From a virus (taxonomy: Duplodnaviria > Caudoviricetes), in IMG/VR virus record IMGVR_UViG_3300027819_000460, positions 1 through 42,493 of that record: a stretch of DNA of 42,493 bases. One strand, given 5' to 3'. The notes under the pieces are model-generated. The model had not been told where the DNA came from. It did not search any database and worked only from the letters and a program-made list of their open reading frames with translations. Positions 1 through 42,493 of the stretch are shown here, piece by piece. The translations under genes and the position numbers were made by a program. Position 1 is the stretch's first letter; each line of letters opens with the position of its first letter.

Positions 1-234
1 TCACAGTTTGATGAGTGTCGCCAGGGCGGTGACCGCGAGGGCAATCATGGCCCCCAATCGAACGGTCATGCGCAGCGACAAGCGGTCGAGCGCATTTTCC
101 AGATCAATCTTGGTCACCAGTTCGCCCATCACAAAATCCCTCGCAGCCTCCGCGTGTGCCTCGGCCTGCTCTATGGACACACCAGAATCTCGCAGGCGCT
201 TGGCATATCCCAGGGTATCGAATGCGTATGCCAT
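1..234 (-). CDS. DUF1640/CCDC90-like coiled-coil membrane-anchored protein
   Basis: AFDTLGYAKRLRDSGVSIEQAEA...LVTKIDL motif plus C-terminal hydrophobic helix. Confidence 0.8.
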   Translation of the reverse strand: MAYAFDTLGYAKRLRDSGVSIEQAEAHAEAARDFVMGELVTKIDLENALDRLSLRMTVRLGAMIALAVTALATLIKL

Positions 235-237
235 GGT

Positions 238-714
238 CTATGCCACCTGCCGGGTCGTACGACCACGGCCCTTGAGCGCGGCCGATCGGGACTGTTGGAG
301 CGTGCGAATCGGCTCATCCAGCTCTCCCTTAGTGATTGCCTCTCGCACTGCCGCGTAAAACGCGGACAGCTCGTCAGCCGTCCCAATGAAGTGACCTGTC
401 GCCCCGTTGAGGGGGATGGGGAGCTGGCCGTAGCGGATGCCCGTCCAGTATCCCTCGGGGGTTTTGGTAAACCAAGTGGACACCGCTTTGGCGCCTCCCT
501 TGGTTTTGGGGAGTGGTTGCCCATTCTCCACCAGGCCGAGGTATCGGGTCTGCTCGTCGAGCGCCTTCACGATAGCCTCCTTCGCAACTGCGAAGGGATC
601 TGTCACTTTCCCGCCTACCTTGGCGGGTGGCTCGCCCGATCTCTTGATGAGAGACATAAACGAGTACTGCATCTGCGGTGCCTCCGGTTCAGCAGCCTTT
701 GGGTTTCTAGCCAT
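238..714 (-). CDS. Hypothetical protein
   Basis: 158-aa ORF with GAGGAG Shine-Dalgarno upstream; stop 3 nt before the next gene. Confidence 0.75.
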   Translation of the reverse strand: MARNPKAAEPEAPQMQYSFMSLIKRSGEPPAKVGGKVTDPFAVAKEAIVKALDEQTRYLGLVENGQPLPKTKGGAKAVSTWFTKTPEGYWTGIRYGQLPIPLNGATGHFIGTADELSAFYAAVREAITKGELDEPIRTLQQSRSAALKGRGRTTRQVA

Positions 715-847
715 GACGCTACTCCTCTGCTGTACGTCTGAGGTTAGCTTACCATGTACGTCACTACAAAGGTCGTGACCGGAAGTCTCTGGGTGCTATG
801 AGTAATACGGTTGCTATGGGAATAGAATATATTCTGCTCAATTTTGC

Positions 848-2173
848 TTACAAATCGGTGCTAACCCGATACTCCCCATTGGTTCGAATAATCAGCCGGT
901 TCTTGACGAGGGTGGCGAGCGCCTGGCCGAAGCCCCCAGAAGTCGATGATAGGCCGGTCCTGATGGCAACCTGGGATCGTGTGAACGATAGCCCTGCCGA
1001 GGAGGCGAGGAACGCCAGTATCTTACCCTCAGCGCGGTTGCGCCCGAGTTTGTCGATCCACTCGTCGGCGCCATTGAACCCGGTCTGAGCGGTAGACGTA
1101 GTAGGTGCTCCACCCACTATGGCCCGAATGGCATCCAGTGCTCTGGAATGCTTGGCTGCCTCATCCCTTGCGGCCCGTATCTCGATGTCCTTGGCTACCA
1201 GCTTTGACTCGTATTCGTTGCGCAGTTCTATGATGCTCGTCTGTTCGACTGGTGCCTCGGCCTTTGCCGTAGGCCGTGCCGGTTCCTTGCGCTCTGGTGG
1301 AGGCGCGGACCTAAACGTCTCGATGAAGCTTTGGATGTCAGACTGTTCGAGCTTTGGCACCTGGAAATGATCCCCGATCTTCTCTCGGTCAGGGTGGAAC
1401 GTTTCGCGCTTCCTAATCTCGATGCGCTCGAATACGCCCATGAACTCAGGCGACCATATCCAGCCGTGGCCCTTGGGAAGCGAGGGTAGACTGGCCATGA
1501 ACTTCTGAAAGTCGCCCTCCGCTGACTGGGCCTCCACCCAATCGTGCAGCGCCTTGCGGTCTTGAGGGCTGGTGTTCTGAAACGCCAGGAGGGTGTCGAG
1601 CTGCGTCAGCACGTCCTTGTTAATCGTGGCTGCACGCTGGTTGAGCATGGTGACACCGATCCCTTTGTTTCGGCCCATAGTGACCAACGCTTCAACCGCT
1701 GCGAAGGTTTTTGCTTGAGCGCCCATGACCCGCTGCGGCACATACTCGTGTGCTTCTTCGATGAACACATGACGGGGCGTATTGTTGATGTTGAGCAGCT
1801 CTTCCGCGAATTCGGCGATCAGATGCCGGGCAGCAACCTTGGGCATGCCGAATGTCGAGATCACGCAGGATATGTTTTCCTTCACTACCGCCTGGGCGAT
1901 TTGTCGGCCCATCTCGCGATCGAGCGCGATGTCCGCGTGCTGCAAGCCAAATACGACGATGGGCAGACCTTTCCCCTTGCCATCCGCGGCCAGGCGCAAG
2001 CCCCACCAAACATCGATTGGGTCGAACACGACGAAGGGGATGCCAGCTTTGTAGAATTCCTCTGCCATGACGCCGCCCGTGTAGGTCTTGCCGGCCCCAC
2101 GCTTGGCGAGGATCGCGAAGGTCTTTGTTGCAGCATTGATTGGCAACGTGATTGATCCGAGATTTATGCTCAT
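848..2173 (-). CDS. HerA/FtsK-like ATPase (DUF87/DUF853-like) with C-terminal winged HTH
   Basis: Walker A AKRGAGKT, Walker B VFIEEAH, GRNKG motif, NQRAA sensor; C-terminal FTRSQVAIRTGLSSTSGGFGQALATL helix-turn-helix. Confidence 0.85.
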   Translation of the reverse strand: MSINLGSITLPINAATKTFAILAKRGAGKTYTGGVMAEEFYKAGIPFVVFDPIDVWWGLRLAADGKGKGLPIVVFGLQHADIALDREMGRQIAQAVVKENISCVISTFGMPKVAARHLIAEFAEELLNINNTPRHVFIEEAHEYVPQRVMGAQAKTFAAVEALVTMGRNKGIGVTMLNQRAATINKDVLTQLDTLLAFQNTSPQDRKALHDWVEAQSAEGDFQKFMASLPSLPKGHGWIWSPEFMGVFERIEIRKRETFHPDREKIGDHFQVPKLEQSDIQSFIETFRSAPPPERKEPARPTAKAEAPVEQTSIIELRNEYESKLVAKDIEIRAARDEAAKHSRALDAIRAIVGGAPTTSTAQTGFNGADEWIDKLGRNRAEGKILAFLASSAGLSFTRSQVAIRTGLSSTSGGFGQALATLVKNRLIIRTNGEYRVSTDL

Positions 2174-2307
2174 AAATGGTTGTCTATTAATTGCTCCAAC
2201 AGTTCGATCATTGTCTGATGCTTTCTAAACGCCACCCTACGCAACTGCTCATATGCTTTTAATGAAACACGCACCTGCTTGGTGACCTTCTTTTTCGGTT
2301 TCCTCAT
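2170..2307 (-). CDS. Small ribbon-helix-helix DNA-binding protein (45 aa, not in ORF track)
   Basis: Manual translation MRKPKKKVTKQVRVSLKAYEQLRRVAFRKHQTMIELLEQLIDNHL; alternating beta strand then two helices; ATGA overlap with the ATPase start. Confidence 0.7.
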   Translation of the reverse strand: MRKPKKKVTKQVRVSLKAYEQLRRVAFRKHQTMIELLEQLIDNHL

Positions 2308-2427
2308 GTTTCTATCCTACCACGGCTATTCCGTTGTCAAAGTCGCGGAGTGGATAAGTCACCTTGTCACTTTTCGTGGGTTTGGTAGGATTTAGTTAAA
2401 GGTCGATATCAACCAATCAACAAGCAT
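2308..2427. promoter_or_regulatory. Divergent sigma70-like promoter region with a DnaA-box-like site
   Basis: Minus strand TTGACA-N15-TAGGAT-6nt-ATG; plus strand TTGTCA-N16-TAGGAT; GTGGATAA at 2350-2357 between them. Confidence 0.55.
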
Positions 2428-2574
2428 ATGAAACAAATCGAAGGTATCTACTCCCACTACCGAAAACCAACTCTGAGAGAGAAGTACGGCGGTGTGGTGC
2501 GAGTAGGGTGGCACATATTCACTGGTGCGGGTTTCTTCCTCTCAATGGGTATGTTTGTAGGCGTGAGTCTCTAA
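2428..2574 (+). CDS. Small membrane protein (48 aa, not in ORF track)
   Basis: MKQIEGIYSHYRKPTLREKYGGVVRVGWHIFTGAGFFLSMGMFVGVSL; stop 1 nt before the next ATG. Confidence 0.55.
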   Translation: MKQIEGIYSHYRKPTLREKYGGVVRVGWHIFTGAGFFLSMGMFVGVSL

Positions 2575-2575
2575 C

Positions 2576-2761
2576 ATGACCAAGGAATTTGAAAATGCCT
2601 TGAACGAATACGGGGCAGCGATGGAGGAAAAGATCGCAGCATCCAAGGCAGAGGACAAAGCACGAGTTCGATCACAGAAAGCGTATCACCGTTTGGTGAT
2701 GGCAAAGCAGGAGTTACGGGCGGCAGAGTTAGAAGCACAAGAGCCAATCTACGTCAGCTAA
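2576..2761 (+). CDS. Hypothetical coiled-coil protein
   Basis: Tightly packed operon (TAACATG junctions). Confidence 0.65.
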   Translation: MTKEFENALNEYGAAMEEKIAASKAEDKARVRSQKAYHRLVMAKQELRAAELEAQEPIYVS

Positions 2762-2762
2762 C

Positions 2763-2981
2763 ATGAAAGCACCAATCTTCGGAAGGCCAGGTCTATCAGA
2801 GGAGAAGTTCCACCACGTGTTGGACACCTACCTTGAGACTGGTATCCTGCGAGCCGATGACTATGCTCTAATGAACAAAGACCAAGAGAACATCATCCGA
2901 GAAGTCAGAAAGAGTATCAAACGAATCACTACAAAAAATAAACAACAAATATATGAAAGCACCACGCCCAAAGGCATTTGA
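2763..2981 (+). CDS. Hypothetical phage protein
   Basis: Tightly packed operon, overlaps the next gene. Confidence 0.6.
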   Translation: MKAPIFGRPGLSEEKFHHVLDTYLETGILRADDYALMNKDQENIIREVRKSIKRITTKNKQQIYESTTPKGI

Positions 2982-3594
2982 CCCTGTACCAAAAGGCACA
3001 CATGTTGCGCGTCTCTATTCCATCATCCACCTAGGCACCACCAGTTTTATATACAAAGGCGAGGAGAAGTCCTCCAACAAAATCCGCCTTACCTTCGAGC
3101 TGTGCAATGAGCGCAAAGAGTTCAAGGAAGGTGAGGGTGAAAGGCCCTACTCCATCTCTCGTGAATTCGGGTGGAGCATGTCACCACGCGGAAAGCTCCG
3201 TCCCTTCATTGAGGGTATGATAGGCACCGCGCTTGATGACGACGAAGCCTACAACCTCGATATCGAGAGCTTGCTCGGGGAAGCCTGCCTGATAACCGTC
3301 ACCCATGAGGAAAAGAACGGGGCAACCTACGCCAACATCCTCAATGCGTCAGCTCTGCCAAAAGGCACCGAAGCACCCGACATGTTCAACGAAGGCAAGT
3401 TTATCAGCGTGGATAGCACGCCCGTTGAGGAAATCGAGGCACTTCCCGAGTTCTTGCGCGAGAAGATTTACGCCAGTGAGGAATGGGCACTCCGCATGCG
3501 AGCAATCCAACAGCTCGGCAACCTACCCGAAGTTAAGAAACCCAATGCTGATGAGGGAGAGGTAGCAGCAGAGGAATTGCCGGACATTCTCTAA
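2953..3594 (+). CDS. NGO0469-family phage replication protein / putative OB-fold ssDNA-binding protein
   Basis: HVARLYSIIHLGT...KIRLTFEL...ISREF..SM...KLR.FIE...LLGEACLITVTH...YANI pattern; acidic C-terminal tail (EELPDIL). Confidence 0.7.
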   Translation: MKAPRPKAFDPVPKGTHVARLYSIIHLGTTSFIYKGEEKSSNKIRLTFELCNERKEFKEGEGERPYSISREFGWSMSPRGKLRPFIEGMIGTALDDDEAYNLDIESLLGEACLITVTHEEKNGATYANILNASALPKGTEAPDMFNEGKFISVDSTPVEEIEALPEFLREKIYASEEWALRMRAIQQLGNLPEVKKPNADEGEVAAEELPDIL

Positions 3595-3597
3595 CTC

Positions 3598-3825
3598 ATG
3601 GAGATAGACCCCAAACTTATCCGCACCTACCGGCCAAAATTCCTTGAAGGGAAGGTGTTGTGGTCAGATAGTACGACGCCGAGGAAATGCCGGAAGTGTC
3701 CGCAAATCCTCCCACCGTATTACCGATACTACTGCTGCTATAAGTGCAAAGAAGCGGCCCAATTGGATGGGAGTTACGGGCATGAGGAAGACCCGCCGCC
3801 GCAGCCAGAGAGTGAGTTTGCGTAG
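3598..3825 (+). CDS. Small Zn-finger protein
   Basis: CRKC...YYCCYKC motif. Confidence 0.6.
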   Translation: MEIDPKLIRTYRPKFLEGKVLWSDSTTPRKCRKCPQILPPYYRYYCCYKCKEAAQLDGSYGHEEDPPPQPESEFA

Positions 3826-3829
3826 CGTG

Positions 3830-3853
3830 AGGCCGCTGTAACAGGCGGCCTTT
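3830..3853. terminator. Putative intrinsic terminator
   Basis: AGGCCGC...GCGGCCT stem followed by a short T run, between convergent genes. Confidence 0.55.
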
Positions 3854-3870
3854 GTCGTTCTCAAAAGGGA

Positions 3871-4596
3871 CTACAGGCATGCACCCACATAATCTTTGAT
3901 GGTGCCAGCATTCTTGCACAGAACAAAGTCAAGGTCTATTCGAACGCCAGGGTTAGTGGTACGAAAATACGTAGCATTTGGATAGACACGATACCCACGT
4001 CCACAATCCTCACCAATAAATTTCTTGTGAATGTCATAGACACTTATGCAGATATTTGGAGGTGGTTTAGCCCAACGAATAAAACAGCTATTGCCGGGGT
4101 TAAGTTCCTGAAGCTGATTACCGATAGTGACCATTTTTAGTGTCTCTGTACAAAGAGATAGGGGGTTTAATATTTGAGTGAATGGGTGTGGCGGCGCCAA
4201 AGGTGTCTGAGTGTTGTCACCTGGAAGCCGTGGCAAAATTATGGTCCCTCCGACAATTACAACGGCAACATATATCATGCCGCGTGAAAGCTCGTTCCCG
4301 ACCGTCGTTCGGACTTTCACCATCACAAAGGTCATCGCCAACAATACGGGGACTACAAACCATAGGTAGAAGATGGACGACGGTATCGCCAATATCAGGC
4401 CACCAGCGCAGAGGACTATGGCCAGTGCCACTACCCCAAACGTCCCTCGGAAGTGGGAGCGGATGCTGTCCCATCCCTCCTGCCAAGCTATTCCCTCGCT
4501 GGTAGGCTCTGGGGTAATCCCTCGTGTCCCTCTGGGTACGAGCCACAACACCGCCAAAGCGGTGACCACCAGGAATACAATGAGCGCGATAGCCAT
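3871..4596 (-). CDS. Multi-pass membrane protein with Cys-rich C-terminal extracytoplasmic domain
   Basis: About four hydrophobic segments; six Cys in the soluble tail; GAGGT SD. Confidence 0.65.
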   Translation of the reverse strand: MAIALIVFLVVTALAVLWLVPRGTRGITPEPTSEGIAWQEGWDSIRSHFRGTFGVVALAIVLCAGGLILAIPSSIFYLWFVVPVLLAMTFVMVKVRTTVGNELSRGMIYVAVVIVGGTIILPRLPGDNTQTPLAPPHPFTQILNPLSLCTETLKMVTIGNQLQELNPGNSCFIRWAKPPPNICISVYDIHKKFIGEDCGRGYRVYPNATYFRTTNPGVRIDLDFVLCKNAGTIKDYVGACL

Positions 4597-4652
4597 ACCG
4601 ACCTCACCGGGAAGAACCCCGGGAGACTACCCGGATGGGGTACGGGAGTCGA

Positions 4653-4868
4653 TTATGGGTGGGTATTCGCGCCAGTAGTCGGGGCACTAGGCGCTCTTGT
4701 AGGGTCCGCCTTCATCAGCACGAACCCGCTGGCCTCCAGGTGACGCACCAGGCGGTCAGCAGTGATCCGCGCCATCATATCATCGGCCTGGCGCACCCGC
4801 TTCCTCCCCTCATAGCGAAGGGCAAAGGCGAGGGCGTCGGCTATCTCGTCTGGTGTGGCTGGTCGCAT
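4653..4868 (-). CDS. Small hypothetical protein (alphaproteobacterial-type)
   Basis: RPATPDEIADALAFALRYEGRKRVRQADDMMARITADRLVRHLEASGFVLMK resembles a family I recall from Alphaproteobacteria; TTGACA upstream. Confidence 0.7.
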   Translation of the reverse strand: MRPATPDEIADALAFALRYEGRKRVRQADDMMARITADRLVRHLEASGFVLMKADPTRAPSAPTTGANTHP

Positions 4869-4973
4869 GGATGGGAGGGTATGAGAACAGAAAGGGAACT
4901 GTCAAGGGGTATTCCTGTGACATAGTGTGCCGTACACTGATAGCGAGACAGTGCCAAATCAGCGACCGTACAG

Positions 4974-5543
4974 GTGAGGGAAAAAATGACACCGCCAAAC
5001 CCGCCCAACGCAAGCCCAAAACGGGATATAGTGGAATCAATTAATAAATTCCTTCTTAAATCGAAATTTCCTGAGGTGTTAGCGCTAATTGCAGTTATTG
5101 GCGCGGCATCGGGTCTTGTTAGCACTCTGTTCAATCTTTATAATCCTTCAACACCTGCTCTTGCGGATCGGATTTCTCGCCTTACGAAATCTCTAAACGA
5201 CTCGGCTCGCATAATCACCGAGATCGAAAAAGAGGTTGACCAGCGCCAAGAACTCTTGGAACGTCTTCAACGGGACGCAGAGACTGCAAAGAACCTCGCG
5301 GCGCTGAATTCACCTCAAGCCAACGCGGTTGTCCAAGCCCTCCGGGGTGAGCTAGATAAGGAAAGCAATAAAAGTTTCTGGATAGGGGCGGGGCAAAATT
5401 TTGTCTTTACGATATTGGGTGCACTGTTGGGTATATTCCTTCCAGGTATAATCCACCGCCTCCCATGGAGGAACCGTGGCACTGCTGTACCGGCGAGCGA
5501 TATCCACACCCCTCCTCCTGGACAGCCAGGAAGTGGTGTATGA
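4974..5543 (+). CDS. Membrane-anchored coiled-coil hypothetical protein (accessory gene)
   Basis: TM - coiled coil - TM architecture; true start may be the ATG at 4986. Confidence 0.65.
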   Translation: MREKMTPPNPPNASPKRDIVESINKFLLKSKFPEVLALIAVIGAASGLVSTLFNLYNPSTPALADRISRLTKSLNDSARIITEIEKEVDQRQELLERLQRDAETAKNLAALNSPQANAVVQALRGELDKESNKSFWIGAGQNFVFTILGALLGIFLPGIIHRLPWRNRGTAVPASDIHTPPPGQPGSGV

Positions 5544-5586
5544 TGAAATCCATGTCCAAACTACACACCATATTGAGCGGAACAAG

Positions 5587-5651
5587 TGTTATACTCAATG
5601 TGGTTTGGACACCGCAGAAACCCTCGGCTTAATCGCCGGGGGATTTCTGTG
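5587..5651 (+). promoter_or_regulatory. Extended -10 promoter followed by a strong 5' hairpin
   Basis: TGtTATACT at 5587-5595; 16-bp bulged hairpin at 5613-5651. Confidence 0.5.
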
Positions 5652-5733
5652 TTCGCCGGTCTCAGTAACAAGGCTTGGTAGATTGCCGTTTGTGGTTCTT
5701 TGAAAACTGGATAGGGTAACAACACACCAGAAT

Positions 5734-5943
5734 ATGGGAGAAGAATTGACCGTCGGTGAGGCGCGCGTGCGCACCACCTTCAATCCGAGTGCCAACGAAA
5801 TCGTGGATCAGCTCAAGCAAAAAAGTGCAGAGCTGATAAACATGTGCGAAGACCTAAAAGCCAAAGACCCACGCCTCGCATCTATTGCCCAAACCTCCTT
5901 CGAGGAAGCAGCGATGTGGGCTGTGAAGGCCGCTACCGCCTAG
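5734..5943 (+). CDS. Acb2/Tad1-like helical-hairpin protein (putative cyclic-nucleotide sponge)
   Basis: RVRTTFNPS...VDQLKQKSAELI...RLASIAQTSFEEAAMWAVKA resembles the Acb2/Tad1 R..S.A.T..EEA.MW..KA pattern. Confidence 0.65.
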   Translation: MGEELTVGEARVRTTFNPSANEIVDQLKQKSAELINMCEDLKAKDPRLASIAQTSFEEAAMWAVKAATA

Positions 5944-5944
5944 T

Positions 5945-6163
5945 ATGTTCCAAGTCGCGGGGCGGCTCAATCGAGCCGGTCGACGTGCCGAAGCGAAGTG
6001 GGACCGCGGTGCCCGGCAGCGCAAGCGCCAAGAGCGCGCGGAAGCCATTAAAAAGCAGTCCAAGGCTGCGATAGCTGAGCGCGTTCGCAAGCAGCAAGAT
6101 GCGGCTCACACGCGCGCCGTCGCACGAAAGGAGGCTCGCCGCAAAGCTGCTGCAACCATTTAA
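5945..6163 (+). CDS. Small highly basic helical protein
   Basis: Arg/Lys/Ala-rich; starts 1 nt after the previous stop. Confidence 0.55.
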   Translation: MFQVAGRLNRAGRRAEAKWDRGARQRKRQERAEAIKKQSKAAIAERVRKQQDAAHTRAVARKEARRKAAATI

Positions 6164-6627
6164 TAACCAACACCTATCCAGCTTTCAAAGAACCACCACG
6201 AGCGTTATCCCTGAAACCTATTCGTGTCCTCTCAGGAAGCCCTGCTCTGTCCGCCCCCCTGACAACAGGCAACCCCATGAGGACATGAATGTGAGATTCG
6301 TGGTTTGGTAGCCGGGAGACTACGCAACACCACAGCTCTGCTGACTTCATAGGTTCCAACTGCGCTCCATCGGAAGGGATGGGGGAGAAAAGGGGGGGAG
6401 AACTATCTCAATGAACAACAAACCTAAATGGCGACGCATTACAAAGCCAAGCTACTACCAGAAGAAAATAAAAACTCTCCCGAAGGAGAGCGCCCATTAA
6501 AGGGATAGTAGGAACCCGAGGCCGACAAGAGTGACGGCCCCGATAACGTACCCAAACAGGAAGCGTGGTTTGGGTGGGGCGACATCCCAGAAATCCTCCT
6601 GGTAGCTGTCGCCTCTGTGCCAGGGGC

Positions 6628-6858
6628 TCATGCTGCTAAACACGTGATTTTGCGGGGTGCCATGCCCGCGTCATACCCCTCGAAGTTGGAGAGGCACGCC
6701 TCAGAGCCGAACGTGGGGATGTATGTTGCCCCTTCCATGCTCTTTGGCGTGTACGTCTGCTGGTCGGGCTTGAATGCCTGCCAACACCACGCACAGGCAT
6801 TGAACTTGGCTGTAGGCGGGCGTACTCGCTTAGGAGCCGCAATTTGTTCTGCCTTCAC
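6628..6858 (-). CDS. Small Cys-rich TRASH/zf-FCS-like protein
   Basis: CAWC...FGSEAC. Confidence 0.55.
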   Translation of the reverse strand: MKAEQIAAPKRVRPPTAKFNACAWCWQAFKPDQQTYTPKSMEGATYIPTFGSEACLSNFEGYDAGMAPRKITCLAA

Positions 6859-6859
6859 G

Positions 6860-7078
6860 TTACACTCCCTTCCCGATAGGTTGACCGTTCATGCCGCCAG
6901 AGACGCTCTGTGGCTCAATTTCACGCGATTGGAGGGTTTCTAAAGCCCTCGCGTAGCACGAGCGGCTGCACATGACATCCGTACCGATGGAATAGTGTGC
7001 GCCGTCCGGGTTGATGTAGTACGTGCCACACCAACAACGCTGCTTATCCATTTGCCGCCTCCCATTTCTGCCGGTCAC
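6860..7078 (-). CDS. Small Cys-rich TRASH/zf-FCS-like protein
   Basis: CWCG...MCSRSC; likely start at MDKQR (7051). Confidence 0.6.
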   Translation of the reverse strand: MTGRNGRRQMDKQRCWCGTYYINPDGAHYSIGTDVMCSRSCYARALETLQSREIEPQSVSGGMNGQPIGKGV

Positions 7079-7292
7079 TCATCGAGCGGAACCACAGCAC
7101 TTTGCGTACAGGGCCGTAGGGCGTCTGTTCCGTAAGCAGTTTGCTCACGGAGAAGTTGTGGGGCAGTTTGCACCCACAGGAACACGTTGTAGTGTCCGCC
7201 TTGCCGTACAAAGGGCCTGTAGTGGCCGTTTTGACCGCAAATAGGTCAGACCTCCACGGCAGAGCCGGGACAGGCAGTCCGATGTCATACAT
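7044..7292 (-). CDS. Small Cys-containing protein
   Basis: CSCGC...WFRSMSDR; overlaps the next gene in an operon. Confidence 0.55.
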   Translation of the reverse strand: MYDIGLPVPALPWRSDLFAVKTATTGPLYGKADTTTCSCGCKLPHNFSVSKLLTEQTPYGPVRKVLWFRSMSDRQKWEAANG

Positions 7293-7307
7293 GGTAGTTG
7301 TGTCTCC

Positions 7308-7493
7308 TCACGTAGCTGCGAAGGTAGATGCGCCAGTGGTACCGACGACGCTTGTGCATGTAAGTGCCTCCAATTTCTTGTGCATGCATCCTGCGGAGCA
7401 TTGGTCGTAGCGTGTTGCGCCGACCATAAAGCTCCACTGTTTGTAGTGTGGTTTGTCACATCCATCTGCATGGCAGATGTCGCTTAGTTTCAA
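7308..7493 (-). CDS. Small Cys-rich TRASH-like protein
   Basis: CHADGC...QCSAGC; GGAGG SD before TTG start. Confidence 0.55.
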   Translation of the reverse strand: MKLSDICHADGCDKPHYKQWSFMVGATRYDQCSAGCMHKKLEALTCTSVVGTTGASTFAAT

Positions 7494-7649
7494 AAGTACC
7501 TCCCGTAGTTATCCACTTCAAGTCTACTACAGGTATAATACAAGTATAATGTATACTTATGCACAGCAGGTCTTCTCTCCTTTCCCACATAGGCGGTATT
7601 TTTTACTGATTGTCTCCACCCGCTGACTAGTAGATACTAAGAGACCATC

Positions 7650-7677
7650 AAAAAAGTCCCCACTCGGGGGCCTTTTT
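7650..7677 (-). terminator. Intrinsic (bidirectional) terminator of the late operon
   Basis: AAAAAAGTCCCC-ACTC-GGGGGCCTTTTT. Confidence 0.75.
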
Positions 7678-7698
7678 GCTTTTAGGATACTCCACAAA

Positions 7699-7855
7699 CA
7701 ACCCCAAACAGCTACATAGGCATACGTCTATTTATGTCGCTGCGTTTTTGTCTCTCCGGGGTCGATACCGTGAGACACGACACGCGCTCGGGCCTGAGGG
7801 TGAAGATGCCCCAAAAGAACTGTTGGGGCCGGAACGCGATAGCTGCTTAGGGTTG
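7699..7855 (-). ncRNA. Candidate multibranched structured RNA after the last lysis gene
   Basis: 16-bp closing stem (7840-7855 with 7699-7714) that is fully paired on the minus strand using two G-U pairs; several internal stems. Confidence 0.5.
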
Positions 7856-7863
7856 GCTGAGGA

Positions 7864-8112
7864 TTATCGCTGTGACATTCGCACTATGATTTTGCGGACT
7901 ATGCCCCACATTGTTTGGGCGCTGTACCACGCTGTGAATACGGTAGTGGACAGGAGAATACCCTGCTCAATGAGAGTATCGGCGTCGGTTGCCTCAATGA
8001 CCCCAAACGAGGCAAGAAGGCCGATAACAACGCGGGCACCTGCGGTAATCGTCAAACTTAACTCTTGTGGGTTTACCGAACTGGAGAAAGCACCGTATTT
8101 TGGTTCGTTCAT
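7864..8112 (-). CDS. Small two-TM holin/antiholin-like protein
   Basis: Two hydrophobic helices, basic C-terminus, directly after the endolysin. Confidence 0.6.
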   Translation of the reverse strand: MNEPKYGAFSSSVNPQELSLTITAGARVVIGLLASFGVIEATDADTLIEQGILLSTTVFTAWYSAQTMWGIVRKIIVRMSQR

Positions 8113-8113
8113 G

Positions 8114-9541
8114 TTATTTAGTTAAATACTTTTTTAAAAACTTCTTATAACTTCCATTTTTGTGTGCTACCCACAAGTCTATTTTACCTTGCTCAAAGCA
8201 AGTGAGCATAAACCGTACCGACCGTTCTGGGTATTCAAGTATTTCTTCGACCGACGCAAAGGCTTTGCCCCTTCCAACGTGATAGTGGTCGTTGATTTGG
8301 CACAAGCCCCAATCAGTAGACCAAACCTTTCCGTTTGATACCTTATTCTCTAACTTCGCCTTTGTATTGAAGTTACTCTCTGCCTCTATAGTAGCGCATA
8401 TTTCTGCCTTCTCTGCCCATGAGAGGCCGTATTCATCACACAGCACGCGGATGGAGTGGATAATCTCTGCTCGGGTGCCCCATTTGTAATCTGATACGGC
8501 AGGTTTTGGCCCGTCAATCGGAACCTGGCTTTCTGGGTTGGGCGTCGTGTCGCTCGGCAGGATGTCGGACGGCGCTGTAGGTGCTGGGGGTGGCACAAGG
8601 GTTGGCTGCCATGGTTTAAGTGGCACCTGCGCTGTTTCACGCTGTTTCACGGCCTGTCTAGTGGTGAACAACGCCAGGAAGTCTGCAAAGAAGCGGGTCA
8701 AACCGAACCTGGACAGGACGTTGAACACGGTGACGGTGTCCGCTCGCTCCTCTGGCGTCACCTCGGCGCTCACATAGACCCGATATCCCCAATCAAAGAA
8801 CGCATAATCGCTTGACAATTTTTTAATAAAGTCATCTGTCGTGCCTACCTCAACGTAGTTATCGAAAACAAAGTACGCGGGTAGTGCGAACATCAACACC
8901 ACATGGTTAAAAGGTCGGTCGTCTCGCTTGTACTCCCCATTCTCAGGGAAGGGCCAGGCATACACAGCAACATCAAGGCAGCTCTTTTCCAGCGCTTTAG
9001 CAAAGTTACCATTAGACACCTGCTCGTAGTTGATTTGGAAGCGACGTGAAAACTCCGCTCCGAGGTCGCGCATTTGCTGGGTGATAGAGGTTGGGTCGAT
9101 GTAGGTAGCAAAGTTCATCCACTTCTCAGCAGGGAGCATTGGCTTTGGAATGAGGCCGTTGGCGCGTATCGCTTCCAAGGGAGCTTTGAGAGAGTTACCT
9201 TGGCGAGTTGTGCCGGAGTTGATGGCGATGTACCTGTCTGAAAAGTCTACCCGTCCGTCTTGGACGTACCCATTGGCTTCAAGCCATCGCTTACTCTCCG
9301 GCTTCATCAAGCCATTTTTGTATGCGTAAGAAAACTCTGCGGCAAGATAGTTGACCGGCCCCCGTGAAGCACAGTCGGCAAAGTCCTCCGACCCACGTTG
9401 TATCTCACCCATAGGTAGGTAGTTTTCACGCTCTGCCAGGGGGATCTCATAGAGGGAGGAAGGGGATTGCGACCCGAAAAGCCACTCCGACCCATCCTGC
9501 GCTGCTCGCTCCTTCTCGATGTTAAAGTTGTTGTAGGTCAT
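8114..9541 (-). CDS. Putative endolysin: papain-like (C1-type) peptidase fused to an SLT/lysozyme-like domain
   Basis: N-terminal Q..C (DCASRG), FSDRY, GN, NH, FDNY motifs; Pro-rich linker; C-terminal IEAESNFN...DWGLCQIN transglycosylase motif; start placed at the ATG after the holin stop (ORF track 9565). Confidence 0.75.
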   Translation of the reverse strand: MTYNNFNIEKERAAQDGSEWLFGSQSPSSLYEIPLAERENYLPMGEIQRGSEDFADCASRGPVNYLAAEFSYAYKNGLMKPESKRWLEANGYVQDGRVDFSDRYIAINSGTTRQGNSLKAPLEAIRANGLIPKPMLPAEKWMNFATYIDPTSITQQMRDLGAEFSRRFQINYEQVSNGNFAKALEKSCLDVAVYAWPFPENGEYKRDDRPFNHVVLMFALPAYFVFDNYVEVGTTDDFIKKLSSDYAFFDWGYRVYVSAEVTPEERADTVTVFNVLSRFGLTRFFADFLALFTTRQAVKQRETAQVPLKPWQPTLVPPPAPTAPSDILPSDTTPNPESQVPIDGPKPAVSDYKWGTRAEIIHSIRVLCDEYGLSWAEKAEICATIEAESNFNTKAKLENKVSNGKVWSTDWGLCQINDHYHVGRGKAFASVEEILEYPERSVRFMLTCFEQGKIDLWVAHKNGSYKKFLKKYLTK

Positions 9542-9542
9542 A

Positions 9543-9998
9543 TTAGCATCTGTTATTCTTATCAACTGTTAATTTGTCGAGAAGGTCTCTGATACGAACG
9601 AGGATAAAACGTACAGCATCAAACTCTACTACAGCAGAGCCAGTGCGGATGGTGTAGATATTCCCTATAACCGAGTAGCCTGTGGACGCTATCAAAAGGC
9701 CGAGACATCCAGTAGCTAGTGCTGTAAGGTCAACGCCCATTCCCTTTCCCATGTAGGCAATAATCAGTGGAATGACGATAAAGAGCATCTTTGAGACAAG
9801 ACCGTTGATAGCGTGGCGGGATTTTATGGCCTCGCCGCCTTGTAAGACGTATACCCTCCAAATCCCCGTAATCATGTCCAACACGATAAACGCAAATAGG
9901 ATGCTAAAGCTGTGCATCGACATACCCAGGAAGAAGGCCGGCACATACAGTGCATTTTTTATGATTGCCCATGTTGTTAATGTGCTTCCTTCTACCAT
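9543..9998 (-). CDS. Phage holin (Phage_holin_4_1-like)
   Basis: LDMITG...KS....NGL..K...GYSVIGN pattern; three TM segments. Confidence 0.8.
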   Translation of the reverse strand: MVEGSTLTTWAIIKNALYVPAFFLGMSMHSFSILFAFIVLDMITGIWRVYVLQGGEAIKSRHAINGLVSKMLFIVIPLIIAYMGKGMGVDLTALATGCLGLLIASTGYSVIGNIYTIRTGSAVVEFDAVRFILVRIRDLLDKLTVDKNNRC

Positions 9999-10001
9999 AC
10001 G

Positions 10002-10136
10002 CTACATAACTAGGTCTTTAAATATACATGCGATATCGTGGCATGGTGGTGCAATATACAGCAGCCAGTAGGTAGCCACGTCTGGTAGGACTTGGACTGG
10101 AAGCTGTGGGTCTGGGAAGGTAAGGAGTTCCGTCAT
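10002..10136 (-). CDS. Possible 44-aa hypothetical protein (not in ORF track)
   Basis: ATGA-coupled to the upstream gene and fills the gap to the holin. Confidence 0.4.
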   Translation of the reverse strand: MTELLTFPDPQLPVQVLPDVATYWLLYIAPPCHDIACIFKDLVM

Positions 10137-10414
10137 ACTTCTAGATCATCAGGTTGTACGGGTCTTCGTGCCTTAGATACGTCTATCTGCACACGAAAGT
10201 CTGCTGCTCTGTTGCGAAAGTTTGCTGCATCAGCAAGGGCGGCGTTGCCTTGTCGCTCAAGTTCTTCGGCTCTTGAAAGAGCGGCTTCTTCTGCTTGCTC
10301 TAACTCTGTAAGGTTTATGGGTTTTTGTTGTGCTGGCACAATTCTTTCTGGCTCTACAATAGCGATGTTACCTTGCTCATCTACCACTATTTTGTTTGGG
10401 TCTAGCTCGTCCAT
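10133..10414 (-). CDS. Hypothetical protein, possible tail fibre chaperone
   Basis: Acidic coiled coil immediately after the fibre gene. Confidence 0.6.
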   Translation of the reverse strand: MDELDPNKIVVDEQGNIAIVEPERIVPAQQKPINLTELEQAEEAALSRAEELERQGNAALADAANFRNRAADFRVQIDVSKARRPVQPDDLEV

Positions 10415-10433
10415 ACTGGTTATTATTTAACTT

Positions 10434-12947
10434 TTAATTTACCGTGGTCATCACTGATGTGAAGTCCGCACCAATGTCTGACGCGGCGTCGTATATGGTG
10501 GGAGCAATGGTATCGGTCGTGGTGGCGGTAAACATGGTAAAACCTGAAACTGAACATCTATCGCCACCAGTTGCACCTTGGCCTGGGGTCGCGTCGGTCG
10601 TTGTGGCTGCGAAAGTTCCGAGTTTGTATCCCATCCCCATTACAATGTCGTTTGCCGAGCTACAACCGCTTGATAGCGTTGCCATAAACCACATTTTAAC
10701 TACGTCACCCGCTACTATAGCGATAGGCGGATTTTGAGCTTTAGTGGTGCCTGTGTTGCGATAGTTTGCGCTGCTTGCAGCTCCTCCTCCTGTAATACAC
10801 GTCGTGCCGTTAGTCGTAAAACAAGTTGACTGAATTGTGTTAGAGAAGGTAGAAGTACCAGCCGCAGTGCTGGTTATGACACCTGTGTTGTTGATATTGA
10901 AGAGAGTTGTGGTCGCGGTTGCAGTAGAACTTGCTACGGCAAACAACGTCTTGTTCGTATTGCCATTGTTTGCATGGATAGAGAGTTTTGCGTAGGGAGT
11001 GGTGGTGCCTATACCAAAATTGCCTGTTTCGAGTAAGGTAACGAGGGTATTGTCAGCACCATCATATATATGGAAGTCGCCAGAGTTGTTAGCTGTAGCG
11101 GCGTCGTCGTCAAGGTGTATGTTTACGTCATCATTTCCACGTAGATTAAGTGTTTGGTCAGCAGCACCGTTGTGTCCACCATAAATATCTCCACCTTCAA
11201 CCCGTATGTCACCATTTACGTTTAGTTTCTGGTCTGGTGTAGTAGTGCCGATGCCGACATTTCCTCCTGATGTAATATTCATCCTTGCGGTGTTACTTGT
11301 ACCAAACTGGAGTCCGGCAGCGTCAAGCATGTGAATGAAGCCGTTTACACCGGCTCCTGCCGAGACATTCCCAAGAAGCATTCCTGTGTTAGAAGTGTTG
11401 TTTCTTGGAAACCAAATGCGACCCATAGAGCCTGCATCGTTTATGACGAGTCGAGCGACGGCGTTAGATGTTAAGTTTTGTACGTTGTTGATACCAACAT
11501 TGCCCGTGTTATCGATTGCAAAGAGCGTCGTGGTCGCAGTCGGTGTGGAAGACGCGATGACAAACAGGTTAGAGAGACTGCCTGTCGCGCCCGGTGGGGT
11601 TGCTACTGAGAGCATGGCGTATGGCGAGGTGGTGCCGATACCGACCTTGCCTCCAAAATACCCCGTTCCTGTCGTTGTGGATTGTCCTGTGACCGTTAAG
11701 CCATTTGGGTCAGCTTGAAGGACAGCGGTCGTTCCAGTTGGATAAAATATGAAGTTGCTTTGCGAGAGTTCTACCTGCCCTTCACCTCCATTTGCCACTT
11801 GCAGATATATGGAATTACCACTTGCTGCGTCCAAGTTTAACGAACCATTGCTCGTCACATCGTCACTAACTAAATTACCAGCAAAAGTAGTATTCCCCGC
11901 AAAGTAGTTAAGGTCAGTGGCACCCGCTTGGTAAATACCATAGCGGTTTGTGCCGCCGATGAGGTCATCTATGTACACACCGTATCGGTTGGTGAGTGTG
12001 CCTGTTGGTGTACCACCACGCACCCAAAGGCCATAGTTATTGGTCATGAGGTTCCCAGCACCAATAGTAGGCAGCTCAGCATGAAAGCTCGCACAGTCAG
12101 TTGAAGAAGCGAGAGTGCCGTTTACAGTACATAAGCCCGACAAAGCGGAGCTGAGGGCTAAGTTATATCCAACACTGTTATTGACCGCCTGATACCTGTT
12201 TCGTATTGGGCCTCCGTTGGCAGTAACACTGGTGAGGTTTCCTGTTGTGGACGCACCCATTATTGCGTTACCGTTAATACCTTGCGCAATTCCTCCTTGT
12301 GAACTTCCAGCACCGTTGTAGTAGGCACTGAAAGTACCCGCTCTAACGTTAGCCACGACGGACGAAGTACCAACATTCAAAACATCATTTTGAACTCCCT
12401 CCGCACCCGTAGTACCTACAAACGCTTTTCCTATAACCGTGGCGTTGTTATTACCCCTGCCGTTTACACCCGTTATCCATACGTTTCCGTCAACGACAGC
12501 TTTGAAGTTTGAGGAGGGGGTAGAGGTGCCTATGCCCACTTGTGAGGCGAAGTATGCATTTTCCGTCGTCGTCGCACCACCTGAAATTGTAAGACCCCCT
12601 GTCTGTGTACCGTTGCCGATGGTGGAGGAGGCTGCTGAAATGAGGCCGTTGGGATGCAGTGTGGTGATAGTGGTGGTTGGGGCAAGGTAGCCCTGGGCGT
12701 TAATTTCCCAACTCTTCCCAAATAACGCGTTAGAACATCCTACCGGTGTGACCCACCCACCAGAGAGAACACAGAGGATGCCTGTGGTCGATGTAGCTAG
12801 GCCGGGCACCAAAAGGCCAGCGGAGCTGTTCGTAGGCTGGATGATGTTCGTGCCGCCTGTTTTCCACTGTTGGAGCTGTTGAATCCCCTGGGCTGATGCA
12901 AGGGTCGGGAGGGCGAGTAATAGGGCTATGAGAATGAATTTACGCAT
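10434..12947 (-). CDS. Tail fibre / beta-strand repeat protein with N-terminal signal peptide
   Basis: Start MRKFILIALLLALPTLASA-Q; repeated GxVGIGTTxP motifs; Thr/Gly/Asn-rich. Confidence 0.75.
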   Translation of the reverse strand: MRKFILIALLLALPTLASAQGIQQLQQWKTGGTNIIQPTNSSAGLLVPGLATSTTGILCVLSGGWVTPVGCSNALFGKSWEINAQGYLAPTTTITTLHPNGLISAASSTIGNGTQTGGLTISGGATTTENAYFASQVGIGTSTPSSNFKAVVDGNVWITGVNGRGNNNATVIGKAFVGTTGAEGVQNDVLNVGTSSVVANVRAGTFSAYYNGAGSSQGGIAQGINGNAIMGASTTGNLTSVTANGGPIRNRYQAVNNSVGYNLALSSALSGLCTVNGTLASSTDCASFHAELPTIGAGNLMTNNYGLWVRGGTPTGTLTNRYGVYIDDLIGGTNRYGIYQAGATDLNYFAGNTTFAGNLVSDDVTSNGSLNLDAASGNSIYLQVANGGEGQVELSQSNFIFYPTGTTAVLQADPNGLTVTGQSTTTGTGYFGGKVGIGTTSPYAMLSVATPPGATGSLSNLFVIASSTPTATTTLFAIDNTGNVGINNVQNLTSNAVARLVINDAGSMGRIWFPRNNTSNTGMLLGNVSAGAGVNGFIHMLDAAGLQFGTSNTARMNITSGGNVGIGTTTPDQKLNVNGDIRVEGGDIYGGHNGAADQTLNLRGNDDVNIHLDDDAATANNSGDFHIYDGADNTLVTLLETGNFGIGTTTPYAKLSIHANNGNTNKTLFAVASSTATATTTLFNINNTGVITSTAAGTSTFSNTIQSTCFTTNGTTCITGGGAASSANYRNTGTTKAQNPPIAIVAGDVVKMWFMATLSSGCSSANDIVMGMGYKLGTFAATTTDATPGQGATGGDRCSVSGFTMFTATTTDTIAPTIYDAASDIGADFTSVMTTVN

Positions 12948-13794
12948 ATAAATGGCTGATGTCAGGAAGTAGCTCGGGCTCACCTTTCATGAGTTTGGAC
13001 AGAGGGATGGTTAGCTCTTGGCGGCTGATCAGATCCTTCAGACCTGCTTCTGCCTTCTTGACAATCTTGCCCGCCATCTCGTCGATCGCGCGCTGCTGCT
13101 CACGGGCAAGGGTGTTTCCAGTCTCCTTCCAGGCAGCGGTTGCCTCCTCCATGGTGGACACCAGGAACTCGGGAAGCGCACCAATGGCGTCCATGATGGG
13201 TTGTAGGTCCACCGGCTCAGGCTGAGGGATGGCGGCGATAGCTGCTTGGATGGCTCCAAGGCGACGAATGAGAGGCGCGGCGTCGAATTTATCCGTGGGA
13301 ATTTTGCCCACCTCGCGCTGTAGCTCTGCCAGGTCGGCAGACAGCTCGGCAAAGGGCATGTCAGGCAGTCTTTCAGGCGTGGGGAGCTGGCTCAGACGCT
13401 TTTTGACCACCTCATCCACGATTTCACGCATTACACGATAATCCACACCTCCCCCGCCTCCGAAATTGGGAGCGATGGCCTTCACCAAAAAGTACTGCTC
13501 CTGCTCCTCATAATCCTGGGATTTCGTGGTGTACCCGCTGTCGGTGTAGACCGTGGCAATGGCCACGACATTCCGTCCATACCCAGCAGAGTCGGCGGGA
13601 GCTTGGACGGTCGAACTGAACAAGCGGGAGTTGGTAGCCGATTGCGCCAGGTTGGTGGTCAGCAGGATGGCACCCGTGCGCACGTCGTACACCACTCCTC
13701 GGACATAGTAGGTCGTCCCGTCTGTGTGGTTGCGTAGGAAATAGAAGATGTCGAAGTCTTCCGCCGGGGATATGACGCTCTGGGCGAGTTGCAT
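12940..13794 (-). CDS. Hypothetical virion-module protein (beta N-domain plus coiled coil)
   Basis: 284-aa ORF in the late region, preceded by the repeated promoter motif. Confidence 0.7.
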   Translation of the reverse strand: MQLAQSVISPAEDFDIFYFLRNHTDGTTYYVRGVVYDVRTGAILLTTNLAQSATNSRLFSSTVQAPADSAGYGRNVVAIATVYTDSGYTTKSQDYEEQEQYFLVKAIAPNFGGGGGVDYRVMREIVDEVVKKRLSQLPTPERLPDMPFAELSADLAELQREVGKIPTDKFDAAPLIRRLGAIQAAIAAIPQPEPVDLQPIMDAIGALPEFLVSTMEEATAAWKETGNTLAREQQRAIDEMAGKIVKKAEAGLKDLISRQELTIPLSKLMKGEPELLPDISHLYA

Positions 13795-13800
13795 CGTCCC

Positions 13801-13830
13801 ATGGTAGACGGAGCAGGGGAATTGTAACGC
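13801..13830 (-). promoter_or_regulatory. Repeated late-promoter-like motif, copy 1
   Basis: GCGTTACA-N16-TACCAT-6nt-ATG(13794). Confidence 0.75.
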
Positions 13831-13841
13831 TGGAGGGTTGG

Positions 13842-14369
13842 ATGTGCAGTTGGGTATGGTATCTGAAGGACTATCAGGGAGCGATAGCGGCGTGCATAAC
13901 TGGCGGTCTAGGTTTCTACGGGGTTATCAGAACACTCAACAAAAACGCTGGCATAGCAAGGGACGCCCGACTGCATACCATCGAACTAGAACGAGAAGCT
14001 CTCCGAGCCGCGCTATTAGAGGAACTCAGATATGAGTTGAAACGGTATTCGGACATTTCGAGCACCTTCTTTAAGGCCACCACTGAGACTGCGTTTCCTA
14101 AAAGTCCTCTAACTGGGGTATATCCTCTTGTTCGTAATCGTATTGGCTTGTTAACCCCGGCTGAGGTTCAAGCCTTATTCCATGCGCACTTTGTGATCGC
14201 GTTTGCTCATGTGCAAGCCTCCCAGTTCGCCGTGGCTTGGGATAAGGTTGACCAATATTTAAAGGTTCATCCGAATGATTGCGTTAGGGTCGGTTCATAT
14301 TTCAAAGACGCTATAGAGCCAATTCGGTTGGCAATCCATGAATTTGAAAAAACTGTTGGTAGGGTATAA
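13842..14369 (+). CDS. Inserted accessory membrane-anchored hypothetical protein
   Basis: Opposite strand to the virion genes, visibly more AT-rich, single N-terminal TM. Confidence 0.65.
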   Translation: MCSWVWYLKDYQGAIAACITGGLGFYGVIRTLNKNAGIARDARLHTIELEREALRAALLEELRYELKRYSDISSTFFKATTETAFPKSPLTGVYPLVRNRIGLLTPAEVQALFHAHFVIAFAHVQASQFAVAWDKVDQYLKVHPNDCVRVGSYFKDAIEPIRLAIHEFEKTVGRV

Positions 14370-14424
14370 TCCCTCGGTTCGGAAATCCCAACCATTGTCG
14401 TCAGTTCGGCATCATTTCTAATAA

Positions 14425-14841
14425 TTAGTAGTCCATCACTGTGACCGATGAGGAAGCCACTGGCAACCGACACCGGATAGCACCGCGCATGAGGTTATCG
14501 AGCGTCCAAACGGCGGTAGAGCTGGCGTGCACCACTGTGCCTTCGTAGAGAACGGATGGGCGGTCTCCTGTGTTGCAGTAGAGCGCCTGTGGGCTAGATG
14601 TTGCGCCGCTGATGTTCCCGATTTCGAGACGGACTCGGCCGGAGCTAGTGGCTACAACAAGCGTATCGGATAGCCCGACCCAGACCTTCGTGGCAGTGGG
14701 ATAGGCAGGCAATACTAGGTCAGTCGAACCGAGGTTTTTTGGCTGTGTCTGTGGAAGGTTCCGCACCACCACAAGGGCACCACCAACGGATGCACAGAGG
14801 CCGATTGCCGTGATGAGAAGTGCGAGGATTGTTTTATTCAT
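14425..14841 (-). CDS. Signal-anchored beta-sandwich protein (capsid-adjacent)
   Basis: Start MNKTILALLITAIGLCASVGGALVVV; Ser/Thr-rich beta domain. Confidence 0.7.
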   Translation of the reverse strand: MNKTILALLITAIGLCASVGGALVVVRNLPQTQPKNLGSTDLVLPAYPTATKVWVGLSDTLVVATSSGRVRLEIGNISGATSSPQALYCNTGDRPSVLYEGTVVHASSTAVWTLDNLMRGAIRCRLPVASSSVTVMDY

Positions 14842-14870
14842 ATGATGATGGGTTGCTTCCGGACTCCGGC

Positions 14871-14894
14871 GTGCGGCCCTTGGGAGAGCCGCAC
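14871..14894 (-). terminator. Intergenic GC-rich hairpin (attenuator/processing site candidate)
   Basis: Minus strand GTGCGGCTCT-CCCA-AGGGCCGCAC; no U tract. Confidence 0.4.
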
Positions 14895-14920
14895 AGGGAG
14901 CCAAGAAGATTAGTAATTGG

Positions 14921-15613
14921 CTAAGGTTTCATGAACGTGGCCGAGCAGGTGCCGGTGAAGTACGAGGCAAACGTGCCTGCCGTACCAGTCGCAACACGGG
15001 TGGTAAGGAACTCGCTTGGCCCAAGGCGGTACGGTGACGCACCGGTTGAGTTGAAGCTGTCGTACCCTATTACCCCAGGATTGGTCGTTGAAGCTACACC
15101 AGGCTGCCAGACAAGCGTGTGCTGCCCGTCCGTAGCACTGAACTTCTTGACGAATGCAGGGGATGAACTGGCATACGCGCTACTCGATGTTGAAACATCA
15201 AGCGTTTGCGTGCCGGTAAGTCCATCTGCTGTGATCTGCGCGGTGTGGTTCAACACCGTTGAGGTCGCTGCACCAAATGGGTTAGGTATCGCACAGGGCA
15301 CAGAACTGGTTGCCGCCATGCTCACTTGTACACTCGCGTAGTCTATCCCCCCTACAGTCCAGTACGAAGTTGTGTTCGTAGTGGTTGCCGTAGTGAGTTG
15401 ACCGCTGGTGTCAATGGATGCCTGTTGCGTTGTACCGAAGTACACCGTGTTACTGAACCAAGATACGAGCTGTTGCAAATACCCTACTTGGTCAGTTGTA
15501 CCAAGACGACTTGGTTGTGCTTGCGAACCCGAGTGCCCGAGGGCAAAGGCTAAACCTGCCACCACAAGCACCACGGCGGCGATTGTGCCGAAGAATTTTT
15601 GGGTTGTGGTCAT
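14921..15613 (-). CDS. Signal-anchored Thr/Ser-rich protein after the capsid gene (decoration-like)
   Basis: N-terminal TM; CAIPNPFGAATST ... GTCSATF; follows the MCP. Confidence 0.7.
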   Translation of the reverse strand: MTTTQKFFGTIAAVVLVVAGLAFALGHSGSQAQPSRLGTTDQVGYLQQLVSWFSNTVYFGTTQQASIDTSGQLTTATTTNTTSYWTVGGIDYASVQVSMAATSSVPCAIPNPFGAATSTVLNHTAQITADGLTGTQTLDVSTSSSAYASSSPAFVKKFSATDGQHTLVWQPGVASTTNPGVIGYDSFNSTGASPYRLGPSEFLTTRVATGTAGTFASYFTGTCSATFMKP

Positions 15614-15625
15614 AGTAGTGTCAGA

Positions 15626-16933
15626 TTAAGCGTGAACGTTCGAGTAAGCGGCGAAGCTGGTTGCGTCAGCACGGACAGCAAGGTCAATCGAGGCGCGGGC
15701 CTGGTCGATAAACACCTTGTTGTCGTAGACCGTCCACATAGTGTAGTCCTTCGCAACTGCACCAGAGACAAAGTTTTCATAGATCTCTGGGTCTTTACGG
15801 ACGGCGAGAGATACGTTCTTTGCAACGGTGAAGATGGAGTGAACCACCTGCTTTGCAGCGGTAAACAGGTTAGACGCACTGGTGAAGCTGGATGACAGTG
15901 TCACCTTACCAGCACCCTTTATCAGGATGTCAACATACGTCGTACCATCAGTTGCTGAAAGGCCGTGAAGCGCATCAGACTTGTCGATGGTGAAGCCACC
16001 TTCTGAGACAGTGTCAGTGCCATCAACCCATGCGTCGTAGACGTTGGTGACGTTCGTGGTAAGGGCGTTGAGCGCGGTGACAATGTTGTCTGCGGTATCC
16101 GCTGCGGTAGCACCAATTTGGATGTCACCGTTTGCTGCGGTTGCACTCTTAAAGCGGAACGTAACACCTTTGATGGTCATAGTGTCACCATCGCTTGGGT
16201 TAGCGCCAAGTGTCAAACGTGCCGTAAATGGCAGGTTGTTTGACACGAAGACGTTGAATTGACCGAGTTGACCCACGTATCCGTTGGTGACCGCAGTGTC
16301 GCCTTGTGGCGTGTTGCGAGCCATCATGTAGAGCTGGATGACAGTCCACACTTGAGGTGGGACAATCCAGGTCAACATGCCGCCGTAGTCTTCGTACGGC
16401 AGTTTGCCGAACTTCATGTTGTTTGAGTACACAACGTTCGTGCCCATGAATTTCTCCATGGCGAGAACGGGCAGGTTTGCGACGTTGGCAATGCTGATGG
16501 TTGCTCCGTTGCCAGAGGTTCCACCGAGTGAGCCGTCGTCGATTGTATTCCCTGCACCTGCACGAATAGCGTTGAGGGTGTCGCCGTCAATCTCCTGGAA
16601 GATGGCATTGCTGAGTTGCACGCCGTAACTCTTGGTCACGTCGAGGTCAGTATGCAGCACCGTCGGTTTGACGATACGGACAGTTGCCTCTTTTTGCTTG
16701 GAGATGGTGAACGACTCTTCACCTTCGACGTAGTTCTGTACGGTGTATGAACCGTCAGACCCAAGGTCATTGGCAAAGATTGGGTTGGTGCGATAGCGGC
16801 GTTTAACCGTGTCGCCTTTTTGAAGACCTGCGGTAAATTGCAAGTCCGCGATGACCGGGTATATCGGCATCGCCCAGTTGGACTTTTGGTACTCCTTAGT
16901 CCAAATGGTCTGGTACTTAAATGTGTTGGTCAT
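15626..16933 (-). CDS. Major capsid protein (HK97 fold, P22-coat-like) with inserted domain
   Basis: N-terminal IW...KGDTVKR motif, GYVGQLGQFNVFVSNNLP motif; position after the scaffold. Confidence 0.85.
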   Translation of the reverse strand: MTNTFKYQTIWTKEYQKSNWAMPIYPVIADLQFTAGLQKGDTVKRRYRTNPIFANDLGSDGSYTVQNYVEGEESFTISKQKEATVRIVKPTVLHTDLDVTKSYGVQLSNAIFQEIDGDTLNAIRAGAGNTIDDGSLGGTSGNGATISIANVANLPVLAMEKFMGTNVVYSNNMKFGKLPYEDYGGMLTWIVPPQVWTVIQLYMMARNTPQGDTAVTNGYVGQLGQFNVFVSNNLPFTARLTLGANPSDGDTMTIKGVTFRFKSATAANGDIQIGATAADTADNIVTALNALTTNVTNVYDAWVDGTDTVSEGGFTIDKSDALHGLSATDGTTYVDILIKGAGKVTLSSSFTSASNLFTAAKQVVHSIFTVAKNVSLAVRKDPEIYENFVSGAVAKDYTMWTVYDNKVFIDQARASIDLAVRADATSFAAYSNVHA

Positions 16934-16958
16934 AACAGTTTGTTATGGCCTATCTACG

Positions 16959-17825
16959 CTACCCTACGACTTGGCTGCCGCGTCGGACTTCCATAGAGCT
17001 TCCGCGCTTCTGTGAAGCCGCTCGGCCCGCCATTTCAGGCGTGATGCCTTGGCCGGATGAGAAGTCAGGCTCCGTGTCGGCTGCTCCCTCCTCACGTTGG
17101 CCACCCTGTTCAAAGGATGGGCGTTTGGGAGATACCAGCTTGGACAAGGCATCCTTCTTCCTCCACACGATGTACTCTGGCTCTTTGTCGTGGAACTCGG
17201 CGGTGTGCGCGAGGCGCACCACTTCCTTCATCACGTTAGCAAGCTCAGTGTCATTGGTGATGCCCAGCTCTGCCTTGACGGAAGGGGCTGTGGCCATGAT
17301 GGCCTGGTCCTCCTCCGTCTGCTTGGCTCTGGCACGCTCTGCGCGCCATTCTGCCGCCTCCTCGGGGGTTAGAGTGCCTTCAGCTTTTGGAGCCTTGGAG
17401 AGGATAATGTTACTCAACTCCTCCAGGCTATCAGGGTCGAGCTTGTGCTTTTCAGCGTACTCGGCGATGTCCTTGGCTGCGGCTTTCTTCTCCTCGGGTG
17501 TGGTGGCTTCGCCCTTGGCATCAAGAAGCGCTTGCAGGTCGGCCGCTTTGGCTTCTGCCTCGGCTGCCCGGGTTTCTGCGCTTTTGCGCTCCTTTCGCTC
17601 GTCTTTGAGGTCGTCGTAAATAGACCGCTTTTTAATAGGTTCAACAGGGGGTTCCTCGTCGCCTTCCTTGTCCTTTTCAGGCTCAGGTGCGTCTTCGGAC
17701 TTATCCCCTGGTTCGGGCGTATCATCGCCTTCCGGCTCTGGTTCGCCCTCTTGAGCTGGGGTTTCCGGCTCATCTGCTGGAGTTTCGGCCTCCGGCTGCC
17801 CTGGATAGTGCTTGTCGTCATCCAT
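16959..17825 (-). CDS. Scaffolding protein
   Basis: Acidic Pro/Glu-rich N-terminus, LKDERKERK coiled coil, directly upstream of the MCP. Confidence 0.75.
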   Translation of the reverse strand: MDDDKHYPGQPEAETPADEPETPAQEGEPEPEGDDTPEPGDKSEDAPEPEKDKEGDEEPPVEPIKKRSIYDDLKDERKERKSAETRAAEAEAKAADLQALLDAKGEATTPEEKKAAAKDIAEYAEKHKLDPDSLEELSNIILSKAPKAEGTLTPEEAAEWRAERARAKQTEEDQAIMATAPSVKAELGITNDTELANVMKEVVRLAHTAEFHDKEPEYIVWRKKDALSKLVSPKRPSFEQGGQREEGAADTEPDFSSGQGITPEMAGRAASQKRGSSMEVRRGSQVVG

Positions 17826-17966
17826 ACGATTGCAATTTATAGCCTCTGCCGAGGGATAGGTGTTATTCGCCCACCTATAGACGTTCCCGGATAAAGCCGT
17901 CCGGGGCGGGAAGCGACTAGCGCTTGTAGGAGCCTGTTTTAGGGCGAAAAACAGACCCCTGAAGGG
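17826..17966 (-). promoter_or_regulatory. Structured 5' leader of the scaffold gene (five hairpins, possible kissing loop)
   Basis: Hairpins at 17930-17958, 17912-17924, 17886-17905, 17856-17878 and 17843-17854; complementary loops UCGCC/GGCGA. Confidence 0.55.
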
Positions 17967-18287
17967 CTACTCAGTTATGAGCTTTGATGCGTTTGTGACC
18001 TTGAACTCCTCGGCCAATGCTGCGAAGCCTTCGCCGTGTACGTCCAATGAAAACGTGCGCTCGGTAGGCTTACCCTCGAAATCGCGGTACTTGACCACGA
18101 TAGGGTCGGTGGCCTTGGCTTTTGGAGGCTTTCCGCCACTTTTCGCAGCATCCTCCGCGTCGCGCTCCTCTTGGGTGAGCGCTGCTCGGCGGTCTGCCTC
18201 AGCTTTTTCGGCCGCCTCCTTTTCGGCTGCCTTTGCTGCGTCTTTGGCTGCTTTGTCGGCTGCCTTCTCTTCTGCTGTTTTTGCCAT
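17967..18287 (-). CDS. Ala/Lys/Glu-rich hypothetical protein
   Basis: MAKTAEEKAADKAAK... with a compact C-terminal domain. Confidence 0.65.
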   Translation of the reverse strand: MAKTAEEKAADKAAKDAAKAAEKEAAEKAEADRRAALTQEERDAEDAAKSGGKPPKAKATDPIVVKYRDFEGKPTERTFSLDVHGEGFAALAEEFKVTNASKLITE

Positions 18288-18336
18288 AGCTATATGCAAT
18301 TAGGAACTTAATAATCCAATTGGGTCGGATAGCGTG

Positions 18337-18366
18337 ATAGTAGCTGGTGGCTTGGGATTGTAACGC
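18337..18366 (-). promoter_or_regulatory. Repeated late-promoter-like motif, copy 2
   Basis: GCGTTACA-N16-TACTAT, with about 50 nt before the ATG at 18287. Confidence 0.7.
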
Positions 18367-18699
18367 CTACCTGTGTAGCTCCGCCTCAAGCTCACTGCCG
18401 ATTTGCTCCAATTCGGATGCGTAGTCCTTGGCTACCATCTTCAAAAACCACTCTCGGGCATCGATGATGTGCCAGAGGTCTGCTCGGGCTTCGTCGGTCA
18501 ACTTACGTTCGATCGCCAACTTCTTACGGGCATTCACAACGTCCCTGCGACACAGGGCGATGAGCTTCTGGGTCAGAGGGTTCTCGTAGTATTCCTGCTC
18601 TTCCAAGAGGGCAGAGACGCGCTCCTGCTCCTTGTTGATTTGGTCAACATCCTCGGGGAATTGTGCGCGCAGGGCTGCTAGGGTTTCGTGGATATCCAT
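18367..18699 (-). CDS. Hypothetical helical protein after portal
   Basis: TAATG-coupled to the portal stop. Confidence 0.7.
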   Translation of the reverse strand: MDIHETLAALRAQFPEDVDQINKEQERVSALLEEQEYYENPLTQKLIALCRRDVVNARKKLAIERKLTDEARADLWHIIDAREWFLKMVAKDYASELEQIGSELEAELHR

Positions 18700-20717
18700 T
18701 ATGGTTGCATGGCTGCGGCGTTATCCATCACTGCGGCAGGACTAGGGACGGCTGGTGCTCCCTCGGATGCTGGTGCTGGGGCGGCGTTGGGGTCTACCGG
18801 AGCTGTGGAAGCGTCAATCTGCGCCTTGCGCACCATGTTCTCTCGGACAATCTCCCCGTGCTGCATCACGAAATCGAGGAGGATGTTGTATTTCTTCATT
18901 CCCAGCGATGAGCGGTTGTTGACCGCAAAGTCGTAGATGATTTGTAGGAAAATGGTGGTGGCACCGTAAAATTCGTCGGGCTGCTTACCATGCTGCACCG
19001 CCTGGATAGCTTCGTGCGCGCGGGCAACTTCGGTCATGTTGCCGTAGTTTTTGGTGTCCATGGCGATGTCGATTGACGCCTCGTCCATCTCGGCACCAGC
19101 TTTGAGCTTCTCAGCCACAAGCCAGCGTGGATTGACCTGGGCTAACTCCACCGGATTGGCCGATATGCTGGTGAGGGTCTCCATTTTGGCCTTCTTCTTG
19201 AGACTAGAATTGCGCATGTCCAGCGACGACGACACCACACGCACGTCCACGTCAGCATAGAGGTCAAGGTCAGTGCGACGGATGACGCGGTCCCAATCCT
19301 CGCCCTCGGCACCCAGCTTACGGAGAGCTTTCTCGGCAGGCATATGGTCTTTCAACCCTTGGATGAACAGCTTACCCACCTCGCCCATAGCTTCGGTGTA
19401 TGGGGAGGAACGCAGCAACAAGCGCTTACTGATGTTCTCCTGCTCGGCAAACACCACGGTCGCTTTTTTGGATACTTCCTGCACGCCGCCCATGGATAGG
19501 TCAGTCACACCAACATCGCGGCCGGCCTCGGCCTGCATCCATTCAATAAGGTTTATAGTGCCTTGCAGTTCTGCGGTCTCAAAGGTGTAGATGCCCTCCC
19601 CAATCTTGCGTGTGCCACCTTTGGTATCAACGGCTACCAGCGCGTCAGGACGGCTCTGTGCCTGGTCCAGTTGGGCAACGTCAGGGAACATCTCACGGTC
19701 ATATGCACGGGCGTTGAAGTTCCGCTTCTCGCGGTTGGTCAGCTCCTGGTTGAAAAGGGTGTGGGTCGCATCCGCCACGCCATACATATCGTCGGCGTAG
19801 CTCTTGGAGAGGAAGTTCTTGTTGTCGTCGTGGGTGGCCCATGAAATCCATGGGTCAATGTCGGCGGAAAATACGTTGCTGAATTTGTCGAAACGCAGCC
19901 AGATACGATACCAGGGTGAAAACAGGATGTAGTAGCGCGTGCCATTCATGATGATGCGCATCTCTACCAGTTTGAAAAGCTGCTCGCCGATGTAGTCGTT
20001 CGCCTCGGGAGATAGGCCCATGGCTTTGAACTTGGCCAGCGCTGTTTTACCCTCCTCGTCACCAAGCAGTGGGTCGAAGTCGGTCTTCGCTGCCCGGTCT
20101 AAGAGTTTCTTGACCTGAGCCTGGTTATAGCCGCCCGTTTTCAGCTCTGAGGCGGAGCGTACGATGTTCTGCCGCCCGTTGTATCGGTGCAGGCCGAGGA
20201 TGCCGCCCCCGGTTGGTTGAAAGATGGCGTCCTCCAGCTCGTATATCTCAAAGCAGTTGCGATATTCAGGGTCGGACACCGCATAGTTCATCATGAAGCC
20301 ACGCCCCGAAAAGAGGGCGTTTGAGCGGTCTTGGCGCGTTTTCAGCGGGAATTTGGCATTAGGAGCCACGGAGGTCGTCTCCATGTCCCACAGCGTGTTG
20401 TATTTACGGACAGAGATATAGTCAGCAGGTTCCTGCTCGTGAAATTCCAATGCCAGGTCGTCGTTGTAGGCGGCCATGAGCGTGTCCATCGCACCGGAGA
20501 ACACTGGGAGTACGACGTTGAAGGGTTGGCGAAACTTCCGCTTAACCTTCCCTGCGTAGAGGTCACGGTAGAGCTGGATACGATCAAGACGAGGCTGTTT
20601 GTAGCGGTTGACGTTGGCCACGATGCGCATGCAGCGCTCCACTGCCTCCTCTGCCAATGCGTTCACACCCGCCGTCTCAGTGGGGGCGGAGTCTAGAATC
20701 TCATCATCTGATTGCAT
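18699..20717 (-). CDS. Portal protein (P22/podovirus-like)
   Basis: About 670 aa between TerL and scaffold; GVTDLSMG...KATVVFAEQE portal-type motif; start refined to the ATG at 20717. Confidence 0.85.
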   Translation of the reverse strand: MQSDDEILDSAPTETAGVNALAEEAVERCMRIVANVNRYKQPRLDRIQLYRDLYAGKVKRKFRQPFNVVLPVFSGAMDTLMAAYNDDLALEFHEQEPADYISVRKYNTLWDMETTSVAPNAKFPLKTRQDRSNALFSGRGFMMNYAVSDPEYRNCFEIYELEDAIFQPTGGGILGLHRYNGRQNIVRSASELKTGGYNQAQVKKLLDRAAKTDFDPLLGDEEGKTALAKFKAMGLSPEANDYIGEQLFKLVEMRIIMNGTRYYILFSPWYRIWLRFDKFSNVFSADIDPWISWATHDDNKNFLSKSYADDMYGVADATHTLFNQELTNREKRNFNARAYDREMFPDVAQLDQAQSRPDALVAVDTKGGTRKIGEGIYTFETAELQGTINLIEWMQAEAGRDVGVTDLSMGGVQEVSKKATVVFAEQENISKRLLLRSSPYTEAMGEVGKLFIQGLKDHMPAEKALRKLGAEGEDWDRVIRRTDLDLYADVDVRVVSSSLDMRNSSLKKKAKMETLTSISANPVELAQVNPRWLVAEKLKAGAEMDEASIDIAMDTKNYGNMTEVARAHEAIQAVQHGKQPDEFYGATTIFLQIIYDFAVNNRSSLGMKKYNILLDFVMQHGEIVRENMVRKAQIDASTAPVDPNAAPAPASEGAPAVPSPAAVMDNAAAMQP

Positions 20718-20719
20718 GG

Positions 20720-20986
20720 TCACAGTGTAGATAGGCGACGTGCTTTGTAACGTAGCTCTCGCACGGCACAGGTGTTGCAGAGACCGTGGCTATGGCGTTT
20801 GACCACTCCCCAAGGAAGCAGGCAGGCACCACATATTTCATGCAGGCGGTCTAAGTTGCACTGCGGACAAAAGACTTCTGCAATCACCACTTCAACACGC
20901 AGACTGCCATTGAGGAATGCCCGCACAGGCAAGCGAACCGGGTATACCCCGTGTATGTCGCATCTCTTATGGCAAAAGCGGAGCAT
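20720..20986 (-). CDS. Zn-finger protein
   Basis: CDIH...CPQC...CGAC...CNTC. Confidence 0.6.
   Translation of the reverse strand: MLRFCHKRCDIHGVYPVRLPVRAFLNGSLRVEVVIAEVFCPQCNLDRLHEICGACLLPWGVVKRHSHGLCNTCAVRELRYKARRLSTL
20724..20753 (-). promoter_or_regulatory. Repeated late-promoter-like motif, copy 3
   Basis: ACGTTACA-N16-TACACT-6nt-ATG(20717). Confidence 0.7.
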
Positions 20987-20997
20987 ATATCAACATT

Positions 20998-21168
20998 CTA
21001 ACCCTCCAATGAGGGAGACTCGTACTTAGGCTGTTGGTAACCGACCAACTGCCTCCATGGGTGCCGACACATCGGGCAGTTGTCGAGGGTAGCCTGTTTG
21101 TAGAACCACCCGCACTTCGGACAGTTATCCCATTCAGCGACGGGCGGATTGTTGGTGTTGTCAATCAT
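20998..21168 (-). CDS. Small Zn-ribbon protein (56 aa, not in ORF track)
   Basis: MIDNTNNPPVAEWDNCPKCGWFYKQATLDNCPMCRHPWRQLVGYQQPKYESPSLEG; ATGA-coupled to the upstream gene. Confidence 0.65.
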   Translation of the reverse strand: MIDNTNNPPVAEWDNCPKCGWFYKQATLDNCPMCRHPWRQLVGYQQPKYESPSLEG

Positions 21169-21407
21169 AGTGGCGGTTTATGGGTGAGATGCCAATAGCG
21201 ACACTTTGGACAACGATATACTCGCAAAAATTCGGAAATGCCGTGTTTGAGTTGCTTCTGCATTACCTCAGTGGCGTCATGCTTCCAATATGACTTCTTG
21301 CCAGTGCATCGGGGAAGTTGAAGGACTTGTGTGGTATGGCGTGGATGCGCCAGCTTCCGCCGCACTTTCTCAAACGTATCCTCCGATATCTGGCGTGGGT
21401 CTTTCAT
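21165..21407 (-). CDS. Small phage Zn-finger protein
   Basis: CTGKKSY...LRVYRCPKCRYWHLT; ATGA-coupled to the TerL stop. Confidence 0.7.
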   Translation of the reverse strand: MKDPRQISEDTFEKVRRKLAHPRHTTQVLQLPRCTGKKSYWKHDATEVMQKQLKHGISEFLRVYRCPKCRYWHLTHKPPL

Positions 21408-23095
21408 AGGCCAGGGGTTTCGTACTCCTGCTGCTTGTAATCGGTTGGAACCACGCGAACCCGCGCGTGCTTGCGCATCGCCCACGCGATCGCACAGGCC
21501 ATCAAGAGGTCAAAGTGCTTGGTAGAGTGCCCTACCCTGCTGCTGCCCATGTCGTCAGCGTCCGTGTAGGTGAAAGAGCGCATCTCCTTGAGGATGCGGA
21601 TGTCGTAGATGACCAGGTGCCCGTCCTCCACGGCGGTCTTGAGGTCGTTGAGGATGGTGTATTTGGTGGCGTGGTTGGTCTCCCAGCCCAGCTCCCCTGT
21701 GCCAGAGGGTTTGTCCGTCAGCCTGTCCAGGGGTATCTGCCGGTAGATGAGGTCCACCGGGTAAATCATTTTCAGCGTGGTCAGGCAGCTCCCGCCGCTC
21801 TCGCTGTTCTTCTCGGGGCCGATGAGGCAGGTGCCGAACAGGTCACCCTCACGCTTTAGCTCGTATGCAAACTGGTCTGCGGGGATCTGATTGTTGATGT
21901 AGCTCCCCACCTGGCGCGCTGGAATGGTTGAAAAATCTATGAGGCAGGATGTGGAATGGTCGCCCCCGTTGCCCTTCCCAGTGTCAGCGCCAATGGCGTA
22001 GGCATGGGAGGGATTGTAGGTGGCCCAGAGCTGGAAATTGGCTTTCTCCTCCGTGGGGTCAGTGCACTGTGCTATCAGGCGGTCGATGGTTGCGCGGTCA
22101 AAGAAAGCGGAACCTGCCGCTGCGGGGTCGAGCATCATTTCCACCTCGTACACCCGCCGGCCGCCGGCATTCATCTCGCGCTTCTTGCTCTCCAGCGACA
22201 CCTTGCGCCTGGCTGGGTCAGGGATGTCCTTGTTGATGACAGCCGCCTCGGCGTCGGTCTTCACGTACTTGTCGGGCCACGAAATGGTGCCATCACGCGC
22301 GACGACGGGGATAAAGCGGACACGCCCGCCAGCGCCCTCCACAGAGCGCCGCAGATACCCCACCACTCCTTCCTCGATGACCAGGTTACCGAGGTTGAGC
22401 GCAGCACCGTGCGTCGCCATTCCGCCCTTCGCCTCGTCTATCAGGGAGATGATTTTCTCGGTGACAGCCGGGGACGCTGCGGTGATCGCGTTCTCCAGGT
22501 CGTCGCGCAGCACAAAGTCAGGCCGATATTGCTGGTAGAGGCGGCCACGCATAGGGGTCAATGCCGTGTGTGCCTCCACCCGAATGCCGTTGGTGGTAAT
22601 GAAATTGGACACCCGCTTGAGCGTCGCCTCGTCCTTGCTGCGCGGTTGGTTGTAGAGGTGGCCAAAGTCCGCAATCAGCAGTTCGTTGGTCTGTAGCTCG
22701 GTCACTACGTCGAACAGGATGCTTTCGGCATTGCTCTTGTCGTAGCTGTCCACGTTGACATACATGCGCTCGCCCCAGTGGGACGTGTCCTCGCCCTTCT
22801 CCTTGAGTTGGTCGATAACCTGCTTGCGGGCGATGATCCAAGCCAGTGCAATCTTGGCGTGGGATGTTTTGGTGCTCTCACGGTACGCAATCCATGCAAC
22901 CTCTTTGATATCTCGGCCATACACCAGTTCCTCTACATCCTGGTCAAAGTCCTCATGGAAGGGTGCGGACTTGAACGTAAAATACTTCAGAAAATAATAG
23001 TATTTGAACAGCGTGAAAGAGCGTGCACAGGCATACATCCGCTCGTCGCGGGTGCCGTTAAGCAGTAGGTTGATTTTCTCTTTGGTGAGTTTCAT
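21404..23095 (-). CDS. terL: Terminase large subunit
   Basis: Variant Walker A YRESTKTS, MRGR...RPDFVLRDDLE Walker B, RNase H-like IGADTGKGNGGDHS...EKN...HFDLLMACAIA. Confidence 0.92.
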   Translation of the reverse strand: MKLTKEKINLLLNGTRDERMYACARSFTLFKYYYFLKYFTFKSAPFHEDFDQDVEELVYGRDIKEVAWIAYRESTKTSHAKIALAWIIARKQVIDQLKEKGEDTSHWGERMYVNVDSYDKSNAESILFDVVTELQTNELLIADFGHLYNQPRSKDEATLKRVSNFITTNGIRVEAHTALTPMRGRLYQQYRPDFVLRDDLENAITAASPAVTEKIISLIDEAKGGMATHGAALNLGNLVIEEGVVGYLRRSVEGAGGRVRFIPVVARDGTISWPDKYVKTDAEAAVINKDIPDPARRKVSLESKKREMNAGGRRVYEVEMMLDPAAAGSAFFDRATIDRLIAQCTDPTEEKANFQLWATYNPSHAYAIGADTGKGNGGDHSTSCLIDFSTIPARQVGSYINNQIPADQFAYELKREGDLFGTCLIGPEKNSESGGSCLTTLKMIYPVDLIYRQIPLDRLTDKPSGTGELGWETNHATKYTILNDLKTAVEDGHLVIYDIRILKEMRSFTYTDADDMGSSRVGHSTKHFDLLMACAIAWAMRKHARVRVVPTDYKQQEYETPGL

Positions 23096-23175
23096 TCATA
23101 GAAACGGTCGAACGCCCATGTGATGAAGACGCATATCGGTATGGCGATCAACAGGCCGAGTAGGACGCTCAACAT
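23092..23175 (-). CDS. 27-aa hydrophobic peptide between TerS and TerL
   Basis: MLSVLLGLLIAIPICVFITWAFDRFYE; translationally coupled on both sides. Confidence 0.5.
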   Translation of the reverse strand: MLSVLLGLLIAIPICVFITWAFDRFYE

Positions 23176-23176
23176 A

Positions 23177-23458
23177 TTATTCCTCCAACAACGCATCGAG
23201 CCGTTGCCGGTCTTGGTCTGATAATCCGAGCGATACATCACCTTTGAAATTGATTGCCTGTGTCGCTTTGCCCATGAGTTGCTCCCCGACGAACACCATG
23301 AGGCGGCTATCCTCTTTGTAGTTATCTTGCAGGAACTCGAAGTACTCCGCGATAGCCTTCTTGTCCCAATAGTCAAAGATGGTAGGGCGGTTGGTGCTCC
23401 CCTTTGGTCGTCCCCCTTTCTTCCCGTTCTCACGGGCTATGTGAGCTGGTGCTGCCAT
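23177..23458 (-). CDS. Probable terminase small subunit
   Basis: RENGKKGGRPKGSTN motif, EQLMGKATQ, upstream of TerL. Confidence 0.65.
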   Translation of the reverse strand: MAAPAHIARENGKKGGRPKGSTNRPTIFDYWDKKAIAEYFEFLQDNYKEDSRLMVFVGEQLMGKATQAINFKGDVSLGLSDQDRQRLDALLEE

Positions 23459-23479
23459 CGGTTATAGTTGGTATTTAAC

Positions 23480-23908
23480 CTATTTCGTTATCGTCCTTTC
23501 TAATACCGCGATACGCTCCCGTAGAAACTCTGCTTTTAAGTCTTGGAGTGTGATAGCCTGCTTGGTCTCACTGACACCCTTCTCAAAGCTGAAGATGAGG
23601 TTATCCACCTCTTCCACACGGCCTTTGTTGTGCTTGGCATTGAGAGTTGACCGCTCTGCTTGTAGGTCTGCAAGCTGTGTTGAGATGAGATTGAGCGTCC
23701 CCTCTTGCTGAAAGCGAGCATTGGCGTTTGCCTTCAACATCTCCTGCATATCGGCAATCTGATACTCGGCTGGGTATTCCCCGTTATCCCAGAACACCAC
23801 TACCATGTCGCGGTTAAAATTGACCGGCCCCTCTGGTTTGTGAGTCTTGAGAAACTCGTTAGCTGCTTCTTGTTGGTCAGGGAGTAAAAACGTAGCTACT
23901 TGTATCAT
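23480..23908 (-). CDS. Hypothetical coiled-coil protein
   Basis: Start MIQVATF; TTGACA and TGaTAAGAT promoter elements upstream. Confidence 0.65.
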   Translation of the reverse strand: MIQVATFLLPDQQEAANEFLKTHKPEGPVNFNRDMVVVFWDNGEYPAEYQIADMQEMLKANANARFQQEGTLNLISTQLADLQAERSTLNAKHNKGRVEEVDNLIFSFEKGVSETKQAITLQDLKAEFLRERIAVLERTITK

Positions 23909-23996
23909 GAAATTTATGTGAGCGATTAATACGCCCATCTTATCACAGGAAAGGGGACAAGTGTCAAAATGCGTGTGGATATGCTAGTGTAGGGGC

Positions 23997-24074
23997 ATGA
24001 CAGATATCATACTTGCCTTGGTAGCGGTGTTCTCATTCGGCTATCTCACCGCTTGCTACCGACACAACGTGTAG
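23997..24074 (+). CDS. 25-aa hydrophobic peptide (not in ORF track)
   Basis: MTDIILALVAVFSFGYLTACYRHNV; TAGTGT-6nt-ATG leaderless arrangement. Confidence 0.4.
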   Translation: MTDIILALVAVFSFGYLTACYRHNV

Positions 24075-25403
24075 CTACTTGAGTAGCTGATTAGCACCAA
24101 GAGCTGTAGCTGCTGAGGCTCCGATTGCCGCCGTGACTGGGTTTCGCTGTATCGTTGCTGCTGCTCGTTTGAAGACTGAGCCTTTCTCGCCTTGAGCTTT
24201 TATAAGCAGCTCGTCTTTCGCATGGAAAAGGTTACGCAAAGTCTGAAACTCCGCTTTGACGTTGGTATTCTTGGCATATTTGGTCATAAGATCGTTGAGC
24301 GCATCACGTCCCGCGCGGTGCACTTCATCCAATGCAGCTACCTTGTCTGAATCGTAGGCAAGCCTCCCTCGGGCATTCTCGTAGGCCGCATCCATCGCTT
24401 TCCGAACATCCCATATGCCCTTCGGGGTACCGTTTGCTTTGCCCGCTGCGTTCTCTACCACTCGTAGATACTGTGTAACTGAGGGGTCAGACCCTTGCAG
24501 TAGCAGGCTCTCATCCGCTTTGGACGTAACAGCACCGCGCACCGTCGAGACAATCTCCTTCTTGGGCACGATGGTCTTCTCAGACACGAGGGATTTCTCG
24601 AAGGCCTGGGCTTTTGAGGTGATAGCACTGCGAACCGTGTTGAAATTCTTTAATGCCGTGGCCTTTGGTTGATAGCCCGGTAGTTTGGTCAACTCTGCCG
24701 CTGCGTCTACCTCCGCTTTGTTGGGCGTCAGTGTCCGGCTCTTGAATATCCCCCCTTCATTGACGCGCGGCGCACCGCCCACAGTTTCACTGATGAGTTT
24801 GCCACGTTGAGTTTTCGTCGCTGCGTTGAAGTCGGGAGTAACTGCCTTTAGCGCCGATTTGGCTGGGTTTCCTGCCTTAAACAATCGCACTCCCTCTCCA
24901 ACGCCACTGAATGCAGCTCCAGCCGCGCCCCCGATTGCCGCATCCCGTGCGATAGTCTTTGCATCCTTGCCACGCGCGGCGGAATTTCCACCTCCAATGA
25001 GTGCAGCGAGGCCCGTGTTGACCGCGAGGCGTCCGATCGCTGTTGGTGCCGTTGCAGCAAGCGACGCTGGCAACGCGACCGCCTGTACGGTATCGCCGAC
25101 GATCCGCTTGAAATTGGCATTGTTCTCATCACCCACTGTTTTCAATTCCTGGCGGGCACCCTGAAAATCGCCTTTGAGGGCCTTCTTTCCGGCTGCATAG
25201 AAGCCATAGGCAGATGTGCCAATCGCCTTACCAAGTTGCGCACCGGGGAAAATCTTGCTTATGCCCGTAGCTGCACGGTCCAGTAGGTCACGCTTCGGAG
25301 CCGCTGCCGGAGCTGCTGCCGCTATTGGCTTCAGCTTCGCCGCATAGCTAGGTGTGCCGCTTGATGCTGGGCTTATGGGTTTGAGTTTATCCTGATATGC
25401 CAT
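24075..25403 (-). CDS. Internal virion/DNA ejection protein
   Basis: Ala/Gly/Lys-rich helical protein with glycine-zipper hydrophobic stretches; follows the other ejection-like gene. Confidence 0.65.
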   Translation of the reverse strand: MAYQDKLKPISPASSGTPSYAAKLKPIAAAAPAAAPKRDLLDRAATGISKIFPGAQLGKAIGTSAYGFYAAGKKALKGDFQGARQELKTVGDENNANFKRIVGDTVQAVALPASLAATAPTAIGRLAVNTGLAALIGGGNSAARGKDAKTIARDAAIGGAAGAAFSGVGEGVRLFKAGNPAKSALKAVTPDFNAATKTQRGKLISETVGGAPRVNEGGIFKSRTLTPNKAEVDAAAELTKLPGYQPKATALKNFNTVRSAITSKAQAFEKSLVSEKTIVPKKEIVSTVRGAVTSKADESLLLQGSDPSVTQYLRVVENAAGKANGTPKGIWDVRKAMDAAYENARGRLAYDSDKVAALDEVHRAGRDALNDLMTKYAKNTNVKAEFQTLRNLFHAKDELLIKAQGEKGSVFKRAAATIQRNPVTAAIGASAATALGANQLLK

Positions 25404-25404
25404 G

Positions 25405-27078
25405 CTATTGAGGGGTGTAACCGTCGTTGAGTGCCTGCTGATATTCCTCCGATGTAAGATCGGAAGCATCAACCGGCTCACCACCATTCGGAGGTATCAG
25501 TACCTTACTGCCACCTGGGGCATATGCACCGGATGCAAACTGATTGTCATAGTAGCCCATTGGGTTGACGTAGGCATTGAGGCCCTCGGCAGATTTGCTC
25601 TTGAGCACCTCCTTGACGGATACAAGGCGCTGGCGAAGCTCGGTTGGGAAGTACTTGGTGGAGCCGAAGAGTTGGTTGTATTCGCCATCTTCCTGTGTGC
25701 CCCATGCGGCGCCGGTCACAGAGTTACGATACGGTTGGATAGCTGCCACAAGGTGGCTGTTGATTTGGGCCAGTTTGGGGTCGAAGTCCTTACCGGCCTG
25801 GTTGAAGACATACTGCGCCGCGTTGCTTATCACGCCAGTCTTCACACCGCTGTCGATGAGCGCGATGGCCTTGTCGATTTCGGAAATGCCAACGGCCTGA
25901 TTGGTGAAGTCACGCTTAAACTCCGCCGGTTGGCCTTTGAGCACCTGGGCGGCAATGAGGTTGATTTTATCCGCGTCGTTGCGGGCCTTGCTTATCTGGT
26001 TTTGGAAAGTCGCCTGCCCGAACTTGGTCGGTATCGTCGAAAGGGTAGAGCCGATGATGGCATCCAGGTCACTGCCATATGCACTGCCACCTCCGGCTGC
26101 TCCACCAGATTTCTGGCCGTTTATCGTTCTGATTTTGCTCACATCTCCGTCCCAGTTATCGGGAATGGCAACCAGGTTATCCCCTAGCTTTTGGAAATTC
26201 GAATAGGTAGGTGGCAGGTCTACCGGCAAGGTGAGGGCCTCGTAGCTGACTTTGCCCGTGATTGGATTGGAGTATGCCTGAACGAACTTATCCCCAATGC
26301 GGGTTGGGGTGCCGACAATCTGCTCCTTGGGCCGGTTGATGACGAACATGGCACGCAACGCCTCCTCAGACCCTCCAACGGCGTCCAGGGCGTGAGCGTA
26401 GACCTCTTGGTTCTTGGGGTCGGTGGAGAACTTATCAAAATCCACCAGACCGCCAGCGGCCAACAGTTTGAGATTTTCCGTGGCACGGGTCTGTGTCTCC
26501 TTCCGACGCGCCACGATAGCTTCCGCACTGCGGGTAGCGTCCTCTCGCTGGGATATTGCTTCTTCTCGGGCAGACTTGGATATGTCATTGAAAATAGCTT
26601 GCGTTTTAGCAGCACGTTCCGCGTTTATGGCGTTAATCTCCTTCTGATTGGCTGCGGTCACGTTGTTGGTCGTTCGCACAGCCTCGGTAGAACCCATGAG
26701 GCCAGAGAGCACGTTGACCGAATTGTTGCGGTCGAGCCGCTCTTGGCCACGTTGGCGTGCTTCCACCAACTGCGTGTCATAGACTTCATTGTTTGCATCG
26801 ATGAGGCCCTGGGCACTGCGGCGCTTTTCCTCAGCTATCTGTGCTTCGGTTTGCGGAGCTTTGAAGGTGTCCAGATATGCCGTAGCTGGGTCGTTGGATG
26901 GGCTGATGACCGTCCGCTTAATGGGCTGTGTTGGGGTTTCAGCGGTAGGTGGAGCAAAAGCTGCTTGCACCCCTTTGAACGCCGTCTGCTGTTCAGGAGA
27001 CAGGTCAGAAGGCACTGTGCTAAACGCAGTTCCTACACTTGCCGCTGCCTCTGCTTGTGGGTCTTTCTTTGAAGCCAT
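25405..27078 (-). CDS. Internal virion/DNA ejection protein
   Basis: Long coiled coil, SGLMGS motif, C-terminal SVTGAAWGTQE; podovirus synteny after the tail genes. Confidence 0.65.
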   Translation of the reverse strand: MASKKDPQAEAAASVGTAFSTVPSDLSPEQQTAFKGVQAAFAPPTAETPTQPIKRTVISPSNDPATAYLDTFKAPQTEAQIAEEKRRSAQGLIDANNEVYDTQLVEARQRGQERLDRNNSVNVLSGLMGSTEAVRTTNNVTAANQKEINAINAERAAKTQAIFNDISKSAREEAISQREDATRSAEAIVARRKETQTRATENLKLLAAGGLVDFDKFSTDPKNQEVYAHALDAVGGSEEALRAMFVINRPKEQIVGTPTRIGDKFVQAYSNPITGKVSYEALTLPVDLPPTYSNFQKLGDNLVAIPDNWDGDVSKIRTINGQKSGGAAGGGSAYGSDLDAIIGSTLSTIPTKFGQATFQNQISKARNDADKINLIAAQVLKGQPAEFKRDFTNQAVGISEIDKAIALIDSGVKTGVISNAAQYVFNQAGKDFDPKLAQINSHLVAAIQPYRNSVTGAAWGTQEDGEYNQLFGSTKYFPTELRQRLVSVKEVLKSKSAEGLNAYVNPMGYYDNQFASGAYAPGGSKVLIPPNGGEPVDASDLTSEEYQQALNDGYTPQ

Positions 27079-27083
27079 GTGTA

Positions 27084-28397
27084 TTAGAAGGCACTACCGT
27101 ACACAGCTATGGTGGTTCCAATACCAAGAGTTACAGCCGGGTTACTTCCACAACTGAACGATATTGACGTGATTGCACTGGATGTGTTGTTCCATACAGC
27201 AGACCCAGTTATGTGCTGCGGAGCAAAAGCCGCTGACGAGCTATGAGTACCCTCCCATGTGACGAATTTGCGAGCTGATGGCAGGTTTATAATATCGAAT
27301 GTGTAAAACTGAGGTGAAGTGGTCGAAACAGCGGACATTGCTAGAGCGCCCGTTGTGCTCGTGAGGCCCATCGCTCCCCCATTGTCACTAATAGTGTAAC
27401 CGTAGTTTGTTGCAGCGTCGTTGTTGAAGTGTATTTGTGGAATGGTCGCAGTATTGCACCCAGCACTGTAGTACACCACCTTGAGGTGTGAAGCTGCTGC
27501 AAATGTGGTAGTGGCGAACGACATAGCAGCGGTTGAAGTGGTCGCAGCTAATAAGGTCATATTTGGCTTTAGCCAAGTCAAAATACCGCTTCCATTTTCA
27601 GTTAGAACAGTTGACGACGCCCCACGCACTGATGGAAGCGTGTAGCCAACGCCGTTGTTTGCTATGAGAGTTGAGGTAGAGATGAAATTGTTGTCTATTT
27701 TCCCGAGGTTGTCGGTGGTTACCACCCGACATGGTGCTGTCGGAAGATTGTAGGTCGAGGTCGCGGATGATGCCGCGATAACCAAAGGCCCGGACGTTCC
27801 CGACGATGTAGATGACGCTACCTCACACCCGGAAGCCAGCTCTGAGACGCCCTTAGCGACAGTTGATGCGTCAATGACACCTGCGCCGCTGAACGCCACA
27901 CCGTCCACATACTCCTTGTCGGTAAGATCGCCGGTTGCTGCTGGGGTGACACCAGATGCGTATCGCACAGTGTTGGGAAACGTCTCAATGCCGTTGTTCT
28001 GGTTTCGTAGGCGGTTGATGAGAGGATAGTCCGTGATTTTTACGTTCGCTCCCACACGGTGGGCGAACTGCAAGGCGGCTATGGTCGTAGTGCCGGTCGT
28101 GAGGCTGAGGCCACGCTCCAAGCTGGTCACGCTCGTGCCGGACACCGTGCCGCAGACGTACTCGCTGTCTGAGCGCCCTTCGTCGATGGTAAAGCAGGCG
28201 TAGCCTGACACGGACTCGCTCCCTCGGACGCTGTTGCTCACAAGGGTCATGGAGGTGTCAGAGGACGTGATGCGGCTTGCCAGTGATGTTTCAAACAGGG
28301 CTGTGCCTGTTGGCAGGGTCACGGCGGAAGCGTGGGAGCCGGCGATAAATAATGCAGCGAGTACGATGAGGCCTATAGGCAGCAGGTATCTTTTCAT
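27084..28397 (-). CDS. Tail spike/fibre-like protein with N-terminal signal peptide
   Basis: MKRYLLPIGLIVLAALFIAGSHASA; head-binding-like ETSLASRITSSDTSM...ERGL...H..GA.V; KEYVD and ASTVAKGVSELA fibre motifs; C-terminal WNNTSSAITSI beta domain. Confidence 0.75.
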   Translation of the reverse strand: MKRYLLPIGLIVLAALFIAGSHASAVTLPTGTALFETSLASRITSSDTSMTLVSNSVRGSESVSGYACFTIDEGRSDSEYVCGTVSGTSVTSLERGLSLTTGTTTIAALQFAHRVGANVKITDYPLINRLRNQNNGIETFPNTVRYASGVTPAATGDLTDKEYVDGVAFSGAGVIDASTVAKGVSELASGCEVASSTSSGTSGPLVIAASSATSTYNLPTAPCRVVTTDNLGKIDNNFISTSTLIANNGVGYTLPSVRGASSTVLTENGSGILTWLKPNMTLLAATTSTAAMSFATTTFAAASHLKVVYYSAGCNTATIPQIHFNNDAATNYGYTISDNGGAMGLTSTTGALAMSAVSTTSPQFYTFDIINLPSARKFVTWEGTHSSSAAFAPQHITGSAVWNNTSSAITSISFSCGSNPAVTLGIGTTIAVYGSAF

Positions 28398-29149
28398 GCT
28401 GCCATGATAGGCGGTAGGGTAGGATTGTAACGCTGCTCTAGCAACTTATAGACAACCAAATACTCATCTTCCGATATTCTCGCCACGCCGAGTGCGTTTT
28501 TGAGTTCATCGGCTGGAGCGTAATTGTATTTAAAATCTTCACCTCTAGCTTTCCTGAACAACGAATTGATTTTCGCAATGACATTTGCAGCATCCAAAAC
28601 CTGCATGACTATTTGATTCCGAACTAATTCATTGATACGTTCGTTAGCGAGTCGTGCGATGAGATCCTGAATTCGGGCCTGTTGAATTTGCACAGTACGT
28701 AGCAGGTCAATGAGAAATTTCGATGTATCATCCGACAAATATCGAATCGGTGATTGGATAGAGCTTATAATGTGCGCTGGAACGACTGGAATCGCAAGAC
28801 GCGGCAACACTTGGATGCCTTCAGCACCGGAGGCCGAAATAGACGTCCGAACATAAGGCTTTAGTAGTTCTATGCAATCTGTAGCATATTTTGTCAGATC
28901 ACTCAATGCTAGTGGCAACAAAGCGAGAGCCGCCTCGGCCTCCCTTCGGCGTTTTTCCTCCTCTAGAGCCTCGGCAGCCTGGATTTGCTTCGCGACGGCT
29001 CGGTATGCAATAAGGGCTGCGAGCAATGCAATGAGACCAGAGATGAGAGTTTGCCATTTATCAGCAACGCCAATCGTCTTCAACATGAGCCATATCGCCC
29101 ACTCTTGAACTTCATTGAGACAGCAAATATGCGTCGGCGACTGATCCAC
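28394..29149 (-). CDS. Inserted accessory membrane-anchored hypothetical protein
   Basis: WQTLISGLIALLAALIA...QI N-terminal TM motif (alphaproteobacterial-type as I recall); more AT-rich than its neighbours. Confidence 0.7.
   Translation of the reverse strand: MDQSPTHICCLNEVQEWAIWLMLKTIGVADKWQTLISGLIALLAALIAYRAVAKQIQAAEALEEEKRRREAEAALALLPLALSDLTKYATDCIELLKPYVRTSISASGAEGIQVLPRLAIPVVPAHIISSIQSPIRYLSDDTSKFLIDLLRTVQIQQARIQDLIARLANERINELVRNQIVMQVLDAANVIAKINSLFRKARGEDFKYNYAPADELKNALGVARISEDEYLVVYKLLEQRYNPTLPPIMAA
28404..28433 (-). promoter_or_regulatory. Repeated late-promoter-like motif, copy 4
   Basis: GCGTTACA-N16-TATCAT-6nt-ATG(28397). Confidence 0.75.
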
Positions 29150-29164
29150 CCAGACTCTCCGCCT

Positions 29165-31054
29165 CTAAACATGCTTGGTAGCCAAACTCTTTCTGCCTTT
29201 ATCACGGTTGTCCCGGTATGTGTAGCTGTTGATCGCCGCATACCCGATGTTGAGTGCCTGAAACCGCGTTGATATATATTGATATTTGGCTGTGTGGATG
29301 GGGAAGGTCACGTCGAAAGGATGCGCTGTAGCCTCTCCACCACCACCAATGACCTTGGAGCCGATGGTGTAGGACCCGATGGGCGTGTTGATGCCCTGGT
29401 CAACATAAGACCCGTCGCCTGAGATGGTGAATACGTGCACGGGGGTGCCGTCATCAAGGACGTTGAAGACCGCGATATCTTGGTCACGCTGAATGAGGCC
29501 AGTGATCCGCATGAGATGGGTTTTTTTGAGGTTGTCAGTGCCGAGGTTGAGCTGCCCGTCCTGCCACCAGTTCTCGATGGGTGATTCGTCGTCGTCAAAG
29601 CCCGAAAACAGGGTGTAGACGTTGTTGGATATGCTGCTCCCGCCGATGAGTGCCCCGTCCAGGATATCCAGGCACGATACCTTGTAGTCCAGTTTGTCCC
29701 ATGCCCCCGAGTAGACATTTTTCACATAAAAGGCTGAGTTGTAGGTGTTGGCTGTGCCATTGACGTACTCCTGTAGGCAGACAATCTCTAGGTCTCCCCA
29801 GCGAAACGCCACGGCATAATCAAAACCATGAGCCGAGAGGTCCAGGGCGTCTGATATCGAGGTAGGCACAATCGTGGTGTTGTTGGTGTTCTGCCCGATC
29901 TCTAACCGCCGCACCTTGGGGTCGTTCGGGTTGGATGTGTCGATGAGTAAGATGCCATCCGGTGTGGTGTAGGCAGCTCGTGGGTAGCTGATGCCGATGT
30001 TCCGGTACGGGAGGTTGGTACTGTCCGTGTCGTCCAGTGAGGTCGTGAGTGCCCAAGTTTTCAACAGGTGGATGGCATACTCCACATTGAGGAACGGAAG
30101 CACGGTCATAAACGGCCCGCCGTCGTCCTGGCGGTAGATTTTCGCCTTACCAGCTCCCGGTGAGGATGTATCAAAATCGAGAGGGCCGCTGCTGGTAGCG
30201 TCCTCGGTGTAGTAGTCCGCGGTGACCGCACCCGAGGTCGTGTGGTTGAACGTCACGCTGTAGGCTCCGGTGGCGTAGTTGATAGTGCCCGTAGATCCCT
30301 GATTGCCCACCAGTCCACCATTTCGGTCATCGACGAGGGTTTCGCCGCCGGCCTCCTTGATCGCCACATACATGCAGGATTTGACGCCTGTGACGGCGGT
30401 CAGCGTTCCAGAGTAAACCGTGGAACCTGATGCCCCCACCACCTCAGCGGTTGTCTGTGTGTAGGAAGACAGAAGTGCCTTGTCGATAGCCGAGAGGTAG
30501 AGGCCCGTCTTATCGTTATTCCCAGCCGTAGTGCCGTTGCGCTGTCCACCCATGGAGCGCCCCTGATTGAAACGGAGCAAGCCAAAGCGGAAACTGCTGG
30601 CTGCCTGGCTCACAGCGCTGCCGGGGTTGGCAACGGGGATTTTGAACGTGCCGGAATTGGGGGAGCCGAGGTACATCATCGAGCCGGCAAGGTTCTGGTA
30701 GAACGAAAACCAGACATCCTCCCCGTCCGCTGCGCTGCCGAGGAGGTCTGTGCCTACCTCGTGTGTGTCGTCGTCATCAGCATCGTAGTACTTGACCTTC
30801 TGGCCGTGGCTGAAAAATGGAACCTGGGTGCCGTCGTTGCGGAGGCCGACGCCGATGCCGGTCACCTTCCCCACACCACTTTGACGGGTGGCGCCCAAGA
30901 GCTGGGAGCCGCGACGGAGTTCGATATGGTCGCCAAACTTGGACGTGACCCAGTTGAGTGCCGAGGTAGCAATACCAGGCTTGAGCGTTTTGGTGTCCTT
31001 GATGAAGGTGTTTTGCCCGCTAAAGGACGAAACCGTGAAATCGGGAATGTTCAT
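29165..31054 (-). CDS. Tail hub / packaged DNA stabilisation protein (P22 gp10-like)
   Basis: 629-aa beta-propeller-like protein starting FSGQN...NW...IELRRGS; follows the adaptor. Confidence 0.7.
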   Translation of the reverse strand: MNIPDFTVSSFSGQNTFIKDTKTLKPGIATSALNWVTSKFGDHIELRRGSQLLGATRQSGVGKVTGIGVGLRNDGTQVPFFSHGQKVKYYDADDDDTHEVGTDLLGSAADGEDVWFSFYQNLAGSMMYLGSPNSGTFKIPVANPGSAVSQAASSFRFGLLRFNQGRSMGGQRNGTTAGNNDKTGLYLSAIDKALLSSYTQTTAEVVGASGSTVYSGTLTAVTGVKSCMYVAIKEAGGETLVDDRNGGLVGNQGSTGTINYATGAYSVTFNHTTSGAVTADYYTEDATSSGPLDFDTSSPGAGKAKIYRQDDGGPFMTVLPFLNVEYAIHLLKTWALTTSLDDTDSTNLPYRNIGISYPRAAYTTPDGILLIDTSNPNDPKVRRLEIGQNTNNTTIVPTSISDALDLSAHGFDYAVAFRWGDLEIVCLQEYVNGTANTYNSAFYVKNVYSGAWDKLDYKVSCLDILDGALIGGSSISNNVYTLFSGFDDDESPIENWWQDGQLNLGTDNLKKTHLMRITGLIQRDQDIAVFNVLDDGTPVHVFTISGDGSYVDQGINTPIGSYTIGSKVIGGGGEATAHPFDVTFPIHTAKYQYISTRFQALNIGYAAINSYTYRDNRDKGRKSLATKHV

Positions 31055-31758
31055 GAGTTCATGTTGATGGCCCCAGAACGATATCCGTCACCTGGCTCGT
31101 TGTAGGGGTCGGTAGCCCGGAATGAGGATTGCTGCTTGGCGTTGTCCAAGGTCTCTAGGCGCTGGATGATGGCTTCTGCCTGCGCACGGTTGTCGGGGGA
31201 CATGCGGGCGTTGATGTCGTCAAAATCTATACCGCCCTTGTGCATCCCTACCGCCATGAAGCCCAGCAACGGATGCGACCAGGAAGGGAAAGCCCAGCTT
31301 GAAGCGTCGTCATTGGTAATATCCCCACTGTCGCGGATGTAGTCGATATACAGCGTGCCACCGAACGAGATATTGCCGTTGAGGTAGAGGGTTTGTGTCG
31401 CCTCGTTGTAGCAAAAGGTGTTGGGGCTGTCCTTGTAGGCAAGGCGTTGCTCAAAGGGCACCTGCCGGTATTCCTCGATGCGGTTGTTGCCGTCGAACAG
31501 CTTGATAGGGGCGTTCTGGTCGGTCTCGTAGAACCTATTGAAATCCGTGATAGAAGCCAGGGAGATGGCCGTATTCCATGCGCTGCTGGCACTGGCGGAC
31601 ACCGTCTTGGAAGTGTCGGTCTTACGCAGCAGCATCCAGGGGCGGCGTTGTTCCACCATGGCTCGGGAGAGATTGAGTAACTGAAACAGCAGGGTAGATC
31701 CGATGGCGTCACCCCCGTTCACCTCCTCACAGAATGTTTCCAGCGCGGGGCCTGTCAT
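31051..31758 (-). CDS. Head-tail adaptor/connector (gp4-like)
   Basis: LLN...VEQRRPW.LLRK...FPSWSHPLL pattern; start refined to the ATG at 31758. Confidence 0.7.
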   Translation of the reverse strand: MTGPALETFCEEVNGGDAIGSTLLFQLLNLSRAMVEQRRPWMLLRKTDTSKTVSASASSAWNTAISLASITDFNRFYETDQNAPIKLFDGNNRIEEYRQVPFEQRLAYKDSPNTFCYNEATQTLYLNGNISFGGTLYIDYIRDSGDITNDDASSWAFPSWSHPLLGFMAVGMHKGGIDFDDINARMSPDNRAQAEAIIQRLETLDNAKQQSSFRATDPYNEPGDGYRSGAINMNS

Positions 31759-31764
31759 GGTAGT

Positions 31765-31794
31765 AGGGTAGCAACAGGATGGTGGTTGTAACGC
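31765..31794 (-). promoter_or_regulatory. Repeated late-promoter-like motif, copy 5
   Basis: GCGTTACA-N16-TACCCT-6nt-ATG(31758). Confidence 0.75.
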
Positions 31795-31813
31795 TACCAA
31801 ACGGAGGTCATGT

Positions 31814-32035
31814 ATGCAGTATCTATCAGCAGTAGCTTTGATCCTCAACTTTGGCGGGACTGTTTTGGCAGCCACGGCGTTTGGAGAGCACGTTGGCGGG
31901 GGCTACGATAACAAGAATGGCAAACGCATATATCTCGCATCATTTTTGAGCCCATTTAGATTCTACTCAGGTATGACCCTATTGGGCGTCGGGTTCCTGT
32001 TACAGCTTCTATTGGAAATTATCCGAGTTCAGTAG
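31814..32035 (+). CDS. Small two-TM accessory membrane protein
   Basis: GGAGG SD; two hydrophobic helices, GFLLQL C-terminal motif. Confidence 0.65.
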   Translation: MQYLSAVALILNFGGTVLAATAFGEHVGGGYDNKNGKRIYLASFLSPFRFYSGMTLLGVGFLLQLLLEIIRVQ

Positions 32036-32497
32036 CTCGTGTTTCAATGCTACCTCCGCCAACATCCAATCCGACATGAACGTCCGTTGTGGGTGCCAGC
32101 TATCCTGTTCGCATCGGTCCCACAGGGCTACGCGGTCTTGCGGTAGCAGGGTGCGCACCACGGCGTCGTATTCGGCCTTGCGTTGGTTGCTGCCACAGGA
32201 TTTCCAAGCATGGCAGCTTCGGCAGACACAGACCACCAACCTGGTATCCGCGAACGTGGCTGAGTTTGCCCGGGTGATGAGGTGATCAGCCTGGAGGACA
32301 ACACCGGGGATATCCGGGAGCCCGTTGCAGCGGCGGACATCGCGGAGGATACATCCGCCGTCCCTGGCTATCACGATCGCGCGCAAAAGTGCCTGGATGC
32401 GTTCCTTGATCTCGGCAGTGTCAGAGTGACCGGCTACGCGGATTCGGGTCTTGGCTCGTAGTGGAGTGTGTCGAGGGAGAGGGCCGCCGCGTTTCAT
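32009..32497 (-). CDS. NinG-like HNH-fold nuclease
   Basis: IVIARDGGC...C...LQADHLITR...LVVCVCRSCH. Confidence 0.7.
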   Translation of the reverse strand: MKRGGPLPRHTPLRAKTRIRVAGHSDTAEIKERIQALLRAIVIARDGGCILRDVRRCNGLPDIPGVVLQADHLITRANSATFADTRLVVCVCRSCHAWKSCGSNQRKAEYDAVVRTLLPQDRVALWDRCEQDSWHPQRTFMSDWMLAEVALKHELLNSDNFQ

Positions 32498-32530
32498 ATT
32501 GCAATTCAGTATATCAGATACTCAGTAATC

Positions 32531-32920
32531 CTATTTAGTCGGGTGTATCGACGGTATATCGACAGCATAAAGATCAACACATTCCTCCTTGGCCATGATC
32601 AGAAAGTCATCGTCGTGACCGACGTGGCGGACGAATGGATAGCGCTCACACCTCCAAGGTGGCGTCACATCGAACATAGTACCATTGGGGTCCATTAGGA
32701 CAGAGTGGGCCACGATACGCCAGTTACCAGAACCCGTGTCGAATACCAAATACCCTCGAACATATCGGTAAGTAGGGTTGGCGAGAACAAACCGGTCCAC
32801 ATTGCCGTGGCAGTTGCCTGCTGTTGGCACCCAACCTTCCATGGATATAGCCAGGCGCTCCAAAAGAACACCCTCCGAGTGCCGCAAAACTATCCCGCGC
32901 GCATACTTTGCTATGTCCAT
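32531..32920 (-). CDS. Hypothetical protein with transglutaminase/papain-like C-H-D residues
   Basis: GNCHGNV...RGYL...AHSV...FDVTP. Confidence 0.6.
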   Translation of the reverse strand: MDIAKYARGIVLRHSEGVLLERLAISMEGWVPTAGNCHGNVDRFVLANPTYRYVRGYLVFDTGSGNWRIVAHSVLMDPNGTMFDVTPPWRCERYPFVRHVGHDDDFLIMAKEECVDLYAVDIPSIHPTK

Positions 32921-32944
32921 GGACCTTCGTATACCAGATTGACC

Positions 32945-32974
32945 AAAAAAACACCTCCCCTTCAAGGGAGGTGT
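32945..32974 (-). terminator. Intrinsic terminator after the DUF932 gene
   Basis: ACACCTCCC-N6-GGGAGGTGT followed by T7 on the minus strand. Confidence 0.8.
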
Positions 32975-32978
32975 AAGG

Positions 32979-33698
32979 CTAGTGGATGCTTTCGCAAACT
33001 CCGTCGATAATCCGATGAAGGGTTGGCGTGGCCGTGGGCTTCTCCATGACCTTGCCATTGAGGGCGAAGGTCACAGCGTTGAACAAGCGCCAGGCGTTCC
33101 GTTCGTCGAGGTCGGGGAAGGACGGTCTGTCCCATTCCGCCAGAACGTCGGGGACGCGCTGGATGTTGATGACACCCTCCCGGTAGAGCTGGAGGATGGC
33201 ATGGTCGGCTTGGCCATCGGTCAGCATCGTGCCCTGGTAGCGTTGCAGGGTGCGGTGCTGCTGTTCCCGATGCAGTGCCAGCGGCTCGATGAGTTCGCCG
33301 ACGATGCCGGGAAGATCCCGCTTCAAGTTGGCCGTGTGCCGGCGCTTGATAACCTGGTCGGCCATGAAAGCCATGTTGTCGCAGACGAACACCCGCGAAC
33401 CGAAGCCAATCCCAACCGGAAAACTCCGGTCGTGCGAATTGCGTATGCCAACGGTATCCTCGTAACCTGTGTAGGTGCTCCGCAGGGAGAGAAGGCCGAA
33501 GTAGCGTTGGCCATCTGGCGTCACTCCATGATGCTCGTCCGTCACCTCATGCCCGTACATCGTCAACGTCCCTTTGATGAGGTCGATGATGCGGAAGTGG
33601 GGTATCGGGATGTGGGTTGAGGTTGCGTCAGGGGTTTCGAGCTGGCGCAGACCGTCATAGTCAACGGTGTCAGCTCCAGCGTGAAGCATGAGTGTCAT
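32979..33698 (-). CDS. DUF932 domain protein
   Basis: THIPIPH...RYFGLL...GIRNSHD....GSRVFVCDNMAF...RRHT...NAWRLFNAVT. Confidence 0.85.
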   Translation of the reverse strand: MTLMLHAGADTVDYDGLRQLETPDATSTHIPIPHFRIIDLIKGTLTMYGHEVTDEHHGVTPDGQRYFGLLSLRSTYTGYEDTVGIRNSHDRSFPVGIGFGSRVFVCDNMAFMADQVIKRRHTANLKRDLPGIVGELIEPLALHREQQHRTLQRYQGTMLTDGQADHAILQLYREGVINIQRVPDVLAEWDRPSFPDLDERNAWRLFNAVTFALNGKVMEKPTATPTLHRIIDGVCESIH

Positions 33699-33743
33699 GG
33701 TCAGACCTTTCTTAAAGAACAACAACTTCATCGTACCATGGCG

Positions 33744-34079
33744 TCAATCAAAGCTGCGCCAATGCCCACGGCCCTTGCGCACTCGTCTCTCTCGCTTGAT
33801 GCGCTGCGTCGAGTAACCTTGGGCGATAAGCTCCCGCCGTATCACGTCATGACAAACGCCGATTTCCTCTTGAATGTAGGAAAACGTGCGGCCCTTCTTC
33901 CGCATTTCGATAACCACCTTCATTTCGTTCGGGTAGAGCGTCATGCGCTTGGCTTCCTGTGCTGCCGCGAGTTTGCGGCGGTGCTCTGTCCACCTTGCGT
34001 CATTGGCGATATAGGCGAGCTGCGCTGCCGATAGCTTGGCGCGCTGCTCTGTGCTCATTGGTGCTCGGGTTCCACTCAT
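33744..34079 (-). CDS. NUMOD3-like repeat plus HTH DNA-binding protein
   Basis: STEQRAKLSAAQ / TEHRRKLAAAQ repeats; C-terminal GRTFSYIQEEIGVCHDVIRREL HTH; CAGGAG SD. Confidence 0.6.
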   Translation of the reverse strand: MSGTRAPMSTEQRAKLSAAQLAYIANDARWTEHRRKLAAAQEAKRMTLYPNEMKVVIEMRKKGRTFSYIQEEIGVCHDVIRRELIAQGYSTQRIKRERRVRKGRGHWRSFD

Positions 34080-34197
34080 CACGGACTGCTCCTGTGTTCT
34101 GTCCGAGAGTGATTTTACCATGTGGTCGCTATGGTGCACCTTGGTGATATTGGTGGTTTATCTTTGTGCCACTACATAAAAGGGTGGAGATATACCA

Positions 34198-35034
34198 ATG
34201 GCATACACATTCATTCGCACCCGCAAGTCGGGCCGCAGATACAAATATGTGCAGGAAAGCTACCGAGAGGGTGGGAAGGTGAAGACGCGCTACCTATCCT
34301 GCACGCCGCTAGACCCGCCGATACCCAAACGTCCTAGGAAGGGAAAAATCGACTGGGCTGGCACGGTCAAAGGGGTAGTCTCTATGGGCGTCACCGCAGC
34401 TCTGGGGAAGCTCGGGCCACCTGGTGGTCTCTCGCACAAGAATAATCGATACCGGCCAGTCGATCCCCGGACATTTGAAAAAATGACAGATAAAGAGCGC
34501 CAGATGGAATTGCTGCGTGCTCGTATAGCGCGGGAAGATGATGAGCGGCGAGCAGAGGCGCGCCAATACAACACTCCTGCCGCGAAAGAATGGAAAATCT
34601 GGTTTGCTGAACAGGAACGCGCAGAGCTGACAGCGTCGCGGGAACGGGAAACCAAAGCATTCGCCGAATGGCAAGAACACCAGAAAGGTTATTTCAAATG
34701 GGACGGCACGATTTACTCAAACCGTGAAGACGCTCAAAAAGCTCTTGCCGGTTACGTTGAAAGTCTCAGCCGGCAGGCATACTACAACCATGTTTACGGT
34801 CCTGGGCCAGACGACCATGCTTTGGTCACACAGGAATACACTGATTCGGAAAAGCAAGAGCGTTCCGAACATGCCAAAGCTTATCAAACCAGCCTCCACA
34901 ACCTGAATGCCGACATCGCACAGGCCACACCATCGCCTGATACCGCCCCTGATACCGCTCCCGATGCTGGGGACAGTTCTGCCGGTGAAGGACAGGATGG
35001 TCAAGGAGACGGTAAAGGTGACGGGGCGCCATAA
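34198..35034 (+). CDS. Hypothetical protein
   Basis: N-terminal GRRYKYVQESYREGGKVKTRYL beta domain (IS1634-N/DUF4277-like); acidic low-complexity tail with PDTA repeats. Confidence 0.65.
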   Translation: MAYTFIRTRKSGRRYKYVQESYREGGKVKTRYLSCTPLDPPIPKRPRKGKIDWAGTVKGVVSMGVTAALGKLGPPGGLSHKNNRYRPVDPRTFEKMTDKERQMELLRARIAREDDERRAEARQYNTPAAKEWKIWFAEQERAELTASRERETKAFAEWQEHQKGYFKWDGTIYSNREDAQKALAGYVESLSRQAYYNHVYGPGPDDHALVTQEYTDSEKQERSEHAKAYQTSLHNLNADIAQATPSPDTAPDTAPDAGDSSAGEGQDGQGDGKGDGAP

Positions 35035-35080
35035 GGGAGACCACCCGGACGATCAATTTTTCACCTGTTGATGATGGTTC

Positions 35081-35827
35081 CTAGAGATTTTGCTTCCGTA
35101 GCTCCATAAGGAGCTCCCGCACACCCAGCAGCATGAATCTCTCTTGAAAGACGTATTGAAAAATATGAAGGCTCGTGGCACCAACCTGCGCGGTTGATTT
35201 CAGTCCCATAGCGAGTGTCAGGTCATCGTCATGAAGGTAAAGGTGTTGCAATTGCGTTTGGTCAGTATCCCGCTGCATTGTCATACTGGCCGTGACGCCC
35301 AATACATTTGGATGGGCTCCGAAGTTTATAGAACGTTCATACAATTGTTCGTACACTTCGCCAAGACGCGCTTCCGCTCCTGCAACAGTCTTTTGCACAT
35401 CAATGGCACGAAATGCCCTTCTAACAGCCTTCAACGAAGCTGCATCCTCATTGCGATTAAGCCAGGTTTCGCCCAAAGCTGGATTCTTGAAGATGTGTAG
35501 GCCATATGCCGCGTACTCGAGGCAAGATCTCAAGAGAACAAATGTCTCTGCCACTTGACCGGACATACAAAGGCCACAGGAACCTCGATATGCAGCATGC
35601 GATCGGAAAAGCATATTTGCACCCAGTATACTCTTCGGGTTAACGAGGTTATTGCCAATTCTACAAAAGGCGTCGTCGATGTCGGACAGCAATTTGTATT
35701 CGGGCTTCTTAAGTGCAAAGGTCGAAGCCTGATTTGATCCAGCCATCTTAAGGAACGCTGACAGCCCGTCAGTGCCCCATCCAGGTGGCTTGCTTTGGTT
35801 CGATGAGGTCTTCGATGCTTCACTCAC
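35081..35827 (-). CDS. DUF5677-like helical accessory protein
   Basis: LLRSCLE...YERS...GAHPN pattern; GGAG SD; AT-richer than its neighbours. Confidence 0.65.
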   Translation of the reverse strand: MSEASKTSSNQSKPPGWGTDGLSAFLKMAGSNQASTFALKKPEYKLLSDIDDAFCRIGNNLVNPKSILGANMLFRSHAAYRGSCGLCMSGQVAETFVLLRSCLEYAAYGLHIFKNPALGETWLNRNEDAASLKAVRRAFRAIDVQKTVAGAEARLGEVYEQLYERSINFGAHPNVLGVTASMTMQRDTDQTQLQHLYLHDDDLTLAMGLKSTAQVGATSLHIFQYVFQERFMLLGVRELLMELRKQNL

Positions 35828-35877
35828 ACGCGGTCTCCTATCCGTTCACCAATAACAGATTGGGGTAATCATTGCAA

Positions 35878-36003
35878 CTAGTCCTCCAGTGGTGCAGAGG
35901 AATGACGCGGGCATGGTGAGGGATAGCCAATTTCGCTCTCGCGCCATTTGCATGTCTCGCAGTCCTCCCACTCTAAATCACTCTCTCGATAGTTTGTGGC
36001 CAT
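35878..36003 (-). CDS. 41-aa CxxC...CPxH Zn-binding peptide (not in ORF track)
   Basis: MATNYRESDLEWEDCETCKWRESEIGYPSPCPRHSSAPLED. Confidence 0.45.
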   Translation of the reverse strand: MATNYRESDLEWEDCETCKWRESEIGYPSPCPRHSSAPLED

Positions 36004-36008
36004 ATCCC

Positions 36009-36101
36009 TTAAATGTTAGCGCACATGATAATGGTGCCGATAGCGAACAGGATGCCAGGAGAGATGATGATTAGGGCGAGTTTGATTTGGTAGTTAGTCA
36101 T
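36009..36101 (-). CDS. 30-aa hydrophobic peptide (not in ORF track)
   Basis: MTNYQIKLALIIISPGILFAIGTIIMCANI; start overlaps the upstream stop. Confidence 0.4.
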   Translation of the reverse strand: MTNYQIKLALIIISPGILFAIGTIIMCANI

Positions 36102-36489
36102 GATAGTCGATAGCTACAAGGTACGTGCCCGGCTCGTCCTGCTCTGATAAATCATCGACCGTCAGCTCCTCCTGCTCTTCTGGGTCAAACACCTCGACCG
36201 TCCCGTAGTCCTCGCTCTTGAGGCGTTTGATAAGCTCCGCAGTCAGTGGCTGCGCATCATCTGGGAAGCCACCTTGTTTGTAGCAGTCGCGCTTTTCGCG
36301 CTCCTCGTCGTTCACGCCCGCAAGCACACCCGACCATCGACCTCCGACCACATACCAGTCGGCTTTGGAGCTACCGAAGAACCCATTGCTATCGCTTGCA
36401 AAATTGTTGCCATCCAGTGCGCTGGTTGCCTCGGCTATCGCGTCGTCCGCGTTCTCTGCTTTCACTTTAACAAGGTAGAAGTGGTGCAT
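36094..36489 (-). CDS. Phage hypothetical protein (DWYxxGGRWSG family)
   Basis: DWYVVGGRWSG motif and C-terminal VAIDYH. Confidence 0.75.
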   Translation of the reverse strand: MHHFYLVKVKAENADDAIAEATSALDGNNFASDSNGFFGSSKADWYVVGGRWSGVLAGVNDEEREKRDCYKQGGFPDDAQPLTAELIKRLKSEDYGTVEVFDPEEQEELTVDDLSEQDEPGTYLVAIDYHD

Positions 36490-36493
36490 AAGC

Positions 36494-36883
36494 CTAAGCA
36501 GAGATGGTTACAGCCCGTCCTATAAGTAACTTCTCGTAAGCTTCGACCTTGCCCGCAAGACGCTCTCTTTGCGTATCCTCGCGCACAACCTCCTTCGCAA
36601 CCTCGATAGGCTTGATGTCTCCTACCTCGATACCGAAGAACTGCGCGAGCTGTCCTAGCATAGGTACGTTTTTGAGAACGTCTCCGTTGTAAACACTGAT
36701 GTTTTTGGCTGCATCCTTGTCCGCTTCCATGCTGGCGGGTATCCACGCCAGAAGCACCTCATCCGCAAATTTGACGTCAATGTCATCACCATCCTTGTAC
36801 GACATCGTTAGGTCGCCAAACTTTATACTGCCCCCATTGCTCGCAATTTTCTCTTTAAGTTCACCTACTTTTATATTTGTCAT
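36494..36883 (-). CDS. Hypothetical protein
   Basis: Start MTNIKVG, compact operon. Confidence 0.65.
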   Translation of the reverse strand: MTNIKVGELKEKIASNGGSIKFGDLTMSYKDGDDIDVKFADEVLLAWIPASMEADKDAAKNISVYNGDVLKNVPMLGQLAQFFGIEVGDIKPIEVAKEVVREDTQRERLAGKVEAYEKLLIGRAVTISA

Positions 36884-36887
36884 AAGC

Positions 36888-37073
36888 CTATTTGTTGAAC
36901 TTAAATGCTGGATTAAGGTGGTGCAGCAACTCATCGACCGAGTACACCTCTTGGTAGGCTGGGTGATGTGCTGGGCACTCCACCTCTGTGCTACCGTTGC
37001 TAAACTCTTGGGGGAAAACTCCCGTCCCCTTGCACTCGCAATTTGCCGCTAGTTGTTTTGTTGGCATACGCAT
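36888..37073 (-). CDS. Small CxC...CPxH Zn-binding protein
   Basis: CECKGTG...ECPAH; A-rich SD-less leader. Confidence 0.55.
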   Translation of the reverse strand: MRMPTKQLAANCECKGTGVFPQEFSNGSTEVECPAHHPAYQEVYSVDELLHHLNPAFKFNK

Positions 37074-37139
37074 ATTTGTTATTGATATACCTATATACTA
37101 CTGCTACCCCCTAGCAATGGCAAGTAAGTTATCCACCTA

Positions 37140-37301
37140 TTATGACTGGGAAGTTGATTTGGGTTTTGTCAATGCCGCGTTCTTTCTGCGAGTAACCCAA
37201 CCGTTTTTGCTAATGGTGGAAGGGTTGTGCTTTTCATTCCGTGCCTTCGCACCCTTCTTTCCTGCCTTTTTAAAAAACTCCGCCGTATATATCTTGGTCA
37301 T
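37140..37301 (-). CDS. 53-aa basic KGG-like peptide (not in ORF track)
   Basis: MTKIYTAEFFKKAGKKGAKARNEKHNPSTISKNGWVTRRKN...; TTGCTG-N16-TATGCT-6nt-ATG. Confidence 0.55.
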   Translation of the reverse strand: MTKIYTAEFFKKAGKKGAKARNEKHNPSTISKNGWVTRRKNAALTKPKSTSQS

Positions 37302-37425
37302 GTAAACAGCATACCATGCTACTCCCTACCAGCAATCCACACTCTTCATGGAAAAAAGAAGCCGCCACATTCTCAGTGACGGCAAGGGTGTATTCGGCTC
37401 CGAATGGAATGAGGCTGAACAGACG

Positions 37426-38208
37426 CTAGATAAGCAACTCCAACTCTGTGCACTTGTTGGTCTTCATCAGTGCCGTGATGGCACAGAGGCACAGGGTTGT
37501 GAGGGGATGCAGGACGACCAGCACGTTGGTCATGCCCGACGCTGTAGCGTTCACCAGCTCCACAGGGTCATTGACGATGTAGAGCGTCCCTTCCCCGACC
37601 ATGTGCGGGTTGAGGAAGTAGGGAACTTTGAAGTCCTTGGGGAACTGAAGCCGAGGCTCCTCTCCTTTGAGGGCGATGCCGACAAAGGCTTCGATGACGC
37701 CGCTCTGCCCGTGGACAGGGAGCACCAGGCGCGCTCGGTTCAGACCCTTGCTGCTATACCCACCACCCAGCTCCTTGATGGCACCTTGGTCGAAGTCGGC
37801 AAGGGCGTCGTGGTAGGGGTCAAGGGTCTGCTGATAGGCGAGCGGGTCAAAGCCGGACGACTTGGACTGAGGGGCGGGCTCCTGCTGCTCCGAAGGCTTG
37901 TCGGCGGGTTTGCCCGCACCTTGGAACTGCGCGGCAATCTGTCCCGCAGCATCCTTGGCGGGGATCTTCCTCAATCGCGCGACCAGCTCGATGCAATCGC
38001 CGCCCTGCTTTGGTAGCTTTTTGCACTCGGCGCAAAAGCAGATGAATGCGTTTTTTGCCGGCGTGACGATGAACGGCGCACGCCCTGCGACCACACCCGA
38101 TATCGGGCAATGCCCGCGTAGCTGTTCGCCATCTTCTCGTAGGGTGATACCCAACCACGACAATACGTCAGTGATTGGAGTTTTTTTGATTTGAGCGAAG
38201 TCTAGCAC
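37426..38208 (-). CDS. CHC2 zinc-finger, DnaG-primase-like protein (degenerate TOPRIM)
   Basis: PITDVLSWLGI...LRGHCP...F.VTPAKNAFICFC..C...GGDCIELVA; GAGGAG SD before GTG. Confidence 0.8.
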   Translation of the reverse strand: MLDFAQIKKTPITDVLSWLGITLREDGEQLRGHCPISGVVAGRAPFIVTPAKNAFICFCAECKKLPKQGGDCIELVARLRKIPAKDAAGQIAAQFQGAGKPADKPSEQQEPAPQSKSSGFDPLAYQQTLDPYHDALADFDQGAIKELGGGYSSKGLNRARLVLPVHGQSGVIEAFVGIALKGEEPRLQFPKDFKVPYFLNPHMVGEGTLYIVNDPVELVNATASGMTNVLVVLHPLTTLCLCAITALMKTNKCTELELLI

Positions 38209-38244
38209 TTCTGTCTCCTCTGTGTACTAACCTCCGTAAGTATA

Positions 38245-39210
38245 TCAGGCGGTCAAAATGTTGATTGGCTCCTTCACCGCCCGTAGCCAGGGCGTATCAC
38301 CAAAATCTAACGTCGGCTTCTCTATCGAAGGTCTGCGGCCGAATGACGGGTCATGCTTGAATAGGTTGTAGTTATTCCCCTTTCCGTCCGTAATATTGGT
38401 GAGGGATTTGATGATGGTCTGCATGTGGGGTTCTTGTGTGGTGACATGCAGGCACAACACCCCGCCTTTCTCGATACCGAGGAAGTCCTTGTATATGCCC
38501 TGCTGTATCATCTCTCGGTATTGCAGGAGTTTCCTGCGGTAGCTTTTGACCTTGAGGCTCTTGAGGTCCACACCCTCGGTATCGCGGTCAGCCTCCAGGA
38601 AGAAGTAGCGCCGGCCGCCGTTTGGCCACTCAACTGCAAACACCGAATCGGGACGCAGAGGGCCGCTGTAGTACTCTCCATCCACCGTGATAGGCACGTC
38701 GATAGACAGGGGCCGAGTGCCGAGAATCTTTCGACGGGACAGGAAGGTCAGGCCCGCCTTGCGGCACGCAAGTTCGATAGAGGCAGTGATGCAGGCAATC
38801 ATATACTCGTGCCAGAAGTCCTCTATCTCGTGCCAGGCGTTTGCGGGTCTGGGGTCTACCCGACCGGCCGCTTCCAGGAAGCGCCACGCACGCACCGTGT
38901 TGGCGTAGACAATGGGCTGGTTTTTCCAGCTATCTGTCTCACGCTGCTGCCAGGGCTTGTAGACGTATTGCCCGCCCAACGGGGCGGTGGCCTCGTTGTA
39001 GAAGTCGCACATGCGCTTGACGAGGCTCTCGCTGCTCTTGAGGCCCGGCTGCATCAACAGGAACAGCCACTCGTTTGACAGGGGGCCGTGGTCGTCCAGG
39101 TGCTGGAATACGTCTAAGCCCGTATCACCTGGATAAATCCGCTTGCCGGTGCTCTGTGGCTCGGCAAAGCGGTATCTGCGATTAAGTGCGTCTCGGCGCT
39201 CTGTGCTCAT
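38245..39210 (-). CDS. Replication-relaxation family protein
   Basis: N-terminal wHTH-like region, FWHEY, LRPDSVFAV...YFFLEADRDTE, KLLQY...LHVTT. Confidence 0.85.
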   Translation of the reverse strand: MSTERRDALNRRYRFAEPQSTGKRIYPGDTGLDVFQHLDDHGPLSNEWLFLLMQPGLKSSESLVKRMCDFYNEATAPLGGQYVYKPWQQRETDSWKNQPIVYANTVRAWRFLEAAGRVDPRPANAWHEIEDFWHEYMIACITASIELACRKAGLTFLSRRKILGTRPLSIDVPITVDGEYYSGPLRPDSVFAVEWPNGGRRYFFLEADRDTEGVDLKSLKVKSYRRKLLQYREMIQQGIYKDFLGIEKGGVLCLHVTTQEPHMQTIIKSLTNITDGKGNNYNLFKHDPSFGRRPSIEKPTLDFGDTPWLRAVKEPINILTA

Positions 39211-39331
39211 ATGTCATTGAATGAAAACCTATAATGCCCGTGTCAAAGGTTGCCTTGGGGCATCTCTGGGTGTGGCGGCGTGTGGTTGGGGGCAGCGGGT
39301 AGCGCAATAATTCTACCATGCCCCTGCATTT

Positions 39332-41674
39332 TTAATGTGGTGAGATGTCCACGTCGTCGGGGTCGTTCGGTGGCTTGCGGGTTGGGGTCTTTGGTCGGGT
39401 CGTTATCGCCTTGGATGGAGGCGCATCTGAAGGTGGGGTGGCGTCAGGAAGGATAATTGCCTCACCCTCGATGGTGCGGTTTTCGTCAGGGTCAACACAA
39501 TATGCTTTGCGCATGGTGGCTTTGAGCTTGTCCAATTCCTGGTCGGTGGCCCTAGGCATCCTTTCCATCACACCGCCTTGCACCTTGACCACGAACGGCT
39601 TGTTGTTGTTTTGGTCGCGGACGTTGGCCAGGAACGACCCCACAGGCAGCTTGACATCGTCCGGCTTATCAGCCCGCAAGCGCTTCGCGAATACGTCCGC
39701 CTCGTCGTCTACATTAGCAAGCTTGATACCGACGTTAGACAGGGCGGCTAGGACGGGGTCGGTGATCTGCGTTAGCCGCTGATGCGAGGCGATAATCCCG
39801 ACGTGTTGTTTCCGGCATTGCTCAATTAGTTTGGTGATGTTGGGGTCTTTTGCTATGTAATCCTGGCATTCGTCGATATACACAAAAGTCGGTATGCGAT
39901 CATCCTTTTTAAGGAAAGTACGCTCCTGCGCTGCTCTCAGTACCATAGCGATAAATAGCCTGCCGAATATCTCACATTGGTCCGGCCCTAACATAAACAA
40001 ATTCGTATGAATCACTACTACCTTCGACGATTGCAGCTCTTCATATAAATCGAGTTTGCACTCCTCTGCCGCGACCATATCGGCGATAGACCGATTGGTG
40101 AGCAAGTTTTCCATTCTCCAACCTACTTCCCCGCGACGGGTAATGAAGTCCGTACGGTCGAAATACTCAATGAAGAACTTAAGCACAGGTCCACTGAAGT
40201 GGTTGGCATGTTGCCGCCACTTCCCCTTTTCCGATACTAGTAGGTCTTTAAGCGTCTCTAGTGTGGCGTTTGGCATTTCCATACAGGCTCGAACAGCCAT
40301 TCTGAATACGAGACGCTGCATCGAGGTAAGGTCGGTTTCCAACAAACCCGCAAATATATACTCGAACATCGCAATTGTCGCGTTGTTGGCAGCCTCCTGT
40401 TGGTTTTGGTCGTAGGATTTCCTGCGATCGCGACCCATTGCAAACAGGTTCAGGGCCAGAGGATAGACGACGTCAGGCTCAATGTAGATCAGTTTCCCAG
40501 CCAAGGGTTGGCCATCCGCGAATACCTTGAGATTGATGATGTTCCCAATGAGGTCCATCTCCGAGTTCATGACCACGATGGAGCCAGCGTTCTGTGCTAC
40601 CAAATCGAGGTCTGCTGCTATCATCGCTTGCATGGCTTGTGTCTTACCACGCCTGGGTGGTGCGACGATGTGTATTCCGGTGAAGCGAGTCTCATGGTCT
40701 ATAGAGTAGGGTACTTCCTTCACGAAAATCTTTAGTAAGTCTGTGTTTGTGAGCCACTCACGTATTGCCGTTTCCGGTGTGCCGGGATGCTCGTCGAGAA
40801 AAATAAACTGCGATTGTCCCTTCGTTTCCCGAAGGGAAATTGCATTGCGGTTGGTAGTTAGAGTTGCGCGTAAACTCGCGAACGCTCCCAAGTCGAAGGC
40901 AGATTGAGAGGTTGCCGACATATCTAGTAGCCTAGCTACTACCATTCGTGATTGGGGGTTTGCAGTAGCCCATGAGGTGCGAAACGGCCCCTCTGTATTT
41001 TCGCGCACACTGAGGTCAAGAAATGCGCAAGCTTGGGGTATCATGTCGGCGTAGAACTTGCGTATCTTCGCGATCTTGTCGCGCGCCTCCTGGTTTTGTT
41101 TGTGATTTGCTGCTCGATCTGCTGGATGTTCATCAAAGTAACTTCGGCTTTGCTTTAACAGCAGTTCTCGTGCTGCTATCTCTTGTTCTAGTTGTTGGAT
41201 ATCCCGAGCCCGTGCATCAGAAAATATCTTGGTAATTAGCTTGGCGTTGTCGGTCTGCGGTTCAAATTCTGGTATGACCGCGGGAATTTCGGCAACTGGC
41301 TCGGAGCCGTAGTTCACCATTTTGTCGTGGAGTACCCCAATCAAATGCCCAGCAATGCTATATAGGGCAAACACGGTAACGACGGTGCTCACTCCAAGAG
41401 CTGCCCAGAGTAGCAAGCTCGGCTGAGGGGTCATCTCATATAGGGCCAACAGTGCGATCTCAGGGATGATTGCCCAGAGAAAGAACCGGGTGGCAAACTG
41501 CACGTCGCCGAGGTTCCTGCGAAACGCCTTCCAAAGTGTCAGGTCTCCATTGGCAGCAGTCGGCCTGCTTCGGAGATAGTTTGTTGTGACAGACCAGGCT
41601 ACGAGACCACTGACAATGGCGATGGCACCAAGCACGACGGTAAGTGCCGCTGTGGCAATGTTGAAACTTTCCAT
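39332..41674 (-). CDS. VirD4/TraD-like type IV coupling ATPase
   Basis: Three N-terminal TMs; HIVAPPRRGKT Walker A; LNLF; VYIDECQDY Walker B; RKQHVGIIASHQRLTQI; GGGAGG SD. Confidence 0.85.
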   Translation of the reverse strand: MESFNIATAALTVVLGAIAIVSGLVAWSVTTNYLRSRPTAANGDLTLWKAFRRNLGDVQFATRFFLWAIIPEIALLALYEMTPQPSLLLWAALGVSTVVTVFALYSIAGHLIGVLHDKMVNYGSEPVAEIPAVIPEFEPQTDNAKLITKIFSDARARDIQQLEQEIAARELLLKQSRSYFDEHPADRAANHKQNQEARDKIAKIRKFYADMIPQACAFLDLSVRENTEGPFRTSWATANPQSRMVVARLLDMSATSQSAFDLGAFASLRATLTTNRNAISLRETKGQSQFIFLDEHPGTPETAIREWLTNTDLLKIFVKEVPYSIDHETRFTGIHIVAPPRRGKTQAMQAMIAADLDLVAQNAGSIVVMNSEMDLIGNIINLKVFADGQPLAGKLIYIEPDVVYPLALNLFAMGRDRRKSYDQNQQEAANNATIAMFEYIFAGLLETDLTSMQRLVFRMAVRACMEMPNATLETLKDLLVSEKGKWRQHANHFSGPVLKFFIEYFDRTDFITRRGEVGWRMENLLTNRSIADMVAAEECKLDLYEELQSSKVVVIHTNLFMLGPDQCEIFGRLFIAMVLRAAQERTFLKKDDRIPTFVYIDECQDYIAKDPNITKLIEQCRKQHVGIIASHQRLTQITDPVLAALSNVGIKLANVDDEADVFAKRLRADKPDDVKLPVGSFLANVRDQNNNKPFVVKVQGGVMERMPRATDQELDKLKATMRKAYCVDPDENRTIEGEAIILPDATPPSDAPPSKAITTRPKTPTRKPPNDPDDVDISPH

Positions 41675-41722
41675 CCTCCCTTTTCCTCCTCGCAAAAGCG
41701 TGACGGTTCGGCAGCGAGGGAG

Positions 41723-42493
41723 TCAATAGCCTTGTGCCTCCTCCACGAACTTGTTGAAACTGTTGTCCTCCCGTGTGGGGTCTGGGTGCAGCCCAGCATG
41801 CTTGGCCAACAGCACCGCGTCGTCGTAGAGCGCTCCCTCCACAACCTTGTCACCGATAAGGAGCACGGCACGCTGTAGAAGCTTGGGTAACTCATCCAGG
41901 AAGCGAGTCGCAGCAATGAGACGATTTTCCCGGATCAAGGACACATGGCTGTCTCTTAGATAAAAGCCACCATCCGGCAGCACGATTTGTCCTAGATAAT
42001 GTCCGATAAGGAACTGTCCTATAGCCAGAGCGTCGAAGTCGCCCAGCTCAGCCCTATTCACCCTCGCAAGGATGACAGAACGGGGGTTGAAGGAAAAGTT
42101 GGTGGGCTTGCAGAGCATCCCCTTAAGGACAGGGGAGCGCATGATGCGCTGGGTTTTCCCGTAGGCCCAGACGTGCCCGGTGGTGCTTTTTCTATCGGGA
42201 GGGGGAATGAGGGTGTCGAGTGATTGTGGCCCCTCAGCCAACCTCTCACCGATAAAATCCAAGCCGGTGTCCTTCGTGAGCGTTCCATCGCCTCGGGGAA
42301 ACAGCGTATCAAATACCTCAACAATCGTGCATAATTTTCGGTAATTGAGATTTTGTAGAGGGTTGAAGGAGTGCTGGGTGGGGTCAAAAATCCTCGCCCT
42401 CGGAATGTCGGGCACCTCGTCCGATATGTAGAGGAAGCCTCCTTTCGGAAATTCAATCTGTGTTTGCGTGCCTATGTAAATTCGGTTTTGCAT
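41723..42493 (-). CDS. Degenerate coupling-protein-like hypothetical protein
   Basis: FDPTQHSFNPL motif shared with T4CPs, but no Walker A/B motifs. Confidence 0.6.
   Translation of the reverse strand: MQNRIYIGTQTQIEFPKGGFLYISDEVPDIPRARIFDPTQHSFNPLQNLNYRKLCTIVEVFDTLFPRGDGTLTKDTGLDFIGERLAEGPQSLDTLIPPPDRKSTTGHVWAYGKTQRIMRSPVLKGMLCKPTNFSFNPRSVILARVNRAELGDFDALAIGQFLIGHYLGQIVLPDGGFYLRDSHVSLIRENRLIAATRFLDELPKLLQRAVLLIGDKVVEGALYDDAVLLAKHAGLHPDPTREDNSFNKFVEEAQGY

Follow-up and report, generated by a model that had tools for sequence, protein, structure and literature searches.

A family of ~43-kb tailed-phage elements with a relaxase and coupling-protein arm in alphaproteobacterial chromosomes, and a possible second host among Patescibacteria

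The window, by which is meant the whole stretch of 42,493 nucleotides analysed here (IMG/VR record IMGVR_UViG_3300027819_000460), is a gene-trimmed provirus, a near-complete temperate tailed phage belonging to a family of ~43-kb tailed-phage elements. No tRNA, tmRNA or Rfam family was detected within it, and its features are as follows.

1..234, minus strand: small coiled-coil or membrane protein at the left end (translation), which we take to be DUF1640-like
238..714, minus: SD-led gene, its orthologue in relative G001 lying 130 bp from an att repeat
848..2173, minus: HerA-like ATPase with a C-terminal extension (PF05872, PF01935)
2576..3825, plus: SD-less early genes (SD scan)
2953-3594, plus: NGO0469-family replication protein, among the early genes (NF046043, E 2e-47)
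5734..5943, plus: Acb2/Tad1-type anti-defence protein (PF24729, E 2.5e-12)
8114-9565, minus: lysin (weak lysozyme match)
9543-9998, minus: holin (Pfam, PHROGs and NCBIfam scans)
10434..12947, minus: fibre-like protein, Thr/Ser-rich, with GIGT repeats and an N-terminal hydrophobic (signal-like) segment
12940..15613, minus: conserved virion-associated genes, those at 14425 and 14921 beginning with hydrophobic segments
13842-14369, plus: SD-led insert inside the virion-associated block
13801..13830, minus: family-specific promoter-like motif C-GTTACA-N16-TANNNT-N6-ATG (leaderless)
15626..16933, minus: major capsid protein with an HK97 fold that carries an insertion (best Foldseek matches CUS-3, Sf6 and P22)
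16959..17825, minus: likely scaffold protein (position, acidic composition)
18699-20723, minus: portal, its upper bound also placed at 20717 (weak SU10_portal PF23899 match; synteny)
21404..23095, minus: large terminase TerL (PHROG 38, E 6e-28; PHROG 24361)
24075..28397, minus: two likely ejection proteins and a protein in the tail-needle or fibre position (27084, signal-like N-terminus), assigned from P22-like order
29165..31758, minus: likely nozzle (629 aa) and adaptor, named by position and size only, 54-76% conserved in relatives
32009..32497, minus: HNH nuclease (weak PHROG matches)
32979..33698, minus: DUF932 protein, in a slot held by ArdC in G001, G002 and G004
33744..35827: variable, SD-led arm and cargo genes (33744 minus, 34198 plus, 35081 minus)
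37426..38208, minus: CHC2 zinc-finger protein (just under cut-off, zinc finger only)
38245..39210, minus: PF13814 (MOB_C-type) relaxase-like nuclease Replic_Relax, leaderless (26.6 bits, over cut-off)
39332-41695, minus: VirD4-like ATPase, a coupling protein of Patescibacteria/monoderm type, its upper bound also placed at 41674
41723..42493, minus: conserved protein of the arm, flanked by the integrase and the coupling protein; in G001 a second, Patescibacteria-like VirD4 ATPase holds this slot

The first-pass annotation described one co-oriented element; the single element stands, the shared orientation does not, since 2576-3825 and 5734-6163 lie on the plus strand. Read depth is flat along the window at 32-37x and a single unitig covers 1790-32194. 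An assembly chimera, or two independent elements set side by side and separated by att sites, had been named in advance as fatal to the first reading, and could draw on the Logan contigs, which are broken several times within 32.2-37.9 kb with none spanning the junction, and on runs X1 and X2, which appear to be a single data set. Set against this are the flat depth, the 30-base overlaps between the pieces and the recurrence of the same gene order as an att-bounded unit in independent genomes, with G001, G002, G004, L182 and L189 refuting a chimera at the level of the family; given the depth, the unitig and the att-bounded G001 element, the chimera reading was dropped as extremely improbable.

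The layout of integrase, VirD4-like ATPase, PF13814/MOB_C-type relaxase, CHC2 and DUF932/ArdC genes followed by virion genes is seen again in relatives, three of which have tRNA att repeats at both borders in alphaproteobacterial chromosomes: a 42.5 kb element of 52% GC between 70% GC flanks in a Rhodospirillales MAG (G001; 52-bp tRNA-Thr repeat), one of 42.9 kb in a Pseudolabrys MAG (G002; 32-bp tRNA-Thr repeat) and one of 47.5 kb with a different, sipho-like body (G019; 63-bp tRNA-Leu repeat). The integrase and att repeats expected of an IME are thus present in these relatives and, for the window, fall outside its bounds: the window itself holds no integrase, the relatives have theirs just beyond the counterpart of the 41723 gene, and the left att probably lies just outside the window because the G001 orthologue of 238..714 adjoins the repeat. 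The relatives being integrated at tRNA genes, neither the extrachromosomal lysogeny nor the plasmid replicon of a phage-plasmid applies. The reported lack of mating-pair genes was borne out, VirB4 and the others being absent from scans of the window (60 ORFs against Pfam and PHROGs, 37 against NCBIfam) and of G001. The element is therefore a phage-IME fusion and not, as had been proposed, a phage-ICE hybrid. In the terminase clade of the window, as seen in a quick tree, the arm is present in 6/6 members that have an informative flank; the same arm family is also found without phage genes and joined to other head modules, five or more in number, and there are five circular relatives without it.

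The near-complete virion and lysis set reported earlier was recovered, with TerL, portal, capsid, holin and lysin all located, portal and lysin by weak matches. The HK97-fold capsid, the large terminase and the portal, whose weak match is backed by synteny, place the phage in the Caudoviricetes. TerL, portal, capsid and nozzle are under strong purifying selection (pS 0.63-0.80 against pN 0.15-0.26; adaptor rows for G004, L182 and L189 left out as wrongly called frames), and production of infectious particles is predicted. It would seem improbable that alphaproteobacterial IMEs have repeatedly captured injected Patescibacteria-phage genomes as dead-end cargo, spread by mobilization while the phage genes decay: besides the intact, selected virion genes, the arm sits at the same place in every informative clade member and element length is constant at 42-44 kb. 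Such capture would account for the decay seen in G169 and in the Nitrobacter JJSN and TKz-YC01 copies, where TerL alone is left, and for arm proteins that in quick trees do not form one group for the window's clade but are intermixed with those of phage-free IMEs, relaxase identity being 18-35% against 74-78% for TerL.

The Rep-relax, VirD4-like and CHC2 genes of the first-pass annotation were likewise found. The relaxase has invariant residues H134, P187-D188 and E206 and near-invariant D208-R209, all but H134 being candidate parts of the PD-(D/E)XK restriction-endonuclease-type active site expected of a MOB_C relaxase. PF13814 has been read as MOB_C and paired with VirD4 in streptococcal IMEs (PMC5357655, in the sections cited), which argues against the view that nuclease, ATPase and CHC2 protein do no more than replicate or excise the element and never carry it from cell to cell. 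The membrane-anchored ATPase and ArdC also suit transfer, and the phage bodies have replication genes of their own. What favours a replication or excision role is that Pfam describes PF13814 as replication-relaxation, that no shared non-coding block which could be an oriT was found between the arms compared, and that the relaxase model (pLDDT 92.5) draws just weak, restriction-endonuclease-type Foldseek matches (XisH, FokI and BspD6I, E 0.01-0.07); we regard that role as distinctly improbable, slightly more so than dead-end capture. As a single query the relaxase matched no viral contig, and neither its profile nor the coupling protein found a match in PDB sequence searches.

The ATPase has the two N-terminal hydrophobic segments and Walker A/B motifs of a coupling protein; it has no Pfam match itself, its G001 orthologue matching PF10412 and PF12696. 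By sequence comparison it is of Patescibacteria type: the arm profile scores 111-180 bits on 17/17 Patescibacteria loci, the 12 best having been chosen as matches to the query, and below 9 bits on 13/13 canonical alphaproteobacterial VirD4/TraG/TrwB loci. Homologues occur in 79/81 Patescibacteria genomes, and the closest coupling proteins to that of the window are proteobacterial. The deep split in the coupling-protein tree, in which canonical coupling proteins number just 2 and sit on long branches, is unsupported (57). The relaxase profile matches 4/301 Patescibacteria genomes, weakly, against 31/301 genomes of the Xanthobacteraceae family.

The division of the genes into two styles of translation start was confirmed, with a Shine-Dalgarno motif before 0/33 core genes and 10/14 arm and cargo genes (background 8.9%; Fisher p 2e-7), the classes having been assigned with the earlier SD claim already known, and before 1/66 core and 16/32 arm or cargo genes in 8 relatives. 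The CHC2 gene is SD-led in 9/9 elements checked; no such motif precedes the relaxase gene or the DUF932 gene, although both belong to the arm. The relaxase is SD-less in 14/14 phage-linked and 19/20 phage-free copies, 3 partial matches being skipped, and therefore leaderless genes work in alphaproteobacterial elements; its lack of an SD was accordingly rejected, as unspecific, as a mark of expression in CPR cells. Further copies of the promoter-like motif precede 31758, 28397 and 20717, with one at 18359 that has no ATG; missing from all 121 Patescibacteria genomes searched, this late-promoter motif was rejected as a Patescibacteria host promoter. A start-agnostic SD test gave mixed results across stretches from Patescibacteria and, too noisy in high-GC flanks, did not work on those of G001 itself. 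Start signals of temperate phages are described as mostly mirroring those of the host (10.1101/2021.04.21.440840, in the part cited), and an anti-SD as present in only 48% of Parcubacteria (PMC9297842, likewise).

The first-pass annotation likened one set of genes to Parcubacteria proteins and the other to Alphaproteobacteria proteins; the alphaproteobacterial residence of close relatives holds up, as do a number of affinities between the phage body and Patescibacteria, but the closest named TerL relatives are all alphaproteobacterial prophages and not Parcubacteria genes. The SSB of the G002 element reaches 160 bits in 61 Patescibacteria genomes, against 93 in 61 Alphaproteobacteria and 100 in the PDB. 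Patescibacteria make up 5/10 organism-named matches of the fibre protein and Alphaproteobacteria 0/10; at full length it had no match in 101 genomes of either group, and in an atlas search every score was below 0.9 with no taxon signal. As tests of likeness to a Patescibacteria phage, SSB and SD pattern agree, whereas promoter motif and full-length fibre search disagree. A distant family member occurs in the MAG nzgw467, described as Paceibacteria with prophages; bin labels are weak, however, because distant relatives are binned under many taxa, among them Pelagibacter, Thermoplasmatales and Gammaproteobacteria. The capsid profile matches 4/301 Patescibacteria genomes, in short phage-only contigs, one 25%-identity chromosomal remnant and one weak match. 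No spacer and no alphaproteobacterium-Paceibacteria pair came to light.

Two readings of the host bear on these data. The main rival is a host switch, in which a body derived from a Patescibacteria phage now completes its whole cycle in Alphaproteobacteria by leaderless and coupled translation, the arm serving as a lysogeny module that hitchhikes on host conjugative systems. The uniformly alphaproteobacterial named terminase relatives, the phage-specific leaderless promoter before late genes, the leaderless relaxase of 19/20 phage-free elements and the failure to find a close relative integrated in a Patescibacteria chromosome (301 genomes) all speak for it. It would have to explain why SD absence has been kept near-total over saturated synonymous distance while adjoining arm genes keep their SD, why the coupling protein is unlike canonical proteobacterial ones, why no lipobox spanin was found in 5/6 elements scanned, the window included, and why this one arm has more than once become joined to bodies alike in style; we consider it unlikely, if still a serious contender. 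The reading we prefer, at a probability of roughly 0.5, is a two-host phage, lysogenic in Alphaproteobacteria and lytic in Paceibacteria-type epibionts, with transfer between CPR cell and host a plausible step. The IME-type arm (integrase, VirD4-like ATPase, MOB_C-type relaxase, CHC2, DUF932/ArdC) would place the phage at alphaproteobacterial tRNA genes; virions would infect a Paceibacteria-type Patescibacteria epibiont, where the body would make further virions, and the leaderless relaxase may nick a putative oriT. DNA could then pass between the two cells, attached to each other, by borrowing a type IV channel, the epibiont's secretion system, to be established in the alphaproteobacterial cell by the SD-led integrase, CHC2 and ArdC/DUF932. 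After excision and transfer into a later epibiont, the lytic programme with its SD-free genes would begin anew; which way the DNA travels at every crossing is hypothetical.

The joining of a tailed phage to a relaxase and a coupling protein of its own, stable and evolved more than once, is already unusual. More tentatively, and at somewhat less than even odds, there may be a widespread class of such phages, several unrelated Patescibacteria phage lineages each having gained the same alphaproteobacterial arm, hiding as prophages in the parasitized cell and crossing via the parasite's T4SS. If so, the prophage would arm a lysogen against its epibiont, and from each prophage one could read off an alphaproteobacterial host of uncultured Paceibacteria. 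A two-host cycle would likewise let Patescibacteria and their hosts exchange DNA, supply the relaxase-less T4SS of Patescibacteria with a substrate, and mark by sequence those Alphaproteobacteria that host Paceibacteria. A terminase of the window's clade is present in the isolate Bradyrhizobium sp. R2.2-H, and the question could therefore be addressed in culture, provided this copy is intact.

Among known systems, class 8 of the streptococcal IMEs (PF13814/MobC relaxase, VirD4 and integrase; PMC5357655), as set out in the sections cited, shares the compact module of integrase, coupling protein and MOB_C relaxase without mating-pair genes; it uses a serine integrase, whereas the present family has a tyrosine integrase, alphaproteobacterial tRNA targets and a full phage body. 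The Patescibacteria T4SS and VirD4-like proteins (PMC12102498) are of the same VirD4 kind, with MOB_C the commonest of their rare relaxases (58/109), but unlike the phage-borne arm they are chromosomal and mostly without relaxase, and the portions cited mention no phage link. P22/Sf6/CUS-3-like podophages have the same HK97 capsid with insertion and the same portal-scaffold-capsid and adaptor-nozzle order; here, though, tail-position proteins begin with signal-like segments, and the sequences of capsid and nozzle, like that of the coupling protein, match none of 50,697 phage records. Prophage Xhp1 of Schaalia odontolytica (PMC13578794) is, in the account cited, also a host-cell prophage that interacts with a CPR epibiont, yet it is a host phage with limited TM7x infection, whereas the present body looks epibiont-adapted and has a relaxase arm. 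Phages targeted by CPR and non-CPR spacers alike (PMC10746230) share the predicted two-group host range; they concern Saccharibacteria, Gracilibacteria and Absconditabacteria, rest on spacer evidence and have no mobilization arm described in the part cited. Phage-plasmids and ICE-mobilized prophages (PMC12282955) are also hybrids of a phage with another mobile element; that 2025 review, in the sections cited, knows of no integrated prophage found to be conjugative and allows that ICEs may mobilize prophages, whereas here both relaxase and coupling protein are encoded by the phage itself.

The window is one virus contig of 42,493 bp that starts at a stop codon and terminates at a start codon, and has therefore been trimmed gene-to-gene out of a longer contig; identical DNA is present on contigs of 52,434 bp and 165,876 bp, which by their coordinates extend ~9 kb and ~129 kb past its left end. 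Read coverage bears out the first-pass annotation in treating it as one element and not a chimera: depth is an even 32-37x (contig depth) with small local bumps and one unitig spans 1790-32194, both from read sets X1 and X2, which probably represent a single data set and may have been the window's source, and the same gene order recurs in relatives. The stretch at 32-38 kb is covered by shorter overlapping pieces, without any single bridging contig. The observation is real, concerns a single unit and is family-wide.

Profile matches identify a terminase, portal, holin, lysin, HerA-like ATPase, NGO0469 replication protein, Acb2/Tad1 protein and HNH, with DUF932, CHC2 and Replic_Relax in the arm; position is the sole basis for the names adaptor, nozzle, scaffold and ejection protein. 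The capsid structure model has an HK97 fold, closest to CUS-3, Sf6 and P22. No integrase was seen in the window.

Features of the window discussed in the text
5692-5715 and 6173-6196: 24-nt inverted repeat (96%) bracketing the Acb2/Tad1 gene and its neighbour
10434-12947, minus strand: Thr/Ser-rich GIGT-repeat (fibre) protein, signal-like N-terminus
14425-14841, 14921-15613 and 27084-28397: further tail- or head-position proteins, signal-like N-termini
38245-39210, minus strand: relaxase
39332-41695, minus strand: VirD4-like coupling ATPase, 787 aa, Walker motifs and two hydrophobic segments

The hydrophobic, signal-like N-termini on these four proteins are shared by close relatives and occur also in the armless relatives G710, G711 and G721; such N-termini are unusual for virions assembled in the cytoplasm and could reflect a lipid layer or assembly linked to a membrane. 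The inverted repeat contains GTTCTTTGAAAA, which we take to be boxA-like, and was not seen among 7 relatives. The interval 6160-8110 (~1.9 kb) holds no convincing long gene and has no Rfam match; it includes a short cysteine-rich frame, and it is rich in TATAAT around 7560, with a hairpin resembling a terminator at about 7650.

Relatives of the window reside in Alphaproteobacteria, integrated at tRNA genes. The nearest terminases (68-79%) are named Pseudolabrys, Xanthobacteraceae, Bradyrhizobium, Nitrobacter and Rhodospirillales. Five genomes were examined: in three of them terminase and relaxase share a strand, with the relaxase 14-17 kb upstream, and the remaining two, both Nitrobacter, have only a broken terminase. 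Such isolated broken terminases of the window's clade occur in three Nitrobacter genomes (L006, L009, L011), with no further window gene nearby in the two examined. In the Rhodospirillales MAG G001 a 42.5-kb unit of 52% GC is bounded by 52-bp tRNA-Thr-end repeats within flanks of 70% GC, and in the Pseudolabrys MAG G002 a 42.9-kb unit is bounded by imperfect 32-bp tRNA-Thr repeats; in both, and in the further relative G004, a tyrosine integrase lies directly upstream of the arm. Two metagenome contigs (L182, L189) repeat this gene order, and the window, these five and one uninformative contig form one terminase clade (support 99, in a quick tree of 77 rows). The virion genes are under selection: in terminase, portal, capsid and nozzle, pS is 0.63-0.80 (near saturation) vs a pN of 0.15-0.26. 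The search for syntenic elements in both proposed hosts succeeded for Alphaproteobacteria; among 301 Patescibacteria genomes it gave distant matches in four and no chromosome that carries a close relative.

PF13814 has been read as MOB_C, partnered with VirD4 in streptococcal IMEs (PMC5357655), and MOB_C as akin to PD-(D/E)XK nucleases (PMC12857230); in our relaxase alignment P187-D188 and E206 are conserved, and a fold search gave weak matches. The relaxase profile matches 31/301 genomes of G002's family vs 4/301 Patescibacteria (weakly). Of 20 stretches surrounding such matches, several of them at tRNA-Gly or tRNA-Phe, four carry virion genes of the query set and 16 do not. Other heads are found attached to the arm as well, distant podo-like in G609, sipho-like in G731 and in G019 (bounded by 63-bp tRNA-Leu repeats), and others in G730/G230, G732/G059 and L105. 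Among 32 viral records the relaxase is present in four, all found via the relaxase, and absent from 28 found via terminase, five of which carry terminal repeats. Arm proteins are much more divergent than virion proteins and intersperse in the tree with phage-free elements, from which we conclude that arms are exchanged. As no mating-pair gene was seen in the window, the phage-ICE hybrid first proposed loses its ICE but keeps its joining of phage and mobilization genes, and a phage-IME fusion is secure.

One phage-free arm element (30.6 kb, G125:C1:7257182-7287809; L245, L246) lies at tRNA-Phe in an 8.2-Mb chromosome and carries, by eye, methylase and nucleotidyltransferase-like defence cargo, with one 847-aa signal-peptide protein in phage-body style. 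Arm elements in tandem, two or three per site (G230:C56:39001-99000, G051:C1, G170:C1, G006:C2), suggest accretion hotspots. The arm coupling-protein family is also found on Methylomagnum plasmid pRS11DPr5 (L301) and a Sulfitobacter plasmid (L300), both typed non-mobilizable, and MOB typing may miss the arm relaxase family.

Several findings speak for a Patescibacteria affinity. The coupling protein is of the Patescibacteria kind, its profile scoring 111-180 bits at 17/17 Patescibacteria loci vs <9 at 13/13 canonical alphaproteobacterial loci. The window's protein has matches in 79/81 Patescibacteria vs 8/251 Alphaproteobacteria genomes, the best of the latter being arm orthologues, and only 11 matches among 72,556 plasmids. 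For the SSB encoded by the G002 element, the highest score is with Patescibacteria (160 bits, vs 93 for Alphaproteobacteria and 100 for PDB; G649, marked unpublished, was counted solely in one SSB-search tally), and of ten organism-named matches to the fibre protein five are Patescibacteria and none alphaproteobacterial. A lipobox scan, a crude rule, gave no spanin candidates in 5/6 elements. A distant family member lies on short contigs without relaxase in MAG nzgw467, listed among Patescibacteria MAGs carrying Paceibacteria prophages (PMC12455944). Against this affinity stand the lack of a close relative in the Patescibacteria chromosomes searched and the binning of distant relatives with many taxa; no CRISPR spacer, oriT or known host pair was found. 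Separately, in a 1.2-Mb Patescibacteria chromosome (G507:C1:718500-725700; L223, L224), genes for capsid, scaffold and adaptor- and nozzle-like proteins form a small group amid housekeeping genes and without terminase, a putative remnant or domesticated module.

Start signals are split, as the first-pass annotation had noticed: with curated starts and a background of 8.9%, an SD motif precedes 0/33 core genes and 10/14 arm or cargo genes, and in eight relatives, with starts set by homology and uncertain ones left out, 1/66 vs 16/32 (p 9e-9). CHC2 is SD-led in 9/9 elements checked and the integrase in 3/4. Ahead of late genes stands a motif specific to the family, readable as a leaderless promoter and absent from 121 Patescibacteria genomes; from one copy without downstream ATG (18337-18366), a small RNA or a leader might be transcribed ahead of 17967-18287. 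Start signals of temperate phages tend to resemble those of their hosts (10.1101/2021.04.21.440840), and 48% of Parcubacteria have a detected anti-SD (PMC9297842). Relaxase genes lack an SD in 14/14 phage-linked and 19/20 phage-free copies, so leaderless genes are in use in alphaproteobacterial elements, which weakens the start-signal argument for Patescibacteria. Every alphaproteobacterial link would be accounted for by a host switch, the phage body now being hosted by Alphaproteobacteria; this we consider possible but rather unlikely, and it accounts less well for the maintained SD contrast and for an arm that fuses repeatedly with bodies of one style.

A two-host cycle is the best reading, albeit unproven, and we give it about an even chance (roughly 0.5). 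The data establish the single unit, the tRNA integration of relatives in Alphaproteobacteria, selection on the virion genes, the divided start signals and the kind of coupling protein. Beyond these, the phage would grow lytically in a Paceibacteria-type epibiont, its relaxase would lead DNA transfer via the epibiont's T4SS (most Patescibacteria T4SS clusters being without relaxase; PMC12102498), and the SD-led genes would establish the element in the alphaproteobacterial cell.

The phage-IME family is undescribed in the literature searched, where no account of the phage-relaxase-arm arrangement was found (subscription papers and supplements were outside its scope), and PMC12282955 states that no conjugative integrated prophage is known. 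Among the nearest reports are Xhp1 (PMC13578794), co-targeted phages (PMC10746230) and an epibiont and its host each with separate phages (10.1101/2024.03.08.584096).
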